Source: an uncultured Candidatus Saccharibacteria bacterium (GTDB lineage: Bacteria; Patescibacteriota; Minisyncoccia; Minisyncoccales; CAZUDS01). From it: 26,571 nt of DNA. Every line of letters begins with the position of its first letter. Positions within the stretch are counted from its first letter, which is position 1. Below the pieces are notes generated by a model. It did not search any database. It worked only from the letters and a program-made list of their open reading frames with translations, and had not been told where the DNA came from. Of this stretch, positions 1-26,571 are shown one piece after another. The stretch covers positions 1 to 26,571 of the forward strand of contig CAZUDS010000001.1 in assembly GCA_964619425.1 (NCBI GenBank). Reading direction: 5' to 3'. A program made the translations under genes and the position numbers.

Positions 1-9
1 TACATAGTA

Positions 10-57
10 ATTCGCGTGTGCCTATTCGTTAAGGCATTCGCATACTGACATTCGCGT
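10..57. repeat. ATTCGC-type tandem repeat arm (4 units, 12-14 bp spacing); partner arm presumably left of the window
   Basis: attcgcgt at 10, attcgtt at 24, attcgcat at 36, attcgcgt at 50; same motif as the GxxExxY flank at 7322-7337. Confidence 0.6.
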
Positions 58-108
58 ATTGGCGTCGGGTTATTTTATTTTAGACCTTTTTAATATTTTG
101 GCAAATAT

Positions 109-1374
109 TTATTCCACAGTTGGTAGGGTAAAATGAAAGGTGCTTCCTTTTCCCTCCTCGGACTCAAACCAAATTTTTCCTCCATGGGCTTCAATAATGT
201 TTTTAGCAATGAAAAGGCCAAGGCCTGAGCCGGTTGTTTCCATTCTCATAATATTAGCCCCTCTGAAAAATTTTGTAAATACCCTTTCTTGCTGGTCCTT
301 CGAAATACCGACTCCCGTATCTTTAATTTCAAACTCTATTTCCTTTATACCTTTTTTCAAAGAAATTGTCATCCTTCCGCCTGGCATTGTATATTTAATT
401 GCATTATCAAGAAAATTTTGGACAACTAATTTTATCTTTTCCACATCCACCCGAACTTGAGGAAGCTTTTCTAGGGGGATGAGAAAACCAAAGTTAATCT
501 GCCGTCTTGATATCTCCTCTTTAAAAACATCTATTACCTCTTGACAAATCTTTTCAAACTGAACCGAAGTCAGCTTAAAAACATATCTTCCTTCCTCGAT
601 CCGAGCCACATTTAAGAGGTCGTTGATTAAACCAATCATTCTTTCATTGGACTGATAGGTTTTTTCAAGGAAGCCCAACTGCTCCTTGGTAAGCTTTCCT
701 AGATCTCCTTCCAAAAGCATCCGCAAGGTCCATTTAATTGCTGAAAGAGGCGTTCTCAGCTGATGAGCGGCGATAGAAACAAATTCGGTTTTCATCCTCT
801 CAATATGTTTTTCCCGGGTAACATCATGTAAAATTAACAAGGTGCCGATTTTTTTTCCTCCCTCTCCGGAAATAGGAAGCGAGCTTACTTCTAAAATTAG
901 ATTCTCGGCAATTTTTAACTTTTCTCTAAAAATTCTTTCAGGTTTCTTTTCTAAAAAGTCCAATAAAATCTTTAATTTAGGAAATTCCTTGAGAGCAGGA
1001 ACTTTTTTGCCGATAACTTCTTTGGCCTTTGCTTCAAAAAAAATTTTTGCCTGAGGATTAAAAATTGTTAAAACTAACTCATTGTCAAAAAATAAAAGAG
1101 CGTCAGCAAAATGATAAATAATTGCCTGGGTTTTATTTTTTTCTTCTTCAGCCCTTTTCCTGGCTTCTTCCACATCTTCCAAAATATTCATTAGGGCTCT
1201 TCTTGATTCTTCTAATCCTTTGGTTTTTGCTTGCGATTGCTGAAATTCTTCTTCTCTTTTTTCTCCAGGCAGAGTTAACTCCAGATCTCGCCTAACCAAC
1301 ATTTTAGCGATTCGGCCTGATTCTTGGGTTTCTCTTTCTCTTTTCTTAATTTTTTTAGTCAATTTTTCTTCCAT
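109..1374 (-). CDS. Cytoplasmic sensor histidine kinase (coiled coil - PAS - HisKA - HATPase_c), no transmembrane segment
   Basis: H box [13 protein letters not shown] box [11 protein letters not shown]1 DTGVGI, F box VFTKFFRG, G2 GSGLGL; PAS-like stretch ending HDVTREK. Confidence 0.95.
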
Positions 1375-1435
1375 CCCATTAGAAATTAATTTACCCCGTT
1401 AGAAAAATTAAAAACACTGCAAAATTTCTAACGGG
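1375..1435. repeat. CCCCGTTA...TAACGGGG palindromic element, copy 1
   Basis: cccgttagaaa (1395-1405) and tttctaacggg (1425-1435) form an 11-bp perfect IR; extra degenerate arm cccattagaaatt at 1375-1387. Confidence 0.85.
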
Positions 1436-1610
1436 ATTCATTAAAAAATAAACTGCCCCGAGTTACTGGCTTAACTTGCTAATTTTGCCCAAGACCAAAC
1501 ACTTCATTGCAATGACAATATCACGAATTAAAAGTTCGGGAGAACCTTCAACGTTCTGTGTTTAATTTTAGGGATGCCCGCCACATTTGCTTCTTTTATG
1601 CTTTTGGCAA

Positions 1611-1699
1611 CCCCTACTAGAGGATTATTCTTTTTATTTCTTTGCCAAGGCCTTATAGCTCTTTGTCTTTTTTCTTTACCGCTATAATCTCTAACGGGG
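1611..1699. repeat. CCCCGTTA-family palindromic element, copy 2 (degenerate)
   Basis: cccctactagaggattat (1611-1628) versus ataatctctaacgggg (1684-1699), an imperfect IR with a taacgggg terminus. Confidence 0.6.
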
Positions 1700-1706
1700 C
1701 AAAGAA

Positions 1707-3161
1707 TTATTCTTTTCCTTCCGACTCATTATTAAGTTTCTTTTTTAATTCCTCAAGTTCTTTCTTAATCTCTATCATTCTGAGTTCCCGGCCAATAGCC
1801 AACTTATTAAATTTTTCCAATTCTTCCATTTTTTCTTGAATCTCCCTTGTTTTTTCTTTTACCTGTTTATCAAGGCTTACGGCAAGTTCTTTTAATTCTT
1901 TTGTTCTCTCTTTAACTTTTACTTCTAAAATATCTCGCGCCTCTTTTACTTGATTGAAAGACGAATTAAAGGCCTCTTCTAATTCTTTAAATTCTTGGTA
2001 ATGCTTGGAAATCTCTATTTTTTTATCTTCTTTTTTGGTTTTTAGTTGACCAATAAAAGATGTAATTGGATAAACTAATTTCTTTCGTATTAAAAGATAG
2101 AAAGAACCAAAAATTATCAAAAAGGAAAGAAGGACTATTAAAATTAAACCAATTAAAAAATTTTTTTGCTCTAAATAGGCATCTATTTCCATACTTATCC
2201 CCCTCAAAGAAGCAAAATTTCCATAATCATCCAACTCCAACCAATAAACAACTCTATAATAAGCGCTTGTTTCGTCGTGGTGTGTCAGTTTGATTTCTTC
2301 AACAGTATATTCTTCCAGGACAAAGTTTTCTGTTTTCCATTCTAATTCTTTGCCAATTATTTTTTCTCTTCTCTCTTCTGCTGCTGCAACCAAGGCCTGA
2401 CTTGGCTTTATTTTCTCAGCGCTTTTTGGCGCAAAAAAGGAACCAACCACCTCTCCTGTTGGAAGAATTGCCGTAAAGGCGACGCCCGTTACCGCTTTAA
2501 TTGCCCCAACTAATTCTTTATGTTCGTTGACAAAAGAAACCCTAATTAAAACCCCGACCTGTTTATCATTTTCTTTGTCTATTACCGGGGTCATAATAGT
2601 TAAGCCCATTCCCGGCAGACCAAAACGATCGTAACCCTCTCTTCTCAAAAAATTTCTGTCATAGATTATTTTTCTAACGTCCACATTGCCATTCAAGGCC
2701 ATAGTAAGAGCTTGCTCAAAGGCGGAAGAAGGAATCCAACCATCTTTAATATGTCCTTCTTGAGCCAACTCTATTCTTTTCTTTCCCACCAATTCTCCTC
2801 TCGCCACAATAAACCCTTCTTGGTCAATAACCAACAGAACATCGCTGTCCAAAAGCACTCCAACTCTTTCCTCCCTTTCTTCTATTTGTATAAGACCTTC
2901 AAGAACCTCTTTTTTACCTCCGATCTCCAATAATTCTACTATCTCCTTGGCGACAATATAGTCGTTCAAACGAGCTTGTTTTAGTGTGCTTGATATTAGT
3001 ATATCCGCTTTTTCTATGTGAGTGATATGATGTTTTTCAATGGTTGTTCTTTGTGTTTCTATGAAAACCCAAAAGAAAAAAACAAAAACGACAGATAGTA
3101 TTAAAAAGCTAATAATAAATCTTCTTTGAACGCTTTTATCTATTTTTGGTAATTTAGCCAT
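1707..3161 (-). CDS. Membrane sensor protein: TM - extracytoplasmic Cache-like domain - TM - HAMP-like/coiled-coil tail, no kinase domain
   Basis: Two hydrophobic helices (FIISFLILSVVFVFFFWVFI; FLIGLILIVLLSFLIIFGSFYLLI), Cache-like motifs LLVIDQEGFIVAR and TPVIDKENDKQVGVL, terminal coiled coil FNKLAIGRELRMIEIKKEL. Confidence 0.8.
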   Translation of the reverse strand: MAKLPKIDKSVQRRFIISFLILSVVFVFFFWVFIETQRTTIEKHHITHIEKADILISSTLKQARLNDYIVAKEIVELLEIGGKKEVLEGLIQIEEREERVGVLLDSDVLLVIDQEGFIVARGELVGKKRIELAQEGHIKDGWIPSSAFEQALTMALNGNVDVRKIIYDRNFLRREGYDRFGLPGMGLTIMTPVIDKENDKQVGVLIRVSFVNEHKELVGAIKAVTGVAFTAILPTGEVVGSFFAPKSAEKIKPSQALVAAAEERREKIIGKELEWKTENFVLEEYTVEEIKLTHHDETSAYYRVVYWLELDDYGNFASLRGISMEIDAYLEQKNFLIGLILIVLLSFLIIFGSFYLLIRKKLVYPITSFIGQLKTKKEDKKIEISKHYQEFKELEEAFNSSFNQVKEARDILEVKVKERTKELKELAVSLDKQVKEKTREIQEKMEELEKFNKLAIGRELRMIEIKKELEELKKKLNNESEGKE

Positions 3162-3241
3162 ATTTTAAGAATCTTTAGTTAGAGATACGATTGATTATTT
3201 AATTCTATCATACTTCCAAATTTCCACCAAGCTAAACTTAT

Positions 3242-3256
3242 ACAGGTCTGACCTGT
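3242..3256. repeat. Short perfect palindrome (REP-like)
   Basis: acaggtc-t-gacctgt, 7-bp arms with a 1-nt centre. Confidence 0.55.
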
Positions 3257-3264
3257 GGCTATTT

Positions 3265-3345
3265 ACCCCGTTAGAAAGTTGTTTTTCAAGTCCGTAGAAA
3301 TGATGTCTGTTTAGTTGATGGGCAATGCGGGCTTTCTAACGGGGT
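3265..3345. repeat. CCCCGTTA-family palindromic element, copy 3
   Basis: accccgttagaaag (3265-3278) and ctttctaacggggt (3332-3345) form a perfect 14-bp IR with a 53-bp loop; abuts the stop codon at 3346. Confidence 0.9.
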
Positions 3346-4290
3346 TTATGGTAACCTTTCTATTAAACTAAAAAATTCAAATTTCTTTAAAATTTGAGTG
3401 GCTTTTTCTTTTTTATAATTTTCCCATTGGCATTCTTTTAAGTTAAAATCCAAAGGCACATTTTTGTGTATCTCGGCTAAATCCCTGCTGAAAAAGGCCT
3501 GCTCTTTGTATTCTTCGAGCTTCACTCGAAGACGCTGATTTACGCTGATTAGCACTGCCTTCGGCAGTGGCCGCTGATTTGATGCTGAATATAAGCTTTC
3601 TAAGCTACCGAATTCTTTAATTAATTTAATGGCGGTCTTCTCCCCTATCCCGGGCACACCAGGAATATTATCTGAAGGGTCGCCCTTTAAGGCCTTGAAG
3701 TCAACTAATTGCTCGGGGTTTAAGCCATATCTTTTTTTAACTGCCTCTTCATCATACAAAACAGTATCTTTTAGTCCTTTTTTAAAAGTATAGACCTTGG
3801 TGTTTTCATCAATTAATTGAAGGGTATCTAAGTCGCCGCTAAGAATAATATTTTCCACTAGAGAATAAGCTTGTCCCGCGCCAGAGATTTCGTTTTGGCG
3901 CAAGGCAGATCTTTTAACCGACTCTTTACTCAAGGTGCCAATAAGGTCATCGGCTTCGTATCCCTCTTTTTCAAAAACAGCAACATTAAATGCCTTTAAT
4001 ATCTCTTTTACCTTTGGAATTTGTTGGACTAATCCCTCCGGGGTTTTGGGTCTTTTTGCCTTATATTCTTTAAATTTTTGATGGCGAAAAGTAGGCGCTG
4101 GCAAATCAAAGCAAGCAGCTATAAAATCTGGCTTTAGTTCTCTGATGGCCTTAAAAAAAACCAATAAAAATCCATAAGCGGCATTGACCAATTCCCCTTT
4201 CTTGGTAGTCAAGGGAGGCAGAGCATGATAGGCCCGATGAATTAAAGCATTGCTGTCAATAATAATAAGCCGTTTTTTTTCTTTAGTCAT
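3346..4290 (-). CDS. 5'-3' exonuclease / flap endonuclease (PolA N-terminal domain, without the polymerase domain)
   Basis: IIDSNALIHRAYHA, CFD, GYEADDLIGTL, SGDLD, KGDPSDNIPGVPGIGEKTA (H3TH); ends at 314 aa. Confidence 0.92.
   Translation of the reverse strand: MTKEKKRLIIIDSNALIHRAYHALPPLTTKKGELVNAAYGFLLVFFKAIRELKPDFIAACFDLPAPTFRHQKFKEYKAKRPKTPEGLVQQIPKVKEILKAFNVAVFEKEGYEADDLIGTLSKESVKRSALRQNEISGAGQAYSLVENIILSGDLDTLQLIDENTKVYTFKKGLKDTVLYDEEAVKKRYGLNPEQLVDFKALKGDPSDNIPGVPGIGEKTAIKLIKEFGSLESLYSASNQRPLPKAVLISVNQRLRVKLEEYKEQAFFSRDLAEIHKNVPLDFNLKECQWENYKKEKATQILKKFEFFSLIERLP
3532..3590. repeat. CGCTGAT decamer repeat arm with internal hairpin, inserted in frame in the exonuclease gene
   Basis: acgctgattt acgctgatta - cactgcc ttc ggcagtg hairpin - ccgctgattt gatgctgaat; encodes SASNQRPLPKAVLISVNQR. 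Confidence 0.8.
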
Positions 4291-4378
4291 GTTTTCATTT
4301 TAACACAAAATAAAAAGAATTTCTCAAAAAAACTATTAATATAAATCCTATTTCTCCTATTGTTAAAGTAACTCTTCC

Positions 4379-4408
4379 CAGGGATCGGGTCCCTGGACCC
4401 GATCCCTG
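4379..4408. repeat. REP-like 30-bp palindrome downstream of the transposase
   Basis: cagggatcgggtcc-ct-ggacccgatccctg, perfect 14-bp arms. Confidence 0.95.
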
Positions 4409-4413
4409 TTTTT

Positions 4414-5124
4414 TTATTCTAGGGCGAGATCGGGAAACTTTTTGATTTTTCCTTTATATTGTATCCAATAATCCACAAATTTCTTCCAATCTTTTGGTTC
4501 CATTATCTTTAAAAGAAAATCTCTATCCGTGACTGAGGGAAAATTCTTTTTGCCAATATAGTCAGGATAACTTGACCATTTATAGTTTTCTAGAAATTCA
4601 ATAACTTTCTCTGGCTTTGTTATTTCTTCTTCTTTCCAGTTTGGCTCTACAAGGGCCACAGGATTAGTATGAATATATACAAAGACCGTTTTTAGCTGTT
4701 CATCATTTTTAATGTGAATAGCGCCAAATCTGCTTTGAAAAACATGTCCCATGCGATTATATTTTTTATTTAAATAACCTCCGTAGCCAGCACCCAGTTT
4801 CTGCATAAATTTTGAAATTCCCCCTTCTTTTATTTGTTTTAATAATAAATGAATATGATTCGGCATAAAACAAAAGGTCAAAATTTCCACCAACTTATCC
4901 CTTTTATCAACAACAGGAATCAAACCCTTGCTGGATTTTTTGAAACGGGCACGGGCCTCTCTCCGTTCTCTTATAGTAATTAGTCTTGTGGTATTGAACT
5001 CGTAGATAGAAAAAATCCCTCTGTAGTAATCATTAATGTCTTTGAAAACCAAATTCTCATCAATCCCCCTCAAGACAACATGATAAATTTCATCATTAAC
5101 AAATTGTTGGCGTCTATAAGGCAT
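4414..5124 (-). mobile_element. REP-associated tyrosine (HUH/Y1) transposase, RAYT / IS200-like
   Basis: IYHVVLRG, HUH motif FMPNHIHLLL, GHVFQSRF, catalytic Tyr region YIHTNP, YKWSSY; ATG start at 5124 preferred over TTG at 5139; flanked by palindromes. Confidence 0.92.
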
Positions 5125-5144
5125 AACTAGAATCCCCAAGCCCC

Positions 5145-5174
5145 CAGGGATCGGGTCCAGGGACCCGATCCCTG
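5145..5174. repeat. REP-like 30-bp palindrome upstream of the transposase
   Basis: cagggatcgggtcc-ag-ggacccgatccctg, arms identical to 4379-4408. Confidence 0.95.
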
Positions 5175-5178
5175 TTTT

Positions 5179-5724
5179 TTATTTTAGCATGGAGTTGTGA
5201 TTCTTTGAAATTGTAATTTTTCTTGTTTTTTTGTCAAGAAAATCGAAGTGTAGGCAGATTGTATTTTTTGGTAGTATCTTACCAAGCCGCTCTGCCCACT
5301 CAATAGCCACAATATTTTGAGGGTCAGAGATTATTTTTTTGAAACCCAAAACCAAAATCTCTTTTGGTTTCTCAACTCGATAACAGTCGATGTGATAGAG
5401 AGTAGAGGGTAGAGAGTAGAGAGTAGAGGATAGAGGGTGGCGCGTAGTTTTTTTTCTACCTTCTACTTTCCGCTCTCCACTTTCTATTTGAAATTTTCGC
5501 ATGATAATAAATGTCGGACTCAAAATTTTCTCTTTTACTCCCAGGCCCTTAGCAAAACCCTGCAAAAAAGTTGTTTTCCCTCCTCCTAAATCACCGAGCA
5601 AAGCCAAAACAACTGCGTTTTTTCGCAATTCTTTTCTTAAGATCTCTTTTGCTAAATTTTGTCCTAATTTTCTTGTCTCTCCGGGTAAAAAAGTGATAAA
5701 TTGGCTTCGTCTTGTTTTTGACAT
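5179..5724 (-). CDS. tsaE: tRNA threonylcarbamoyladenosine biosynthesis ATPase TsaE, with a repeat-derived insertion
   Basis: LLGDLGGGKTTF (Walker A), SPTF, YHIDCYR, IEWAE. Confidence 0.95.
   Translation of the reverse strand: MSKTRRSQFITFLPGETRKLGQNLAKEILRKELRKNAVVLALLGDLGGGKTTFLQGFAKGLGVKEKILSPTFIIMRKFQIESGERKVEGRKKTTRHPLSSTLYSLPSTLYHIDCYRVEKPKEILVLGFKKIISDPQNIVAIEWAERLGKILPKNTICLHFDFLDKKTRKITISKNHNSMLK
5396..5488. repeat. Inverted heptamer arrays inside tsaE (TAGAGRR x6 / YTCYRYY x5)
   Basis: tagagag tagaggg tagagag tagagag tagagga tagaggg (5396-5437) and ttctacc ttctact ttccgct ctccact ttctatt (5454-5488). Confidence 0.88.
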
Positions 5725-5868
5725 ATTTTCTGCTTTAAGACCATATAAAAGTAAAAGGCGCGGGAGCCGGATAAAATTCTTATTTACTTTGAATTACGAA
5801 ATGGAAATTTTTAAGGATGAACAGTTATCTACGCCCTTTTTGAGCGCAAAGATCCCACTGAGGGTTAT

Positions 5869-6888
5869 TTATTTCTTAGTTATAACAGATTTCCGCAAGA
5901 GCCAAGTTAAGACACGGGATTTAATCCATGCTTTGATTAGGAAAAAAAAGCCAATAAAAACCAAGGATAATTCGGCGGCTCTTAAAATTAAACTGAAAAC
6001 GGCTCCCAAGTCCGCTCCCAAGCCCAAAACCCCAAAAGTAAAGGTCTGGCTTAATTCCAAGCCACCTAAGGCCGCTGGCAAAGGCAAAGCATAAGCCATA
6101 TGAACAAAAGCGAAAATAGCCAGGGCCTGAAAGCCGTTAATGACAGTCCCCCCTAAAAAGAAGATAATAAGCCAAAATCTGGCTAAGTCCAAAAAAGCGG
6201 CCAAAAGGGTAAGTCCTAATCCTTGCCACATTACTTTATTTTTCGGCTTAAAAAAAGAAAAAATCTCTTCTTCTGTTTCAATAATTGCCTGATTGTTATG
6301 GTTCAAAGTAACATTTCTGCTAAAAATTTTTAAAAAATAAGCCAAAATGCTTTTTCTTCGGAAGCTCCGGTAATAAAAAAGGATTAAAACCACGGCTACG
6401 GCTAAAATAATAAAAGCAGAGATTAAAACAATCCCCTCTGAAGGTAAGCCCACTAAAAATAAAAAGGCAAAAAAGCCAAAGATTAAAAACAAAAGAATAA
6501 TACTCAAACTTAAAATTCTGAAGATAGCAACCGAAGCGAGGCTTTTTTGCCAAGGGAGAGAAAACTTTTTTCTCAAGCCCAGGGCCATAAAAATTCCTCC
6601 GCCAAGAAGGGCAATCGGCGTAAGATAAGTAATAGCAAAACCAACCGACCAAATCTCGCCTAAGCCCTTTAGAGAGAAATTATAGCCCTGTGTTCTTAAA
6701 ATAAATCGCCACCGCCAAATGTGAAAAATAGCTATCAATAAAGTTAATAAAAAAATTGCTATTCCCTGCCAACTCCTAAATAAGAGAAGGGGCTGTAAAA
6801 TCGCTTGCCAGCCAATCCTTCCTATAACTAACCAAAAAACGCCAACGCCAATTCCTAAAGAAAGTAAAAAAAGGAAGAGTTTTTTCAT
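5869..6888 (-). CDS. Lysylphosphatidylglycerol synthase TM-domain (UPF0104/flippase-like) membrane protein
   Basis: Multiple TM helices; RWRFIL, YLTPIALLGGG, SVAIFR, LPLPAALGGLE motifs typical of LPG_synthase_TM. Confidence 0.85.
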   Translation of the reverse strand: MKKLFLFLLSLGIGVGVFWLVIGRIGWQAILQPLLLFRSWQGIAIFLLTLLIAIFHIWRWRFILRTQGYNFSLKGLGEIWSVGFAITYLTPIALLGGGIFMALGLRKKFSLPWQKSLASVAIFRILSLSIILLFLIFGFFAFLFLVGLPSEGIVLISAFIILAVAVVLILFYYRSFRRKSILAYFLKIFSRNVTLNHNNQAIIETEEEIFSFFKPKNKVMWQGLGLTLLAAFLDLARFWLIIFFLGGTVINGFQALAIFAFVHMAYALPLPAALGGLELSQTFTFGVLGLGADLGAVFSLILRAAELSLVFIGFFFLIKAWIKSRVLTWLLRKSVITKK

Positions 6889-6898
6889 AAATAATATA

Positions 6899-6937
6899 AT
6901 GCGAATGATGCGAATGGTATTCGAATGCTGCGAATAG
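6899..6937. repeat. GCGAAT repeat arm downstream of the GxxExxY gene
   Basis: atgcgaatg atgcgaatg gtattcgaatg ctgcgaatag; abuts the stop codon at 6938-6940. Confidence 0.88.
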
Positions 6938-7339
6938 CTATTTTATATCTCGGTTTAGAACTCTTTTAGGGTAAAGATATTTTTGACGAAAATTAACAAT
7001 TAAACCTAATTTTTTATTACAAGAGACAAGGTACCGACGTAACTGAAAATAATCATCTTTTGCTATAAAGGGTTTTGCCTTTATCTCTAAAACAATTCTA
7101 TCGTCAATAATAAAATCGGGAATATTTCTTTCTTCTTTTTCTCCCTTAAAAGAAGGAGGTAATGCTTTTTCACGTACATATCCTATCTTATTTTCTTTTA
7201 ATAATTCCTCTATCGCGTCAGCATATTGCCTCTCGTTTCTATATCTCCCTAATTTATTATGAACATAAAAACAGAGACCACAAGTTTTATAAGATAATTC
7301 GGGATGGACTATATTGTTTTTTATTCGCAGCATTCGCAT
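6938..7339 (-). CDS. GxxExxY family protein (PD-(D/E)XK nuclease-like)
   Basis: LGRYRNERQY, PDFIIDDRIVLEIKA, QLRRYL, LGLIVNF. Confidence 0.92.
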   Translation of the reverse strand: MRMLRIKNNIVHPELSYKTCGLCFYVHNKLGRYRNERQYADAIEELLKENKIGYVREKALPPSFKGEKEERNIPDFIIDDRIVLEIKAKPFIAKDDYFQLRRYLVSCNKKLGLIVNFRQKYLYPKRVLNRDIK

Positions 7340-7344
7340 TTCAT
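7322..7344. repeat. ATTCGC repeat arm upstream of, and overlapping the start of, the GxxExxY gene
   Basis: tattcgcagcattcg (7322-7336) is the exact reverse complement of cgaatgctgcgaata (6922-6936). Confidence 0.85.
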
Positions 7345-7357
7345 TTGTAGATTGGCA

Positions 7358-7564
7358 TTAAATAGCTTTAATTAAATCCCGGAGCAGTTTTTGAAGGTCA
7401 ATTTGGTGAACTTCGGCTGCTTCTTCCAGGGTCTCTGTTTGAGCGGCCGGGCAACCAATGCAATGAAAGCCGTAATCAATAAAAACAAAAATGCTCTTAG
7501 GGTATTTTTTAATAATCTCGCCAATAGTCATTTTCTTAGTTATTTTTGATCTTCTTTGGCTCAT
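7358..7564 (-). CDS. DUF1858 (hybrid-cluster-associated redox disulfide) small protein
   Basis: ITKKMTIGEIIKKYP, GFHCIGCPAAQTETLEEAAEVHQID. Confidence 0.9.
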   Translation of the reverse strand: MSQRRSKITKKMTIGEIIKKYPKSIFVFIDYGFHCIGCPAAQTETLEEAAEVHQIDLQKLLRDLIKAI

Positions 7565-7585
7565 AGATACATTATAGCTTATTTT

Positions 7586-7687
7586 GCCCCGTTACTCATA
7601 ATTATTGTAGATAGATTCAAACTATTTGCCCTATTACATTATAAATCTCTGTAATTGTCCAGTAGCTGGATTTATGAGTAACGGGGC
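7586..7687. repeat. CCCCGTTA-family palindromic element, copy 4
   Basis: gccccgttactcataa (7586-7601) and ttatgagtaacggggc (7672-7687) form a perfect 16-bp IR with a 70-bp loop. Confidence 0.9.
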
Positions 7688-7752
7688 TTTATATAAACCA
7701 AAAACACCGCTTGGTCTGGTGGTGCTTTTGGAATGATTTCGGAGCAAAACGT

Positions 7753-7788
7753 CTGCCCCGCTGCTCATAATTATAAGTAACGAGGCAG
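7753..7788. repeat. CCCCGTTA-family element, copy 5 (loop-less, degenerate sister of copy 4)
   Basis: ctgccccgctgctcataa|ttataagtaacgaggcag; 4 mismatches in 18 bp, 3 of them G-T wobbles on the minus strand. Confidence 0.75.
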
Positions 7789-7812
7789 TGACCGGATTTA
7801 TAGATAACAGGT

Positions 7813-9477
7813 CTAATATTGATTACTTGGTCTCGGCATTCTATCATTGACTGTCCAAGAAGGACCGCAGAAACATACTTCTGTTTCTTCATCACATTGG
7901 GGAGTATCGCCGCCGATCACCATAGGACAAATTAAACCAATGCAATCTCTGTCTTTCTGGCAAGCCCTGCCTCTTTCTCTCGCCGGCATCTCTGCTTCGG
8001 GCATCTCCTCTTCAACTTTCTCTCGAGCTTCTTCAATTTCTTTTAGTCGCTCTTGATATTGCTTGCGGGCTTCTTCAAGCTCTTTTTCTATTTCCTCCCT
8101 TGCCTCTATTGGCGCCTGTTCAAGTTTCCTCTGGACTTCTCTTAAGGCCTCTTCAGCACGTCCGGCCTCCTCTAATTTCTCTTCTAATTCTTCTAATCTC
8201 TCTATTGCTTCCTCTTTTTCTTTTTCCAAATTTTTAATCGCTTCTTCTATGTCGTCAAGAATCTCTTCGGCCTGCTCGGCAAATCGTCGCGCTTCCTGGT
8301 AGTTGCCGGCGGCAAGCGCTGATCTTGCTTGCATAAGAAGAGCGTCAAACTCGTCGAAAGTTCCTGCGGGAATTACGATGCCTTCTTCAGCGGCCTCATC
8401 AATAATTTCCTGTTTTGCTTCTTCGGCTTCTTGTATCGCTTTGCGCGCCGCCAAACTAACTTCCATCTGCTCCTCAATCTCATCGGATAAATCATCAAAC
8501 TCTTCTTCCGCTTTATCAAGTTTGTCTTCAAGAAAACTAGCTAATCGTTCGGACTCGGTTTCCAGGGTAATGTCAATATCGTAATCTATAGAGGTCATGC
8601 CCTGCTGAGGACTGTTGATAGAAACACTGATCGTTACCGAGGCCTCAGGAGTCAATTCAATGCCATCAATAGTTACTGGCGGATACACTTTTTCAAATGT
8701 AATATCCAAAGAATCGTCGTCAAGCGTTACGTCACCACTTTCCCAGGCCTGATCAATGCCTTGGGCAAGGATCCGGTTCCGTAAAGCCGCTAAATCAACA
8801 ATAGTGTCCGCTTCCGCCTCATGGGTGGAGCTGTAAGTATCGTCATCCACATCCACATTGTAAGAAACAACAGTAAACCCTTCCAGTGGTCTGCCAAGTT
8901 TGGCATCAATTTCATCGGCGAGACCTCTTAAGGCGTTCTCCATTGCCTGAATGAAATTCGGATCGTCCATTCTTTGCAATAACGCTTCTCTTTCCACCAC
9001 GGCAAGCGCCCTAATCTTATCCCCTGAGTTTTCTATCGCGTCATTAAGAAATCCTTCCCAGACAGACATCTTGTTGGCAAGGGTTGCCGCTAGGGGGGCA
9101 ATCTCTGCCCTTGCCTCAAGTTCACCTAAGATGATAGCCGCCCTATCCGTGTGCGCCCCAATTCTGACAAAGGCAATCTCAATAGCTCCGGGGCTTAGAA
9201 CCTCCCTGCCAAGCATCACCTTTATTTCTGAAACCCGTTCTCCAATCAATGAAACCTGGAGCCGGGCCTTGCCTTCGTCAGTAAAAGTGAAAAACATTTG
9301 AATCCCTTCACCCCATTGGTCAAGGAAATAAAAACGGCTTTCCGGGGTAAATCCGGCGCCCGGCAATTCTGGCAAAACCTCAGGAATCAAAGGCACCGGC
9401 TCTCTTGCCTCTTGAGCCAAGACCCCTCCTCCAAAACCAATTAAAACCAACAAAACTATTAATAATGAGATTTTCAT
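7813..9477 (-). CDS. Secreted DUF5667-domain protein with an acidic coiled coil and a Cys-rich C-terminal tip
   Basis: Signal peptide MKISLLIVLLVLIGFGGGVLA; GFTPESRFYFLDQWGEGIQMFFTF typical of DUF5667; E/K/A-rich heptads; CQKDRDC...C...C...CFC. Confidence 0.8.
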   Translation of the reverse strand: MKISLLIVLLVLIGFGGGVLAQEAREPVPLIPEVLPELPGAGFTPESRFYFLDQWGEGIQMFFTFTDEGKARLQVSLIGERVSEIKVMLGREVLSPGAIEIAFVRIGAHTDRAAIILGELEARAEIAPLAATLANKMSVWEGFLNDAIENSGDKIRALAVVEREALLQRMDDPNFIQAMENALRGLADEIDAKLGRPLEGFTVVSYNVDVDDDTYSSTHEAEADTIVDLAALRNRILAQGIDQAWESGDVTLDDDSLDITFEKVYPPVTIDGIELTPEASVTISVSINSPQQGMTSIDYDIDITLETESERLASFLEDKLDKAEEEFDDLSDEIEEQMEVSLAARKAIQEAEEAKQEIIDEAAEEGIVIPAGTFDEFDALLMQARSALAAGNYQEARRFAEQAEEILDDIEEAIKNLEKEKEEAIERLEELEEKLEEAGRAEEALREVQRKLEQAPIEAREEIEKELEEARKQYQERLKEIEEAREKVEEEMPEAEMPARERGRACQKDRDCIGLICPMVIGGDTPQCDEETEVCFCGPSWTVNDRMPRPSNQY

Positions 9478-9557
9478 AGCTTATTTGTAGGAATTAGACG
9501 CGTTGTTTACAGTTCTTTAGAAGGAAAATTCTAAGTTCTAAACGAATCCCAACAATA

Positions 9558-9708
9558 AAATCCCAAATCCCAAATTCCAAATCACAAATAAATTCCAATG
9601 ACCGAAATCCCAATGACCGAAACAGAATTGTTTATAAAGAAGGTTTTGGTCATTTGGTCATTGGAATTTGGATATTGTTTGTTATTTGGTGCTTGGTGCT
9701 TGGAATTT
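9558..9708. repeat. 'Empty' CCAAAT/ATTTGG heptamer inverted-arm element (same family as the four-helix-bundle flanks)
   Basis: Left arm aaatccc aaatccc aaattcc aaatcac...caatgaccgaaac (9558-9623), 19-bp spacer, right arm gttttggtcatttggtcattg...ggtgcttggaattt (9643-9708). Confidence 0.92.
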
Positions 9709-9892
9709 AAAGAAATAAAAAGTGTAAACAACGCTCGGAATTCTTACAACTTATTATATTATTGTTTTTATAAAACTATCTCGACCTTTGTTTGTGACGC
9801 TGATGCGCCTCTTATTATTTTATCACAAAAACAAAATTCTCTAAAGCCAAATCAACGGGGTTTACCCAAAAATTGGAGGGCTTGTCTTTTAA

Positions 9893-10084
9893 TTATTTCT
9901 GCTCTTCAATAAATTTCTCAAAAGAGCGGTCATAACTCTTTTCGGTCTCTAAGGAAAAACAACAGGCAGGCAACTCACTTTCTGCCAAATGGTGTTTTAA
10001 GCATTCACAACAAATTCCTTTTCGCGGGCAGCCAGGATAAGTGCAGGGACAACTTATTAGATTTTTTTCCTTTTGGCACTCCAT
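9893..10084 (-). CDS. DUF6485-like Cys-rich small protein (probable Zn-binding)
   Basis: CPCTYPGCPRKGICCECLKHH...LPACCF...YDRSFEKF. Confidence 0.8.
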   Translation of the reverse strand: MECQKEKNLISCPCTYPGCPRKGICCECLKHHLAESELPACCFSLETEKSYDRSFEKFIEEQK

Positions 10085-10085
10085 A

Positions 10086-11399
10086 TTATTTGGACTCCAG
10101 AGATTTTAACTTAAACTTTCTTTGTAAGGCCTCTAAGAATTCAATCAACTCAGGATCAGAGATAAATTCCGCCACCTGCTCAGCAAAAACTCTGATAGGG
10201 AATCTTTTATCTTCTTGCCAATACTGACAGGCCTGCAAAAAAGTGGCTAAACAATTAACCTGGTCAACAAAGTTGCCTTCGGCTGATTCTTTCTCGTTAA
10301 ATTCTCTCCAGAGACATAGAATCTCTTGTTTTAAGTTCTGAGGCAATCTTCCCACCAGAACCCGAAGAGCTTTTGTCTCTTTTTTATAAGTACCCTGAAA
10401 TCTTTTTACTTTTTCTTGTTTTAATAATCTTGGCCGCGCTTGCCAAAATTTTTTCCAGCGCCAGCGGGAACCTAAAACATCATAACATACATTGGGGCTG
10501 AGGGGGTGGCCGCTAAAACGTCGAGTAAAAACATCGTGAGGAGTATAATCGCCAGCATAAACAGCGCAAATTTCATGAATTAAAGCCATTTTCAAGGCCT
10601 TTCTTAAATCAATTTTCTTCTTTTGGCCAAAAACCCAAACCATCAAGGCAACCGTAAAGCTATGGTCGGCTACGGTTTCCGGCTCTTTGATTCTTCTAAC
10701 AACCCAGCCCCGGCGAGGCAATCTCTTTAACTTCCCTACTTCAATAAGAAAATCTAAAATGGGGTCAGTCCTCTTTTTAGCATAAAACTTTTTTTCAATT
10801 TCTACTAAAAAATTGGATAAAGCGGGGTGATCAATTAAGTCCTCAACTTCTTCCCACCAAGCGGTTGCCAGCGAATCTGGTTTAGAACCAAAATACTCTA
10901 AGGCCTGGAGTAGGGTTTCTGCCTTATCTCCCTGCCTTGTAAACCTTCCTTCTGAAGGAGTGAGCCCTTCATAATCTAACCAGGCACCCTCTATTTCTTT
11001 CTGAAGAGAAAGGGGGAGAAATTTCACTAATTTTTCTAAGGCCTTTTTCTCTCGCTGAAATTTTTCTTCTGCCCTCTTCTCCTTTTTCTCTTTTGTCAAT
11101 CTTACCCATCTTTTCAAAACTTCTTTTCTCTTCAAAGGATCTTTAGGCAACAAACCCCAATAAGGCGTTATGTCTCCAATATAGGCCTCGCTGAGATCGT
11201 GAACCAAACTTGTCTTAATTATCCTTTCAATGTTAAATCGAGGACTTGATTTCTCAGACAGAAACCAATTCAGTAAAGCAACTCGAAAACTATGCTGGGC
11301 AATGGTCTCGGGATTTTTAACGCCTCGCTCAAGCCAGCCAGTCCTCTTTATCTTTTTTAATTTTTCTGCTTCCAAAAGAAAACTTAAAACTCCTGTCAT
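10086..11399 (-). CDS. Tandem HD-domain hydrolase (YfbR/HDDC2 5'-deoxynucleotidase-like, two domains)
   Basis: Two repeats: RTGW...ETIAQHSF...VHDLSEAYIGDITP and RRGW...ETVADHSF...IHEICAVYAGDYTP; ATG start at 11399 preferred. Confidence 0.88.
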   Translation of the reverse strand: MTGVLSFLLEAEKLKKIKRTGWLERGVKNPETIAQHSFRVALLNWFLSEKSSPRFNIERIIKTSLVHDLSEAYIGDITPYWGLLPKDPLKRKEVLKRWVRLTKEKKEKRAEEKFQREKKALEKLVKFLPLSLQKEIEGAWLDYEGLTPSEGRFTRQGDKAETLLQALEYFGSKPDSLATAWWEEVEDLIDHPALSNFLVEIEKKFYAKKRTDPILDFLIEVGKLKRLPRRGWVVRRIKEPETVADHSFTVALMVWVFGQKKKIDLRKALKMALIHEICAVYAGDYTPHDVFTRRFSGHPLSPNVCYDVLGSRWRWKKFWQARPRLLKQEKVKRFQGTYKKETKALRVLVGRLPQNLKQEILCLWREFNEKESAEGNFVDQVNCLATFLQACQYWQEDKRFPIRVFAEQVAEFISDPELIEFLEALQRKFKLKSLESK

Positions 11400-11468
11400 A
11401 AAAAAATAGCGAACCAGCAAAGATCTGGTTCGCAAAGCGCTTTATTACTTAAAGTCAATAATAAAGAG

Positions 11469-11501
11469 AAAATTGAGTGACTTCGGAAGTCACTCAATTT
11501 T
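11469..11501. repeat. Perfect 33-bp palindrome (REP-like; possible terminator role after greA)
   Basis: aaaattgagtgacttc-g-gaagtcactcaatttt, 16-bp arms. Confidence 0.85.
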
Positions 11502-11519
11502 ACAATGACTTTAATTGTT

Positions 11520-11990
11520 TTAAAGGTCATATTTAATCTGTTTGATTTTATATCCTACCTTAATGGGTGAAGAAATAAAAACTGTTTCCCCAACTTTTTT
11601 ACCTAAAAGGGCTTTACCAACTGGGGATTGATTACTAATTTTACCTACAGATGGATTTGCCTCCAAACTGCCAACAATTGTAAATTCATCGAGCCGGCCA
11701 TCCACCTCAGCCAAAACAGTGGCTCCAAGATAAACCTTGTCTTGCTCTTCTTTAGAAGGAGGCTGGATAAGCTCAATATTCCTTAAGATGTTTTCCAGCT
11801 CAGCCAATCTTGCTTCCAAAAAGCCAATGTCTTCTCGAAAAGAAAGGTAATCAGGGTTAACTTCTTCTGAATGCAAAAAGTCAGGCACCTCACCTCTTGC
11901 TTTCAATGCCTTTATTTCTTGCAGCCCCTGCTTCTCTTTTTTTACTCTTTCTAATCCTTCTTTAGTTAAATAGAATTTTTCCTTTTCCAT
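11520..11990 (-). CDS. greA: GreA/GreB family transcription elongation factor with an atypical acidic tip
   Basis: YLTKEGLERVKKE, FLEARLAELENIL, VYLGATV, IVGSLEANPSVGKISNQSPVGKALLG. Confidence 0.9.
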   Translation of the reverse strand: MEKEKFYLTKEGLERVKKEKQGLQEIKALKARGEVPDFLHSEEVNPDYLSFREDIGFLEARLAELENILRNIELIQPPSKEEQDKVYLGATVLAEVDGRLDEFTIVGSLEANPSVGKISNQSPVGKALLGKKVGETVFISSPIKVGYKIKQIKYDL

Positions 11991-12013
11991 AATAAGCTAA
12001 ACTAACTGCTTTT

Positions 12014-12043
12014 ATTTTATATCAATCCATCAACCCCTGTCAA
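12014..12043 (-). promoter_or_regulatory. Putative sigma70 promoter of greA
   Basis: TTGACA (12043-12038), 18-bp spacer, TAAAAT (12019-12014). Confidence 0.6.
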
Positions 12044-12140
12044 GCGAATGTCCTTAATGGATGTTTATGGCGCTTACTATGGTTTCGGGAAAGCCGCCGG
12101 AGCTTATTCGTGAAGACGAATCGGAGACGCATTGATCGTC

Positions 12141-12169
12141 TTGACAAAAACTACTTAATATAATAATTT
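12141..12169 (+). promoter_or_regulatory. Putative sigma70 promoter of the PBP1A gene
   Basis: TTGACA (12141-12146), 17-bp spacer, TAATTT (12164-12169). Confidence 0.5.
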
Positions 12170-12231
12170 TGAGTTAGTGTTGGGCTTAGGCCTAACACTC
12201 AAACATAGACGCTCACTTCGTTCGCGCCTAT

Positions 12232-12344
12232 ACGCGGATTTATGCTGATTTAGAATTATCCGCTGATTTACGCTGATAAGTAAGGGATTCCTTTTTAATC
12301 AGCGTCTATCAGCGTTAAAAAGTTAATCAGCGTTATATCAGCGT
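12232..12344. repeat. 'Empty' CGCTGAT/ATCAGCG decamer inverted-arm element (4+4 units, 17-bp spacer)
   Basis: acgcggattt atgctgattt..ccgctgattt acgctgataa / aatcagcgt ctatcagcgt..aatcagcgt tatatcagcgt. Confidence 0.9.
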
Positions 12345-12367
12345 ATCGGAATTTTCAAATTCCGATA
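12344..12367. repeat. Perfect hairpin just before the PBP1A start
   Basis: tatcggaattt-tc-aaattccgata, 11-bp arms. Confidence 0.75.
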
Positions 12368-12379
12368 TAAAAACATAAT

Positions 12380-14290
12380 ATGAGAAAAGAAAAAAAGAGG
12401 GGAAATAAAACTATAATAACCTTAAAACTTCTCGGTTTCTGCTTGCTGCTTTTGTTTTTCGGTTGTTTGTTCTTATTTGTCTATTACGCCAAGGACCTGC
12501 CAAGACCAGAAAGGTTTACGGAAAGAGAGTTTTTCCAGACAAGCAAAATTTATGATCGAACGGGCGAAATCCTTTTATACGAACTCTATGGCGAAGAAAG
12601 AAGAACAATAGTTGCCTTAGAAGAAATGCCTGATTTCCTCCAAAAAGCAGTGATAGTAGCCGAAGACGCCAATTTCTATGAACATTTTGGCCTTGACTGG
12701 AGAGGCATCTTACGTTCTGTTATCTTAAACTTAAGAGAAGGCGAGCTTTTGTTTGGCGGCTCAACAATTTCCCAACAACTAATTCGCTCCTCTTTTTTAA
12801 CCAGAGAAAGAACCTTCAGGAGAAAAATTAGGGAAGTGATTTTAACTTTAGAATTAGAAAGGCGTTATTCTAAAGAACAAATCTTGGAGTGGTATCTGAA
12901 CCAGGTTCCTTTTGGCTCAAATACTTATGGCGTAGAGGCAGCCAGCCAAACCTTTTTTGGAAAGCCGGTTTCAGAAATTTCCTTAGCAGAAGCAGCCCTC
13001 TTGGCTTCTTTAATTAGAGCTCCCAGCCGCCTCTCCCCTTATGGCGAACAAAAAGCAGAACTCTTGGCAAGAAAAGATCGTATCTTAGGAAGATTGGCTA
13101 AAAAGGAATATGTTACAGAAGAAGAGGCAGAAAAGGCAAAAAAGGAAGAATTGGTTTTTCAGAAAATTCTTAATCCTATTAGAGCTCCTCACTTCACTCT
13201 CCACGTCAAACAACTTTTAGAAAGAGAATACGGCCGAGAGTTTCTTCAAGAAAGGGGGTTAAAAATTTACACCACCTTGGACTGGGAACTTCAACAAGTG
13301 GCTGAAAAATTGGTTAAAGAAAAAGGAAAGCAAAACGAGCGATTAAGGGCTTTTAATGCTGCTTTAGTTGCTCTTGACCCCAGAAATGGAGAAACCCTGG
13401 CTATGGTTGGTTCAAGAGATTGGTTCGCAGGGTCTTATCCTAAAAATTGTCTTCCTGGAAGAAATTGCCTTTTTGACCCCAAAGTCAATGTTGCCGTTTC
13501 CCTGCCCGGCAGACAACCGGGCTCAGCCTTTAAGCCCTTTGTTTATGCTAAGGCCTTTGCAAGGGGCTATACTGATAAAACTATAGTTATGGATGAAAAA
13601 ACCAATTTTGGCATCTGGGGAGGAGAATCCTATATCCCCCGGAACTTTGACAATAGATTTCGCGGCCCGGTCACCTTAAGACAAGCCCTGGCTCAGTCCC
13701 TTAACGTGCCTTCAGTCAAGGTCTTAGCCCATTTGGCTGGGCTGGAAGAGAGCATAAAAATAGCCAAGGAAATGGGAATTACTACTCTAAATAAACCGGG
13801 CTCTTTTTATGGCTTGGCTTTGGTTTTGGGCGGAGGAGAGGTAAGATTAATAGATATGGTTTCGGCTTATGGCGTTTTTGCTAATAACGGCAAGAGGACA
13901 GAGCCCCAGGTTATCTTAAAAATTAGAGATGACAGGGGCAATATTATTAAAGAAAATCAGGCAACGACTAAAAGGGTCCTATCTTCAAATGTCGCTCGGT
14001 TGGTTTCCGATATCTTGTCTGATAACGCAGCTAGGTCTCCAATGTTTGGCATTAATTCGCCTCTTTACATTAAAGAATTTCCGGTCTCGGTAAAAACCGG
14101 AACCACTGGAAATTTCAGAGATGCTTGGGCAATTGGTTATACTTCCTCTTTAGCGGTCGGCGTTTGGATTGGCAACAGCGACAACTCTCCGACGCTTGGA
14201 GCGGGTGTTGGACTGGCCGCTCCTCTTTGGCGTGAATTTTTTATCAAGGCCTCTGCGAAACATCTTCCTGAAGCCCTTACAAAACCTTAA
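12380..14290 (+). CDS. Class A penicillin-binding protein (PBP1A family; GT51 transglycosylase + transpeptidase)
   Basis: EDANFYEHFGLD, GGSTISQQL, RKIRE, KEQILEWYLN; SxxK (SAFK), SxN (SLN), KTGT; N-terminal TM anchor. Confidence 0.95.
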   Translation: MRKEKKRGNKTIITLKLLGFCLLLLFFGCLFLFVYYAKDLPRPERFTEREFFQTSKIYDRTGEILLYELYGEERRTIVALEEMPDFLQKAVIVAEDANFYEHFGLDWRGILRSVILNLREGELLFGGSTISQQLIRSSFLTRERTFRRKIREVILTLELERRYSKEQILEWYLNQVPFGSNTYGVEAASQTFFGKPVSEISLAEAALLASLIRAPSRLSPYGEQKAELLARKDRILGRLAKKEYVTEEEAEKAKKEELVFQKILNPIRAPHFTLHVKQLLEREYGREFLQERGLKIYTTLDWELQQVAEKLVKEKGKQNERLRAFNAALVALDPRNGETLAMVGSRDWFAGSYPKNCLPGRNCLFDPKVNVAVSLPGRQPGSAFKPFVYAKAFARGYTDKTIVMDEKTNFGIWGGESYIPRNFDNRFRGPVTLRQALAQSLNVPSVKVLAHLAGLEESIKIAKEMGITTLNKPGSFYGLALVLGGGEVRLIDMVSAYGVFANNGKRTEPQVILKIRDDRGNIIKENQATTKRVLSSNVARLVSDILSDNAARSPMFGINSPLYIKEFPVSVKTGTTGNFRDAWAIGYTSSLAVGVWIGNSDNSPTLGAGVGLAAPLWREFFIKASAKHLPEALTKP

Positions 14291-14305
14291 AATTCGCAAC
14301 CCATA

Positions 14306-14366
14306 ATGTTCAGATCCCGGCTTCGAACATTGGTTTTAGCAGTGTTCAGATCCCGGCTTCGAACAT
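14306..14366. repeat. Pair of ATGTTCAGATCCCGGCTTCGAACAT REP-like repeats
   Basis: Copies at 14306-14330 and 14342-14366 (24 of 25 bp identical), between convergent genes. Confidence 0.92.
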
Positions 14367-14656
14367 TCAAGGTAAATAATTTTCTTTAGGGCAGATGTTT
14401 TCAGGGATTTATTTATCCTTTTTTTGGTTTCCTCTTCTTTAAGACGAAGTTTCTGGGACAAAATCGGACTGCTAACCTTTACCTCAAGAATGCCTGCCCT
14501 AAAATGTAGTGGCTGGGCGTTTTTTATATTCTCTCGTCTCAGGATATCCTTTACTTCTTGCTTCCAGGACTGACAAATCCTCAATCCCAAAATTTCCTGC
14601 CAGAAGCCATATTGTCTTACTCTTTTTTCTAAAATTGTCTTAAAAGGGAAAAACAA
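14336..14656 (-). CDS. DUF721 / DciA-like helicase-loader protein
   Basis: W...NAQPLHFRAGILEVKVSSPILSQKLRL...INKSL pattern; directly downstream of dnaN; start (TTG) uncertain; last residues CSKPGSEHC are encoded by the REP. Confidence 0.75.
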   Translation of the reverse strand: MFFPFKTILEKRVRQYGFWQEILGLRICQSWKQEVKDILRRENIKNAQPLHFRAGILEVKVSSPILSQKLRLKEEETKKRINKSLKTSALKKIIYLECSKPGSEHC

Positions 14657-14659
14657 GTT

Positions 14660-14692
14660 TGGAGAGTAGAGGATAGAAAGTAGGCCGCCTAC
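14660..14692. repeat. Short TAGAGRR heptamer run plus hairpin
   Basis: tggagag tagagga tagaaag, then gtaggc-c-gcctac; same unit family as the tsaE insertion. Confidence 0.55.
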
Positions 14693-14709
14693 CGCTTATC
14701 ATCACACCT

Positions 14710-15840
14710 TTAGCTTGGCTTAATGGGCATTACAATATAGAAATAATTTTCATCGCCGAATGGTTTTAGGAGCGCCGGGCCTTCTTCTCCGTTAAGTTGA
14801 AAAACAACCTCTGAGGTCTTTATTTTTGAAAGACCGTCTGCTAAGAAACGGTAATTAAAGGACGCTTTTACCGACTCACCTTTAATTTTTCCTGAAAGAG
14901 TTGACTGGTTTTCACCTAACTCAGAACTTTGACTAAAGACCTCAATTAGTCCTTTTTTGGGTATAACTGTTAACTGGGTTTCATTCGCCTTTCCGGAGAA
15001 CAAGCTGGCTGTTTTTATATGGTCAAGAAATTCTCTTTTACTTAAAGTAATCTCTGTTTTGAATTGTTGGGGAATTATTTCTCGGTAATTAGGGTAAGAA
15101 CCCTCAATTAAACGGGAAGTGATTTGAAGTTGGGGATGAGCGGTTTCTTCAGGCATCTCTGTTTCAAACATAATTTGGTTGGGAGAGAAATATATTCTTA
15201 ACTTCCCCTGTTTTTCATCAAGAATATTAATTAATTCTCTGGCTGTTTTAGAGGGTAAAATGATGGCTTGTTCTTTTTCCATTTTTATTTCCTGCGGGAA
15301 AATTATTTTCCTTTCCGCTAATCTAAAAGAGTCAGAGGCCGCCATCAAAATTCTTTTTTCATCAAAAGAAAGATAGATTCCTGATAATTCAGGCCTAATT
15401 TGGGTAATGGCGGCAACATCAGCCACTTGAGATAAACCCTGAATAAAGGTGGAATTATCTACTTCAATAAAGTCCTCTTTGAGTTCCGGAATAATTGGAT
15501 AATCCTCTGGACTTTGGCTTAAAATTTTGCTCTGAAAACTCTTCCCTTGAATTAATAAAACGTTTGCCCTGCTTTCCAACATAATTTTTTCATCAAAAAG
15601 CGAGTCAATTAAACCAGACAAGGTTCGGCCGGGAACAGCAATTTGGCCTTGTTTTTCAATTTTAGCTAAAACCCAATAATGAATGCCTATTTCCAAATCA
15701 GTGGAACTGATTTTAAGAAAGTTTTTTTCGGTTTGCAATAAGATATTATTCAAAATAGGTAAACTAATAGATTTTTGAGTCAATCGGGAAGTAATATTTA
15801 TTCCTTGTTTTAGGTTGTTTTTTAAAATAAGTAATTTCAT
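14710..15840 (-). CDS. dnaN: DNA polymerase III beta sliding clamp
   Basis: LPILNNILL, STDLEIGI, RPELSGIY, ASDSFRLA, RLIEGSYPNY, FNYRFL, IVMPIK. Confidence 0.97.
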   Translation of the reverse strand: MKLLILKNNLKQGINITSRLTQKSISLPILNNILLQTEKNFLKISSTDLEIGIHYWVLAKIEKQGQIAVPGRTLSGLIDSLFDEKIMLESRANVLLIQGKSFQSKILSQSPEDYPIIPELKEDFIEVDNSTFIQGLSQVADVAAITQIRPELSGIYLSFDEKRILMAASDSFRLAERKIIFPQEIKMEKEQAIILPSKTARELINILDEKQGKLRIYFSPNQIMFETEMPEETAHPQLQITSRLIEGSYPNYREIIPQQFKTEITLSKREFLDHIKTASLFSGKANETQLTVIPKKGLIEVFSQSSELGENQSTLSGKIKGESVKASFNYRFLADGLSKIKTSEVVFQLNGEEGPALLKPFGDENYFYIVMPIKPS

Positions 15841-16267
15841 ATTTTTAGACCATTGAATAACTCCCGTTTTTCTACGAAATTATCTATATTTATCTATTTC
15901 TATTCGTCTAATAGGGGCTGATTTACGCTGATAATAACACTGATTTACGCGGAAAAAATTGTTCAACAATCTTAATTATAAATTAAATTAATTATTATAG
16001 TTATTATTAAGGAAAAGATTTTTTGGGAATTATCTTGTTTATTAAAGAATTAGCAGCGTTTCGGTATCTTAAAACTAGTTAAAAAAATAAAGAATTACTT
16101 TGGGAATAAAATTTTATTAAAATTCTTCTCTTTTTATTCAGTATTTTTCCCCAAAAATTCCAGGGCCTTAATATGACAATCCGGAGAAAGTTTTATTTCG
16201 GATTTCCCGCCAAAACACTCCTGAAATACTCAAAAAATACTGTAATTTCTATTTCGTAATTCAAAAA
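15841..16267. other. Candidate oriC segment (dnaA-dnaN intergenic, very AT-rich)
   Basis: Near-pure A/T tract ~15972-16010; DnaA-box-like tgggaatta (16024), tgggaataa (16101), ttttcccca (16145); position between dnaA and dnaN. Confidence 0.5.
15916..15956. repeat. Solitary CGCTGAT decamer arm (4 units)
   Basis: ggctgattt acgctgataa ta acactgattt acgcggaaaa. Confidence 0.8.
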
Positions 16268-17611
16268 TTAATTAAATATTCTTTGTCTTATTAAGCTAAT
16301 TTCTTCGGTTAGGTTTTCGTTTTTTCTCATCTCTCTTTCAATTTTCTTTTTAGCGTAAATAATAGTGGTATGATCTTTATCTTTGAATTTTCTGGCAATT
16401 AAAGGATAAGAACACTTTAGATCCTCTCTTAGTAGATACATAGCAATTTGCCTAGGCCTAACAATTTCTTGCTTTCTTGAGGGGCTTAACACTTCCCTTT
16501 CTTTAAGATCGTAAAATTCGGCCACCACCTGGAGAACTTTCTTAAAATTAGCCACTTTTTTAGGACCGATAACTGTTTTTTTAAGAATGTCTTGGGTCTC
16601 TGTTAATGTTAGCGGGCCGTTTTTCATTTTTTGGCAGACGGCTAATTGATTAACCGCTCCTTCTAACTCTCTAATATTATTTTTAATATTAACCGCAATG
16701 AACTCTAAAATTTCGTCAGAAAGAGAAATGTTTTTTTCTTTAATTTTGATTCCTAAAATAGCCATTCTGGTTTCCAAGTCAGGCGTGCCGATATTGGTCG
16801 TCATACCCCCTCCAAACCGCGAAATCAACCTTTCTTCTAAAACAGAGATGGCTCTCGGCGGCTTATCAGAGGAAAGAACAATCTGTTTATTTCTTTCATA
16901 TAAAACATTAAAGACATGAAAAAATTCTTCCTGGGTTTTTTCTTTGCCAGCCAAGAATTGGACATCGTCAACAATTAGAAAATCTATTTCCCTGTATTTT
17001 ATCTTAAAACTCTCAAGGCCCTGATTTTTAATGGCCGCTACCATATCCGAAGTAAACTTTTCTGATGTTATGTATTTTATTTTTTTGTTGGGGAATTTCT
17101 TTCTATTTTGATTGCCAATTGCTTGCAAGAGATGGGTTTTGCCTAATCCGACACCGCCGTAAATAAATAAAGGGTTATAGGTTAGACCCTGTTTGTCAGA
17201 GACGCACCAGGCAGCAGCATGGGCTAATTCGTTAAAAGAGCCCACGACAAAATTTTCAAACTGATACCTTGGGTTAAGCCCGGACTGCTTTTCAATCGCA
17301 AACTCTCGGAGGTCAAGCTGGGGAGTTTTTTTTAGCGGCAAAAAAGCCCTTTCCTTAATTGTTGGGCCGGCGCTGATAATATATTTTATTTCTTTAATTT
17401 CTGGCGACAATTTATGAAGAGCCCCCAACAAGATTTTATGATATTTATTTTTTAGCCATTCTTTGGAAAAATTATTTGGGACTGAAACAATCATCTGACC
17501 ATCTTTAATATCTGAAATTTTGGTGTTCTTAAACCAAGTAGAAAAGTTGGCTTGGCTAATTTGGAATTGAATTTGGGCTAAAATAGATTGCCACAGTTCT
17601 TTTCCGTCCAT
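16268..17611 (-). CDS. dnaA: Chromosomal replication initiator DnaA
   Basis: WQSILAQI...FSTWF, FENFVVG, YNPLFIYGGVGLGKTHLLQAIG, LIVDDVQF, RELEGA, RPRQIAMYL, DHTT. Confidence 0.98.
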   Translation of the reverse strand: MDGKELWQSILAQIQFQISQANFSTWFKNTKISDIKDGQMIVSVPNNFSKEWLKNKYHKILLGALHKLSPEIKEIKYIISAGPTIKERAFLPLKKTPQLDLREFAIEKQSGLNPRYQFENFVVGSFNELAHAAAWCVSDKQGLTYNPLFIYGGVGLGKTHLLQAIGNQNRKKFPNKKIKYITSEKFTSDMVAAIKNQGLESFKIKYREIDFLIVDDVQFLAGKEKTQEEFFHVFNVLYERNKQIVLSSDKPPRAISVLEERLISRFGGGMTTNIGTPDLETRMAILGIKIKEKNISLSDEILEFIAVNIKNNIRELEGAVNQLAVCQKMKNGPLTLTETQDILKKTVIGPKKVANFKKVLQVVAEFYDLKEREVLSPSRKQEIVRPRQIAMYLLREDLKCSYPLIARKFKDKDHTTIIYAKKKIEREMRKNENLTEEISLIRQRIFN

Positions 17612-17619
17612 ATTAAAAG

Positions 17620-17689
17620 GGGTTTAGGTTGCAGCTTTTAGGCGCTTCCTGATAACCTAAAACCTAATAACCTAAAACCTAATAACCTA
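17620..17689. repeat. AACCTA/TAGGTT heptamer-octamer inverted arrays in the dnaA leader
   Basis: (ataacctaaaaccta)x2 + ataaccta at 17652-17689; opposing tttaggtt and ttttagg at 17623-17642. Confidence 0.75.
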
Positions 17690-17701
17690 CAAGCTGTCTG
17701 T

Positions 17702-17731
17702 ATTATAACTGAAACCAAGAGATGAAGTCAA
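17702..17731 (-). promoter_or_regulatory. Putative dnaA promoter
   Basis: TTGACT (17731-17726), 18-bp spacer, TATAAT (17707-17702). Confidence 0.7.
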
Positions 17732-17772
17732 CCCTTATAAATAGGGGCGGAGAAAGATAAAAAGCCATAATT

Positions 17773-17803
17773 CGTTAATAAGTTGGGGACAAATTGTGGA
17801 TTT
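17773..17803. promoter_or_regulatory. Three degenerate DnaA boxes at 11-bp periodicity
   Basis: cgttaataa (17773), tggggacaa (17784), tgtggattt (17795) versus TGTGGATAA; 2-bp spacers; upstream of the dnaA promoter. Confidence 0.5.
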
Positions 17804-17826
17804 TTTCCGAGCCGGATCGCTAAGCC

Positions 17827-17893
17827 ATGTTCGAAGCCGGGATCTGAACATCAATAAAAGCGCGCCTGGATGTTCGGAGCCGGGCTTTGAACG
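17827..17893. repeat. Pair of ATGTTC...GAACAT REP-like repeats, inverted orientation
   Basis: Exact reverse-complement copy at 17827-17851; degenerate copy at 17870-17893. Confidence 0.88.
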
Positions 17894-17922
17894 CAGACAC
17901 CAGCCATCAATTTTCAGTATAT

Positions 17923-17951
17923 TTGACTTAGATTTCATAACATACTAAACT
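17923..17951 (+). promoter_or_regulatory. Putative rpmH operon promoter
   Basis: TTGACT (17923-17928), 17-bp spacer, TAAACT (17946-17951). Confidence 0.6.
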
Positions 17952-18000
17952 AACGTCAGAGAGGGTTTTCTACTGACCATTCTCTGTGCTAACGTTTATT

Positions 18001-18135
18001 ATGTCAATTACCTATCAACCAAAAAAGAAAAAAAGGAAAAAAACCCACGGCTTTATTAAGAGGAAAAAAACGAAAGCCGGAGTTAGGGTTTTAAGCAGGA
18101 GAAGGAGGAAAAAACGAAAGAGGTTAACTGTGTAA
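18001..18135 (+). CDS. rpmH: 50S ribosomal protein L34 (44 aa; missing from the ORF track)
   Basis: Manual translation [44 protein letters not shown]; canonical position before rnpA. Confidence 0.96.
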
Positions 18136-18162
18136 TAAAAATTTTGGAAGAGCCATACAGTT

Positions 18163-18603
18163 ATGCTTCTGAAAAAGAACCGATTAAAAAAGAAAAAGGA
18201 CTTTGAAAGGGTTCTTAAACAGGGCAGTGGTTTCAAAGAAAATTTTTTATTTTTGAAGGTAGCCAAAAACGGCTCAGAGATAAGCAAATTTGGTTTTATA
18301 GTTAGCCGAAAGGTCTCCCAGAGAGCGAACGAAAGAAACAAGCTCAAAAGAAGAATGAGGGAGTTATTGAAAAGCAGGATGTCAAGAATTGAAAAGGGCG
18401 TTGACGTGGTTTTTGTTGCCCAACCCGGCTTACAAGAAAAGAGTTTTGAGGAATTGGAGAAAATCGTAGAAAAGCTACTTCAAAGGTCTGGAATTTTTAT
18501 TATATCGGAAACTGAAAAATCAAGTCCGAAGGACGCAGATTTTTCAGATTTTCCGATTAAGCCCGCTCTACCCCGCCCTCTATGCTCAGAGAATAAAGAT
18601 TAA
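18163..18603 (+). CDS. rnpA: Ribonuclease P protein component, with a C-terminal extension from palindromic DNA
   Basis: NRLKKKKDFERV, KFGFIVSRKV, RANERNKLKRRMRE (RNR-type motif), DVVFVA. Confidence 0.93.
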   Translation: MLLKKNRLKKKKDFERVLKQGSGFKENFLFLKVAKNGSEISKFGFIVSRKVSQRANERNKLKRRMRELLKSRMSRIEKGVDVVFVAQPGLQEKSFEELEKIVEKLLQRSGIFIISETEKSSPKDADFSDFPIKPALPRPLCSENKD

Positions 18604-18714
18604 ACAAAGAGCCTTTAAATTAAACTTAATTTACTCGCATAACCAAAATTCAATACACTTAGAGGGCGGGGTTAGGGCGGAATAGTGCGAAAATTTCTGA
18701 AAGAAATTTTCGCC
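18504..18714. repeat. Cluster of three stem-loops across the rnpA 3' end
   Basis: atcggaaactgaaaaatc..gatttttcagattttccgat (18504-18557); accccgccctcta/tagagggcggggt perfect 13-bp IR (18570-18582/18660-18672); gcgaaaaatttc..gaaattttcgc (18687-18714). Confidence 0.8.
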
Positions 18715-18750
18715 TATGTGCTAACCCCCAGCCCATAATTCATAGCTTTT

Positions 18751-18984
18751 ATGATTAAGACCCTTGTCTTAAATAGTATTAAATTTTACCAAAAAGTTTT
18801 TTCGCCCGACCAAGGAATTTTTAGCTTTTTGTCCAGGAGAGGGGTTTGTCGTTTCTATCCTTCTTGTTCCCAGTACTTCTATTCAGCCGTTAAGAAATAC
18901 GGCATTTTCAGGGGAACTTGGTTAGGAATAAAGAGAATAGTCAAGTGTCATCCATTTAATCCTGGCGGAGTGGACATACCCTAA
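18751..18984 (+). CDS. yidD: Membrane protein insertion efficiency factor YidD
   Basis: [34 protein letters not shown]. Confidence 0.95.
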
Positions 18985-19002
18985 TAATACTTAAAAACAA
19001 CT

Positions 19003-19740
19003 ATGAGTTTTCTTATCCAGGCCTTTAACCTTATATTGTACCAGCCCATTTTGAATGCCCTGATTCTCCTTTATCACTATTTGCCGGGACAGGATTTCGG
19101 TGTGGCGATTATTGTTTTGACTTTGTTAATCAGGGCTTTGCTCTATCCCCTTTCGCGCCAGGCAATTATTTCTCAAAAAGCAATGACCGACCTCCAGCCA
19201 AAAATAAAAGAAATTCAGAAAAAATATAAAAAAGACAGAGAAGGACTGGCAAAAGCAACGATGAATCTTTACAAAGAGGAAAAAATTAATCCTTTTTCCG
19301 GCTGCCTGCCTTTTTTAATTCAAATTCCTATTTTAATTGCTCTTTTTCAGGTTTTCTCGCGAGGGTTTGGGCAAGACCAAATAGGGTTTCTCTATGATTT
19401 TGTCCCCAGTCCGTTAAATGGGTTCGTGCCAAGTTTCCTGGGATTAGTTAATCTTTCCCAGCCCAATTTTATTCTTGCGATTATAGCCGGTTTTCTTCAG
19501 TTTTGGCAGACGAAAATGCTGTCACCTAAAACCAAAAAAACCGGCAATAAAAAGGACGGTCAATCAGTATTCCTTGAACTTTTCCAAAAACAAATGCTTT
19601 ATTTATTTCCTGTTTTTACTTTTATGATTTTATTGGGCTTTCCTTCGGCCCTGGCTCTTTTTTGGGCAGTAACAAGTTTATTTGTTATTGGTCAGCAACA
19701 CTTTTTCTTAAAAACAAAAAAAAATGCAAAACCAATTTGA
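19003..19740 (+). CDS. yidC: YidC/Oxa1 membrane insertase (short form without a large periplasmic domain)
   Basis: DFGVAIIVLTLLIRALLYPL, LQPKIKEIQKKY, INPFSGCLPFLIQIPI, PSALALFWAVTSLF. Confidence 0.96.
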   Translation: MSFLIQAFNLILYQPILNALILLYHYLPGQDFGVAIIVLTLLIRALLYPLSRQAIISQKAMTDLQPKIKEIQKKYKKDREGLAKATMNLYKEEKINPFSGCLPFLIQIPILIALFQVFSRGFGQDQIGFLYDFVPSPLNGFVPSFLGLVNLSQPNFILAIIAGFLQFWQTKMLSPKTKKTGNKKDGQSVFLELFQKQMLYLFPVFTFMILLGFPSALALFWAVTSLFVIGQQHFFLKTKKNAKPI

Positions 19741-20185
19741 TTTGAAAAAAATTAGGGCTGTTTGTCAAGAATTTTTTGAAAAAATGGGTTTTTTAGGGTC
19801 ATTAGAAGTAGGAGAGACCCGAGACAGAACCTTGCCCGTAAGAATAAGGACTGAGGAGCCCCGAATTTTAATTGGTCGAAACGGGCAGACCCTCTCGGAA
19901 ATTCAACATTTATTAAAGGCAGTTCTGCGAAGGAAATTTGGCAGCGATTTTTATCTTGACTTAGATATTAATGGCTACAAGGAGAAAAAAATAGAGTACT
20001 TAAAGGATTTAGCCCAAGTTACAGCTGATGAGGTTTCTTTAAGCAAAAAGCAAAAAACCCTGGCGCCAATGTCCTCTTATGAAAGAAGAATTATTCATCT
20101 TGAATTAGCTGAGCGTCAGGATGTTGTTACCGAAAGCATGGGCCAGGGATTAGAAAGAAGGGTGATAATCAAGCCCGGGTCCTGA
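19724..20185 (+). CDS. jag: Jag/KhpB (EloR-like) KH + R3H RNA-binding protein
   Basis: LIGRNGQTLSEIQHLL (KH), LDINGYK, PMSSYERRIIHLEL (R3H), RRVIIKP. Confidence 0.92.
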   Translation: MQNQFDLKKIRAVCQEFFEKMGFLGSLEVGETRDRTLPVRIRTEEPRILIGRNGQTLSEIQHLLKAVLRRKFGSDFYLDLDINGYKEKKIEYLKDLAQVTADEVSLSKKQKTLAPMSSYERRIIHLELAERQDVVTESMGQGLERRVIIKPGS

Positions 20186-20189
20186 AATA

Positions 20190-20324
20190 ATGTTCAGATC
20201 CCGGCTTCGAACATCCAAGTGGGTACAAATTACAAATGACTTACAAATATACAAATATTTGTATATTTGTATTTATTCGTAATTCGTACACTTTTATTGA
20301 TGTTCAGATCCCGGCTTCGAACAT
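20190..20324. repeat. Composite element: two direct ATGTTC...GAACAT REPs enclosing a TACAAAT/ATTCGTA inverted-arm element
   Basis: Exact 25-mers at 20190-20214 and 20300-20324; perfect 30-bp palindrome tacaaatatacaaat|atttgtatatttgta at 20242-20271; outer arms 20223-20237/20275-20289. Confidence 0.9.
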
Positions 20325-20328
20325 ATAT

Positions 20329-20355
20329 GTCTGGCGGTATTTGATACCGCCAGAC
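20329..20355. repeat. Perfect GC-rich hairpin between convergent genes (REP-like; possible terminator)
   Basis: gtctggcggtat-ttg-ataccgccagac, 12-bp arms. Confidence 0.75.
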
Positions 20356-20361
20356 CTTTGC

Positions 20362-21771
20362 TTAAAATACTTCAAGAACCTGGAGAATTAGAAAGGACTT
20401 GGGTCTAGTGGGTTCAGGCTCAAGCGGCCAATAAAGACGGCCATCTGCTGTATCGCCAAAATTAGGCACATCTGTATGAAACCAATAAGTGTCTCCTCGG
20501 TCCCAGTGCTTTTTATTTCCTGGCTCTGTTGGCCAAAGGAAAACAAGATATTTAACTGATTTGTCCGCATCAATTTCCATTGACAAGGGATACCAGCCAT
20601 TACCCTTTGTTGAAGCAACATTTCGTATTCTTTCGCCAGGCGGCTCACCAGGCACTATCCCATGGTAGAGTCCCGGTTCCTCTCCTTTTAGTTCTGCCAT
20701 TACTCTTTGGCAGCCATATCTTGAGATATTATCGCCGCTTATTTCTAAACATGCTCCTTTGCCTGGGTATTCTCTATCAGGATAATGGTGCTCAAAGAAA
20801 GTTATGCCATCCATACCCGCAGTATAGATAGATTCAGCTGGTCTTTTAAAAAATAACATCGAAAGACAGGGGACATTAAGTCCCGGGTCAGGGATTTCAG
20901 GGTTTAGTACAAAATATTCTATCCTATCTTTCTTGTCCCTCTCTATCAACACACTAGGCCCTGTAAATCTACTATCAAGGATTCTGACTCTTCCTCGGAG
21001 TTCAGGATATTCAAAACAGGCAAGACCATAGTAATGTAAGGCCTCATCTTCATATTTATGTTCAAGCGTTACCGGGTCTCTTATATACTCACGTGTTTCT
21101 GGGTCTATTTTCTTTTTCTTTGGGCTGACAAAAACAAAAGAGTGCATCTCGCCCGTCAAATCAATACTTCCTCCGCCAGCAAGAGGAAATTCTTCCACCC
21201 GGCCAACCTGGGGGATATTTCCAGAAGGTATTCTAATTATTCCAGGCACTCTACTTATTCCTTCTCCGCTTTTTCTTTCCTCTATTAAAAATTTATAATG
21301 CAAATGGACGGGAATTAAAGCTATTCCATCTCTAAAAGAAGCTGGCTCCCCGCCGGGCAGTACTGGTTCTATGGGCTTAGGCATATGAATAACAACTAAT
21401 CCAGGGTCAATGGTATGTAAAATTACCCAGGAACCGAGGAGCAGGGCTAAGCCCAAAAAAGCAGCAATAATTTGTTTTTTGGCTTCTGACTTGGCGGTTG
21501 GACTGCCCAAAGAGATAAGAAAACGGATGCCCCCATAAATCAGAGCGCAAAAAGCAATAATTCCGCCAATAATAACAATAAAATAATAAATATAGAGAGC
21601 CAAACCACCCAGTCCCATATCATGAGTAATTCTGAGCGGTATTCTAAAACCAGGCAGATTCAGCTCAGGATATCTAAGCTGAAGCTCGGCCCGGACTGAA
21701 GCAAAGGGAAAACAGGCGAGAAAAAAGAGAAAAACAAGAAAAAGAATTTTGACTAATTTTTGATAGTCCAT
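20362..21771 (-). CDS. VirB2/TrbC-like (T4SS_pilin) protein A with a long beta-rich C-terminal passenger
   Basis: Signal peptide MDYQKLVKILFLVFLFF; pilin hairpin YYFIVIIGGIIAFCALIYGGIRFLISLGSPTAKSEAKKQIIAAFLGLALLLGSWVILHTIDP; ATG start at 21771 preferred over GTG at 21825, which lies in repeats. Confidence 0.85.
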   Translation of the reverse strand: MDYQKLVKILFLVFLFFLACFPFASVRAELQLRYPELNLPGFRIPLRITHDMGLGGLALYIYYFIVIIGGIIAFCALIYGGIRFLISLGSPTAKSEAKKQIIAAFLGLALLLGSWVILHTIDPGLVVIHMPKPIEPVLPGGEPASFRDGIALIPVHLHYKFLIEERKSGEGISRVPGIIRIPSGNIPQVGRVEEFPLAGGGSIDLTGEMHSFVFVSPKKKKIDPETREYIRDPVTLEHKYEDEALHYYGLACFEYPELRGRVRILDSRFTGPSVLIERDKKDRIEYFVLNPEIPDPGLNVPCLSMLFFKRPAESIYTAGMDGITFFEHHYPDREYPGKGACLEISGDNISRYGCQRVMAELKGEEPGLYHGIVPGEPPGERIRNVASTKGNGWYPLSMEIDADKSVKYLVFLWPTEPGNKKHWDRGDTYWFHTDVPNFGDTADGRLYWPLEPEPTRPKSFLILQVLEVF

Positions 21772-21777
21772 TTTTAA

Positions 21778-21849
21778 GTTGTAGGTTGTAGGTTGTAGGT
21801 TGTAGGTTGTAGAACTACCCTCCACCCTCTACCCTCTACCCCCCATTCT
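21778..21849. repeat. GTTGTAG x5 / CTACCCT x4 opposing heptamer arrays
   Basis: Exact gttgtag x5 at 21778-21812; ctaccct ccaccct ctaccct ctacccc at 21815-21842. Confidence 0.9.
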
Positions 21850-21851
21850 AC

Positions 21852-22514
21852 TTATTTACAGTGAAAATAATCATTGCCATCCCAGGGACAATCAGGAATT
21901 CTGGCAGTTGGGATTCTCATATCCATTAGCCGAAAACAATCATATAAAGAAGTTGTCTCTCTTTGTTCATAAAAAACAGCAAAACTATTGGCAATTTTAA
22001 TATTTTCTTTTAGCAGGTCGTCAAGAGCGGGCTCTAATTCTAAAAGTTTTTTATAGACCCTTTGAAAGCTACGTTTTGCTTCAACAAGTTTATTGTGTTC
22101 CTCTATGATTCTTGATAAATGATAACAAACAGGATATGAACCAAGTTTACAGGGGAGCACCACACATATTGGGAAAACACATATACACTGGCCATCGCAA
22201 TTTGAACTTTTGCAGTCCTGACTAAGAAGAGTTAATTTATGGCTTCTTTTTAGGATTTCTTTGGCTAATTGTTTTAACTCTATTATCAAAGGCAAAAACT
22301 CTTCAAGATGCATTTTTGTTTTAATCAAATGTTCGCCATAAGGAATTTTATCGCAAACATATTCTCTCGGCTTTACCTCTAATCCTTCTCTAACTTCAGG
22401 CGGCATTCCATTAACAATAGCCCTTGCCTGATTTAAGGCAGAGAAAAGGGCTGAACTTAGAAGGCCAATAACCATTATTAAAAATAGTATTTTTTTAAGA
22501 TAAATTTTAGTCAT
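21852..22514 (-). CDS. Secreted Cys-rich helical-hairpin protein E (unknown family)
   Basis: Signal/anchor ILFLIMVIGLLSSALFSA; helix - CKSSNC..CIC..C..C..C loop - helix; ends NDYFHCK; ATG start at 22514 preferred. Confidence 0.8.
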   Translation of the reverse strand: MTKIYLKKILFLIMVIGLLSSALFSALNQARAIVNGMPPEVREGLEVKPREYVCDKIPYGEHLIKTKMHLEEFLPLIIELKQLAKEILKRSHKLTLLSQDCKSSNCDGQCICVFPICVVLPCKLGSYPVCYHLSRIIEEHNKLVEAKRSFQRVYKKLLELEPALDDLLKENIKIANSFAVFYEQRETTSLYDCFRLMDMRIPTARIPDCPWDGNDYFHCK

Positions 22515-22528
22515 TTTTTTAATAGTTT

Positions 22529-22623
22529 TTCCGCGCAAATCTGCGTTTTGATCAGCGTTTTATCTGCTTCTATTGGTTTTTACGTGAATTTGCGCTGATA
22601 TAAACGTTGATTATCGTTGATAA
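22529..22623. repeat. ATCAGCG/CGCTGAT decamer arms in tail-to-tail arrangement
   Basis: atctgcgtt, atcagcgtt, atctgctt (22539-22569) then acgtgaattt gcgctgatat aa acgttgatta tcgttgataa (22582-22623). Confidence 0.75.
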
Positions 22624-22644
22624 TTATAATTTCGTAGTTCAAGA

Positions 22645-23571
22645 TTAGAAATAATGACAATAAAAGTCCAGTTCTGAGCATTCGGCTAAAAAACCTAAAT
22701 GCCTTGCTTCAGCGCAAATCCAGAGATGAGCGGTCATTCTTGTCCGGCAATGACTTATTTGTCTTCGGTAATTGTCAAATTCAATTTGAACTTTGGTTAG
22801 AAGTTTAATTTTTTCTTCTAAAAGCAAAATTTCCTTTTCTAAATCAGGCAGAAGTTGCTCGGCTAATTTTGTCGCGCTGCTACGAATTTGGGGGAGGCAG
22901 CCTCTGTTATCCTGCTTAGGAGGACAAATAGCACAGCATGTAGGACATCCAACCCTACAGTCGCTCCTAAAACTCCCACAATTACATCCCTGAGCAGCCG
23001 TTCTGAGTCCTTTAGCTGTATTGGCTATGTTATGGGGTCCGGTTATTAAATCATTCATTTTCTTAGCAATTGCTAAACTTTGTTTTTCTAAATCATGGAT
23101 TGCCTTAAAAGTTCTTTCAATAGGAATATGGGTTAGGCCTATTTTCCTTGGCGCTACCAGGCCAGGGTCAACTAATTCAGGCCTTTCTAAGGGCCGGACT
23201 GGCAAAATTTCAATTTCCCAAATTACTAATTTTGGGTCAATAGTGCTTAAGATAACATAGGAAGAGAACAAGAGCAAAAGACCCAAAAAGCAAGAAATCA
23301 CTCTTTGCCTTGCTTCTGACATTAATTTAGGATTGCCAAACGAAACAAGATATAAGAAGCCGGCATAAATGAGCAAACCGAGAGACAAAATAACTCCTAA
23401 GACCAAAAGGATTTGGTAAAAATAACGGAGCAGGTCAGGAATTTCTCTAGCCGGCGCTTCAATTCCTGGCAGAGCCGGGAGTTCTATTTCTTGAGCCGAG
23501 ACAATGGAAAAGCAGACGGGAAAAAAGAGAAAAACAAGAAAAAGAATTTTGACTAATTTTTGATAATTCAT
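22645..23571 (-). CDS. VirB2/TrbC-like pilin B fused to a Cys-rich helical-hairpin domain
   Basis: Signal peptide MNYQKLVKILFLVFLFF; LIYAGFLYLVSFGNPKLMSEARQRVISCFLGLLLLFSSYVILSTIDP; 12 Cys in the passenger; ends LDFYCHYF; ATG start at 23571 preferred. Confidence 0.85.
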   Translation of the reverse strand: MNYQKLVKILFLVFLFFPVCFSIVSAQEIELPALPGIEAPAREIPDLLRYFYQILLVLGVILSLGLLIYAGFLYLVSFGNPKLMSEARQRVISCFLGLLLLFSSYVILSTIDPKLVIWEIEILPVRPLERPELVDPGLVAPRKIGLTHIPIERTFKAIHDLEKQSLAIAKKMNDLITGPHNIANTAKGLRTAAQGCNCGSFRSDCRVGCPTCCAICPPKQDNRGCLPQIRSSATKLAEQLLPDLEKEILLLEEKIKLLTKVQIEFDNYRRQISHCRTRMTAHLWICAEARHLGFLAECSELDFYCHYF

Positions 23572-23583
23572 GTTTTTTTGTAT

Positions 23584-23624
23584 GTCGTGGGTTGTAAGAT
23601 GTAGAGCTACCTTCCACCCTCTAC
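23584..23624. repeat. Degenerate homologue of the 21778-21849 heptamer junction
   Basis: gtcgtgg gttgtaa gatgtag agctacct tccaccct ctac. Confidence 0.7.
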
Positions 23625-24308
23625 CTACAAAATCGGGCAAATATAATAGTCCAAACCGCTTTTTTGACATTCAATAAGTTGTCCTTGTTCTGTCCTTAAG
23701 CCGATGCTCTGAGCATGAAAGCAATTAAAAAGCAAGGTTCTTTCAAGGTCTCTTTGCGCCAATTTAGTTCCTGTGTTATTGAGTTTATCTTTTAGTTGGT
23801 CTAATTCAGGCGATAATTCTTCTAAAAGAATGCGTCTGGTTTCTTTGACTTCTTCTTCTAAGTTTCTGGCTTTTTCATAAAGTCTGGCAATTTCCCGTTT
23901 TTGGTAATCTGTAAGTCCGCCGGAACAAGGCCCGCCACAACCACCCTTGCCGCAGTCGCATTCAGAATCCATTCCTCTGCCATCTATGTTACCTGTTAGT
24001 ATTAATTCTCCATTAACTCTCTTATAAAATTGCATCCCGCGTTCTCGGCTTAATATCTGAGATATTTGAACAGTTATTTTGTTTATTTCGGAAAAGTCCT
24101 CCTCGGCCTTTGCTAAAAGTTGAATCATTTCATTTTGGATTTCCAAGGCCCGCTTGGGAATTTGACCTAGAGCCAGGACTGGCTGACATTCACCAATTGT
24201 ATCAACCAGAGAAGAGACCTGTTTTTTGGGCCAGACAAAAAATAGCAGACAAAGGAAAATGGTCAGGACTAAAAAGAGGAAAAGATTTTTTTTCCAGAAT
24301 TTATTCAT
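23625..24308 (-). CDS. Secreted/anchored Cys-rich helical-hairpin protein D (unknown family)
   Basis: N-terminal hydrophobic LFLFLVLTIFLCLLFFVW; helix - CDCGKGGCGGPC loop - helix; ends LDYYICPIL; ATG start at 24308 preferred. Confidence 0.8.
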   Translation of the reverse strand: MNKFWKKNLFLFLVLTIFLCLLFFVWPKKQVSSLVDTIGECQPVLALGQIPKRALEIQNEMIQLLAKAEEDFSEINKITVQISQILSRERGMQFYKRVNGELILTGNIDGRGMDSECDCGKGGCGGPCSGGLTDYQKREIARLYEKARNLEEEVKETRRILLEELSPELDQLKDKLNNTGTKLAQRDLERTLLFNCFHAQSIGLRTEQGQLIECQKSGLDYYICPIL

Positions 24309-24382
24309 TTTACTTTGAATGACGAAATAGAAATTACGAGGACTATTACAGCTGTTCACGCTCTTAATTCAATACAAGGTTT

Positions 24383-24424
24383 CCGCTGATTTACGCTGAT
24401 ATAGGTGCTGATTATCGCTGATTA
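24383..24424. repeat. Solitary CGCTGAT decamer arm (4 units)
   Basis: ccgctgattt acgctgatat ag gtgctgatta tcgctgatta; 19 bp identical to 12260-12278. Confidence 0.85.
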
Positions 24425-24447
24425 TTGTATTTTGTAATTAAAGGATT

Positions 24448-25458
24448 TTAGTCGCCAAAACAATAAAAATATAACGGATTTCTATTACCTATATTAAAAT
24501 GGTCCAAAAAATCTTTTTGCTCTGCCTGGCTATTAATTAAAACATCTTTGCCTCCTTCTAACAAGCAATTACTTAAAATTCTCAGGTCTCGTATTAATTT
24601 TTTGGCTTGTTCTGAGGCGACTGTTTCGGCTATTATTTGCTCAAGTCCAGGCAGAGGTGTTTGGGTGTTGAAGTCCGTTTCTAAAACAATGGCCGGGACA
24701 GTAGGCCAGCGGCAGGATACTGGTGTTGGAGTACCACCAGGGCAAGGGTTACATCTTATGTCGACTGGTCGCCTACAGACTGTGCTGGCATCAGAGCAAT
24801 CTATTGCTTGATGAGGGCCTAGAATCCTTGGTTGGTCTGGTTCTCCTGGAGGCGGTGGTGTGTCATCTTGGTGTCCTTGTCGCCCCGGTTGCTCTAAGGT
24901 TTCAAGCAATCCTAATGTCGCCCGGATTCTTCCAGGCAAGTCAAGCGCCTCAAATTCAAAGATTTTTTCCCTTAAGAAATTAATTGTGTTATCAGTGTTT
25001 TGTTCAAAAGTGGTCAGTTGAGTATAGGACTTTGGCATTACTGGCTCAATTTCAACTCTAATTATTGGAGGGAGTTCCGGCGCTTCTTCTCTTAACTCAA
25101 CCCCGGGAACAGTAAGTTTAGGGTCAATGGTTCTGAGAATAATATAGGAAGAGAACAAGAGCAAAAGACCCAAAAAACAAGAAATCATTCTTTGCCTTGC
25201 CTCTGACATTATTTTAGGGTTGCCAAACGAGGTGAGATACAGAAAGCCGGCATAGATTAGCATGGCCAGGGCTATAAGGGCGCCGACAAATAAAAAGAAA
25301 TGATAAATATAGACAGCAAGTTCTTCAAGAGAAACGCCTATCCCAGGAGTGACGACTCCCGGAATGTCCGGCCATTCTATCTCTAATTCGCGACCAAAGA
25401 TAAAAGCCGGCAAAAACAGGAATAAAATCATTAAGAGTAAAGGGATTAGTTTTTTCAT
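24448..25458 (-). CDS. VirB2/TrbC-like pilin C fused to a Cys/Pro-rich helical passenger
   Basis: MKKLIPLLLMILFLF signal; LIYAGFLYLTSFGNPKIMSEARQRMISCFLGLLLLFSSYIILRTIDP; ends LYFYCFGD; the ATG at 25458 overlaps the upstream TGA (ATGA). Confidence 0.85.
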   Translation of the reverse strand: MKKLIPLLLMILFLFLPAFIFGRELEIEWPDIPGVVTPGIGVSLEELAVYIYHFFLFVGALIALAMLIYAGFLYLTSFGNPKIMSEARQRMISCFLGLLLLFSSYIILRTIDPKLTVPGVELREEAPELPPIIRVEIEPVMPKSYTQLTTFEQNTDNTINFLREKIFEFEALDLPGRIRATLGLLETLEQPGRQGHQDDTPPPPGEPDQPRILGPHQAIDCSDASTVCRRPVDIRCNPCPGGTPTPVSCRWPTVPAIVLETDFNTQTPLPGLEQIIAETVASEQAKKLIRDLRILSNCLLEGGKDVLINSQAEQKDFLDHFNIGNRNPLYFYCFGD

Positions 25459-25859
25459 GATGAGTGTTTTAATTCTAAATAAATTAATATTGTCCACCAG
25501 GTAAAACTTTCAAAAACAAGAACAGGAATAAACTCAAAAATAACAAGAAGCGGTCTGAGCCATCTCATTTTTTTTGCCCACTTCATCGCCCCAACCAACC
25601 TCTTTCCTGTTTTGGCTGGAACCCTTACGGCCCCAGATCTAAAAAGCATCCAAGCGCCAAAAAACAGAAGAGCGAAGATGTCAATGACAAATGAAATTGC
25701 TAGACCAACTACTGGAATCAAGTCAAAGAAAAATTCTGCCACATCAACAGAAACAGCTGTCGTCATCATAAGTACTCCTTCCGGGCTCCATAAAGCGTTA
25801 ATGCCGCTAATATGCTCCTGCCTGGCGCCTTCCTTTTCTATTGTAGCTGTTTCGGTCAT
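25455..25859 (-). CDS. Small multi-pass membrane protein heading the pilin array
   Basis: Hydrophobic segments with DLIPVVG and EFIPVLVFESFTWWT; translationally coupled to pilin C. Confidence 0.75.
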   Translation of the reverse strand: MTETATIEKEGARQEHISGINALWSPEGVLMMTTAVSVDVAEFFFDLIPVVGLAISFVIDIFALLFFGAWMLFRSGAVRVPAKTGKRLVGAMKWAKKMRWLRPLLVIFEFIPVLVFESFTWWTILIYLELKHSS

Positions 25860-25999
25860 AACGTGTCAAACCATTTAACTATTATAACTGCTTTGGTCAG
25901 ATATTTGATAGATTGACGCATTAAGTCATCTAAAATGTAAGTGAAATGGTATTGTTGGGTCATCTAAAAATACTTTGGGTGTCGCATGTTCAACTTTTT

Positions 26000-26065
26000 A
26001 AATTCCAAATTCCAAGCACCAAATTCCAAATAAATTTCAATATTCAATGACCAAATGACCAAAAC
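26000..26065. repeat. CCAAAT heptamer arm downstream of the four-helix-bundle gene
   Basis: aaattcc aaattcc aagcacc aaattcc...caatgaccaaatgaccaaaac; abuts the stop at 26066; its reverse complement shares 21 exact bp with 9643-9663. Confidence 0.92.
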
Positions 26066-26428
26066 TTATTTAGATTTTTCTATTATTGAAGAAAATATCT
26101 TTTTTAATTCTATTGCCTCTTTTAGAAGTTCTTCGCCTTCTTTTTTGAATTTCTCCTCATCGGTCTCAATTATTAGTCTCAACCAATGAACCGATTCTTT
26201 TGCTTCTTTCCTACATATTTTTATTCTCATTCTAAAGTCCTTTTTGCTAAATGACTCGTTAGCTTCGATGTAATTCGCTCCCACTGAACCCGATGATCTA
26301 ATTACTTGCCTCACATATTCAATGTTACTAATAGTTCTAGACAATTTCTTGCAGAAAAGAGCAACTTTCTTTGCAAATTGGTAGGTTCTTTCTTCTAAAT
26401 CGTATTTATTTCTCGTTGTTTCGGTCAT
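26066..26428 (-). CDS. Four-helix-bundle protein (23S rRNA IVP / bAvd-like family)
   Basis: YDLEERTYQFA, RQVIRSSGSVGANYIEA, SKKDFRMRIKICRKEAKESVHWL, ELLKEAIELKKIFSSI. Confidence 0.95.
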   Translation of the reverse strand: MTETTRNKYDLEERTYQFAKKVALFCKKLSRTISNIEYVRQVIRSSGSVGANYIEANESFSKKDFRMRIKICRKEAKESVHWLRLIIETDEEKFKKEGEELLKEAIELKKIFSSIIEKSK

Positions 26429-26558
26429 TGGAATTTGGTTATTGAATATTATTTGGTATTTGGTGCTTGGTGCTTGGAATTTCTTGTTTCAAAATTTCGG
26501 TCATTGGAATTTGGTTATTGAATATTATTTGGAATTTGGTATTTGGTGCTTGGAATTT
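26418..26558. repeat. Duplicated ATTTGG heptamer arms upstream of the four-helix-bundle gene
   Basis: Arms at 26418-26482 and 26495-26558 share an exact 38-mer (26419-26456 = 26495-26532); the first arm contains the gene's ATG. Confidence 0.92.
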
Positions 26559-26571
26559 GTTTAAAGTTTCG

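Follow-up and report, generated by a model that had tools for sequence, protein, structure and literature searches.

Single-gene cassettes bounded by inverted arrays of short tandem units in a Saccharibacteria contig, probable members of a widespread selfish class

The window, that is, the whole 26,571-nt stretch of DNA analysed, contained two small genes, each enclosed by inverted arms of short tandem units. Their components were located as follows.

26066-26428, minus strand: cargo gene 1, a four-helix-bundle protein (23S_rRNA_IVP / TIGR02436) of 120 aa, identified by HMM and PDB match
26429-26482, minus strand: 5' arm of the four-helix cassette, built from CCAAAT / GCACCAA / AATGACC units and extending into the start codon (ccaATGACC)
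26000-26065, minus strand: 3' arm of the four-helix cassette, beginning directly past the stop codon (TAAgttttGGTCATTTGGTCATTG...); position 26000 marks the outer edge of the cassette
26495-26561, minus strand: tandem duplicate (76-nt period) of the four-helix 5' arm and the first 10 nt of the ORF, 94% identity
6938-7339, minus strand: cargo gene 2, a GxxExxY protein (TIGR04256, PF13366 PD-(D/E)XK) of 133 aa, identified by HMM
7322-7345, minus strand: 5' arm of the GxxExxY cassette, composed of GCGAAT units and overlapping codons 1-6 (ATGCGAATGCTGCGAATA)
6893-6937, minus strand: 3' arm of the GxxExxY cassette, consisting of four ATTCGC units when read in sense

The four-helix protein was assigned to its family with 69.8 bits against TIGR02436 (cutoff 24) and 50.7 bits against PF05635 (cutoff 33.8), and it matched PDB entry 2rld with an E value of 9e-12, in agreement with the original prediction. 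The GxxExxY protein scored 72.7 bits against TIGR04256 (cutoff 35) and 77.6 bits against PF13366 PDDEXK_3 (cutoff 22). Residues G31, E36, Y39, D75 and K87 were invariant, while position 85 was either E or D. Its AF2 model had a pLDDT of 85, and the top Foldseek matches were all PD-(D/E)XK nucleases, among them Hjc resolvases of comparable length, at marginal E values (1e-3 to 0.1) and a TM of about 0.45-0.52. The Pfam match, the D75...(E/D)85-x-K87 motif, the model and the fold search supported a putative PD-(D/E)XK nuclease fold, as had been foreseen. The cargo proteins matched PF05635 or PF13366 only, with no transposase domain, and neither was matched by the PADLOC anti-phage defence models.

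Enclosure of both genes within inverted short-unit arms was confirmed by these HMM identities and by arm pairing. Positions 26000-26054 were complementary to 26428-26482 over 55 nt (80%), and 6893-6936 to 7322-7345 (88%). In the folds of the whole cassettes the arms paired and the start codon lay within the stem (z -8.3 and -3.3). The cassette can be described as one gene of 115-135 aa, from start codon to just past the stop, within inverted arms of 25-70 nt built of degenerate tandem 7-10-nt units, with either a four-helix '23S rRNA IVS protein' or a GxxExxY protein of PD-(D/E)XK nuclease fold as cargo.

Beyond these cassettes, hairpins with arms and no gene were found.

9558-9708, minus strand: gene-less derivative of the four-helix cassette with both arms kept, recognised by its fold and its similarity to the four-helix arms
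9485-9517 / 9717-9749, no strand assigned: outer inverted repeat around 9558-9708, forming a nested hairpin (z -6.9)
12228-12346, no strand assigned: gene-less hairpin of 4+4 CGCTGAT/ATCAGCG units with a 4-nt loop, between greA and a PBP gene (z -8.1)
20221-20291, no strand assigned: palindrome of TACAAAT / ATTCGTA units within the spacer of a GTTCAGATCCCGGCTTCGAACAT repeat pair (z -7.2)

The three hairpins that had been described as enclosing little (9558-9708, 12232-12344 and 20223-20289) folded better than all 200 shuffles, with z-scores of -5.3 for 9558-9707, -8.1 for 12228-12346 and -7.2 for 20221-20291. Nesting within hairpin loops was observed, including 9558-9708 inside its outer repeat and 20221-20291 inside the repeat-pair spacer. 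The hairpin at 9558-9708 retained the first 12 nt of the ORF (ATGACCGAAACA, with a 15-nt duplication as in P0039) and the post-stop gttttggtcatttggtcatt. At an orthologous site with flanks 92-94% identical, L006 lacked the gene present in L002 and L005; the final 12 nt of the ORF remained in L006, along with the 3' arm. These two cases, one of them a full/empty difference of the kind the original prediction had anticipated, showed that empty hairpins originate from full cassettes through deletions within the gene, the ORF being removed and the arms spared. Gene-less hairpins were more numerous than full copies.

Several further arrays were either solitary or of doubtful membership.

10-57, plus strand: ATTCGC array at the contig start, presumably of the sequence type and orientation of the GxxExxY 3' arm
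15914-15953, minus strand: solitary CGCTGAT array between dnaA and dnaN, reading ATCAGCG (3'-arm type) along transcription
22584-22620, minus strand: solitary degenerate CGCTGAT array, absent from the original prediction
24382-24421, minus strand: solitary CGCTGAT array upstream of the gene at 23625-24359
18548-18582 / 18660-18694, no strand assigned: TAGAGGG-type inverted arm pair enclosing 77 nt and overlapping the rnpA 3' end (z -5.9)
5396-5438, minus strand: direct array of six TAGAGRG units, in frame within tsaE, encoding PLSSTLYSLPSTLY

Tandem 6-10-nt arrays occupied 477 bp of the window compared to 49 +/- 28 bp in dinucleotide shuffles, and the units were concentrated in the intergenic 15%. 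The expected solitary arms (10-57, 15916-15956 and 24383-24424) were recovered at 10-57, 15914-15953 and 24382-24421 as arrays that did not fold relative to shuffles, and additional solitary arrays were located at 22584-22620, 14662-14683 and 3531-3550. Such arrays can most simply be read as half-remnants. Given its position at the contig end, the array at 10-57 may represent a 3' arm whose cassette was truncated by assembly, with the gene beyond the contig end.

The claim that five unit families share one architecture was overstated. As inverted arms, AACCTA (17612-17700) and GTTGTAG/CTACCCT (21772-21851) were unconvincing, each with z -1.5, and TAGAGRG (5396-5438) was a plain direct array; the TAGAGGG-type pair at 18548-18694 did fold. 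Membership of the TAGAGRG, AACCTA and GTTGTAG arrays, and of the TAGAGGG-type pair, in the cassette system was not supported. Arrays in frame within housekeeping genes had also been reported, and this stood for tsaE and extended to the 5'-3' exonuclease, in which CGCTGAT units encode ISVNQR. For the second reported case, 21778-21845, a position upstream of the true start codon (ATG, 21771) is most likely; the paralogue at 23571 shares this ATG.

Comparison with other sequences revealed that genes and arms recur as a unit. The stretch 26000-26482 was present in L001 (483 bp, 98.8% identity) between unrelated flanks. The cassette of P0006 (80% protein identity) had homologous arms in at least two contexts, with 530 bp as the only shared stretch, and that of P0056 had two upstream contexts, bearing in mind that metagenome contigs are possibly chimeric at repeats (L010). 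Homologues of the GxxExxY protein at 72-85% identity retained GCGAAT arms, including the ATGCGAATGC start. Complementary flanks (z>4) were detected at 17 of 21 four-helix genes (81%) and 6 of 11 GxxExxY genes (55%), compared to 1.3% of control ORFs (n=600), an association of arms with cargo that was significant for both (Mann-Whitney, p 3e-13 and 1e-5, respectively). By this flank test, arms were undetected at about 20% of four-helix and 45% of GxxExxY genes, for example in Treponema L107.

The 17-mer of the CGCTGAT arm occurred at more than 118 loci in many phyla. Arms of this family directly bounded GxxExxY genes in L221, L172, L121 and L127, with related arms in L133 and L148, and 4 of 12 GxxExxY genes lay within 20 nt of the 17-mer compared to about 0.12 expected. 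The CGCTGAT family is cargo-less in the window but carries GxxExxY genes in other phyla. Cassette architecture was also found in cultured cyanobacteria and Bacteroidota: four-helix genes were bracketed by arms of quite different units in Nostoc, Bernardetia, Planktothrix, Euhalothece and Anabaena, and the arms were tandem heptamer arrays in Nostoc, Planktothrix, Euhalothece and Anabaena plasmids. Cargo relatives with 83-85% identity were found, as were others with 69-77% from Aminicenantia, KSB1 and Ignavibacteriales, whereas the best DnaA relatives reached just 61%. Such cross-phylum conservation, far above that of housekeeping proteins, was counted as support for horizontal spread of the cargo. 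Judged from these alignments, gene and arms are inherited and relocated jointly into unrelated contexts in many phyla, with an arm family specific to each cargo lineage.

On the favoured interpretation, whose stem model is set out below, the window probably contains both intact and decayed representatives of a widespread class of selfish single-gene cassettes. One other reading retains some weight, although it is clearly the less likely: the arrays would be ordinary slippage-generated repeats of STRR type with regulatory or structural roles (terminators, 5'-UTR protein-binding sites, mRNA stabilisers), and the small genes normal host genes with structured UTRs, nothing being mobile. Arrays adjoin many kinds of gene, occur in genomes and regions without cargo genes, and also bracket PaaX/Cas2-like and GntR genes. 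All five solitary CGCTGAT arrays read ATCAGCG toward a downstream start codon, which fits a 5'-UTR or regulatory role equally, and for heptamer arrays just 5' of start codons a role in translational regulation has been suggested in Beggiatoaceae and cyanobacteria (PMC4679880). In the nearest relatives, 850 kb around dnaA held no cargo gene though some loci had inverted heptamer arrays; therefore, arrays can exist without local cargo. The rpmH-dnaA spacers of L047 and L084 contained hairpins between divergent genes. Against ordinary repeats, the arms accompany the cargo, at 98-99% identity, to sites with unrelated surroundings and exactly abut start and stop codons, gene-less hairpins keep ORF fragments, the cargo is conserved across phyla far more than housekeeping proteins, and hairpins between divergent genes (12228-12346 and these spacers) would be senseless as terminators.

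STRRs and intergenic heptamer arrays (TAACTGA; Beggiatoaceae, cyanobacteria, Bacteroidetes) are likewise tandem 7-nt units, intergenic and patchy across phyla, with no known mechanism (PMC4679880). The window arrays showed tandem 7-nt units in intergenic positions at many loci per genome, and 8-10-nt units too, in a host that is no cyanobacterium. STRRs are described as direct arrays, whereas the window arms are inverted, and the literature searched contained no paper in which STRRs form inverted arms around four-helix or GxxExxY genes.

A Y1 transposase in the window raised the question of mobilisation in trans. Its Y1_Tnp domain scored 44.6 bits in Pfam (cutoff 23), two perfect 30-nt palindromes flank it, and its gene ranked highest among the controls of the flank test. 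Single-stranded DNA hairpins are substrates of HUH Y1 enzymes, which favours hairpins of REP/REPIN type moved by an IS200/RAYT-type enzyme such as that at 4414-5139, with the small genes as trapped passengers. RAYTs are specific for their own REPs, and the Y1 palindromes (CAGGGATCGGGTCC...) are GC-rich, lack tandem units and are unrelated to every arm family. The REP_Tyr_transpos match fell under the NCBIfam cutoff (45 vs 80 bits), and no Y1 gene adjoined the cassettes examined elsewhere; this explanation was considered improbable. REP/REPIN and RAYT systems resemble the cassettes in that hairpin repeats lie between genes, non-autonomous copies are many and inverted hairpins flank a small gene. 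They differ in that the cassette cargo is not Y1/HUH, tandem-unit arms reach the start and stop codons, and no REP-like conserved tetranucleotide was evident; the only Y1 transposase with its own palindromes formed a separate unit (4379-5174), and the arm cassettes carried no Y1 gene.

The closest known relative of the cassettes is the ORF-bearing 23S rRNA intervening sequence (IVS), which carries the four-helix cargo family, is bounded by a stem and is excised by RNase III, and for which mobility was suggested in the 1990s (PMC4990558). Insertions in CPR rRNA carry the same cargo family (PMC11270868). In Leptospira and Coxiella burnetii (S23p), the IVS holds a single ORF of about 120 aa from the 23S_rRNA_IVP four-helix family, and its terminal inverted repeats form a long stem looping out the ORF, as was found for the window cassettes. 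Sporadic, horizontally patterned occurrence, ORF-less versions and a long-suspected selfish or mobile nature are also shared (PMC4990558, PMC11270868). The earlier statement that no named mechanism fits this architecture accordingly needs qualifying. However, the IVS lies within a 23S rRNA helix (9, 25 or 45) and the window cassettes between protein-coding genes, no rRNA or other Rfam family being detected in the window; the IVS has a unique 28-bp stem instead of stacked tandem 7-10-nt units; and a second, unrelated cargo, the GxxExxY nuclease fold, has the same anatomy here. The cassettes look like a widespread and barely described selfish element, related in kind to 23S rRNA intervening sequences.

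For the selfish-cassette interpretation, the arms would pair as one long stem looping out the ORF, in the transcript or as a DNA hairpin or cruciform. Host RNase III processing, as in ORF-bearing 23S rRNA IVSs, could render intergenic insertions harmless to their neighbours. The stem energies of sense and antisense showed no asymmetry (p 0.49) and so do not point to an RNA-level role. The cargo protein may act on its own arms and promote copying to new sites, the GxxExxY protein as a structure-specific nuclease and the four-helix protein as a bAvd-like nucleic-acid binder. Insertions may often enter arrays or hairpin loops that are already present, probably via recombination and not classical transposition. 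Neither a target-site duplication nor a conserved insertion motif was observed at the boundaries of four cassette copies, domain searches found no transposase, integrase or reverse transcriptase within or adjoining the cassettes, and no sign of excision or a circular intermediate was found. Of the single mobile or excisable system originally envisaged, the gene-plus-arms unit in unrelated contexts and phyla stood; the unity of five families, excision, circles, target duplication and a transposase found no support.

Retro-mobility, in which a stem-loop transcript with the bAvd-like protein would be copied by a DGR-type reverse transcriptase acting in trans and re-integrated, was considered the least probable of the explanations. 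The four-helix family (PF05635) is that of the DGR accessory protein bAvd and occurs in DGR context (PMC10053308), and the entire cassette folds as a single stem-loop RNA. Yet no reverse transcriptase was present in the window (ORFs of at least 80 aa) or adjoining any cassette examined, no poly-A and no template/variable repeat pairs were seen nearby, and GxxExxY cassettes share the anatomy without a bAvd-like protein.

Two further systems offered partial parallels. Like the cassettes, MITEs and their autonomous parents have terminal inverted repeats, and their full copies are outnumbered by deletion derivatives that lack the gene; the cassettes differ in lacking a transposase domain and target-site duplication, and their deletions are irregular and internal. 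Integron gene cassettes (attC) share a single promoter-less ORF and a recombination site with imperfect inverted repeats, folded in single-stranded DNA, whereas attC is one-sided and needs an integrase and an attI platform, both absent here.

The contig ends at the duplicated four-helix arm (26495-26561), and both of its ends lie in arms, as multi-copy repeats would predict.

The original prediction held that small genes in the window are carried between inverted stacks of degenerate tandem units of 7-10 nt (arms), and that similar arms also occur as hairpins enclosing little or no DNA. Both cargo genes could be identified, and inverted arm pairs were recovered around them and at the gene-less hairpins:

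26066-26428, minus strand: TIGR02436/PF05635 four-helix-bundle gene (match to PDB 2rld); arms 26000-26054 versus 26428-26482, 55 nt, 80% complementarity
6938-7339, minus strand: TIGR04256 GxxExxY/PF13366 gene; arms 6893-6936 versus 7322-7345, 87-88% complementary
9558-9708: gene-less hairpin; arms 9563-9613 versus 9646-9696; folding z -5.3
12228-12346: gene-less hairpin; arms 12244-12285 versus 12290-12331; folding z -8.1
20221-20291: gene-less 70-nt TACAAAT palindrome; perfect 18-nt core, 20242-20271; folding z -7.2

For the three gene-less hairpins, 0/200 shuffles folded as well, while the solitary arrays of the window showed no folding. Comparison with a shuffled background revealed that tandem arrays of 6-10-nt units covered 477 bp of the window, exceeding the 49 ± 28 bp of dinucleotide shuffles. 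The unit hexamers were concentrated in the intergenic 15% of the window, and on inspection such an array or another hairpin repeat was seen in most intergenic spacers of more than about 50 bp.

In both window cassettes, the inverted repeat extends to the ORF itself. The start of the four-helix gene, ccaATGACC, pairs with GGTCATTGG directly after the stop, and the first six codons of the GxxExxY gene, ATGCGAATGCTGCGAATA, are GCGAAT units that pair with post-stop ATTCGC units. Folding of the whole cassettes left the arms paired and the start codon buried (z -8.3 and -3.3). That gene and arms form one element was further borne out by copies elsewhere. An identical four-helix protein was encoded on another contig (L001) among unrelated neighbouring genes, and the DNA common to both contigs was exactly 26000-26482 (483 bp, 98.8% identity), with no similarity beyond it; in the exact protein look-up, the window call of this gene was unmatched and a 160-aa call of the same gene was matched. 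A homologue with 80% identity (P0006), its arms still recognisable as homologous, was present on 13 contigs and in at least two contexts that had only the 530-bp cassette in common; another homologue (P0056) occurred in two different upstream contexts. GxxExxY homologues of 72-85% identity in differing neighbourhoods kept the GCGAAT/ATTCGC arms and the ATGCGAATGC start. At one locus (L002), a second, more distant four-helix gene adjoins the first, and its arms consist of another unit, ATTTTCA/TGAAAAT, which is still complementary. The GxxExxY locus of the window recurred in another sample (L092) with 100% identity and no polymorphism, and no cargo gene was present in 80 dnaA loci of the nearest relatives (DnaA identity ≤ 61%). 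On some contigs (L010 compared with L004 and L002; L236 compared with L232), the left context of one cassette copy was joined to the right context of another, the outcome either of recombination at the cassettes or of chimeric assembly at repeats.

Gene-less copies retained parts of the lost gene, in line with the prediction that gene loss leaves empty arms. The 9558-9708 hairpin and the 26-kb four-helix cassette share one arm family. Kept in the hairpin are the initial 12 nt of the ORF (ATGACCGAAACA, between the arms), the 15-nt duplication that gives rise to the MTEIPMT N-terminus of a homologue (P0039), and the post-stop gttttggtcatttggtcatt. A full and an empty state could also be compared at an orthologous position with 92-94% identical flanks, where the second four-helix gene was present in L002 and L005 and missing in a third locus (L006); there the ORF was reduced to its final 12 nt, and the 3' arm and the arrays upstream were preserved. 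Both 9558-9708 and L006 represent irregular internal deletions rather than precise excisions. Overall, both the anatomy of the cassettes and the link between full and empty states have good support.

Two gene-less hairpins were nested within other repeats. The 9558-9708 hairpin is enclosed by a second inverted repeat (9485-9517/9717-9749), and the 20221-20291 palindrome lies in the spacer of a pair of GTTCAGATCCCGGCTTCGAACAT elements; the paralogous pair at 17826-17895 has matching spacer ends and lacks the palindrome. Insertion therefore seems to favour hairpin loops (n=2 cases). The GTTCAGATCCCGGCTTCGAACAT element itself is a 23-nt quasi-palindrome of a third repeat family, paired 13-19 nt apart and forming hairpins with z of -4.5 to -5.8, at the following positions:

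14298-14366: GTTCAGATCCCGGCTTCGAACAT pair
17826-17895: GTTCAGATCCCGGCTTCGAACAT pair
20182-20324: GTTCAGATCCCGGCTTCGAACAT pair

The generality of the arms was evaluated by the complementarity of 100 nt upstream against 100 nt downstream of each complete ORF in all collected loci. A shuffle-normalised alignment score was used in place of RNA duplex energy, which was confounded by GC content. Complementarity with z > 4 was observed for 17/21 four-helix genes and 6/11 GxxExxY genes, compared to 1.3% of 600 control ORFs (Mann-Whitney against controls, p 3e-13 and 1e-5, respectively). In cultured organisms, four-helix genes on finished plasmids are flanked by inverted tandem heptamers whose sequences are unrelated:

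Arm units of four-helix genes in cultured organisms
Nostoc flagelliforme: ATTCAAA
Bernardetia: TAGTGAT x15
Planktothrix agardhii p1 (L105): CCCCAAT/CGTAAAT; between DISARM drmD and an MmeI-type enzyme gene
Euhalothece: CAGTTAC/GGTCACT x12
Anabaena cylindrica pANACY.01 (L102): AGTAAAA; between cas2 and cas1

The L102 and L105 cassettes thus lie within defence loci. Since a Treponema GxxExxY gene lacked arms, the cargo-arm association is strong but not universal. The cargo proteins had relatives at 83-85% identity, and at 69-77% in Aminicenantia, KSB1 and Ignavibacteriales, while the best DnaA relative in a collection of 241 million records reached only 61%; these figures may be read as horizontal spread. 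A scan of viral contigs for one arm sequence gave no match, and that for the other gave mostly coding coincidences (GIGHLVIE motif). On one GC-rich viral contig (L109, IMG/VR; about 5540-5610), a small intergenic hairpin of ATGACAA/TTGTCAT and TTGGTCA units was observed, so such hairpins are also present on phage-like DNA.

None of the CGCTGAT arrays of the window encloses a gene. When species-representative genomes were scanned with GCTGATTTACGCTGATA, at least 118 loci were found, often several per genome; those listed came from Bacteroidales, Anaerolineae, Saccharibacteria, Desulfovibrionales, Planctomycetes, Omnitrophota, several CPR groups and others, and at least 32 of them formed short CGCNGAT...ATCNGCG hairpins. 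Among the 12 GxxExxY genes in the listed loci, four (L221, L172, L121, L127) started or ended within 20 nt of the 17-mer, compared to about 0.12 genes expected by chance (our Poisson estimate), and the GxxExxY genes of two further loci (L133, L148) had CGCTGAT-type arms on both sides. The predicted association of arm family and cargo was therefore evident here, and the CGCTGAT family is a GxxExxY arm family in other phyla. The solitary CGCTGAT arrays of the window all share one orientation relative to the downstream gene, which fits a 3'-arm remnant and equally a 5'-UTR element. Small PaaX/Cas2-like genes were also located between CGCTGAT-type arrays in a Jorgensenbacteria MAG (L160, 2830-3318) and a Bacteroidales MAG (L144, 1582-2190); they may represent additional types of cargo, or the genes may have been trapped between two arrays. 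In four Bacteroidales MAGs (L144, L128, L199, L226), CGCNGAT/ATCTGCG units were organised into long tandem arrays of a higher order, in which each repeat of about 76-100 bp contained a hairpin, a minisatellite-like expansion.

The proposal that at least five unit families share one architecture held only in part. AACCTA (17648-17689) and GTTGTAG/CTACCCT (21778-21845) were weak as inverted arms (z about -1.5), and in tsaE the TAGAGRG units simply form a direct array. The TAGAGRG, AACCTA and GTTGTAG arrays and the GTTCAGATCCC pairs, which have no demonstrated cargo, are outside the explanation. Arrays had also been placed in frame inside housekeeping genes; those truly in frame are in tsaE and the 5'-3' exonuclease gene. 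The tsaE array (5396-5438; six heptamers, 14 codons) encodes PLSSTLYSLPSTLY, located in a variable loop of TsaE immediately ahead of the conserved HxDxYR motif, and CGCTGAT units in the 5'-3' exonuclease gene (3531-3573) encode ISVNQR through ATCAGCGTAAATCAGC; essential genes tolerate tandem-unit arrays in frame at these sites. The 21778-21845 array is probably upstream of the real start codon, as ATG 21771 is conserved in the paralogue at 23571.

The GxxExxY protein was modelled by AlphaFold with a pLDDT of 85, and the top of the PDB ranking contained only PD-(D/E)XK nucleases, with marginal E-values: alkaline exonuclease, Cas4 SSO0001, Hjc Holliday-junction resolvases (of equal size) and MGME1. 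In the alignment, G31, E36, Y39, D75 and K87 were invariant and position 85 was E or D, which makes up a complete PD...(D/E)xK signature. It is attractive to regard this protein as a putative junction- or hairpin-specific nuclease that may act on the cruciform extruded by its own arms. The four-helix protein had no catalytic signature. Neither cargo protein matched a known defence-system model in PADLOC; in PHROGs, the GxxExxY protein had a single weak match to a phage family of unknown function and the four-helix protein had none.

The nearest known system is the ORF-bearing intervening sequence (IVS) of 23S rRNA, which has cargo family and stem anatomy in common with the cassettes and has long been suspected of mobility. 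The family of the four-helix protein includes the S23p ORF of these IVSs as well as the DGR accessory protein bAvd, and the curators' notes for the cargo TIGRFAMs presumably mention rRNA IVS contexts. The rRNA location that defines an IVS is absent in the window cassettes, which add tandem-unit arms, a second cargo type and abundant remnants. RNase III excises the stem-bounded S23p ORF in IVS (PMC4990558), and 23S_rRNA_IVP ORFs also occur in CPR rRNA insertions (PMC11270868). Cassettes are found inside operons, including those between cas2 and cas1 and within the DISARM/MmeI locus; how harm to the host is avoided therefore matters for annotation and for understanding operon expression. Given the IVS precedent, RNA-level excision would be the most economical account of such tolerated insertions. 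Stem stability was equal on the sense and antisense strands, so that a G-U signature speaks neither for selection at the RNA level nor against it.

To our knowledge, four-helix-bundle/IVS and GxxExxY proteins are two very large families of small 'hypothetical' proteins with no known role, and we know of no explanation, since about 1990, for the short tandem heptamer arrays in intergenic DNA of cyanobacteria, Bacteroidota and CPR. Three puzzles come together if the two protein families are the cargo, and the arrays the arms, of a single type of cassette that also leaves gene-less remnants. The window arrays match cyanobacterial STRRs and TAACTGA-type heptamer repeats (PMC4679880); a search of the literature library revealed no paper joining heptamer arrays or arms to four-helix or GxxExxY genes. 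Tentatively, and with rather low confidence, heptamer arrays across bacteria might be arms or worn footprints of one superfamily of protein-coding hairpin cassettes, with IVS as its rRNA-resident branch, spreading by cargo-driven copying without a canonical transposase. Such a superfamily would take in the cyanobacterial STRRs, the CGCNGAT hairpins of a dozen phyla and the CPR arrays. Each cargo, whether PD-(D/E)XK (Hjc-like) or bAvd-like, would recognise its own arms in their cruciform or stem form and drive new copies into the loops of other hairpins or into other arrays. Neither a target duplication nor a transposase, integrase or reverse transcriptase was detected with the cassettes examined.

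The window (26.6 kb, AT-rich, about 38% GC) is one entire metagenomic contig of a small-genome bacterium and represents the replication-origin neighbourhood, with dnaN and dnaA encoded on the minus and rpmH-rnpA-yidD-yidC-jag on the plus strand, and genes for greA, a class A PBP, tsaE, the 5'-3' exonuclease and a histidine kinase. Its small proteins best matched Wolfebacteria, Jorgensenbacteria, Portnoybacteria and other Patescibacteria, and tRNA and Rfam scans of the window found none. DnaA boxes were not enriched in the window and formed no cluster near dnaA; the reading of the arrays near dnaA as DnaA-box clusters was therefore ruled out. The rpmH-dnaA spacer carries inverted heptamer arrays of differing units (TAACATT, TTAAGAT, AACCTA) in several related genomes (L047 1801-1951, L084 7787-7905, window 17612-17700).

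Other repeats were also observed. An IS200/RAYT-like Y1 transposase gene (4414-5139, minus strand) is bounded on each side by a perfect 30-nt GC-rich palindrome, CAGGGATCGGGTCC[C/A]GGGACCCGATCCCTG; this 4379-5174 unit is a classic REP-RAYT arrangement, with palindromes unrelated in sequence to the tandem-unit arms. The spacer between the DUF1858 and DUF5667 genes contains a hairpin repeat family, GCCCCGTTACTCATAATTAT and its complement, together with a 36-nt palindrome (7583-7605, 7677-7692, 7753-7788). Three T4SS-pilin-like tandem paralogues (20362-21771, 22645-23571, 24448-25497) have duplicated upstream regions, 21702-21833 resembling 23502-23625 (including the GTTGTAG/CTACCCT array) and 23230-23424 resembling 25117-25311. 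Both contig ends fall within arm repeats, the left end (1-57) in ATTCGC units and the right end (26495-26571) in a duplicated 5' arm of the four-helix cassette, which suggests that the assembly was broken at multi-copy cassettes and that such cassettes disrupt metagenome assemblies.

What the first reader, a model, noticed from the sequence alone, without database searches (positions are those of the whole stretch)
6899..7344. GxxExxY nuclease-like gene is precisely framed by inverted arms that supply its start codon
Seen: a perfect 15-bp IR (6922-6936 / 7322-7336) lies within GCGAAT arrays. The ATG (7339) and first codons (MRMLRI) are encoded by the upstream arm, and the TAG abuts the downstream arm. 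The unit sits between two unrelated housekeeping-type genes. Established: the PD-(D/E)XK motif is present (PDFIID...LEIK). Inference: a minimal selfish cassette whose nuclease may recognise or cut its own arms or empty sites such as 20223-20289, whose tacgaat/attcgta-like units are related.
Basis: partly seen in the sequence, partly recalled or inferred. Interest (0 to 1): 0.68.

Follow-up and report, generated by a model that had tools for sequence, protein, structure and literature searches.

The report
Nuclease gene inside a hairpin cassette
A small nuclease-like gene sits exactly inside a 470-bp palindromic "hairpin cassette" inserted between two host genes. It belongs to a widespread class of such cassettes and gene-less hairpins in candidate-phyla-radiation (CPR) bacteria, built like the intervening sequences of ribosomal RNA, whose origin and mobility are still unexplained.

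Summary
The 133-aa GxxExxY/PDDEXK_3 gene (6938-7339, minus strand) is bracketed by inverted arms at 6894-6936 and 7322-7363, with a perfect 15-bp core. Each arm has four 8-11-nt units ending in C(G/A/C)AAT. The upstream arm holds the gene's ATG and the stop codon of the preceding gene.

This is not a one-off:
- About 60 of about 80 homologous genes in other CPR genomes have cognate arms with the same four-unit build.
- Gene-less hairpins with the same left- and right-arm variants occur in the same genomes. They outnumbered filled hairpins about 10:1 in a motif-seeded scan.
- In three relatives the DUF1858 and LPG-synthase genes overlap by 4 nt, with no cassette between them.
- The same window holds a second cassette, carrying a PF05635 (23S rRNA IVS protein) gene in CCAAAT-unit arms.

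The build matches the Coxiella 23S rRNA intervening sequence: heptamer repeats before the ATG, a 28-bp stem, and RNase III cleavage.

Best reading: an IVS-type hairpin cassette outside rRNA, inserted at a gene junction, carrying a probably active minimal PD-(D/E)XK nuclease. That the nuclease acts on the hairpins is plausible but untested. Some lineages keep the cassette at one site for a long time, so any mobility is slow.

The parts
6938..7339 (-). GxxExxY / PDDEXK_3 gene, 133 aa. This is the cargo of the cassette.
   Evidence: TIGR04256 3e-20 and PF13366 1.2e-21. E36, D75 and K87 are invariant and position 85 is D/E in 36 homologues. AF2 model has pLDDT 87.6 and a minimal PD-(D/E)XK fold.
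7322..7363 (-). Gene-upstream arm. On the minus strand it reads ATTTAATGCCAAT-CTACAAAT-GAAATGCGAAT-GCTGCGAATA, four units. It contains the TAA of the DUF1858 gene (7358-7360) and both in-frame ATGs of the GxxExxY gene (7337-7339, 7331-7333).
6894..6936 (-). Gene-downstream arm. On the + strand it reads ATATAATGCGAAT-GATGCGAAT-GGTATTCGAAT-GCTGCGAATA, four units. It starts one base after the TAG and ends 5 nt before the ATG of the LPG-synthase gene.
6922..6936 (.). Perfect 15-bp core of the inverted repeat, left copy.
7322..7336 (.). Perfect 15-bp core of the inverted repeat, right copy. It encodes residues 2-6 (RMLRI).
7358..7564 (-). Flanking host gene (DUF1858 / redox-disulfide domain). In relatives it overlaps the next gene by 4 nt.
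5869..6888 (-). Flanking host gene (LPG_synthase_TM / flippase-like).
20223..20289 (.). Gene-less hairpin of the same design (TACAAAT/TACGAAT units, no loop). It is a precise 66-nt insertion or deletion relative to a paralogous repeat context at 17815-17905.
25997..26565 (-). Second cassette of the same design. A PF05635 (23S_rRNA_IVP) gene at 26066-26428 lies between inverted arms of CCAAAT-type units (25997-26056 on one side; 26429-26490 and a second copy at 26509-26565 on the other).
9558..9708 (.). Gene-less hairpin of the CCAAAT unit type.

Best explanation
This is an IVS-type hairpin cassette outside rRNA. It is a 470-bp palindromic module (6894-7363) inserted exactly at the junction of two formerly overlapping host genes.

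It has two roughly 42-nt arms. Each arm is four short units ending in C(G/A/C)AAT. Between the arms lies one small gene for a minimal PD-(D/E)XK (GxxExxY) nuclease.

Shown:
- It is an insertion relative to related genomes.
- The gene-plus-arms unit is inherited together.
- It recurs in many CPR lineages.
- It coexists with far more numerous gene-less hairpins that carry the same left- and right-arm variants.

Inferred, RNA level. The cassette has no promoter or terminator of its own and is read through from the host operon. In that transcript the two arms pair into a long stem that buries the start codon. This limits translation to the interval before the 3' arm is made. By analogy with rRNA intervening sequences of the same build, the stem offers an RNase III substrate that would cut the cassette out of the mRNA.

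Inferred, DNA level, and least certain. The nuclease is the cassette's selfish cargo. As a small structure-specific enzyme of the Hjc/Cas4-like fold, it cuts hairpin or cruciform DNA formed by gene-less hairpins. Repair then uses a filled copy as template, with the roughly 40-bp arms as homology, and copies the gene into the loop ('homing into hairpins').

My probabilities for the sub-claims: discrete insertion cassette 0.9; same architecture class as ORF-bearing IVSs 0.75; RNA stem with start-codon occlusion or RNase III processing 0.5; nuclease acts on the hairpins 0.3.
For: Arms:
- Alignment score 38 against at most 24 in shuffles.
- RNA duplex of -31 against -8.7 kcal/mol, and the arms pair in the minimum-free-energy fold.

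Generality:
- 64 of 84 homologous copies have arms scoring 5 or more points above the best of 30 shuffles.
- The ATG lies inside the arm in 30 of 59. The right arm starts at most 5 nt after the stop codon in 38 of 59.
- The conserved layout is TAATGCGAAT-CTACGAAT-G-NNATGCGAAT-GCNNCGAAT-A.
- The N-termini MRMLRI, MRIPRI and MPQI are encoded by the arm.

Co-inheritance of gene and arms:
- Cognate arms score 35 against 20 for non-cognate arms, p = 5e-22.
- The inner 17 positions are paired in 79% of cases against 35% with permuted partners.
- Protein identity correlates with arm similarity, rho 0.34-0.37.
- Paralogues within one genome are 37-67% identical and carry different arm variants.

Filled and empty pairs:
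- L028 filled cassette 2899-3379 against empty hairpin 4369-4444. The left arm is identical over 38 of 38 nt and the right arm differs at 2 positions.
- The same pattern holds in L009, L047, L037 and L077.
- The spacing between arms is bimodal, either 0-60 nt or 370-470 nt.
- A metagenome scan seeded on the arm motif gave at least 22 empty and 2 filled hairpins among 43 genuine arms.
- Another contig in the source samples carries an empty hairpin with cassette-like arms at similar depth.

Insertion:
- In L087, L088 and L089 the DUF1858-type gene overlaps the LPG-synthase gene by 4 nt. There is no cassette and there are no arrays.
- A precise 66-nt hairpin insertion or deletion separates two paralogous contexts within the window.

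Context:
- The gene runs in the same direction as its neighbours in 68 of 79 upstream and 66 of 78 downstream cases.
- Median gaps are about 55 nt. The 157 neighbouring genes fall into 115 clusters.
- No minus-strand promoter-like or terminator-like site lies at the cassette ends.

Protein:
- The catalytic residues are invariant.
- The AF2 model has pLDDT 87.6. The best matches are all PD-(D/E)XK nucleases, including Cas4 SSO0001, the Hjc resolvases and the tRNA-splicing endonuclease.

IVS link:
- The Coxiella 23S IVS has 3-4 tandem heptamers (GACAGAT) directly before the ATG of its PF05635 ORF.
- It forms a 28-bp stem and RNase III cuts within that stem (PMC4990558).
- PF05635 genes sit in unit-array hairpins in this window and in three other loci.
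Against: - There is no functional evidence. No RNA runs were found for this organism.
- Arm mismatches show no G.U excess on either strand (79 against 74), and transversions are as common as transitions. So there is no RNA-specific signature beyond complementarity.
- Hairpins of the same design carry a non-nuclease cargo (PF05635) or nothing, in at least four unit types in this window. Spread of hairpins therefore does not obviously need this nuclease.
- Paralogues within a genome are old (37-67% identity). No recently copied gene pairs were seen, which argues against active homing.
- In two clades the cassette has stayed at the same site while the neighbouring proteins diverged to 59-93% identity.
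- No clear target-site duplication was found. The TATTTA(A)TG seen at both borders is weak evidence in AT-rich DNA.
- Structural matches are weak (best Foldseek E 6.6e-3).
- The relatives that lack the cassette are distant, with proteins 55-60% identical. A true empty allele within the species was not seen.
Confidence: 0.45

Rival explanations
1. REPIN/RAYT-like domesticated system. The GxxExxY nuclease is a low-copy, mostly vertically inherited enzyme that disperses or maintains the gene-less hairpins of its own arm variant in trans. It does not copy itself. The gene lies between the two hairpin halves for the same reason that RAYT genes lie between inverted REPs.
For: Empty hairpins far outnumber filled ones. 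The cassette is kept at the same site over long divergence in two clades. Paralogues have distinct arm variants, and same-genome empty hairpins match the filled copy's left and right arms. Empty hairpins point the same way as the filled copy in 5 of 5 clear cases.
Against: A 130-aa PD-(D/E)XK protein has no known strand-transfer chemistry. PF05635-bearing and cargo-less hairpin types exist without a nuclease in view. The one-enzyme-one-variant relationship could not be tested on whole genomes here.
Confidence: 0.2
2. Passenger model. The unit-array hairpins are general intergenic RNA or DNA structural elements of these genomes, serving as operon punctuation, RNase III sites or mRNA stabilisers, and they spread by a host or unrelated mechanism. 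GxxExxY and PF05635 genes merely reside in hairpin loops because loops tolerate insertions and the stem throttles expression. The nuclease would have a cellular role unrelated to the arms, such as repair or defence.
For: The window holds at least four unit types of hairpin, most without cargo, and one lies in-frame inside tsaE. Two unrelated cargo families use the same design. RNase III processing is documented for IVSs of the same build. The gene runs with the direction of transcription in about 86% of cases.
Against: Only two small protein families recur as cargo. That pattern looks like a specific association rather than random passengers. The start and stop codons are framed by the arms with near-nucleotide precision in most loci. 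Arms and protein co-diverge. The protein has no match to known defence families.
Confidence: 0.25
3. Chance or low-complexity artefact. The inverted repeat would be a by-product of AT-rich simple repeats, with no functional unit.
For: GCGAAT is not enriched window-wide. The genome is repeat-rich.
Against: The arm score is far above shuffles. The same architecture is seen at about 60 independent homologous loci. Cognate arms are more alike than non-cognate arms, p = 5e-22.
Confidence: 0.02
4. Guide-RNA array (TIGR-Tas or CRISPR-like). The short conserved units with variable spacers would encode guide RNAs.
For: TIGR arrays are common in CPR and consist of short repeats with short spacers (PMC12045711).
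Against: TIGR units have a 36-nt period, two alternating 8-12-nt repeats and 9-nt spacers, occur 5-15 times in tandem, and lie next to a Nop-domain Tas gene. Here the period is 8-11 nt, there are four units mirrored by four inverted units, and no Nop-domain gene was identified among the window ORFs that were scanned. Rfam gave no hit.
Confidence: 0.01

Closest known systems
ORF-bearing intervening sequences (IVS) of 23S rRNA (Coxiella burnetii, Leptospira, Brucella; PF05635/S23p ORF)
   Same: A module of about 430-480 nt whose terminal inverted repeats close a stem around one small ORF. In Coxiella the 5' arm is 3-4 tandem heptamers (GACAGAT) lying directly before the ATG, and the stem is 28 bp (PMC4990558). 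The ORF has no good ribosome-binding site. The distribution is sporadic, and mobility is suspected but unexplained. PF05635 genes sit in the same kind of hairpin in this window (26066-26428) and in L029, L058 and L074.
   Different: The cassette lies between protein-coding genes, not in helix 25 or 45 of 23S rRNA. Its cargo is a PD-(D/E)XK (GxxExxY) protein, not PF05635. Matched gene-less copies are dispersed through the genome. RNase III cleavage is not shown here.
REPIN / RAYT systems (REP doublets and REP-associated tyrosine transposases)
   Same: A low-copy gene flanked by the two inverted halves of a palindromic repeat. The gene-less doublets are dispersed in intergenic regions. Each gene lineage has its own repeat variant. 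Inheritance is largely vertical.
   Different: The enzyme here is a PD-(D/E)XK nuclease, not a Y1 HUH transposase. The arms are four-unit arrays rather than a single GTAG- or CGTC-tagged REP stem-loop. The window's own RAYT-like gene (4414-5139) has separate REPs.
IS elements and their MITE derivatives
   Same: Terminal inverted repeats, autonomous (gene-bearing) and non-autonomous (gene-less) copies with matching ends, and insertion in intergenic DNA.
   Different: No DDE or serine transposase and no clear target-site duplication. The whole element is one hairpin whose arms abut the start and stop codons.
Homing endonuclease genes, including the PD-(D/E)XK enzyme I-Ssp6803I (comparison from my own knowledge, not tested here)
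   Same: A small nuclease gene present or absent at a precise position in otherwise conserved DNA. A homing-type copy mechanism would need only a cut plus host repair.
   Different: It is not in an intron or intein. The putative target would be a structure (a hairpin) rather than a long asymmetric sequence. No cleavage data exist.
IS10/IS50 'fold-back inhibition' of transposase translation (from my own knowledge)
   Same: Read-through transcripts pair an end sequence with the start-codon region, which blocks translation of the element's gene.
   Different: Here the pairing partner is the far arm, 400 nt downstream, and the effect is only predicted.

Membership tests
PDDEXK_3 / GxxExxY (PF13366, TIGR04256) | Profile match above the curated cut-off | tested here: met
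   TIGR04256 72.7 bits (cut-off 35). PF13366 77.6 bits (cut-off 22)..
PDDEXK_3 / GxxExxY (PF13366, TIGR04256) | Catalytic signature: E in helix 1, PD, (D/E)xK | tested here: met
   E36, P74-D75 and E85-x-K87 are present. E36, D75 and K87 are invariant and position 85 is D/E in 36 sequences.
PDDEXK_3 / GxxExxY (PF13366, TIGR04256) | Alpha-beta-beta-beta-alpha-beta restriction-endonuclease-like fold | tested here: met
   AF2 model with pLDDT 87.6 and element order H H E E E H E E. All top Foldseek matches are PD-(D/E)XK nucleases, but they are weak (E at least 6.6e-3).
PDDEXK_3 / GxxExxY (PF13366, TIGR04256) | Nuclease activity | not testable with these tools
   The family is listed as of unknown function (PMC3424549).
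rRNA intervening sequence (IVS) elements | Terminal inverted repeats that close a stem around the element | tested here: met
rRNA intervening sequence (IVS) elements | Arm made of tandem heptamer-like units directly before the ORF start (as described for Coxiella) | tested here: met
   Four units per arm, with the ATG inside the last units. Reference description in PMC4990558.
rRNA intervening sequence (IVS) elements | Located inside a 23S (or 16S) rRNA gene | tested here: not met
   It lies between two protein-coding genes. Rfam finds no rRNA in the window.
rRNA intervening sequence (IVS) elements | ORF of the PF05635 (S23p) family | tested here: not met
   The cargo is PF13366. The neighbouring cassette at 26066-26428 does carry PF05635.
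rRNA intervening sequence (IVS) elements | Excision from the transcript by RNase III | not testable with these tools
   No RNA runs are available. There is only a predicted stem.
REPIN / RAYT | Associated gene is a Y1 (HUH) IS200-like transposase | tested here: not met
   The gene is PF13366. The window's Y1_Tnp gene lies elsewhere (4414-5139) with its own REPs.
REPIN / RAYT | Gene flanked by inverted copies of the repeat, with gene-less doublets dispersed in the genome | tested here: met
IS / MITE | Target-site duplication at the borders | tested here: inconclusive
   Only a weak TATTTA(A)TG is seen at both borders. The hairpin insertion or deletion at 20224-20289 shows none.
IS / MITE | Encodes a recognised transposase | tested here: not met
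   The only Pfam hit is PDDEXK_3.
Homing endonuclease gene | Presence or absence at a conserved site with precise borders | tested here: inconclusive
   The cassette is absent from the DUF1858/LPG-synthase junction in L087-L089. These relatives are only 55-60% identical, so this is not an allelic empty site.
Homing endonuclease gene | The enzyme cleaves the empty site | not testable with these tools
   Needs biochemistry.
TIGR-Tas array | 36-nt units of two alternating repeats with 9-nt spacers, next to a Nop-domain Tas gene | tested here: not met
   The period is 8-11 nt in a mirrored four-plus-four arrangement, and no Nop-domain gene was identified among the window ORFs that were scanned.

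The most novel reading that the evidence does not exclude
GxxExxY nucleases would be the missing mobility enzymes of a large, undescribed class of hairpin elements to which the classical rRNA intervening sequences also belong. The nuclease would cut the tip or junction of a DNA hairpin or cruciform formed by a gene-less copy. Repair templated on a filled copy, through the roughly 40-bp arms, would then install the gene ('palindrome-centre homing'). This would be a new kind of selfish element that targets a DNA structure rather than a sequence. It would also explain where IVSs come from.
Probability: 0.2. Interest if true: 0.85.

Novelty: new variant of a known kind. Interest (0 to 1): 0.62.

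Why it matters
Intervening sequences of rRNA have been known since 1990, yet their origin, mobility and the role of their ORFs are unresolved (PMC4990558). This locus and its roughly 60 relatives show three things:
- The same design exists in large numbers outside rRNA in CPR bacteria.
- It comes in matched filled and empty forms.
- It recurrently carries one of two small protein families, one of which is a nuclease with an intact active site.

This makes the old idea that the ORF encodes a mobility component directly testable, with a 133-aa protein and 40-nt oligonucleotides. It also assigns a genomic context to the uncharacterised GxxExxY/PDDEXK_3 family. It further explains odd annotation artefacts, namely N-termini such as MRMLRI and short ORFs of RI/TN repeats. 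For CPR genomics it flags a dense class of intergenic, and even intragenic, hairpins. There are about nine arrays or hairpins in this 26.5-kb window, and they break assemblies and may punctuate operons.

Tried and rejected
- Metagenome scan with the LPG-synthase protein found no relatives. I replaced it with a protein search plus contig look-ups.
- Search for RNA-seq runs found only DNA metagenomes, so processing could not be examined.
- Strand test for G.U wobble in arm mismatches showed no asymmetry, 79 against 74. It gives no support for RNA-level selection and no evidence against it.
- PDB search by sequence profile gave no hit. Foldseek gave only weak matches.
- Rfam (gathering threshold) gave nothing in the window. 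PADLOC gave nothing. PHROGs gave one weak family of unknown function. The phage database gave no homologue.
- Three distant homologues on plasmids gave a mixed picture. Treponema has only an 11-nt inverted repeat, not above shuffles. Persicobacter has direct, not inverted, AATCC arrays. Gemmatirosa has a CGCGGAT-unit hairpin just downstream of the gene. The arm rule is therefore established for the CPR clade (at least about 50% identity) and not for the whole family.
- TIGR-Tas arrays were considered and rejected on period, symmetry and the lack of an identified Nop-domain gene.
- Other apparent cargo in the inverted-repeat scan (PrgI-like, NUDIX, Trp-repressor-like, larger ORFs) proved to be ordinary genes lying between two separate hairpins.
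- The GTAG/CTAC 'tag' of REPs: CTAC recurs in the second unit of the arms, but its orientation (CTAC...GTAG) is opposite to that of REPINs. I did not pursue it.
- Literature searches for GxxExxY, PDDEXK_3, PF13366 and TIGR04256 found only lists and no description of the arms.
Full report
**1. What is in the sequence**

The ORF at 6938-7339 (minus strand, 133 aa) is a GxxExxY / PDDEXK_3 protein. It scores 3e-20 against TIGR04256 and 1.2e-21 against PF13366.

The 15-mer at 6922-6936 is the exact reverse complement of 7322-7336. With gaps allowed, the complementarity extends to 6894-6936 and 7322-7363: 43 columns, 34 identical, score 38. The maximum in 200 shuffles was 24.

Read on the gene's strand, the upstream arm is ATTTAATGCCAAT-CTACAAAT-GAAATGCGAAT-GCTGCGAATA. 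The reverse complement of the downstream arm is ATATAATGCGAAT-GATGCGAAT-GGTATTCGAAT-GCTGCGAATA. Each arm therefore has four units ending in C(G/A/C)AAT.

The upstream arm contains three things:
- the TAA of the preceding DUF1858 gene (7358-7360);
- both in-frame ATGs of the GxxExxY gene;
- the codons for MRMLRI.

The downstream arm begins one base after the TAG and ends 5 nt before the ATG of the LPG_synthase_TM gene. The 470-bp unit therefore fills the whole space between two co-directional host genes.

No sigma-70-like promoter or terminator-like site lies on the minus strand at its ends. The hexamer GCGAAT is not enriched in the window as a whole. The signal is the local, mirrored clustering.

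**2. The protein**

Thirty-six homologues 61-85% identical share 29 invariant columns. These include E36 and Y39 (the ExxY part of the name motif), D75 of P-D, and K87. Position 85 is D in most and E here, giving the classical E...PD...(D/E)xK set.

An AlphaFold model built from that alignment is confident: pLDDT 87.6, pTM 0.79. Its best PDB matches are all PD-(D/E)XK nucleases:
- a lambda-exonuclease-like enzyme;
- Cas4 SSO0001;
- the 125-aa archaeal Holliday-junction resolvases Hjc (TM about 0.45);
- tRNA-splicing endonucleases.

None of these matches is strong; the best E-value is 6.6e-3. There is no PDB relative by sequence, no defence-system match and no phage homologue.

The only paper in the library that classifies the family lists its function as unknown (PMC3424549).

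**3. The arms are a property of the clade, not of this locus**

A scan of one genome per species returned 80 loci with homologues, nearly all labelled Patescibacteria/CPR.

- In 64 of 84 gene copies, the region around the start codon and the region after the stop codon are complementary 5 or more score points above the best of 30 shuffles. The median is 39 aligned nt at 85% identity.
- With start codons assigned, the ATG lies inside the arm in 30 of 59 significant cases and within 30 nt of it in 22 more. The far arm starts no more than 5 nt after the stop codon in 38 of 59.
- This explains the 'conserved' N-termini MRMLRI, MRIPRI, MPQI and MLRI, and the occasional C-terminal ...IRSIRI extensions. 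These are arm sequence read as protein.
- The arms share a layout across genomes: TAA-TGCGAAT-CTACGAAT-G-NN-ATGCGAAT-GCNNCGAAT-A. The unit cores vary (CGAAT, CAAAT, CTAAT, CCAAT, CGGAT, CAGAT).
- Cognate arms match each other far better than arms from different loci: median score 35 against 20, Mann-Whitney p = 5e-22.
- The inner 17 positions are Watson-Crick paired in 79% of hairpins, against 35% when partners are permuted.
- Arm similarity rises with protein identity (rho 0.34-0.37).
- Paralogues in one genome are 37-67% identical and have different arm variants.

Gene and arms therefore travel as a unit.

**4. Filled and empty forms**

In the same loci, the distance between a left-type and a right-type array is bimodal. 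It is either 370-470 nt, with the gene inside, or 0-60 nt, with nothing inside.

The empty hairpins are not generic. In L028 the empty hairpin at 4369-4444 has a left arm identical over 38 of 38 nt to that of the filled cassette at 2899-3379. Its right arm differs at two positions, even though the left and right arms differ from each other. L009, L047, L037, L077 and L027 show the same pattern.

In the five cases where orientation can be called clearly, the empty hairpin points the same way as the filled one.

A metagenome scan seeded only on the inner two units (ATGCGAATGCNNCRAATA) gave 43 arms with genuine arrays. At least 22 were empty hairpins and two enclosed GxxExxY genes.

In the two metagenomes that contain this very contig, other contigs match only the arms at about 90% identity. 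One of them continues as ...GCGAATA-TTAAAGAATAAC-AATTCGCAG, an empty hairpin, at a depth like that of the window's genome.

**5. It is an insertion**

The closest LPG-synthase orthologues are 55-60% identical and were looked up on their contigs.

In L087 and L088 a DUF1858 gene overlaps the LPG-synthase gene by 4 nt (ATGA). L089 has a degenerate DUF1858-like ORF in the same arrangement. None of seven related loci has a GxxExxY or PF05635 gene, or CGAAT arrays, at that place.

The window's DUF1858 protein ends at the same position as its orthologues (...DLIKAI* against ...DLNKLFS*). The LPG-synthase N-terminus is unchanged (MKKLFLFLLSL...). The cassette therefore sits precisely in a former stop/start overlap.

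A TATTTA(A)TG lies at both borders. In AT-rich DNA this is weak evidence for a target duplication.

Within the window, the composite repeat at 20191-20325 and its paralogue at 17815-17905 (minus strand) align end to end apart from a few substitutions. The one large difference is a clean 66-nt block, GTAC...GTAC, which is exactly the empty hairpin 20224-20289. The spacer is 18 nt in both once the block is removed. Hairpins of this design therefore come and go precisely, without an obvious duplication.

**6. Context and tempo**

The gene runs in the same direction as its upstream neighbour in 68 of 79 loci and as its downstream neighbour in 66 of 78. Median gaps are about 55 nt, most of which is arm sequence. 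The 157 neighbouring genes fall into 115 clusters, so contexts differ widely.

Two groups of four loci do share their upstream neighbour (L005/L018/L055/L068 and L024/L030/L038/L082). Within these groups the neighbouring proteins are 59-93% identical and the GxxExxY proteins 49-74%.

The cassette can therefore persist at one site for a long time. The gene tends to evolve as fast as its neighbours or faster. No nearly identical paralogue pairs were seen. This argues against frequent homing and fits a slowly moving or partly domesticated element.

**7. The wider class and the link to rRNA intervening sequences**

The window contains several more unit-array hairpins:
- a PF05635 (23S_rRNA_IVP) gene at 26066-26428 between inverted arms of CCAAAT-type units;
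- an empty hairpin of that unit type at 9558-9708;
- GCTGAT-unit hairpins at 12227-12349 and 22544-22606;
- single GCTGAT arrays at 15905-15944 and 24383-24422;
- a roughly 90-nt hairpin of CTCTAC units lying in-frame inside tsaE.

An inverted-repeat scan of all held loci, blind to unit sequence, found three more PF05635 genes inside hairpins with yet other units: L074, L058 and L029. Other apparent cargoes were ordinary genes lying between two separate hairpins.

PF05635 is the family first found in the intervening sequences of 23S rRNA. The Coxiella IVS is described as follows (PMC4990558):
- a 428-444-nt element with a 28-bp terminal stem;
- three to four tandem heptamers (GACAGAT) directly before the ATG of its PF05635 ORF;
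- no usable ribosome-binding site;
- RNase III cleavage within the stem;
- origin and mobility still open, including the old proposal that the ORF encodes a mobility component.

The match in build is close: four units, a stem closing the ORF, and the ATG at the inner end of the arm. I therefore place the window's cassette in the same architecture class. It fails two membership criteria: it is not in rRNA, and its cargo is PDDEXK_3.

A survey of rRNA insertions in CPR lists 23S_rRNA_IVP ORFs but no PDDEXK ORFs (PMC11270868).

**8. How it most likely works**

Shown: an insertion cassette, co-inheritance of gene and arms, filled/empty pairs, and an intact catalytic motif.

Inferred, RNA level. 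The cassette is transcribed by read-through. This rests on the co-orientation in about 86% of loci and the lack of its own signals. The arms pair in the predicted fold, with 29 long-range pairs and a -31 kcal/mol duplex, and so bury the start codons. Translation would then be possible mainly before the 3' arm has been made. The stem resembles the RNase III substrates of IVSs. The lack of any G.U bias (79 against 74) means there is no independent RNA signature.

Inferred, DNA level. The arms are long enough to extrude as a hairpin or cruciform. The cargo is a minimal nuclease whose nearest folds include junction resolvases. A cut in an empty hairpin, repaired from a filled copy through the arms, would spread the gene. 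It is compatible with the filled/empty pairs. It is weakened by the old paralogues, the long-term site stability and the existence of PF05635-bearing and cargo-less hairpin types.

The rival readings are a REPIN/RAYT-like trans-acting 'hairpin enzyme' and a pure passenger model. They are scored separately in the rival explanations.

**9. Limits**

- All the evidence is comparative.
- The relatives that lack the cassette are distant.
- The arm rule is established for the CPR clade (at least about 50% identity to this protein). Three distant homologues on plasmids gave a mixed picture.
- E-values for the structural matches are weak.
- The literature search covered only the held library. To my knowledge the arms of GxxExxY genes have not been described, but curated family notes that I cannot read here may mention them.

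Noticed in passing
window 25997-26565: A second hairpin cassette. A PF05635 (23S rRNA intervening-sequence protein, Avd-like) gene at 26066-26428 (minus strand) is framed by inverted arms of CCAAAT-type units. A second copy of the right arm lies at 26509-26565, at the window edge.
   Followed up: partly
window 9558-9708; 12227-12349; 22544-22606; 15905-15944; 24383-24422: Gene-less hairpins, or single arrays, of other unit types (CCAAAT; GCTGAT) occupy intergenic regions. In total the window has about nine unit-array structures in 26.5 kb.
   Followed up: partly
window ~5395-5480 (inside tsaE, 5179-5724, minus strand): TsaE carries an in-frame insertion of about 90 nt (protein ...ESGERKVEGRKKTTRHPLSSTLYSLPSTLY...). 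It folds as a hairpin of CTCTAC/GTAGAG heptamer-like units (-30.7 kcal/mol) and splits the Pfam TsaE match in two. Related short arrays lie at 14666 and 21826.
   Followed up: partly
window 4379-5174: A RAYT-like Y1 transposase gene (4414-5139, PF01797) is flanked by inverted copies of a GC-rich palindrome (CAGGGATCGGGTCCCTGGACCCGATCCCTG at 4379-4408 and 5145-5174). This is the classical REP/RAYT arrangement and is separate from the CGAAT hairpins.
   Followed up: partly
window 14307-14331, 17826-17850 (-), ~17868-17892 (-), 20191-20215, 20301-20325: A 25-nt repeat, ATGTTCAGATCCCGGCTTCGAACAT, with 6-nt palindromic ends. It occurs singly and as direct pairs separated by an 18-nt spacer. One pair hosts the empty hairpin 20224-20289.
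   Followed up: partly
window 7582-7688: Low-depth contigs in both source metagenomes skip 105 nt between GCCCCGTTACTCATAA and its inverted copy. This indicates a presence/absence polymorphism of another palindromic element in the intergenic region upstream of the DUF1858 gene.
   Followed up: no
window 1395-1460, 1690-1707, 3262-3346: Another inverted repeat family (TTTACCCCGTTAGAAA / TTTCTAACGGGG) lies in three intergenic regions.
   Followed up: no
window 1-60: Four ATTCG(C/T) units spaced 13-15 nt apart lie just beyond the 3' end of the histidine-kinase gene (109-1374, minus strand). This is possibly the first arm of another hairpin, cut off by the contig end.
   Followed up: no
L213 (Gemmatirosa kalamazoonensis plasmid 1) ~1915-1975 of the locus: In a high-GC Gemmatimonadota replicon, a hairpin of CGCGGAT nonamer units lies directly downstream of a distant GxxExxY homologue. 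This suggests the association extends beyond CPR.
   Followed up: no
window 22645-23670 and 24448-25497: Two paralogous ORFs with weak matches to the type IV secretion pilin family (PF18895, at or just below the cut-off) are separated by GCTGAT arrays.
   Followed up: no

Follow-up and report, generated by a model that had tools for sequence, protein, structure and literature searches.

Introduction

Intervening sequences (IVSs) in 23S rRNA harbor an open reading frame (ORF) in Leptospira, Coxiella and Xanthomonas, and ORF-less IVSs occur in Salmonella and other bacteria. In the Coxiella IVS, the stem contains tandem heptamer repeats upstream of the ATG, the ribosome-binding site is poor, the ORF decays by deletion, and the IVS is excised by RNase III (PMC4990558). 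IVSs have a patchy distribution suggesting horizontal transfer, and the origin of rRNA IVSs is considered unresolved (PMC4990558).

Here we analyzed a Patescibacteria-like chromosome segment of 26,571 nt (the window), which surrounds dnaA and dnaN and contains an ORF-less hairpin at positions 9558-9708 and a gene-bearing cassette with related arms at positions 26000-26482. Both resemble the 23S rRNA IVSs: the inverted ends form a long stem, the loop gene of the ORF-bearing form belongs to PF05635 ('S23p'), and ORF-less forms exist. The likeness to the Coxiella IVS extends to heptamer repeats next to the ATG, to the weakness or lack of a ribosome-binding site and to decay of the ORF. In contrast to IVSs, the copies described here are located outside rRNA in the window and at 18 related loci, in which Rfam searches detected no rRNA and one tRNA only. 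Furthermore, they are multi-copy, dispersed between protein genes, and their arm sequence is conserved across phyla. Since it does not reside in rRNA, the heptad hairpin element is not an IVS.

With the REPIN/RAYT systems (REPtrons) the element shares the occurrence of many short non-coding hairpins next to few gene-flanking copies, the intergenic location and the long-term persistence at orthologous sites. However, its gene encodes an Avd-like helical bundle and not an HUH tyrosine transposase, and this gene lies inside one long hairpin instead of between separate REP hairpins. REPs are GC-rich palindromes of 20-40 bp with a GTAG/CGTC tag, whereas the arms of the present element are 65-nt A/T-rich heptad arrays without such a tag. 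A separate RAYT-like gene, flanked by its own unrelated palindromes, is also present in the window.

Similarly, MITEs and other foldback elements (Correia, RUP, ERIC, BOX) are small, non-coding and multi-copy and have inverted-repeat ends, and some of them are internally deleted derivatives of larger coding elements. The coding relative of the present element lacks a transposase, however, and encodes a four-helix-bundle protein only. In addition, its copies are old and diverged and do not stem from a recent burst, and its arms consist of heptads whose sequence is constrained. At the one pair of copies that defines the ends of the unit, a target-site duplication was not visible.

Finally, Avd, the accessory protein of diversity-generating retroelements, acts as a pentamer bound to reverse transcriptase and structured RNA. 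Its fold and superfamily are those of the cargo protein (PMC10053308). Unlike avd, the present gene is embedded in a hairpin, and neither a reverse transcriptase nor a template/variable repeat pair was detected among the scanned ORFs of the window. Full-text literature searches, which covered a part of the journals, retrieved no description of such genes in dispersed heptad hairpins.

Two copies of the element in the window

The features of both copies are listed in Table 1. On the plus strand, the ORF-less element of 151 bp contains CCAATGACCGAAAC at 9610-9623 and GTTTTGGTCATTTGGTCATTG at 9643-9663, its arms ending in ccaATGACCGAAAC and beginning with GTTTTGGTCATTTGGTCATTG, 19 nt apart (direct reading and script). 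The region 9480-9760 is predicted to fold into a single long hairpin (dG -88.2 kcal/mol, z -8.7), and its minus strand also forms a hairpin (dG -77.8, z -6.4). The loop is possibly a decayed gene remnant. By eye it resembles the 5' end of the ORF, but in A/T-rich sequence this likeness is too weak to call.

Table 1. Features of the ORF-less element and of the ORF-bearing cassette in the window
Feature	Position	Strand	Description
Outer inverted repeat	9485-9517 / 9717-9749		33 nt, 79% complementary; encloses the ORF-less element
5' arm, ORF-less element	9558-9623		A/C-rich 7-nt units (AAATCCC, AAATTCC and similar); lag-7 autocorrelation 0.59; TRF period 7 and 15
Two copies of CCAATGACCGAAA	9595-9607, 9610-9622		At the end of the 5' arm
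Loop, ORF-less element	9624-9642		19 nt, AGAATTGTTTATAAAGAAG; no clear homology to the gene
3' arm, ORF-less element	9643-9708		G/T-rich 7-nt units (NNNTTGG); first 21 nt are the family-invariant GTTTTGGTCATTTGGTCATTG
ORF through the hairpin	9598..9912	+	104 codons; begins at the ATG in the arm and traverses the hairpin
3' arm, ORF-bearing cassette	26000..26065	-	
Cargo gene	26066..26428	-	120-aa PF05635 / TIGR02436 four-helix-bundle protein (23S rRNA IVS protein / Avd-like; IVP)
5' arm, ORF-bearing cassette	26418..26482	-	Shares 11 nt with the start of the ORF
Additional 5' arm, in tandem	26495-26561	-	61/67 identical to the first copy; end of a third copy (CGAAAC) at 26566-26571

The ORF-less element is flanked on one side by a small DUF6485 gene, which follows an HD-domain gene, and on the other side by a DUF5667 gene; all three are encoded on the minus strand. 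The ORF that traverses the hairpin is annotated as a gene in a public record, has no family match, and was judged to be spurious. No intrinsic terminator, defined as a short G+C-rich stem followed by a T run, was detected between 9300 and 10100, and no Rfam family matched in the window. Relatives in which the HD protein is 67-74% identical lack the hairpin at this locus and differ in the downstream gene order. The window sequence was found in none of the RNA runs; one lake metatranscriptome contained arm fragments, which originate from other copies only.

The ORF-bearing cassette is read on the minus strand, where CCAATGACCGAAAC (26431..26418) is followed by an interior of 352 nt (26417..26066) and by GTTTTGGTCATTTGGTCATTG (26065..26045). 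Together, ATGACCGAAAC and the 352 nt make up an ORF of 363 nt (120 codons and the stop). This ORF starts with an ATG inside the 5' arm, ends with a TAA immediately next to the 3' arm, and is not preceded by a Shine-Dalgarno motif. The minus strand of the region 25960-26571 is predicted to form a long hairpin (z -7.5). The contig end falls within the tandem arm array at 26495-26571; extra tandem arms are common in ORF-bearing cassettes and were also found in L080 (two 5' and three 3' arms) and L057.

A dispersed repeat family present in many phyla

Exact copies of the 21-mer GTTTTGGTCATTTGGTCATTG are present in 116 metagenome contigs, and GTDB species-representative genomes contribute another 51 contigs. 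These 51 contigs are mostly from Aminicenantes/Acidobacteriota; the others are labeled Omnitrophota, Patescibacteria, Saccharibacteria, Scalindua, Planctomycetia, Cloacimonadota, Chrysiogenales, Dehalococcoidia, Clostridia, Pseudomonadota and Syntrophaceae, about ten phyla overall, with the reservation that MAG contigs may be mis-binned. One MAG (QR_Bin.23) has the exact 21-mer in at least five contigs. In almost all contigs the 21-mer forms the loop-proximal end of one of the two arms of a hairpin like that in the window, and a profile built on 33 ORF-less copies scores the window element at 102 bits. The sequence at 9558-9708 almost certainly belongs, as an ORF-less copy, to a dispersed family of foldback hairpins of approximately 150 bp.

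The arms of the family are arrays of 7-nt units, (CCAANNN)n at the 5' side and (NNNTTGG)n at the 3' side, with a lag-7 autocorrelation of 0.56-0.62. They are closed by a nearly invariant inner stem, in which CCAATGACC pairs with GGTCATTGG. Three clusters of loop sizes were observed: 18-32 nt (approximately, with the short loops ranging overall from 5 to 45 nt), 60-140 nt, and 340-400 nt, the last one corresponding to loops with an IVP gene. Loops of 60-140 nt hold small nested palindromes, several of which are of the GTAG-tagged REP type.

An IVP-like region was detected in 15 of 170 loci. Among the 149 distinct elements bearing the 21-mer, approximately seven contain an intact loop gene and two a damaged one, so that about one in 20 (~5%) is gene-carrying. 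With approximately 140 of the 149 elements having no ORF, the original prediction that the arms are a unit independent of the gene is supported. Conversely, all examined IVP genes for which both flanks were cleanly readable have complementary low-complexity arms at either side, and arms of different sequence flank IVP homologs that are 59% and 35% identical. We also considered the nesting in an outer hairpin as a family rule. It holds for a subset only: the flank-to-flank duplex energy is -22.5 for flanks of the same element versus -20.9 for cross pairs, and 18 of 82 elements are clearly better than cross pairs. Taken together, the family is large, old, cross-phylum and located outside rRNA, and few of its members carry an Avd-like gene in the loop.

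Sequence constraint on the arms

In at least seven Aminicenantes lineages the same hairpin is present at one orthologous intergenic site with flanks of 76-89% identity, and in two of these lineages it is inverted relative to the flanks. At this site the identity is 0.90 and 0.85 for the arms (0.85 outside the 21-mer) and 0.70 for the loop, the arm values being biased upward because all loci were recovered via an intact 21-mer. For comparison, the adjacent gene has identities of 0.87 at codon position 1, 0.90 at position 2 and 0.72 at position 3. Thus, the arms are constrained like codon positions 1 and 2, and the loop drifts like third positions. The intact 21-mer in all lineages is incompatible with neutral decay. 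As judged from these alignments, ORF-less copies persist for a long time at fixed loci.

No covariation between the arms was found: the complementarity of arms of the same element (41.3) does not exceed that of cross pairs (42.9). Across elements, the 5' arms are more similar to one another (55.2) than to the complements of the 3' arms. Since there is no covariation, and arms are not more complementary within an element than between elements, the constraint acts on the sequence of each arm and not on pairing. We also considered selection at the RNA level on one strand. An energy comparison was positive, but it was biased by the choice of the arm, and the unbiased count of G.U-compatible mismatches on the two strands (210 vs 180) revealed no clear asymmetry.

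The cargo protein

The cargo protein matches Pfam PF05635 with 50.7 bits (cut-off 33.8, E 2.4e-13) and TIGR02436 with 69.8 bits (cut-off 24, E 2e-19). Its AF2 monomer model is a four-helix bundle with a pLDDT of 91.4, in which the first six residues, encoded by the arm, are disordered. PDB 2RLD is a relative at the sequence level, and Foldseek aligned the model to 2RLD with TM 0.78-0.86, to 2GSC with TM 0.8, and to Avd (4DWL, 8UB7) with TM 0.65-0.78. Solved IVP relatives are pentamers. To our knowledge, a function of the PF05635/TIGR02436 family is known only within diversity-generating retroelements. The resemblance between PF05635 and Avd has been described before (PMC10053308).

Close homologs with 70-84% identity are very numerous and differ in their phylum labels, and a PF05635/TIGR02436 search yielded at least 8,000 scored candidates at E 0.001 or better. 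Exact look-ups of the IVP of the window and of a neighboring protein gave zero matches. In viral contigs both the 21-mer and the IVP subfamily of the window are absent. When cassettes other than the near-identical L001 copy (see below) are compared, pN is 0.09-0.29, while pS is at or near saturation (0.60-1.00). This pattern of 9-29% non-synonymous differences with synonymous sites near saturation indicates that the cargo protein is made and is under strong purifying selection.

Loss of the gene and probable movement of the unit

The ORF-bearing cassettes fall into two sub-types. In Aminicenantes-type cassettes (L021, L057, L080, L108), the order is 5' arm, leader of 17-20 nt, gene with its own ATG, trailer of 15 nt and 3' arm. 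Dozens of ORF-less copies of this type, distributed over many contigs, have one common loop of 27 nt with the consensus GAAGAGAAGAAACTTGAAAGGGCTTTC, which corresponds to the start of the leader joined to the trailer of these four cassettes. Full and empty forms of the Aminicenantes type differ by the ORF at a single common junction. Window-type cassettes (window, L001, L002, L022, L037) have no leader, and the ATG in the stem is in frame, so that their proteins have an extension of 8-9 residues (MTE...) ahead of the conserved YDLEER start. Relative to the arm types, the ORF is in opposite orientation in the two sub-types. In several empty copies we noticed apparent ORF remnants; these are merely the inner 5' arm, which is translated as the N-terminal extension in window-type cassettes.

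Direct insight into the fate of the gene comes from one locus with histidine-kinase and response-regulator genes at either side, which was found in four states in related genomes. The gene is full in L022, is split by a GIY-YIG gene in L112, and lacks codons ~31-88 in L096/L099, while L074 is empty, its inner arm being followed by the 3' arm. Therefore, loss of the cargo by internal deletion happens in place. It is likely that ORF-less copies generally arise in this way from ORF-bearing ones, although gain of the gene is conceivable at other loci, including that in the window.

The boundaries of the ORF-bearing unit were set by comparison of 26000-26482 with positions 1656-2138 of L001. The two sequences are 98.8% identical up to both arm ends, and the flanks are unrelated at both sides. 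The presence of a nearly identical unit in two unrelated contexts suggests that the full arm-gene-arm unit is mobile. No target-site duplication is visible at the ends defined by this one pair, and the consensus flanks of the elements are weakly palindromic and not direct repeats. In L057 an ORF-less copy is nested within a full cassette. A recent spread of ORF-less copies was not seen: pairs of these copies have a median identity of 0.70, and of the 22 pairs with at least 90% identity a single one has unrelated flanks. A MITE-like dependence of the ORF-less copies on IVP is therefore hypothetical. Furthermore, IVP has no recognizable catalytic fold, and thus cannot by itself explain the movement.

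Proposed mechanism

With some confidence, we interpret the family as an IVS-like foldback element, in which the arms are sequence-specific cis-acting sites, a minority of the copies bears the gene, and the ORF-less copies are non-autonomous. The arms would be recognized by a trans-acting factor, for which an IVP oligomer produced from ORF-bearing copies is the most economical candidate. A pentamer of IVP could engage the repeated 7-nt units, and the ORF-less copies would be its non-autonomous partners, in a relation similar to that of REPINs to RAYTs or of MITEs to transposons. Because the arm sequences are conserved across phyla without covariation, and the sole associated gene is unusually conserved in the same phyla, an IVP binding site in the arms is the simplest model. 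Still, we propose recognition of the arms by IVP only tentatively.

If the element is transcribed, either strand would give rise to an imperfect duplex of approximately 60 bp. As in rRNA IVSs, RNase III would cut this duplex and release the loop, corresponding either to IVP mRNA or to a short loop, from the flanking cistrons. By analogy to the IVSs, such processing is plausible, but we are slightly inclined to doubt it. Removal of the duplex by RNase III would explain why insertions are tolerated between co-oriented genes, and also why the start codon lies within the stem and a ribosome-binding site is missing. An enzyme for copying or moving the unit is not encoded in the element.

Alternative explanations

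The hairpin could instead be useful to the host, for example in intercistronic RNA processing or insulation or as a bidirectional terminator. In this case the empty copies would be ancestral, and the IVP, GxxExxY and GIY-YIG genes would be secondary parasites of the loop. In line with this, the hairpin is retained at the orthologous Aminicenantes site with arms constrained like first and second codon positions, and the elements are mostly intergenic (between tandem genes in 36 cases, convergent genes in 13 and divergent genes in seven). Moreover, loops also accept other insertions, such as GTAG-type palindromes or the ORF-less copy in L057, and the common 27-nt loop, consisting of leader and trailer, is as compatible with insertion as with deletion. 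Since both strands are A/C-rich in the first half and G/U-rich in the second half, the orientation would be immaterial. On the other hand, this reading is not in line with the lack of covariation and of G.U asymmetry, and the orientation of the element relative to the flanking genes is not significantly biased (23 vs 13). A canonical terminator and an Rfam family are likewise absent. The partly deleted ORFs show that the change from full to empty does occur, and the conservation of the arms across phyla together with a protein 80% identical points to constraint at the level of the element. We therefore consider a host function unlikely as the primary explanation.

Homing by gene conversion is another model, in which cassettes would copy their gene into resident empty hairpins after a break in the inner stem, with the arms serving as homology. 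A GxxExxY / PD-(D/E)XK gene at 6898-7340 of the window has the same layout of an ORF in a hairpin, as does the GIY-YIG gene in L112, of whose hairpin ORF-less copies exist in L126 and L152, and both are nuclease families that include known homing endonucleases. When the window cassette is compared with L001 by eye, five mismatches are found in approximately 131 nt of arms and two in 352 nt of ORF, and this could reflect arms of the recipient. However, IVP does not have a nuclease fold, and the identity between the window and L001 reaches both arm ends, which is what one would expect if the whole unit had moved. The surplus of mismatches in the arms could also be explained by slippage-type heptad differences, such as the extra 7-nt unit in L001 or the tandem arms. 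In our opinion this model is improbable.

A precise excision or insertion of the gene could also directly link the two copies in the window. The arms would then be a gene-capturing unit, and the junctions its footprint. This was the core of the original prediction, and the matching junctions on which it was based are real: in a script comparison, the empty element and the cassette share exactly 14 identical bases at the 5' side and 21 at the 3' side, where the uninterrupted identity ends. The ORF also fills the loop exactly, and the majority of the copies are ORF-less. Nevertheless, the match is not direct evidence of a precise loss or gain, as the 14-mer and the 21-mer are the conserved inner stem of the family. 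Since the 21-mer is found exactly in 167 other contigs of many phyla, the identity at the junctions requires no recent event. Further, the whole arms of the two copies are only 53/66 and 56/66 identical (80% and 85%), and therefore the matching junctions were not left behind by a recent event involving both. The loop of 19 nt is unrelated to a clean empty site, and loss at the histidine-kinase locus is ragged, with intermediates. A direct link is thus very improbable, although the gene may still have to be gained at 9558-9708. What does hold is that cargo loss as such occurs, as seen at the orthologous locus in its full, disrupted, partly deleted and empty states. The ATG-bearing motif expected at the junction is also present, but it is not a general start signal: CCAATGACC is a part of the stem and provides the start codon in one sub-lineage only.

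Chance similarity of low-complexity sequences or an assembly artefact, which the low-complexity arms and the contig end inside a tandem arm array might suggest, is practically negligible, because CCAATGACCGAAA with up to two mismatches occurs seven times in the window versus 0.74 expected (0 of 100 shuffles reach seven), the locus at 9558-9708 is 99.98% identical in an independent sample of the same genome (L174), the cassette was independently recovered in L001, and hundreds of homologous copies are present in public assemblies.

Implications

The IVS-like foldback element with its putative cis-acting arms is of interest for several reasons. It shows that the unit of an ORF in a long stem is not confined to rRNA, that ORF-less hairpins are its common end state, and that the arms constitute a sequence family across phyla. 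For the protein, a defined candidate nucleic-acid partner of 150 nt is now at hand, and the orthologous series of full, partial and empty loci can be used for dating gain and loss. It is tempting to speculate, although we regard this as rather unlikely in its full extent, that PF05635 proteins are dedicated trans-acting partners of an undescribed class of heptad-armed foldback elements, which colonizes transcribed DNA, preferentially the loops of existing hairpins, in many phyla. The 23S rRNA IVSs would then be a special case that landed in rRNA helices, and the GxxExxY and GIY-YIG genes would share the lifestyle of a gene in a hairpin, leaving ORF-less relics behind. If this is true, the origin of the IVSs, a question of more than 30 years' standing, becomes directly testable, as does the role of a very large family of proteins. 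Last but not least, the element offers an explanation for many spurious calls of small ORFs and for assembly breaks in genomes of Patescibacteria and Aminicenantes.

Gene-bearing hairpins other than the IVP cassette

The layout of the IVP cassette, in which a four-helix-bundle gene lies in the loop of a hairpin, is found a second time in the window. The GxxExxY gene (Table) is located in its own hairpin, which is built of repeated ATGCGAA-type units. Its ATG lies inside the 5' arm AATGCGAATGCTGCGAATA, and its stop codon TAG directly adjoins the 3' arm CTATTCGCAGCATTCGAATACCATTCGCATCATTCGCATT. The layout of the two elements is the same; the genes and the arms differ. No ORF-less counterpart of the GxxExxY hairpin was detected within the window.

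Among the related loci collected from public contigs, L112 harbors an IVP gene which is split by a GIY-YIG gene, the insertion point being the conserved GANYIEANE codons. This GIY-YIG gene has its own hairpin, CCCTGTTAAATA...TATTTAACAGGG. Gene-less hairpins of the GIY-YIG type (ORF-less copies) are present in two additional loci, L126 and L152, and full and empty forms may therefore exist for a third gene family.

Hairpins, repeats and other features in the window
Feature	Position	Strand	Family or setting
IS200-like Y1 transposase with flanking palindromes	4377-5180, gene 4414-5139	minus	PF01797
(TAGAGAG/TAGAGGG)n heptad array	5396-5438		inside TsaE ORF 5179-5724, minus
GxxExxY / PD-(D/E)XK gene in own hairpin	6898-7340, gene 6938-7339	minus	TIGR04256, PF13366
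CGCTGATTTA-type 10-nt repeat arrays	12231-12344; 3531-3550, 15914-15953, 22584-22620, 24382-24421		
REP-like repeat ATGTTCAGATCCCGGCTTCGAACAT, 25-34 nt	14298-14366, 17827-17860, 20182-20214, 20292-20324	both orientations	intergenic
Replication-origin gene cluster (dnaN, dnaA, rnpA, yidC, jag-like KH/R3H gene)	14710-20185		
Heptad hairpin, (GTTGTAG)5 then CTACCCT-type units	21772-21849 and 23578-23625		
ORF next downstream of IVP cassette, 134 aa	25455-25859	minus	no family match
5' arms in tandem, 76-nt period	26495-26571		upstream of IVP gene

Y1 transposase and REP-like palindromes

The top NCBIfam match of the Y1 transposase is the REP-associated tyrosine transposase, with a score below the cut-off. 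On both sides the gene is bordered by a 30-nt perfect palindrome, CAGGGATCGGGTCC(C/A)(T/G)GGACCCGATCCCTG, followed by T runs, and this placement between palindromes is a REPtron-like arrangement. A different repeat, ATGTTCAGATCCCGGCTTCGAACAT, has complementary ends and is present in five copies in the window.

In the Aminicenantes-type elements, a hairpin sub-type whose ORF-bearing copies have their own leader and ATG, loops of 60-140 nt also hold small palindromes that are perfect, for example GTAGGGAACGCAGATCTGCGTTCCCTAC, which is GTAG-tagged and REP-like, or AGGGGTTTGATTAATCAAACCCCT. Such loops are present in L007, L015-L017, L027, L030, L034, L039, L042, L097, L109 and others. Other palindromic elements are therefore taken in repeatedly by the loops of this hairpin family.

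Arm arrays, further repeats and gene calls

The contig ends within the array of 5' arms upstream of the IVP gene, which is probably an assembly break. Comparable arm arrays are located beside the ORF-bearing cassette of L080 (3816-3987 and 4331-4633), and the one in L057 is likewise flanked by them. Downstream of the IVP cassette, the 134-aa ORF starts with the 13 bases ATGACCGAAACAG (25847-25859, minus strand), which also connect the loop with the inner 5' arm in the empty element (9612-9624). This stretch may be a solo arm remnant providing the start codon of the ORF.

Paralogous pilin-like genes (PF18895) carry the (GTTGTAG)5 heptad hairpins at their 5' ends; the genes lie within a tandem duplication of approximately 1.8 kb (21702-21775 / 23502-23575; 23230-23424 / 25117-25311). 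The heptad array in the TsaE ORF looks like an in-frame low-complexity insertion, and the Pfam match of this ORF is broken into two parts. At 12231-12344, two facing CGCTGATTTA-type arrays constitute a hairpin immediately upstream of the PBP1A gene.

In public annotations, the arms have given rise to wrong gene calls. The public record contains a 104-aa "gene" across the empty hairpin (9598-9912, plus strand), and in the related locus L001 (1590-2072) the IVP gene is called as 160 aa instead of 120, its N-terminus being lengthened by 40 residues read through the 5' arm.

Follow-up and report, generated by a model that had tools for sequence, protein, structure and literature searches.

Background

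Arrays of VirB2-like pilin genes near dnaA were described in Patescibacteria in 2025 (Quinonero-Coronel et al., PMC12102498), and an earlier note on the DNA analyzed here had likewise stated that these bacteria encode such arrays. Southlakia epibionticum ML1 is reported to carry a six-pilin array (Wang et al. 2023, as cited in PMC12857230), and the pilin array of S. epibionticum is essential (PMC12857230). The Trw T4SS of Bartonella shows tandem amplification of trwL (virB2) and of trwJ-I-H (virB5 and others), and virB2 paralogues are present in Anaplasma; such layouts have been proposed to broaden target binding. Bacterial paralogues can evolve in concert through gene conversion over short tracts, known examples being tufA/tufB and the Neisseria opa and pilE/pilS genes.

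Here, we analyzed a stretch of DNA of 26,571 nt, referred to as the window. The pilin locus found in it belongs to the kind published for Patescibacteria, with some detail being new. The best explanation, with a probability of roughly 0.7, is a pilin operon of a T4SS cluster with an ancient and fixed gene order that was later subject to lineage-specific gene conversion.

Genetic composition and arrangement of the locus

The genes PilC, D, PilB, E and PilA follow each other in that order, all on the minus strand. Upstream of PilC a small polytopic membrane protein, M134, is encoded (25455..25859, minus strand), and its stop codon overlaps the PilC start (ATGA). M134 had no match in Pfam or NCBIfam. 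No other protein of the set is as well conserved: M134 is 44% and 37% identical to the genes at the same position in the relatives L017 and L018, respectively. The best sigma-70-like match of the region, a candidate promoter recognized by its consensus match only (TTGACA-18-TACAAT, 11/12; 25840..25869, minus strand), lies just 5' of, or overlaps, the first ATG of the M134 gene. A terminator-like hairpin of 12 pairs is located 3' of PilA (20329..20355, minus strand). Judged by the sequence, M134-PilC-D-PilB-E-PilA looks like one six-gene operon, which is a guess.

The locus is flanked by yidC, jag, rnpA, dnaA and dnaN. In six distant relatives PrgI and a VirB4-like ATPase precede a PF18895 gene that borders on yidC-rnpA-dnaA, and in L017 a TrbL/VirB6 gene adjoins the M134 orthologue. 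The link to a conjugation-type T4SS stated in the earlier note is supported by position, the locus being placed where relatives have PrgI/VirB4/VirB6 genes, beside yidC-rnpA-dnaA. Of the virB4 and virB6 homologues that it had recommended to search for, counterparts were found in the relatives by synteny, and no virB4, virB3 or virB6 lies inside the window. Since the contig ends 700 bp upstream of M134, the linkage to the T4SS rests on the synteny of the relatives. The region is the distal, surface-protein part of the T4SS gene cluster that the ultrasmall Patescibacteria have beside the replication origin. The pilins and the D and E proteins would be presented by the T4SS or be assembled there.

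Pilins and free-standing ectodomain relatives

The PF18895 domain is shared by PilC (336 aa; 24448..25458), PilB (308 aa; 22645..23571) and PilA (469 aa; 20362..21771), all on the minus strand, in agreement with their earlier designation as VirB2-like pilins of a Patescibacterium. The scores were 26.7 bits for PilC (cut-off 26.6), 25.2 bits for PilB, which is just below the cut-off, and 30.4 bits for PilA. Each protein carries a signal peptide and a VirB2-like two-helix membrane hairpin. These are followed in PilC by a Cys-containing helical ectodomain (end LYFYCFGD) and in PilB, after a disordered linker, by an ectodomain in the form of a coiled-coil hairpin with a Cys-rich apex (end ELDFYCHYF). 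PilA has the same signal peptide and hairpin as PilB and PilC but a different ectodomain of about 330 aa, which is without known family; PilA had no PDB or NCBIfam match. Full-length PilC orthologues were present in L017 and L018 (32-33%). PilB orthologues were found in both as well (30-33%), in addition to P0002 (69%), and PilA orthologues in L017 (33%, full length, besides two paralogues there) and L018.

The AlphaFold2 model of PilB (mean pLDDT 78; helices H44-76/H81-111 and H151-194/H225-277) comprised, besides a signal helix, a pair of long hydrophobic helices and an ectodomain shaped as a coiled-coil hairpin. The ectodomain had no significant Foldseek match. The best match of the model was a prefoldin-type coiled-coil hairpin (PDB 1fxk), with two long antiparallel helices and a base closed by short strands (probability 1.0, target TM-score 0.68). 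However, the E-value was 0.21 at 14% identity, and prefoldin is a cytoplasmic chaperone without cysteines; this is a resemblance of shape only.

The protein D (227 aa; 23625..24308, minus strand) is helical, carries a signal or anchor sequence at its N-terminus and contains 9 cysteines (end GLDYYICPIL). Its orthologue in L017 is 28.5% identical over 214 aa, and in L018 it is fused to PilC. A word-indexed search with D gave no further homologue beyond those in L017 and L018, E and the PilB ectodomain. E (220 aa; 21852..22514, minus strand) is secreted and a paralogue of D, contains 11 cysteines (end NDYFHCK) and has orthologues in L001, L017 and L018. These proteins, the passengers of the earlier note, had been called barely alignable. 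That is correct at the DNA level, whereas at the protein level remote homology was found, with HHalign probabilities of 96.6% for D and E, 95.9% for D and the PilB ectodomain and 88.6% for the PilB and PilC ectodomain families. Five cysteine columns are invariant in this family, and the C-terminal motif D[YF][YF]xC is common to all members; the PilA ectodomain is unrelated to D, E and the PilB and PilC ectodomains. D and E are free-standing relatives of the PilB ectodomain, with its coiled-coil hairpin and Cys-rich apex, and may pair with, or cap, the pilin ectodomains.

Conserved gene order and selection

The L017 genes of 117, 298, 257, 391, 337 and 516 aa correspond to M134, PilC, D, PilB, E and PilA, respectively. 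The same gene order is present in L018, where PilC and D are fused. Gene by gene, the identities to the window ranged from 28 to 44% (E-values 1e-12 to 1e-48). Since the order is the same in distant genomes and each counterpart is only 28-44% identical, the paralogy is old and the order fixed. The more closely related L001 (75% nucleotide identity) keeps the heptamer repeat, PilB, the decamer repeat and E. A recent origin of the tandem module of about 1.8 kb described previously is therefore not supported, as all five genes have separate orthologues that are arranged alike in distant genomes.

Pairwise dN/dS was 0.13-0.39 in every segment, ectodomains included, with the hairpin core being the most constrained protein segment (0.13). 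A comparison of scaffold and passenger, as had been advised, thus gave values below 1 throughout. An invariant array under purifying selection had been named as evidence against surface variation; the order is indeed invariant and selection purifying, but the sequence is far from invariant. An ancient duplication would have given rise to the alternation of pilin, Cys protein, pilin, Cys protein and pilin, now in fixed order with gene-specific orthologues, and the ectodomains would have diverged under purifying selection.

Intergenic repeats

The PilC-D spacer (24309..24447, minus strand) holds a MITE-like element with ATCAGCG arrays at 10-bp spacing, formerly described as a decamer repeat. Its terminal motif TTGAATGACGAAATAGAAAT (24315-24334) occurred three times against 0.01 expected, and the contig depth at the element was 5-10 times that of the flanks, as expected of a multi-copy element. 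A second, more degenerate copy with an ATCAGCG/ATCAACG array is located in the PilB-E spacer (22515..22644, minus strand). Both copies are 76% identical over 54 nt at an offset of 1801, and their reported colinearity was reproduced (22582-22623 versus 24383-24424, 31/42). At the orthologous site of the PilB-E element, L001 carries a copy with inverted interior. Within the window, ATCAGCG arrays were located at five sites. The decamer repeats represent copies of a MITE-like element that is dispersed in intergenic DNA and recurs elsewhere in the window, and not scaffolds specific to a module as had been assumed.

The remaining spacers contain heptamers. In the D-PilB spacer (23572..23624, minus strand) these are degenerate (GTAGAGG.. 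followed by CTACATC TTACAAC CCACGAC). The E-PilA spacer (21772..21851, minus strand) consists of G-rich heptamers TAGAGGG/TGGAGGG (G3N4 four times) and then five perfect CTACAAC units before the PilA ATG (five perfect GTTGTAG at 21778-21812). The colinearity of these regions, too, was confirmed (85% over 48 nt, 21786-21833 versus 23578-23625). RNA folds of both spacers were no better than shuffles (z = -1.0 and -0.9, respectively).

The five perfect units stop 6 nt short of the PilA ATG, a similar perfect array lies 5' of the L001 PilB orthologue and an inverted one in L002, and the G-rich half could form an mRNA quadruplex. This would suit slipped-strand switches (contingency loci) 5' of PilA and PilB, in which a change of copy number turns the pilin on or off. 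However, we consider such switches very unlikely: contigs of two runs and three assemblies contained no length variant, the PilB copy is degenerate, L017 and L018 are without these repeats altogether, and heptamer arrays like these are scattered across the whole window, including in frame within tsaE. We assign the heptamer arrays to a class of short tandem repeats that is distributed genome-wide.

Probable gene-conversion tracts between paralogues

As observed before, PilA and PilB share an exact match of 46/46 nt (21720-21765 and 23520-23565), for which the chance expectation in 6 kb is about 1e-17. The similarity goes beyond it to 74 nt at 89% and, with the upstream heptamer region, to about 130 nt at 83%. 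The PilA copy of this tract (21702..21833, minus strand; partner 23502-23625) comprises the heptamer spacer and signal-peptide codons 1-23. Between PilB and PilC, 118/137 positions of the core are identical (23234-23370 versus 25121-25257), the 19 mismatches agreeing with the earlier figure of about 86%. Here, the match extends to 195 nt at 78% with a 33-nt exact run, covering the membrane hairpin (PilB copy 23230..23424, minus strand; partner 25117-25311).

In the hairpin core, dS was 0.73 for PilB and PilC versus 1.14 for PilB and its orthologue, with saturation of dS(B,C) on either side. For the signal segment, the values were 0.39 between PilA and PilB and 0.13 between PilA and the orthologue, again with saturated flanks. 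These tests used one close orthologue, the L001 PilB only, and dS segments of 26-51 codons. At the synonymous sites of the tracts, a paralogue is no more distant than the PilB orthologue, and in part closer, and site patterns shifted from orthologue-like to star-like (Fisher p = 4e-5 and 1e-4). Between the corresponding paralogues of L017 and L018, such tracts are absent.

Selection at the nucleotide level, acting on the translation-initiation region, on codon choice in signal peptides and membrane helices or on an RNA element, could keep the tracts alike with no DNA exchange between paralogues. The signal-peptide start MNxQKLVKILF is conserved as protein sequence in PilA, PilB, P0002 and P0003, its tract is AT-rich and situated at the 5' end of the coding sequence, and the strong constraint on the hairpin core would fit as well. 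Yet between PilB and its L001 orthologue, 7 synonymous positions of the signal segment and 21 of the core differ, so that synonymous sites are free to change. PilA has the hairpin function too, yet its core dS to PilB and PilC is saturated, and the RNA folds no better than shuffles and has no Rfam match. Such selection is therefore improbable as the cause.

From the sequence, lineage-specific gene conversion is the best reading of the near-identical stretches. The segmental gene conversion between paralogues suggested earlier is hence backed by the synonymous-site and site-pattern tests. Short non-reciprocal recombination between paralogues, later and in this lineage, would have produced the mosaic near-identity: one tract of about 130 bp between PilA and PilB (upstream heptamer spacer and signal peptide) and one of about 140-195 bp between PilB and PilC (membrane hairpin). 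The tracts are best read as homogenising these segments and not the variable ectodomains; conversion would keep the shared export and assembly module uniform. The idea that conversion diversifies surface tips runs counter to this.

Strain haplotypes and the proposed surface variation

A strain-variable block spans 23888..25465 (minus strand; upstream boundary from contig depth). In D, 68 positions of codons 22-141 (19%) are different, and in PilC, codons 1-65 diverge by about 13%. Between contig L004 and the window, all 68 differences fell within 23888-24245 and none in the other 5.2 kb, the downstream part being 100% identical. Both D alleles and a second PilC 5' allele were present in run X1. 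Thus, two haplotypes co-occur that are 13-19% apart in the parts seen, with identical DNA downstream; the second, taken from assembled contigs, was seen at the 5' end of PilC and along the first two thirds of D, with the middle of the block missing. Such divergence in otherwise identical DNA points to allele replacement by homologous recombination and supports an imported or long-maintained divergent sequence. The allelic block may affect host or partner specificity.

The sequence comes from a metagenome, so that part of the picture might stem from repeats collapsed in assembly or from chimeras of co-occurring strains. Contigs L004 and L016 both break within the variable part of D, and several graph joints have only 31-nt sides and are clearly repeat-caused. 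However, three independent JGI assemblies reproduced the window sequence, with 100% identity for the contigs L003 and L016, which derive from two further samples. Logan contigs of two runs reproduced it as well, and one of the Logan sequences was a separate 46-nt unitig; assembler collapse is thus not the cause. A JGI contig contains the mosaic D allele, and so does an independent Logan contig, 713 nt long, that spans the breakpoint. An artefact is extremely unlikely.

The earlier note had favored a duplicated 1.8-kb cassette whose scaffolds and repeats serve as recombination sites diversifying the surface tips for antigenic or host-range variation. Taken as a recent duplication that shuffles or converts the passenger tips, this model would be comparable to pilE/pilS or the amplified Bartonella trw genes. 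The repeats are indeed offset by 1800 and 1801 bp and identity is mosaic, strains do differ in a block of the locus, and host adaptation has been proposed for such arrays in the literature. Nevertheless, we regard this as unlikely. The gene-specific orthologues in the same order (28-44%) make the duplication old, the tips are free of identical tracts, which are located in the signal peptide and the membrane hairpin, and dN/dS is low in all segments. The strain difference resembles a 13-19% diverged allele of the same gene and not a patch derived from a paralogue. No silent or promoterless cassettes and no chimeric tips were found.

Comparison with known systems

In common with tufA/tufB, opa and pilE/pilS, short identity tracts that include synonymous sites lie inside otherwise diverged paralogues, and within them paralogues of the same genome are closer than orthologues. 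In contrast, the tracts here homogenise conserved export and assembly segments, and there is neither an expression locus with silent donors nor a sign that conversion creates variants.

With Bartonella Trw and Anaplasma the locus shares several pilin copies and a second secreted pilus-associated component, alternating or in tandem within a T4SS locus. Theirs are diderm systems with small VirB2 and recent, similar copies, whereas the copies here are ancient, with a separate orthologue for each. Neither D nor E matched VirB5/TraC in sequence or fold.

The likeness to the published Patescibacteria arrays (PMC12102498) comprises PF18895 genes in an array with non-pilin genes between them, very divergent paralogues (hairpin identity 39-50% here, published mean 25%) and a chromosomal position beside dnaA/dnaN/rnpA in a small, monoderm-type genome. 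Not described there are the ectodomains of 190-330 aa on each pilin domain, the interleaved genes homologous to one of these ectodomains, the six-gene order conserved across distant genomes, and the short conversion tracts between paralogues together with two co-occurring haplotypes.

Gene content and identity tracts of the array

Five complete genes lie on the minus strand in the order PilC (25458..24448, 336 aa), D (24308..23625, 227 aa), PilB (23571..22645, 308 aa), E (22514..21852, 220 aa) and PilA (21771..20362, 469 aa), so that three VirB2-like pilin-domain genes alternate with the two Cys-rich genes D and E, as an earlier note made from the sequence had read them. Each has its own start and signal peptide, and an orthologue was found for every one of them. 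The five are preceded by a gene for a membrane protein of 134 aa (M134, 25859..25455, minus strand), the stop of which overlaps the start of PilC. Transcription of the six-gene set would run from a promoter-like site (25869-25840) to a hairpin (20355-20329), and further starts may lie in the spacers.

The identities between the genes were confirmed. The 46-bp signal-peptide segment is exact (21720-21765 and 23520-23565, 46/46), where a 46-nt exact repeat in 6 kb has a chance expectation of ~1e-17, and the pilin cores of PilB and PilC (23234-23370 and 25121-25257) agree at 118 of 137 positions. A repeat finder lengthened the two matches to 74 nt at 89% and 195 nt at 78%, respectively. The window sequence was recovered at 100% in JGI contigs of two further samples; Logan contigs from two runs gave the same result. 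As the locus thus recurs in independent assemblies, the observation is real and not an assembly product.

Pilin-domain proteins and their ectodomains

PilA, PilC and PilB scored 30.4, 26.7 and 25.2 bits against PF18895 (T4SS_pilin; curated cut-off 26.6). PilB is just under the cut-off, yet it is 50% identical to PilC across the domain. In all three proteins a signal peptide precedes a pair of long hydrophobic helices with a short basic/charged loop between them; a TIDP motif and a long C-terminal part follow. PilB was modelled with AlphaFold2 from 14 family members (mean pLDDT 78). The model consisted of a signal helix (H3-26) and a membrane hairpin (H44-76 and H81-111, pLDDT 80-89) with the loop NPKLMSEARQR, followed by a disordered linker and an ectodomain. 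The latter was modelled as a long antiparallel helical hairpin (H151-194, H225-277) with a Cys-rich, less confident apex (residues 195-224) and, at its base, a small sheet including the C-terminal ..DFYC.. strand. A VirB5-like or other known fold was considered for this ectodomain, but Foldseek gave nothing significant, the best match of the PilB model being a prefoldin-type hairpin (E = 0.2), and no VirB5/TraC match was found in the PDB for the ectodomain model, which is homologous to D and E.

D and E contain 9 and 11 cysteines, respectively, and both begin with signal or anchor sequences. Profile-profile comparison with orthologues found later aligned D to E over 188 columns (probability 96.6%), D to the PilB ectodomain colinearly from end to end (95.9%), and the PilB to the PilC ectodomain (88.6%). 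Five cysteine columns and a C-terminal D[YF][YF]xC motif are common to the family. Based on these matches and the common columns and motif, D and E are free-standing relatives of the pilin ectodomains. Against Pfam and NCBIfam the two proteins gave weak matches far under the curated cut-offs, all to unrelated families, and word-indexed homologue searches returned D and E themselves and nothing else.

The PilA ectodomain of 330 aa is unrelated to the family formed by D, E and the PilB and PilC ectodomains and had no match in Pfam, NCBIfam or PDB sequences. PilA, PilB and PilC share a common VirB2-like handle and differ in their ectodomains.

Conservation of the gene order

An exhaustive profile search yielded 18,436 proteins with a pilin domain, which dominates the matches. 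Full-length relatives were present for both PilB (ending ..ELDFYCCP) and PilC (ending ..LDFYC..). In a distant NCBI MAG (L017) a divergent TrbL/VirB6 gene is followed by genes for proteins of 117, 298, 257, 391, 337 and 516 aa, which are, in this order, the best matches of M134 (44%), PilC (32%), D (28.5%), PilB (30%), E (29-38%) and PilA (33%, over its full length). A second distant genome (L018) has the same order, with PilC and D present as one protein of 517 aa, a fusion that speaks for a joint action of the two.

In L017 the six genes are followed by two more PilA-like copies, so that at 7972-12488 of that contig the PilA-type gene stands three times in tandem (516, 513 and 359 aa, the last without a called N-terminus) with 70-84% identity in short stretches. 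PilA is hence the type that was recently amplified there. In both L017 and L018 almost no intergenic DNA is present, and neither decamer or heptamer arrays nor high-identity tracts among the PilA, PilB and PilC types were found.

A recent tandem duplication of a 1.8-kb module was considered as the origin of the array. This has to be rejected, since L017 and L018 carry an orthologue of every gene with the order unchanged. The alternation of pilin and Cys-rich genes is an ancient fixed gene order.

Probable short-tract gene conversion

The mosaic of identities was analyzed codon-wise with a PilB orthologue from the same metagenome as reference (L001, 75% identical). Colinearity with L001 extends over the heptamer spacer, PilB, the decamer spacer and into E. 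In PilB residues 27-62 and 114-130 the dS to the orthologue was 0.39-0.80 and was saturated against PilA and PilC; sites at which PilB agreed with the orthologue outnumbered those at which it agreed with PilC by 41:8 and 23:5, respectively. In the hairpin core (residues 63-113) dS between PilB and PilC (0.73) was lower than between PilB and its orthologue (1.14), the site patterns were star-like (18:14:9) and PilA was saturated against both PilB and PilC. In the signal segment dS was 0.39 for PilA and PilB and 0.13 for PilA and the orthologue, with saturated flanks. Site patterns shift significantly in the tracts (p = 4e-5 and 1e-4). The PilA/PilB tract reaches upstream of the start codon and covers the heptamer spacer.

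The orthologue differs from PilB by 7 synonymous changes in the signal segment and 21 in the core, so that synonymous sites are free to change in both tracts. Taken together with dS and site patterns, the simplest reading is that old paralogues of this lineage have undergone short-tract gene conversion. The earlier note had proposed that conversion at conserved scaffolds diversifies the tips. The conversion signal itself is borne out, but the tracts are confined to the handle; judged from these alignments, conversion homogenises the putative export/assembly module and does not diversify the tips. That conversion keeps the N-terminal handle uniform would single it out as the component that has to suit one shared machine.

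Selection and PilC-D haplotypes

Pairwise Nei-Gojobori estimates, each from two sequences per gene, gave dN/dS of 0.13-0.39 across all segments and thus below 1 throughout. The PilB hairpin had 0.13, E 0.36 and the two alleles of D 0.24. The proposed comparison of scaffold and passenger found the PilB ectodomain segments, too, below 1 (0.17-0.36, again pairwise with two sequences per gene). The suggestion of a locus for cassette-type antigenic variation of the pilE/pilS kind is not upheld either: the five genes are complete and no silent or partial donors were found, the identity tracts lie in conserved parts and pairwise dN/dS is below 1.

A JGI contig of another sample (L004) was identical to the window across the 5.2 kb between 18688 and 23887. 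Beyond this it had 68 differences, all of them in 23888-24245 (D codons 22-141), where the contig stops. These amount to 56 changed codons (32 non-synonymous and 24 synonymous changes) with a mixed spectrum (G>A 18, C>T 11, A>G 10 and others). Both D alleles were present in one sequencing run (X1) at ~6x and ~10x, and a contig of 713 nt spans the breakpoint. The same run contained a second allele of the first ~65 PilC codons (~13% different, 10 aa changes, ~6x) beside the window allele (~7x); upstream of these, a single contig had a depth of about the sum of both. The other run (X2) contained the window alleles only. L004 and the JGI contig L016 both break within the variable block, and the middle of the second haplotype was absent from the contigs recovered.

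Mutagenesis of D by a diversity-generating system (DGR) was considered and rejected: the substitutions are of all kinds and spread over 360 bp in the N-terminal two thirds of D, with 24 of the 56 changed codons synonymous. Moreover, no reverse transcriptase or template repeat was found in the window. Two PilC-D haplotypes in an otherwise identical background are the signature of a presumptive allele replacement by homologous recombination, for which we infer block-wide linkage from the contigs. Differences in PilC and D between co-occurring strains in otherwise identical DNA nominate the pair as specificity determinant, and the haplotypes may alter partner recognition.

Repeats in the spacers

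The decamer regions (ATCAGCG at 10-bp spacing) within the array are homologous as claimed (31/42 matches; 54 nt at 76% by repeat finder), and so are the heptamer spacers (85% alike across 48 nt by repeat finder). The decamer arrays are not a module-specific scaffold. They were found at four further places in the window, namely between greA and the PBP gene (12231-12344, both orientations), upstream of dnaN (15917-15950), upstream of tsaE in a short form and in frame in the 5'-3' exonuclease gene (3533-3579). Three copies, those behind PilC and dnaA and ahead of tsaE, share the terminal motif TTGAATTACGAAATAGAAAT (3 found, 0.01 expected). In L001 the copy between PilB and E has an inverted interior. 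The contig depth over the element is 5-10 times that of the flanks. By its distribution the decamer element behaves as a dispersed, putatively MITE-like element of ~135 nt that just happens to stand behind both pilin genes. Sites were found at 24309-24447, 22515-22644, 15841-16267, 5783-5809 and 12231-12344, and at 1034-1215 of L001. The element has TTGAATTACGAAATAGAAAT ends and an ATCAGCG interior, stands in either orientation, mostly 40-110 nt ahead of a start codon, and may contain promoters or binding sites for proteins.

Arrays of heptamers and octamers are just as frequent in the genome. The CTACAAC type occurs in the window only before PilA and PilB; outside the window, L001 has it ahead of the PilB orthologue, and L002 has it in inverted orientation. 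No heptamer copy-number variants were seen in contigs of the two runs. The spacers folded no better than shuffled sequences (z -1.75 to +1.04) and had no Rfam match.

A further repeat of 23-34 nt (GTTCAGATCCCGGCTTCGAACAT) occurs at least six times, at 20186-20334, 14303-14371 and 17827-17860. Between jag and PilA, two of its copies flank an octamer palindrome (TACAAATA.../...TATTTGTA). The contig depth there is 30-60-fold that of the flanking DNA, so that this repeat is very abundant in the sample. A putative deletion variant without D, PilB, E and PilA (joint 24445->20257) was discarded: its short side measures only 31-32 nt and the continuation is another TACAAATA repeat copy. L016, the candidate carrier, is 100% identical to the window.

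Other genes of the window

A gene of the four-helix-bundle family 23S_rRNA_IVP (26066-26428; region 25992-26497) is flanked by 65-nt inverted arms of heptamer repeats. The joints 26056->26528 and 26070->26493 occur in contigs of both runs, thus forms without this gene exist. A similar arm pair without cargo is present at 9540-9720. Taken together, these features look like a small mobile or excisable cassette. Among the housekeeping genes we found an IS200-like Y1 transposase gene (4414-5139) and a PD-(D/E)XK_3 nuclease gene (6938-7339), the latter of a kind that often accompanies 23S rRNA intervening-sequence proteins. A 449-aa HD_3 protein (10086-11435) consists of two HD domains fused in tandem.

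Short in-frame tandem repeats were seen in two conserved genes. In tsaE (5396-5438) six heptamers (TAGAGAG/TAGAGGG) encode HPLSSTLYSLPSTLY just ahead of the TsaE HxDxYR motif, and in the exonuclease gene (3533-3579) three ATCAGCG decamers and a 7-bp hairpin encode NQRPLPKAVLISVNQR.

Genomic setting and comparison with known arrays

The array begins right after jag, with yidC-jag (19003-20185) directly adjoining PilA, and lies near rnpA (18163-18603), dnaA (16268-17611) and dnaN (14710-15840). The window also has a DciA-domain gene and represents a Patescibacteria-type chromosome around the replication origin. T4SS machinery genes (virB4, virB3/prgI, virB6) were not found in the 26.6-kb window, which stops 0.7 kb upstream of M134. 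In L017 the divergent TrbL/VirB6 gene adjoins the M134 orthologue. A degenerate-pattern scan led to six distant relatives (Saccharibacteria and other Patescibacteria MAGs), in which PrgI (VirB3-like) and a VirB4-like ATPase are followed by a single PF18895 gene, abutting yidC-rnpA-dnaA. M134 had no BLAST similarity to the ~150-aa membrane proteins of Saccharibacteria-type clusters.

Patescibacteria depend on host bacteria. The pilin-domain proteins are probably inserted via Sec/YidC and then presented or assembled by the T4SS, D and E probably associate with the coiled-coil ectodomains, and the cysteines probably form extracellular disulfides. In a bolder reading, a clade of Patescibacteria would employ the VirB2-like hairpin as common membrane/assembly handle for three different large ectodomains instead of as a bare pilus subunit. 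D and E would join the coiled-coil ectodomains in a heteromeric tip locked by disulfides. Conversion would keep the handle uniform so that the three proteins fit one machine, and replacement of whole PilC-D alleles between strains would set the host cell that is recognised. We give this bolder reading as a whole roughly one chance in five. The findings are testable leads on host recognition and do not overturn current views.

The arrangement beside yidC-rnpA-dnaA with T4SS genes is the one published for Patescibacteria, where an array was defined as at least two pilin genes in tandem or with one non-pilin gene between them (PMC12102498). In the one species tested, Southlakia epibionticum, the T4SS and the pilin array are essential for epibiotic growth (PMC12857230). 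Both are in agreement with the earlier statement that Patescibacteria have VirB2-like pilin arrays linked to a T4SS. With three PF18895 genes, the single genes D and E between them and a chromosomal position near dnaA, dnaN and rnpA, the locus belongs to this published class. The details that appear to be new are the ectodomain family with its free paralogues, the conserved six-gene order, the conversion tracts and the haplotype block. Unlike the small classical VirB2, the pilin-domain proteins found here are 308-469 aa in size and carry large ectodomains, and the array in one clade is a fixed set of distinct components rather than an interchangeable pool: three pilin-anchored ectodomains and two free paralogues, one of which is fused to a pilin elsewhere.

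Follow-up and report, generated by a model that had tools for sequence, protein, structure and literature searches.

A four-helix-bundle gene between inverted heptamer arrays in a Saccharibacteria contig: a possible free-standing relative of rRNA intervening sequences

Introduction

What is a small gene doing between two inverted arms that frame it exactly, with its start codon in one arm and its stop codon against the other? The question is posed by the right-hand end of a contig of 26,571 nucleotides from an uncultured Candidatus Saccharibacteria bacterium, the whole of which we call the window. An earlier note on this DNA described a four-helix-bundle gene set between CCAAAT and ATTTGG arms, with the upstream arm in tandem, and proposed an actively amplifying cassette end whose nucleic-acid-binding product may act on its own arms.

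The bAvd proteins of diversity-generating retroelements (DGRs) have the same four-helix-bundle fold as the protein encoded here; that family forms pentamers and binds nucleic acid. The S23p family was first described in the 1990s in rRNA intervening sequences, or IVSs (Ralph and McClelland 1993, as cited in PMC4990558), and the domain was still termed functionally uncharacterized as late as 2024 (10.1101/2024.02.27.582315). One member of the PF05635 family, Xcc0516, is cited in PMC4990558 as a pentamer (Lin et al. 2006), and the solved structure 2RLD comprises five chains.

Results

The region from 25999 to 26482 is a discrete cassette of ~485 bp, in which a gene of 120 amino acids lies between inverted arms of ~60 nt made up of degenerate heptamer repeats. 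The components, together with the tandem unit to their right, are:

25997 to 26065, minus strand: 3′ arm in the sense of the gene, a G/T-rich degenerate heptamer array with inverted-repeat pairs I1–I4; at its inner end, GTTTTGGTCAT meets the stop codon
26066 to 26428, minus strand: gene for a four-helix-bundle protein, 120 aa, with the S23p/IVS-protein/Avd-like fold (PF05635/TIGR02436)
26429 to 26485, minus strand: copy A of the 5′ arm, an array of A/C-rich heptamers running up to the start codon, with the cassette's outer end at ~26482
26486 to 26494, minus strand: 9-nt spacer, TTTTGAAAC in the sense of the gene, separating arm units A and B inside the unitig 26427 to 26524 of sequencing run X1
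26495 to 26561, minus strand: copy B of the 5′ arm unit, made up of the arm and ATGACCGAAAT, with a B-specific unitig (26503 to 26571) at a depth of 17.2
26562 to 26571, minus strand: spacer-like TTTAAACA following CGAAAC, in 76-nt phase, which may end a diverged third unit

The segment 26000 to 26054 pairs with 26428 to 26482 over 55 nt at 80% complementarity, or over 65 nt at 75%. At their inner ends the arms are ATGACCGAAAC, which contains the start codon (26426 to 26428), and GTTTTGGTCAT, directly 3′ of the stop codon (26066 to 26068). The ATG and the first codons are inside the 5′ arm and the 3′ arm begins straight after the stop; across 77 loci the first 27 nt of the coding sequence also pair with the sequence that follows the stop. 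The heptamer character is seen in a lag-7 autocorrelation of 0.55 in the 3′ arm and 0.64 in the 5′ arm. The Smith–Waterman inverted-repeat score of the cassette is 39, against a maximum of 15–18 for control flanks. Folded as RNA, the 501-nt unit forms a closing stem between 9–74 and 425–491 with dG −125.5 (z = −8.4), equalled by none of 100 shuffles. The ends of the cassette are the outer ends of the arms: alignments with a second copy at locus L001, and those made across phyla by blastn, all stop at 25999/26000 and at 26477 to 26483. An Rfam scan gave no family matching the arms, and no rRNA within the 26.5-kb window. This is a real, discrete cassette bounded by the outer arm ends. All that the earlier note said of its sequence holds, including the exact framing by CCAAAT/ATTTGG; the heptamer-array nature of the arms and the family-wide design of the cassette had escaped it.

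The encoded protein matches PF05635 with 50.7 bits (cut-off 33.8) and TIGR02436 with 69.8 bits (cut-off 24). An AlphaFold2 model of the 120-aa monomer has four helices with a pLDDT of 91, and in Foldseek comparison it gives TM values of 0.78–0.87 with 2RLD, ~0.8 with 2GSC and 0.68–0.78 with Avd (4DWL/8UB7). These matches and structural alignments bear out the stated relation to the 23S rRNA IVPs and to bAvd; an HMM profile search of the PDB does not reveal the relation to Avd, which is too distant to show there. Among close relatives dN/dS is 0.08–0.19, and the protein is under purifying selection. Between the window and L001 copies of the gene pS is 0.029 and pN is 0. An exact-protein look-up with the gene product gave no match, and no relatives were found in viral contigs, so that no phage carriage is seen. 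The S23p/four-helix-bundle family is large, with 5,668 clusters at 50% identity (E <= 1e-3), and its genes are also found within CRISPR-cas, DISARM/restriction-modification and housekeeping operons. Cultured carriers include Nostoc flagelliforme CCNUN1 (pNFSY05, 34170 to 34535), Aulosira laxa NIES-50 (plasmid2, 3293 to 3658), Planktothrix agardhii No.66 (p1, 13309 to 13668) and Bacteroides thetaiotaomicron (BT_0352).

How widely is the armed arrangement shared? Duplex free energy was dropped as a measure because GC-richer distant flanks score alike by composition alone, and alignment scores with flank controls were used in its place. By this measure arms that score above every control flank are present in 69 of 74 genome loci (93%), drawn from more than ten phyla. 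Each arm fits its own partner better than the partners from other loci (p = 4e-4), and a period of 7 is found in both arms at lags of 7, 14 and 21 (75 loci). The flavours of the arms covary between the two sides, CTAA with TTAG (Fisher p = 7e-6) and CGAA with TTCG (p = 5e-4); this analysis was made with 4-mers, as the AAATAAATT motif, which is common, and ATGACCGAAAT confound NAAAT k-mers. The heptamer arrays often have 4–6 units. More distant relatives (33–39% amino acid identity) on plasmids of Nostoc, Aulosira, Dolichospermum, Planktothrix, Euhalothece and Bernardetia, and thus in cyanobacteria and Bacteroidota, share the layout, with perfect inverted arrays of heptamers that are unrelated in sequence, six of eight scoring >= 30. 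In the wider family it is therefore the period and the complementarity of the arms that are conserved, and not their sequence. Since relatives in more than ten phyla share the design, the cassette looks like a free-standing IVS.

The 5′ arm of the window copy is duplicated. The segment 26419 to 26485 recurs at 26495 to 26561 with a period of 76 nt and 63 of 67 positions identical overall, 38 of these in an exact run (26419 to 26456) that includes ATGACCGAAA, which is held by both arm copies. The ATG of copy B (26502 to 26504) is out of frame with the gene, and provides only a uORF of 21 codons (26439 to 26504). Could this tandem be a misassembly, and the arms themselves meaningless chance low-complexity sequence? 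The contig ends within the repeat, and one X2 contig joins the start of the ORF straight to arm B. Moreover, four other assemblies found through the neighbouring gene all break inside the cassette, and none extends it rightwards; some unitig paths are ambiguous because the shared 38-mer exceeds the k of 31 in the Logan unitigs. However, a unitig of 98 nt from run X1 (26427 to 26524) spans arm A, the unique spacer and arm B with 0 differences, at a depth of 24.9 compared with 22.4 for the flank, so that both sides are at single-copy depth, and the 38-mer has a depth of 44.5, corresponding to about two copies. The copies differ at four of 67 positions, a divergence of ~6% outside the 38-mer. Taken with the covarying arms of the relatives and the fold z-score given above, this makes an artefact very improbable; the explanation is already largely refuted. 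The earlier note had named an artefactual duplication and a family mostly devoid of arms as the findings that would count against it. The duplication with its 38 exact bp is confirmed by an independent unitig, and the survey of flanks that it proposed finds most relatives armed.

Two further suggestions about the tandem fare less well. A third copy had been proposed from the terminal gtttcg. That hexamer is indeed in 76-nt phase, but the B-specific X1 unitig passes the end of the window by 63 nt unbroken and the 38-mer depth is 2x and not 3x, which rules out a third copy that is exact; a diverged copy may be present. The description of the end as actively amplifying is overstated, since the duplicated arm/start junction is found in one of 78 surveyed loci and ordinary slippage or unequal exchange suffices; there are two verifiable copies, already diverged. 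The extra arm is best read as the product of slippage or unequal exchange within the repeat array, a local event, and the 76-nt unit may be polymorphic. The duplicated arm is thus a modest local repeat expansion and not evidence for an amplification mechanism.

The arms are found elsewhere, with the gene and without it. The L001 cassette is ~99% identical to that of the window from outer arm end to outer arm end, and its flanks are unrelated. The depth of arm k-mers is 10–20 times that of the flank, and in the unitigs at 25996 to 26005 many different flanks abut the arm end, where the depth is 438 compared with 22. The 17-mer AATTCCAATGACCGAAA taken from the arms occurs exactly in >120 metagenome contigs, and among 69 such matches there are 42 gene-less arm pairs and 1–3 gene-bearing ones. 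The window has a gene-less copy of its own, which the earlier note had not remarked:

9540 to 9710, plus strand: gene-less copy of the same arm family, with a CCAAAT-type arm, ATGACCGAAA twice, a 19-nt loop and an arm beginning GTTTTGGTCATTTGGTCATTG

It is nested in an outer 12-bp inverted repeat, GCGTTGTTTACA (9500 to 9511) and TGTAAACAACGC (9723 to 9734), and folds with dG −76.1 (z −7.8). Its 3′ arm is identical to that of the cassette over the first 21 nt, and an 88-nt core unitig has a depth of 148 against 25, and is therefore multi-copy. Eight dispersed composite gene-less copies each have different distal flanks, and three loci (L122, L129 and L090) have internally deleted ORFs within intact arms. 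Among related copies the heptamer count is 1, 2 or 3. Solely four-helix-bundle genes, their deletion remnants or nothing at all are found behind the 17-mer; an apparent GNAT and other ORFs proved to be chance matches lacking arms. We infer a multi-copy, horizontally spread cassette, its mobility being read only from copies in different contexts.

Does this point to movement as DNA? The arms could serve a small transposable element as its terminal inverted repeats, the gene-less pairs being MITE-like derivatives. Such an element would be moved in trans by an enzyme of the host or of a co-resident element, for example a hairpin-handling HUH/Y1 transposase, or helped by its own cargo; the RNA stem would then be a by-product. 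The sharp ends, the near-identical copies in different contexts, the high arm depth with many flanks joined at the arm end, the preponderance of gene-less pairs, the deleted ORFs and the composite copies all agree with this, as does the lack of G.U bias in the arms, and the window has a gene resembling a Y1_Tnp/REP-type tyrosine transposase at 4414 to 5139. Yet that match is a weak one, its 45 bits falling short of the NCBIfam cut-off of 80, and another REP-like palindrome (7585 to 7790) lies nearer to the Y1 gene. There is no target-site duplication outside the arms at the window and L001, the only two exactly bounded copies, and a survey of ~150 loci gave none in which a transposase accompanies the cassette. 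A symmetric element would not be expected to share the orientation of its neighbours in 95% of cases (see below). The cassette is retained at orthologous sites although the flanks are 65–85% identical (L007/L064, L006/L011, L028/L031 and L069/L071), and the conservation of period and complementarity without sequence is unlike that of the recognition sites of a single transposase. An all-against-all blastn of ~200 loci and look-ups of the proteins flanking the cassette in the window yielded no empty site. We consider this explanation unlikely; it concerns mobility, and does not fully exclude an RNA-level role.

How might such a gene be expressed? It is co-oriented with its upstream neighbour in 59 of 62 loci and with the downstream one in 64 of 68 (p ~1e-6 against a baseline of 0.7). 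A Shine–Dalgarno-like 4-mer is found in just six of 75 loci, the 5′ arm being 49% A and 10% G, and a search of the cassette arms for a sigma-70-type promoter found none. The AAATAAATT motif lies exactly at −12 in 28 of 75 loci; a leaderless-mRNA reading of it was not adopted, as the hexamer spacing does not fit.

The explanation that we prefer, at about an even chance, is that the cassette is a free-standing (non-rRNA) S23p-type IVS, the arms of which form a stem of the RNase III type when it is read through within operons. Apparently lacking a promoter or Shine–Dalgarno sequence of its own, it would be transcribed by read-through as a passenger in host operons. The two arms would pair in the read-through RNA to form a stem of ~60 bp, a putative substrate for RNase III, and cleavage of this stem would free the passenger from the message of its host as an A-rich mRNA lacking a Shine–Dalgarno sequence, translatable in many hosts. 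The heptamer arrays would act as hot spots of slippage and unequal exchange, giving rise to the extra 76-nt arm unit. The suggestion of an RNase III stem comes from precedents, namely family members carried in rRNA and the heptamer hairpin of the Haemophilus hmw 5′-UTR. The arms carry no RNA-specific signature: in the sense strand there are 109 G.U mismatches against 106 A.C, and transitions make up one third of mismatches. The sense strand folds marginally better than the antisense (43 against 30 loci, p = 0.04), and no RNase III gene lies in the window. A look-up of RNA sequencing runs gave none that contains the sequence of the window. Against the RNA explanation, the arm sequence is strongly conserved within the subfamily, as seen in the 17-mer; sequence-specific recognition by a protein would fit this better than pairing alone.

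Recognition by the cargo itself was the idea put forward in the earlier note. Here the arrays would be candidate sites at which a pentameric four-helix-bundle protein binds in a 7-nt register, with a putative role in autoregulation, protection or the recruitment of a polymerase or reverse transcriptase. The fold is that of Avd, which is seated on RNA in the DGR ribonucleoprotein (8UB7), and arrays of 4–6 units are common in a protein family that is pentameric. A 7-nt period accompanies four-helix-bundle genes whatever the sequence of the heptamer, including the GACAGAT of Coxiella, and a second type of cassette in the window, also passed over in the earlier note, has units of ~9 nt:

6893 to 7345, minus strand: GxxExxY/PDDEXK_3 cassette of parallel design with a different cargo (gene at 6938 to 7339, inverted arms)

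Its arms are built of units containing CGAAT at ~9-nt spacing (lag-9 peak), its ATG is also inside an arm (ATGCGAATGCTGCGAATAA), and the layout recurs in four other contexts. Thus the length of the unit tracks the cargo. On the other hand, the gene-less arm pairs persist in numbers and in multiple copy, for Coxiella it is reported that the protein is probably not produced (PMC4990558), and the window has no reverse transcriptase, just as the earlier note stated: there is no RVT domain in any ORF >= 90 aa within the 26.5 kb, and no such neighbour at L001 or the other loci examined. The heptamers differ completely between members of the family, so that only shape or period would be left as a basis for recognition. 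We consider action of the protein on its arms unlikely.

The cassette is followed by genes whose products resemble PF18895 'T4SS_pilin', with marginal scores of 25–30 bits; to place it upstream of a pilin operon, as the earlier note did, is approximately right as to the cluster, though the scores are marginal. This cluster has a promoter-like site of its own:

25840 to 25869, minus strand: promoter-like site close to consensus (TTGACA-18-TACAAT, 11/12) for the PF18895 genes downstream

The spacer of this site holds another ATGACCGAAACA box (25848 to 25859).

Discussion

The closest precedent for the cassette, overlooked in the earlier note, is the rRNA IVS with terminal inverted repeats cut by RNase III. 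Intervening sequences of the S23p type (in 23S rRNA genes, as in Leptospira, Coxiella burnetii and CPR bacteria, and in the CPR also in 16S) share with it an ORF of the PF05635 family, complementary termini that pair to close a loop holding the ORF, tandem heptamers just upstream of the start in a number that varies between strains, and a size of ~430–490 nt (PMC4990558). Internal ORF deletions, ORF-less forms and inferred horizontal transfer are also common to both (PMC4990558; 10.1101/2024.02.27.582315). In Coxiella a terminal inverted-repeat stem of 28 bp is cut by RNase III, and the S23p ORF follows 2–3 strain-variable heptamers (PMC4990558). In contrast, our cassette lies outside rRNA genes with protein-coding flanks, its arms are ~60 nt and are heptamer arrays throughout on either side, and its start codon is within the stem; excision by RNase III would apply to it by analogy only. 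It also differs from bAvd, being a stand-alone passenger in unrelated operons with no reverse transcriptase within 26.5 kb.

The hmw 5′-UTR of Haemophilus influenzae offers a precedent for how such a stem could work. There (ATCTTTC)n forms a long hairpin that is processed by RNase III, the cleavage sets expression, and change of repeat number requires the hairpin, transcription and RNase III (PMC12721329). A transcribed heptamer array thus serves as a hairpin arm, combining a stem with repeat instability. However, the hmw hairpin lies wholly in the 5′-UTR and does not enclose a gene. A G-rich region, and not an inverted array, forms its right arm, and it belongs to a regulatory locus of the host, unlike our dispersed cassette, to which it is not homologous.

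At the DNA level the gene-less arm pairs resemble MITEs and REP palindromes in being short, hairpin-forming, multi-copy, intergenic and dispersed, and the cassette resembles these and TIR transposons in its terminal inverted repeats and multiple dispersed copies. That the gene-less pairs derive from the longer gene-bearing form is shown by deletion intermediates. Unlike such elements, the two exactly bounded copies have no target-site duplication, the arms are repeat arrays and not unique TIRs, and the gene-bearing form is strongly biased in orientation and encodes no known transposase. Indeed it encodes the four-helix-bundle protein alone, no transposase is consistently adjacent, and no autonomous partner was found. 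An integron gene cassette was considered and rejected, since the ORF is flanked on each side by one half of the palindrome, with no single 3′ attC, and the window has no integrase.

Cyanobacterial STRRs are reportedly tandem intergenic heptanucleotide repeats, described by Mazel and colleagues in 1990 with no associated gene. The arm unit TTGGTCA and the arrays around cyanobacterial four-helix-bundle genes look to be of this type, a likeness that hints at a possible link between STRRs and the cassettes. A search of the papers available found no description of repeat-armed free-standing cassettes for either PF05635 or GxxExxY, which is absence of evidence only.

A broader possibility, which we offer as a rather improbable speculation, is that the four-helix-bundle and GxxExxY nuclease cassettes are portable minigenes without a transposase, whose repeat arms do three jobs. 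The arms would allow expression from any host operon in a manner dependent on RNase III and independent of a Shine–Dalgarno sequence; they would be slippage-prone tuning knobs; and they would provide portable homology, by which a gene-bearing copy would replace a gene-less pair through recombination. The pentameric protein would read the 7-nt register, and rRNA IVSs, many gene-less A/T-rich hairpin repeats and the STRR arrays of cyanobacteria would all be footprints of one system.

If the whole family does travel as a repeat-armed palindromic cassette, the rRNA IVS would be a special case of a general passenger element. The period of 7, the inverted arrays and the ATG within the arm would then give a concrete handle for experiments, such a design would provide a simple explanation for many N-terminally extended gene calls (such as the 160-aa P0002) and for 'hypothetical' hairpin repeats, and the origin of heptamer arrays in cyanobacteria and elsewhere would become testable.

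Architecture of the four-helix-bundle cassette

The four-helix-bundle gene is enclosed by inverted arms of 55–65 nt with a complementarity of 75–80%. Read in the sense of the gene the elements are:

5′ arm: AAATTCCAAGCACC...CCAAATTCCA, then the start box ATGACCGAAAC, the ORF and its TAA
26066–26428, minus strand: four-helix-bundle gene, 120 aa, matching PF05635 and TIGR02436
3′ arm: GTTTTGGTCAT...GGAATTTGGAATTT, after the TAA

Both arms are built of degenerate heptamer arrays, with a lag-7 autocorrelation of 0.55–0.64 in the window copy. The 501-nt cassette RNA folds with a closing stem at 9–74/425–491 (dG −125.5, z −8.4).

The encoded protein matches PF05635 (23S_rRNA_IVP; 50.7 bits, cut-off 33.8) and TIGR02436 ('four helix bundle protein'; 69.8 bits, cut-off 24). 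Its AlphaFold2 model (pLDDT 91) has four helices, with residues 1–6 disordered, and resembles BT_0352 (2RLD, TM ~0.8) and Xcc0516 (2GSC, ~0.8); there is a weaker match to the diversity-generating retroelement (DGR) protein Avd (4DWL, 8UB7; TM 0.68–0.78). Purifying selection acts on this protein, dN/dS being 0.08–0.19 for close pairs of relatives, with synonymous sites saturated between most pairs. Gene callers often prolong the ORF upstream through the 5′ arm, which is free of stop codons. P0002 is a 160-aa call (1590–2072 of the metagenome locus L001) for the identical 120-aa protein, and in many family representatives of 140–186 aa the match begins only at residue 30–60. The low-complexity N-termini (NSKFQAPSTKYQ...) of the long calls are translated arm, not protein.

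The cassette is a discrete, multi-copy unit. The L001 contig, from one metagenome that also contains the window locus, encodes the identical protein in cassette DNA that is ~99% identical (pS = 0.029, pN = 0), and the block common to the two runs exactly from outer arm end to outer arm end. The L001 flanks carry unrelated small genes and a TPR gene, and no target-site duplication is visible at the cassette ends when the two loci are compared. Nucleotide alignments with cassettes from other phyla end at the same limits, window 25999/26000 and 26477–26483. In community reads the arm words occur at 10–20 times flank depth, and many different sequences adjoin 25996–26005.

Distribution and conservation of the arms

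How general is the arrangement? Relatives with 58–82% amino acid identity occur in genomes labelled as Patescibacteria groups, Bacteroidota, Planctomycetota, Desulfobacterota, Nitrospiraceae, Chloroflexota, Verrucomicrobia, Armatimonadota, Calditrichota, Cloacimonadota, Aminicenantes, WOR-3 and others. The earlier note had described palindromic arms framing the window gene; this is confirmed, and the plan applies more widely than was supposed there, the inverted flanks exceeding every control flank in 69 of 74 loci (median 26 versus 10; control maximum 15). An arm is a better match to its own partner than to the partner arms of other loci (p = 4e-4), and arm flavours co-vary across the two sides: CCAA/TTGG and ACAA/TTGT, as well as CTAA/TTAG, for which Fisher p = 7e-6, and CGAA/TTCG, for which p = 5e-4. 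Across the family the autocorrelation of both arms has maxima at lags of 7, 14 and 21. The motif AAATAAATT is present in 58 of 75 5′ arms, exactly at −12 in 28 of those, and its reverse complement in 56 of 75 3′ arms, 26–34 nt past the stop. This offset is explained by the arm extending into the first ~9 codons; CDS nucleotides 1–27 are complementary to the post-stop sequence across loci (p = 3e-7).

Distant relatives (33–39% identity) lie on plasmids of cultured cyanobacteria and of one Bacteroidota strain. Their genes are framed on the same inverted plan by perfect heptamer arrays that are unrelated in sequence, e.g. (AATTCAA)4–5/(TTGAATT)4–5, (TAATTCG)4/(CGAATTA)4, (CGTAAAT)4/ATTTACG units, CAGTTAC../(CACTGGT)13 and (GATTAGT)12/ACTAATC, and six of eight distant plasmid loci have an inverted-flank score of at least 30. 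Thus period and complementarity are conserved, while sequence is not. On plasmids of Anabaena cylindrica (L218), Pseudanabaena galeata (L225) and Planktothrix agardhii (L220) distant four-helix-bundle genes lie between cas2 and cas1, adjoining cas1, and between the DISARM gene drmD and a restriction-modification gene of MmeI type, in agreement with earlier reports of the family inside cas loci (PMC3936711). Such placements may be due to insertion as a passenger and not to a role in defence.

A second cassette in the window has the same plan with different cargo:

6938–7339, minus strand: GxxExxY/PDDEXK_3 (TIGR04256) gene, in a cassette at 6893–7345 with inverted arms of CGAAT-containing units and the ATG in the arm

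The layout recurs in four other contexts (L206, L208, L211 and L214), at L208 between two hydrogenase subunit genes. Its arm units are spaced by ~9 nt, compared with 7 nt in the four-helix-bundle arms. The GxxExxY cassette appears to be a sister type whose cargo has a nuclease fold.

Gene-less derivatives

Arm pairs also occur without the gene, and there is one in the window:

9540–9710, plus strand: gene-less arm pair of the cassette's arm subfamily, loop of 19 nt
9500–9511 and 9723–9734: outer 12-bp perfect inverted repeat, GCGTTGTTTACA/TGTAAACAACGC, flanking the pair

The 3′ arm of the gene-less pair begins with the same 21 nt as that of the cassette. The fold has z −7.8, and an 88-nt core is at ~6× flank depth. 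The outer segments are 10–30× over-represented in community reads, so either the loop of one hairpin repeat holds a second one, or this is a composite element. The 17-mer AATTCCAATGACCGAAA is found exactly in >120 metagenome contigs; the 69 evaluable matches include 42 gene-less arm pairs (loops of 5–175 nt) and one full gene. In several (L122, L129, L090) the ORF is internally deleted, fusing N- and C-terminal codons. Eight dispersed composite copies have ~300 nt in common and different distal flanks, and vary in heptamer number, with one, two or three CAAATTA units.

Small GC-rich hairpins, e.g. CCTCACCCTTCCCCTCTCCCC...GGGGAGAGGGGAAGGGTGAGG and ACCCGCCTTAGGCGGGT, lie within loops or arms of A/T-rich arm pairs (L093, L144, L146, L108, L115, L140 and L138, metagenome loci matched by the 17-mer). 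Copies that otherwise match lack them; a second, very small palindromic repeat has therefore been inserted within these arm pairs.

The duplicated 5′ arm

The 5′ arm of the window cassette is present twice, as arm A and arm B, each containing ATGACCGAAA. The direct copies (26419–26485 and 26495–26561) have a period of 76 nt, with 38 exact bases and 63/67 identities overall. The upstream ATG, in arm B, is out of frame and starts a 21-codon uORF. In sequencing run X1 a 98-nt unitig covers arm A, spacer and arm B with no differences, at single-copy depth (24.9 versus 22.4 in the flank), and the 38-mer common to both arms has a depth of 44.5. The tandem arrangement reported in the earlier note is therefore real. 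In a second run, X2, the junction is thinly covered (5.6), and in one contig the ORF start is linked straight to arm B. This is a hint, short of proof because k = 31 is less than the length of the 38-mer, that part of the population carries a single arm.

The gtttcg at the window end had been read as the possible start of a third copy. The end, CGAAAC-TTTAAACA, is indeed in phase with the 76-nt unit. An exact third copy is excluded, since the X1 unitig runs on unbroken for 63 nt and the 38-mer is at twice single-copy depth; a diverged one is possible. To call the cassette end actively amplifying was an overstatement: a single additional unit is present and has already diverged, and of 78 loci with relatives the window locus alone has its arm/start junction duplicated.

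Genomic context and expression signals

Window 1–20200 is a chromosomal origin region, and includes:

16268–17611, minus strand: dnaA
14710–15840, minus strand: dnaN
14336–14656, minus strand: DciA-domain protein gene
plus strand: rnpA, yidC and jag

The window also encodes a class A penicillin-binding protein (transglycosylase/transpeptidase). Judging by the PF18895 genes and the named relatives, the genome probably belongs to Patescibacteria. There is no reverse transcriptase among its genes, as the earlier note had stated. In one intergenic region (7585–7790) a REP-like palindromic unit of 16–21 nt (GCCCCGTTACTCATAA/TTATGAGTAACGGGGC) occurs four or more times, in both orientations; 2.5 kb away is:

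4414–5139, minus strand: Y1_Tnp/REP-associated tyrosine-transposase-like gene (Pfam 44.6 bits; NCBIfam 45 bits, below the cut-off of 80)

In 59 of 62 loci the four-helix-bundle gene runs in the direction of its upstream neighbour, and in 64 of 68 in that of its downstream neighbour (p ~1e-6; baseline 0.7); for gene-less pairs co-orientation is only 69%. Shine-Dalgarno (SD) sequences are hardly used in the genome (1 of 14 genes checked), and SD-like words precede only 6 of 75 family genes, the 5′ arm being 49% A and 10% G. No promoter-like site was found in the cassette arms. The stretch from the cassette to the downstream PF18895 cluster contains a near-consensus promoter, TTGACA-18-TACAAT. 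The cassette start box ATGACCGAAACA recurs in the spacer of this promoter, 140 nt downstream of the cassette (25840–25900, minus strand), with a degenerate copy, CTGACCAAAGCAGTTATAAT, 41 nt upstream; the expectation for a 12-mer match in the window is ~0.003. The 134-aa neighbour gene is annotated as starting at the box in the promoter spacer, but an ATGATG near 25770, which follows an SD sequence, is the more likely true start.

Discussion

In its architecture the cassette corresponds to the S23p-type rRNA intervening sequence (IVS). The two share the ORF family, terminal inverted repeats that close a stem, and heptamers before the start codon, but the window cassette lies outside rRNA. Further common features are a variable number of these heptamers, which in IVSs differs between strains, ORF deletions and probable horizontal transfer (PMC4990558).

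The strong co-orientation, together with the lack of expression signals of its own, suggests that the cassette is a passenger transcribed by read-through within host operons. A read-through transcript would contain both arms, which would pair into a stem of ~60 bp, an expected substrate of RNase III. IVS stems are established RNase III substrates, and the enzyme acts on the heptamer-repeat hairpin of the hmw 5′-UTR; changes in repeat number at that site also depend on RNase III, on transcription and on the hairpin (PMC12721329). We infer that the cassette RNA may be processed in this manner. Alternatively the arms may act in DNA, as TIR-like ends or protein-binding arrays. Arm mismatches show no excess of G.U over A.C (109 versus 106), and the sense strand folds just marginally better than the antisense; a role at the DNA level is therefore still considered alongside the read-through model.

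We did not find free-standing repeat-armed cassettes described for the four-helix-bundle family in the papers searched, which is absence of evidence only. In the earlier note it was suggested that the cargo may act on its own arms. The unit length tracks the cargo, at 7 nt for the four-helix bundle and ~9 nt for GxxExxY, a hint that cargo and arms interact.
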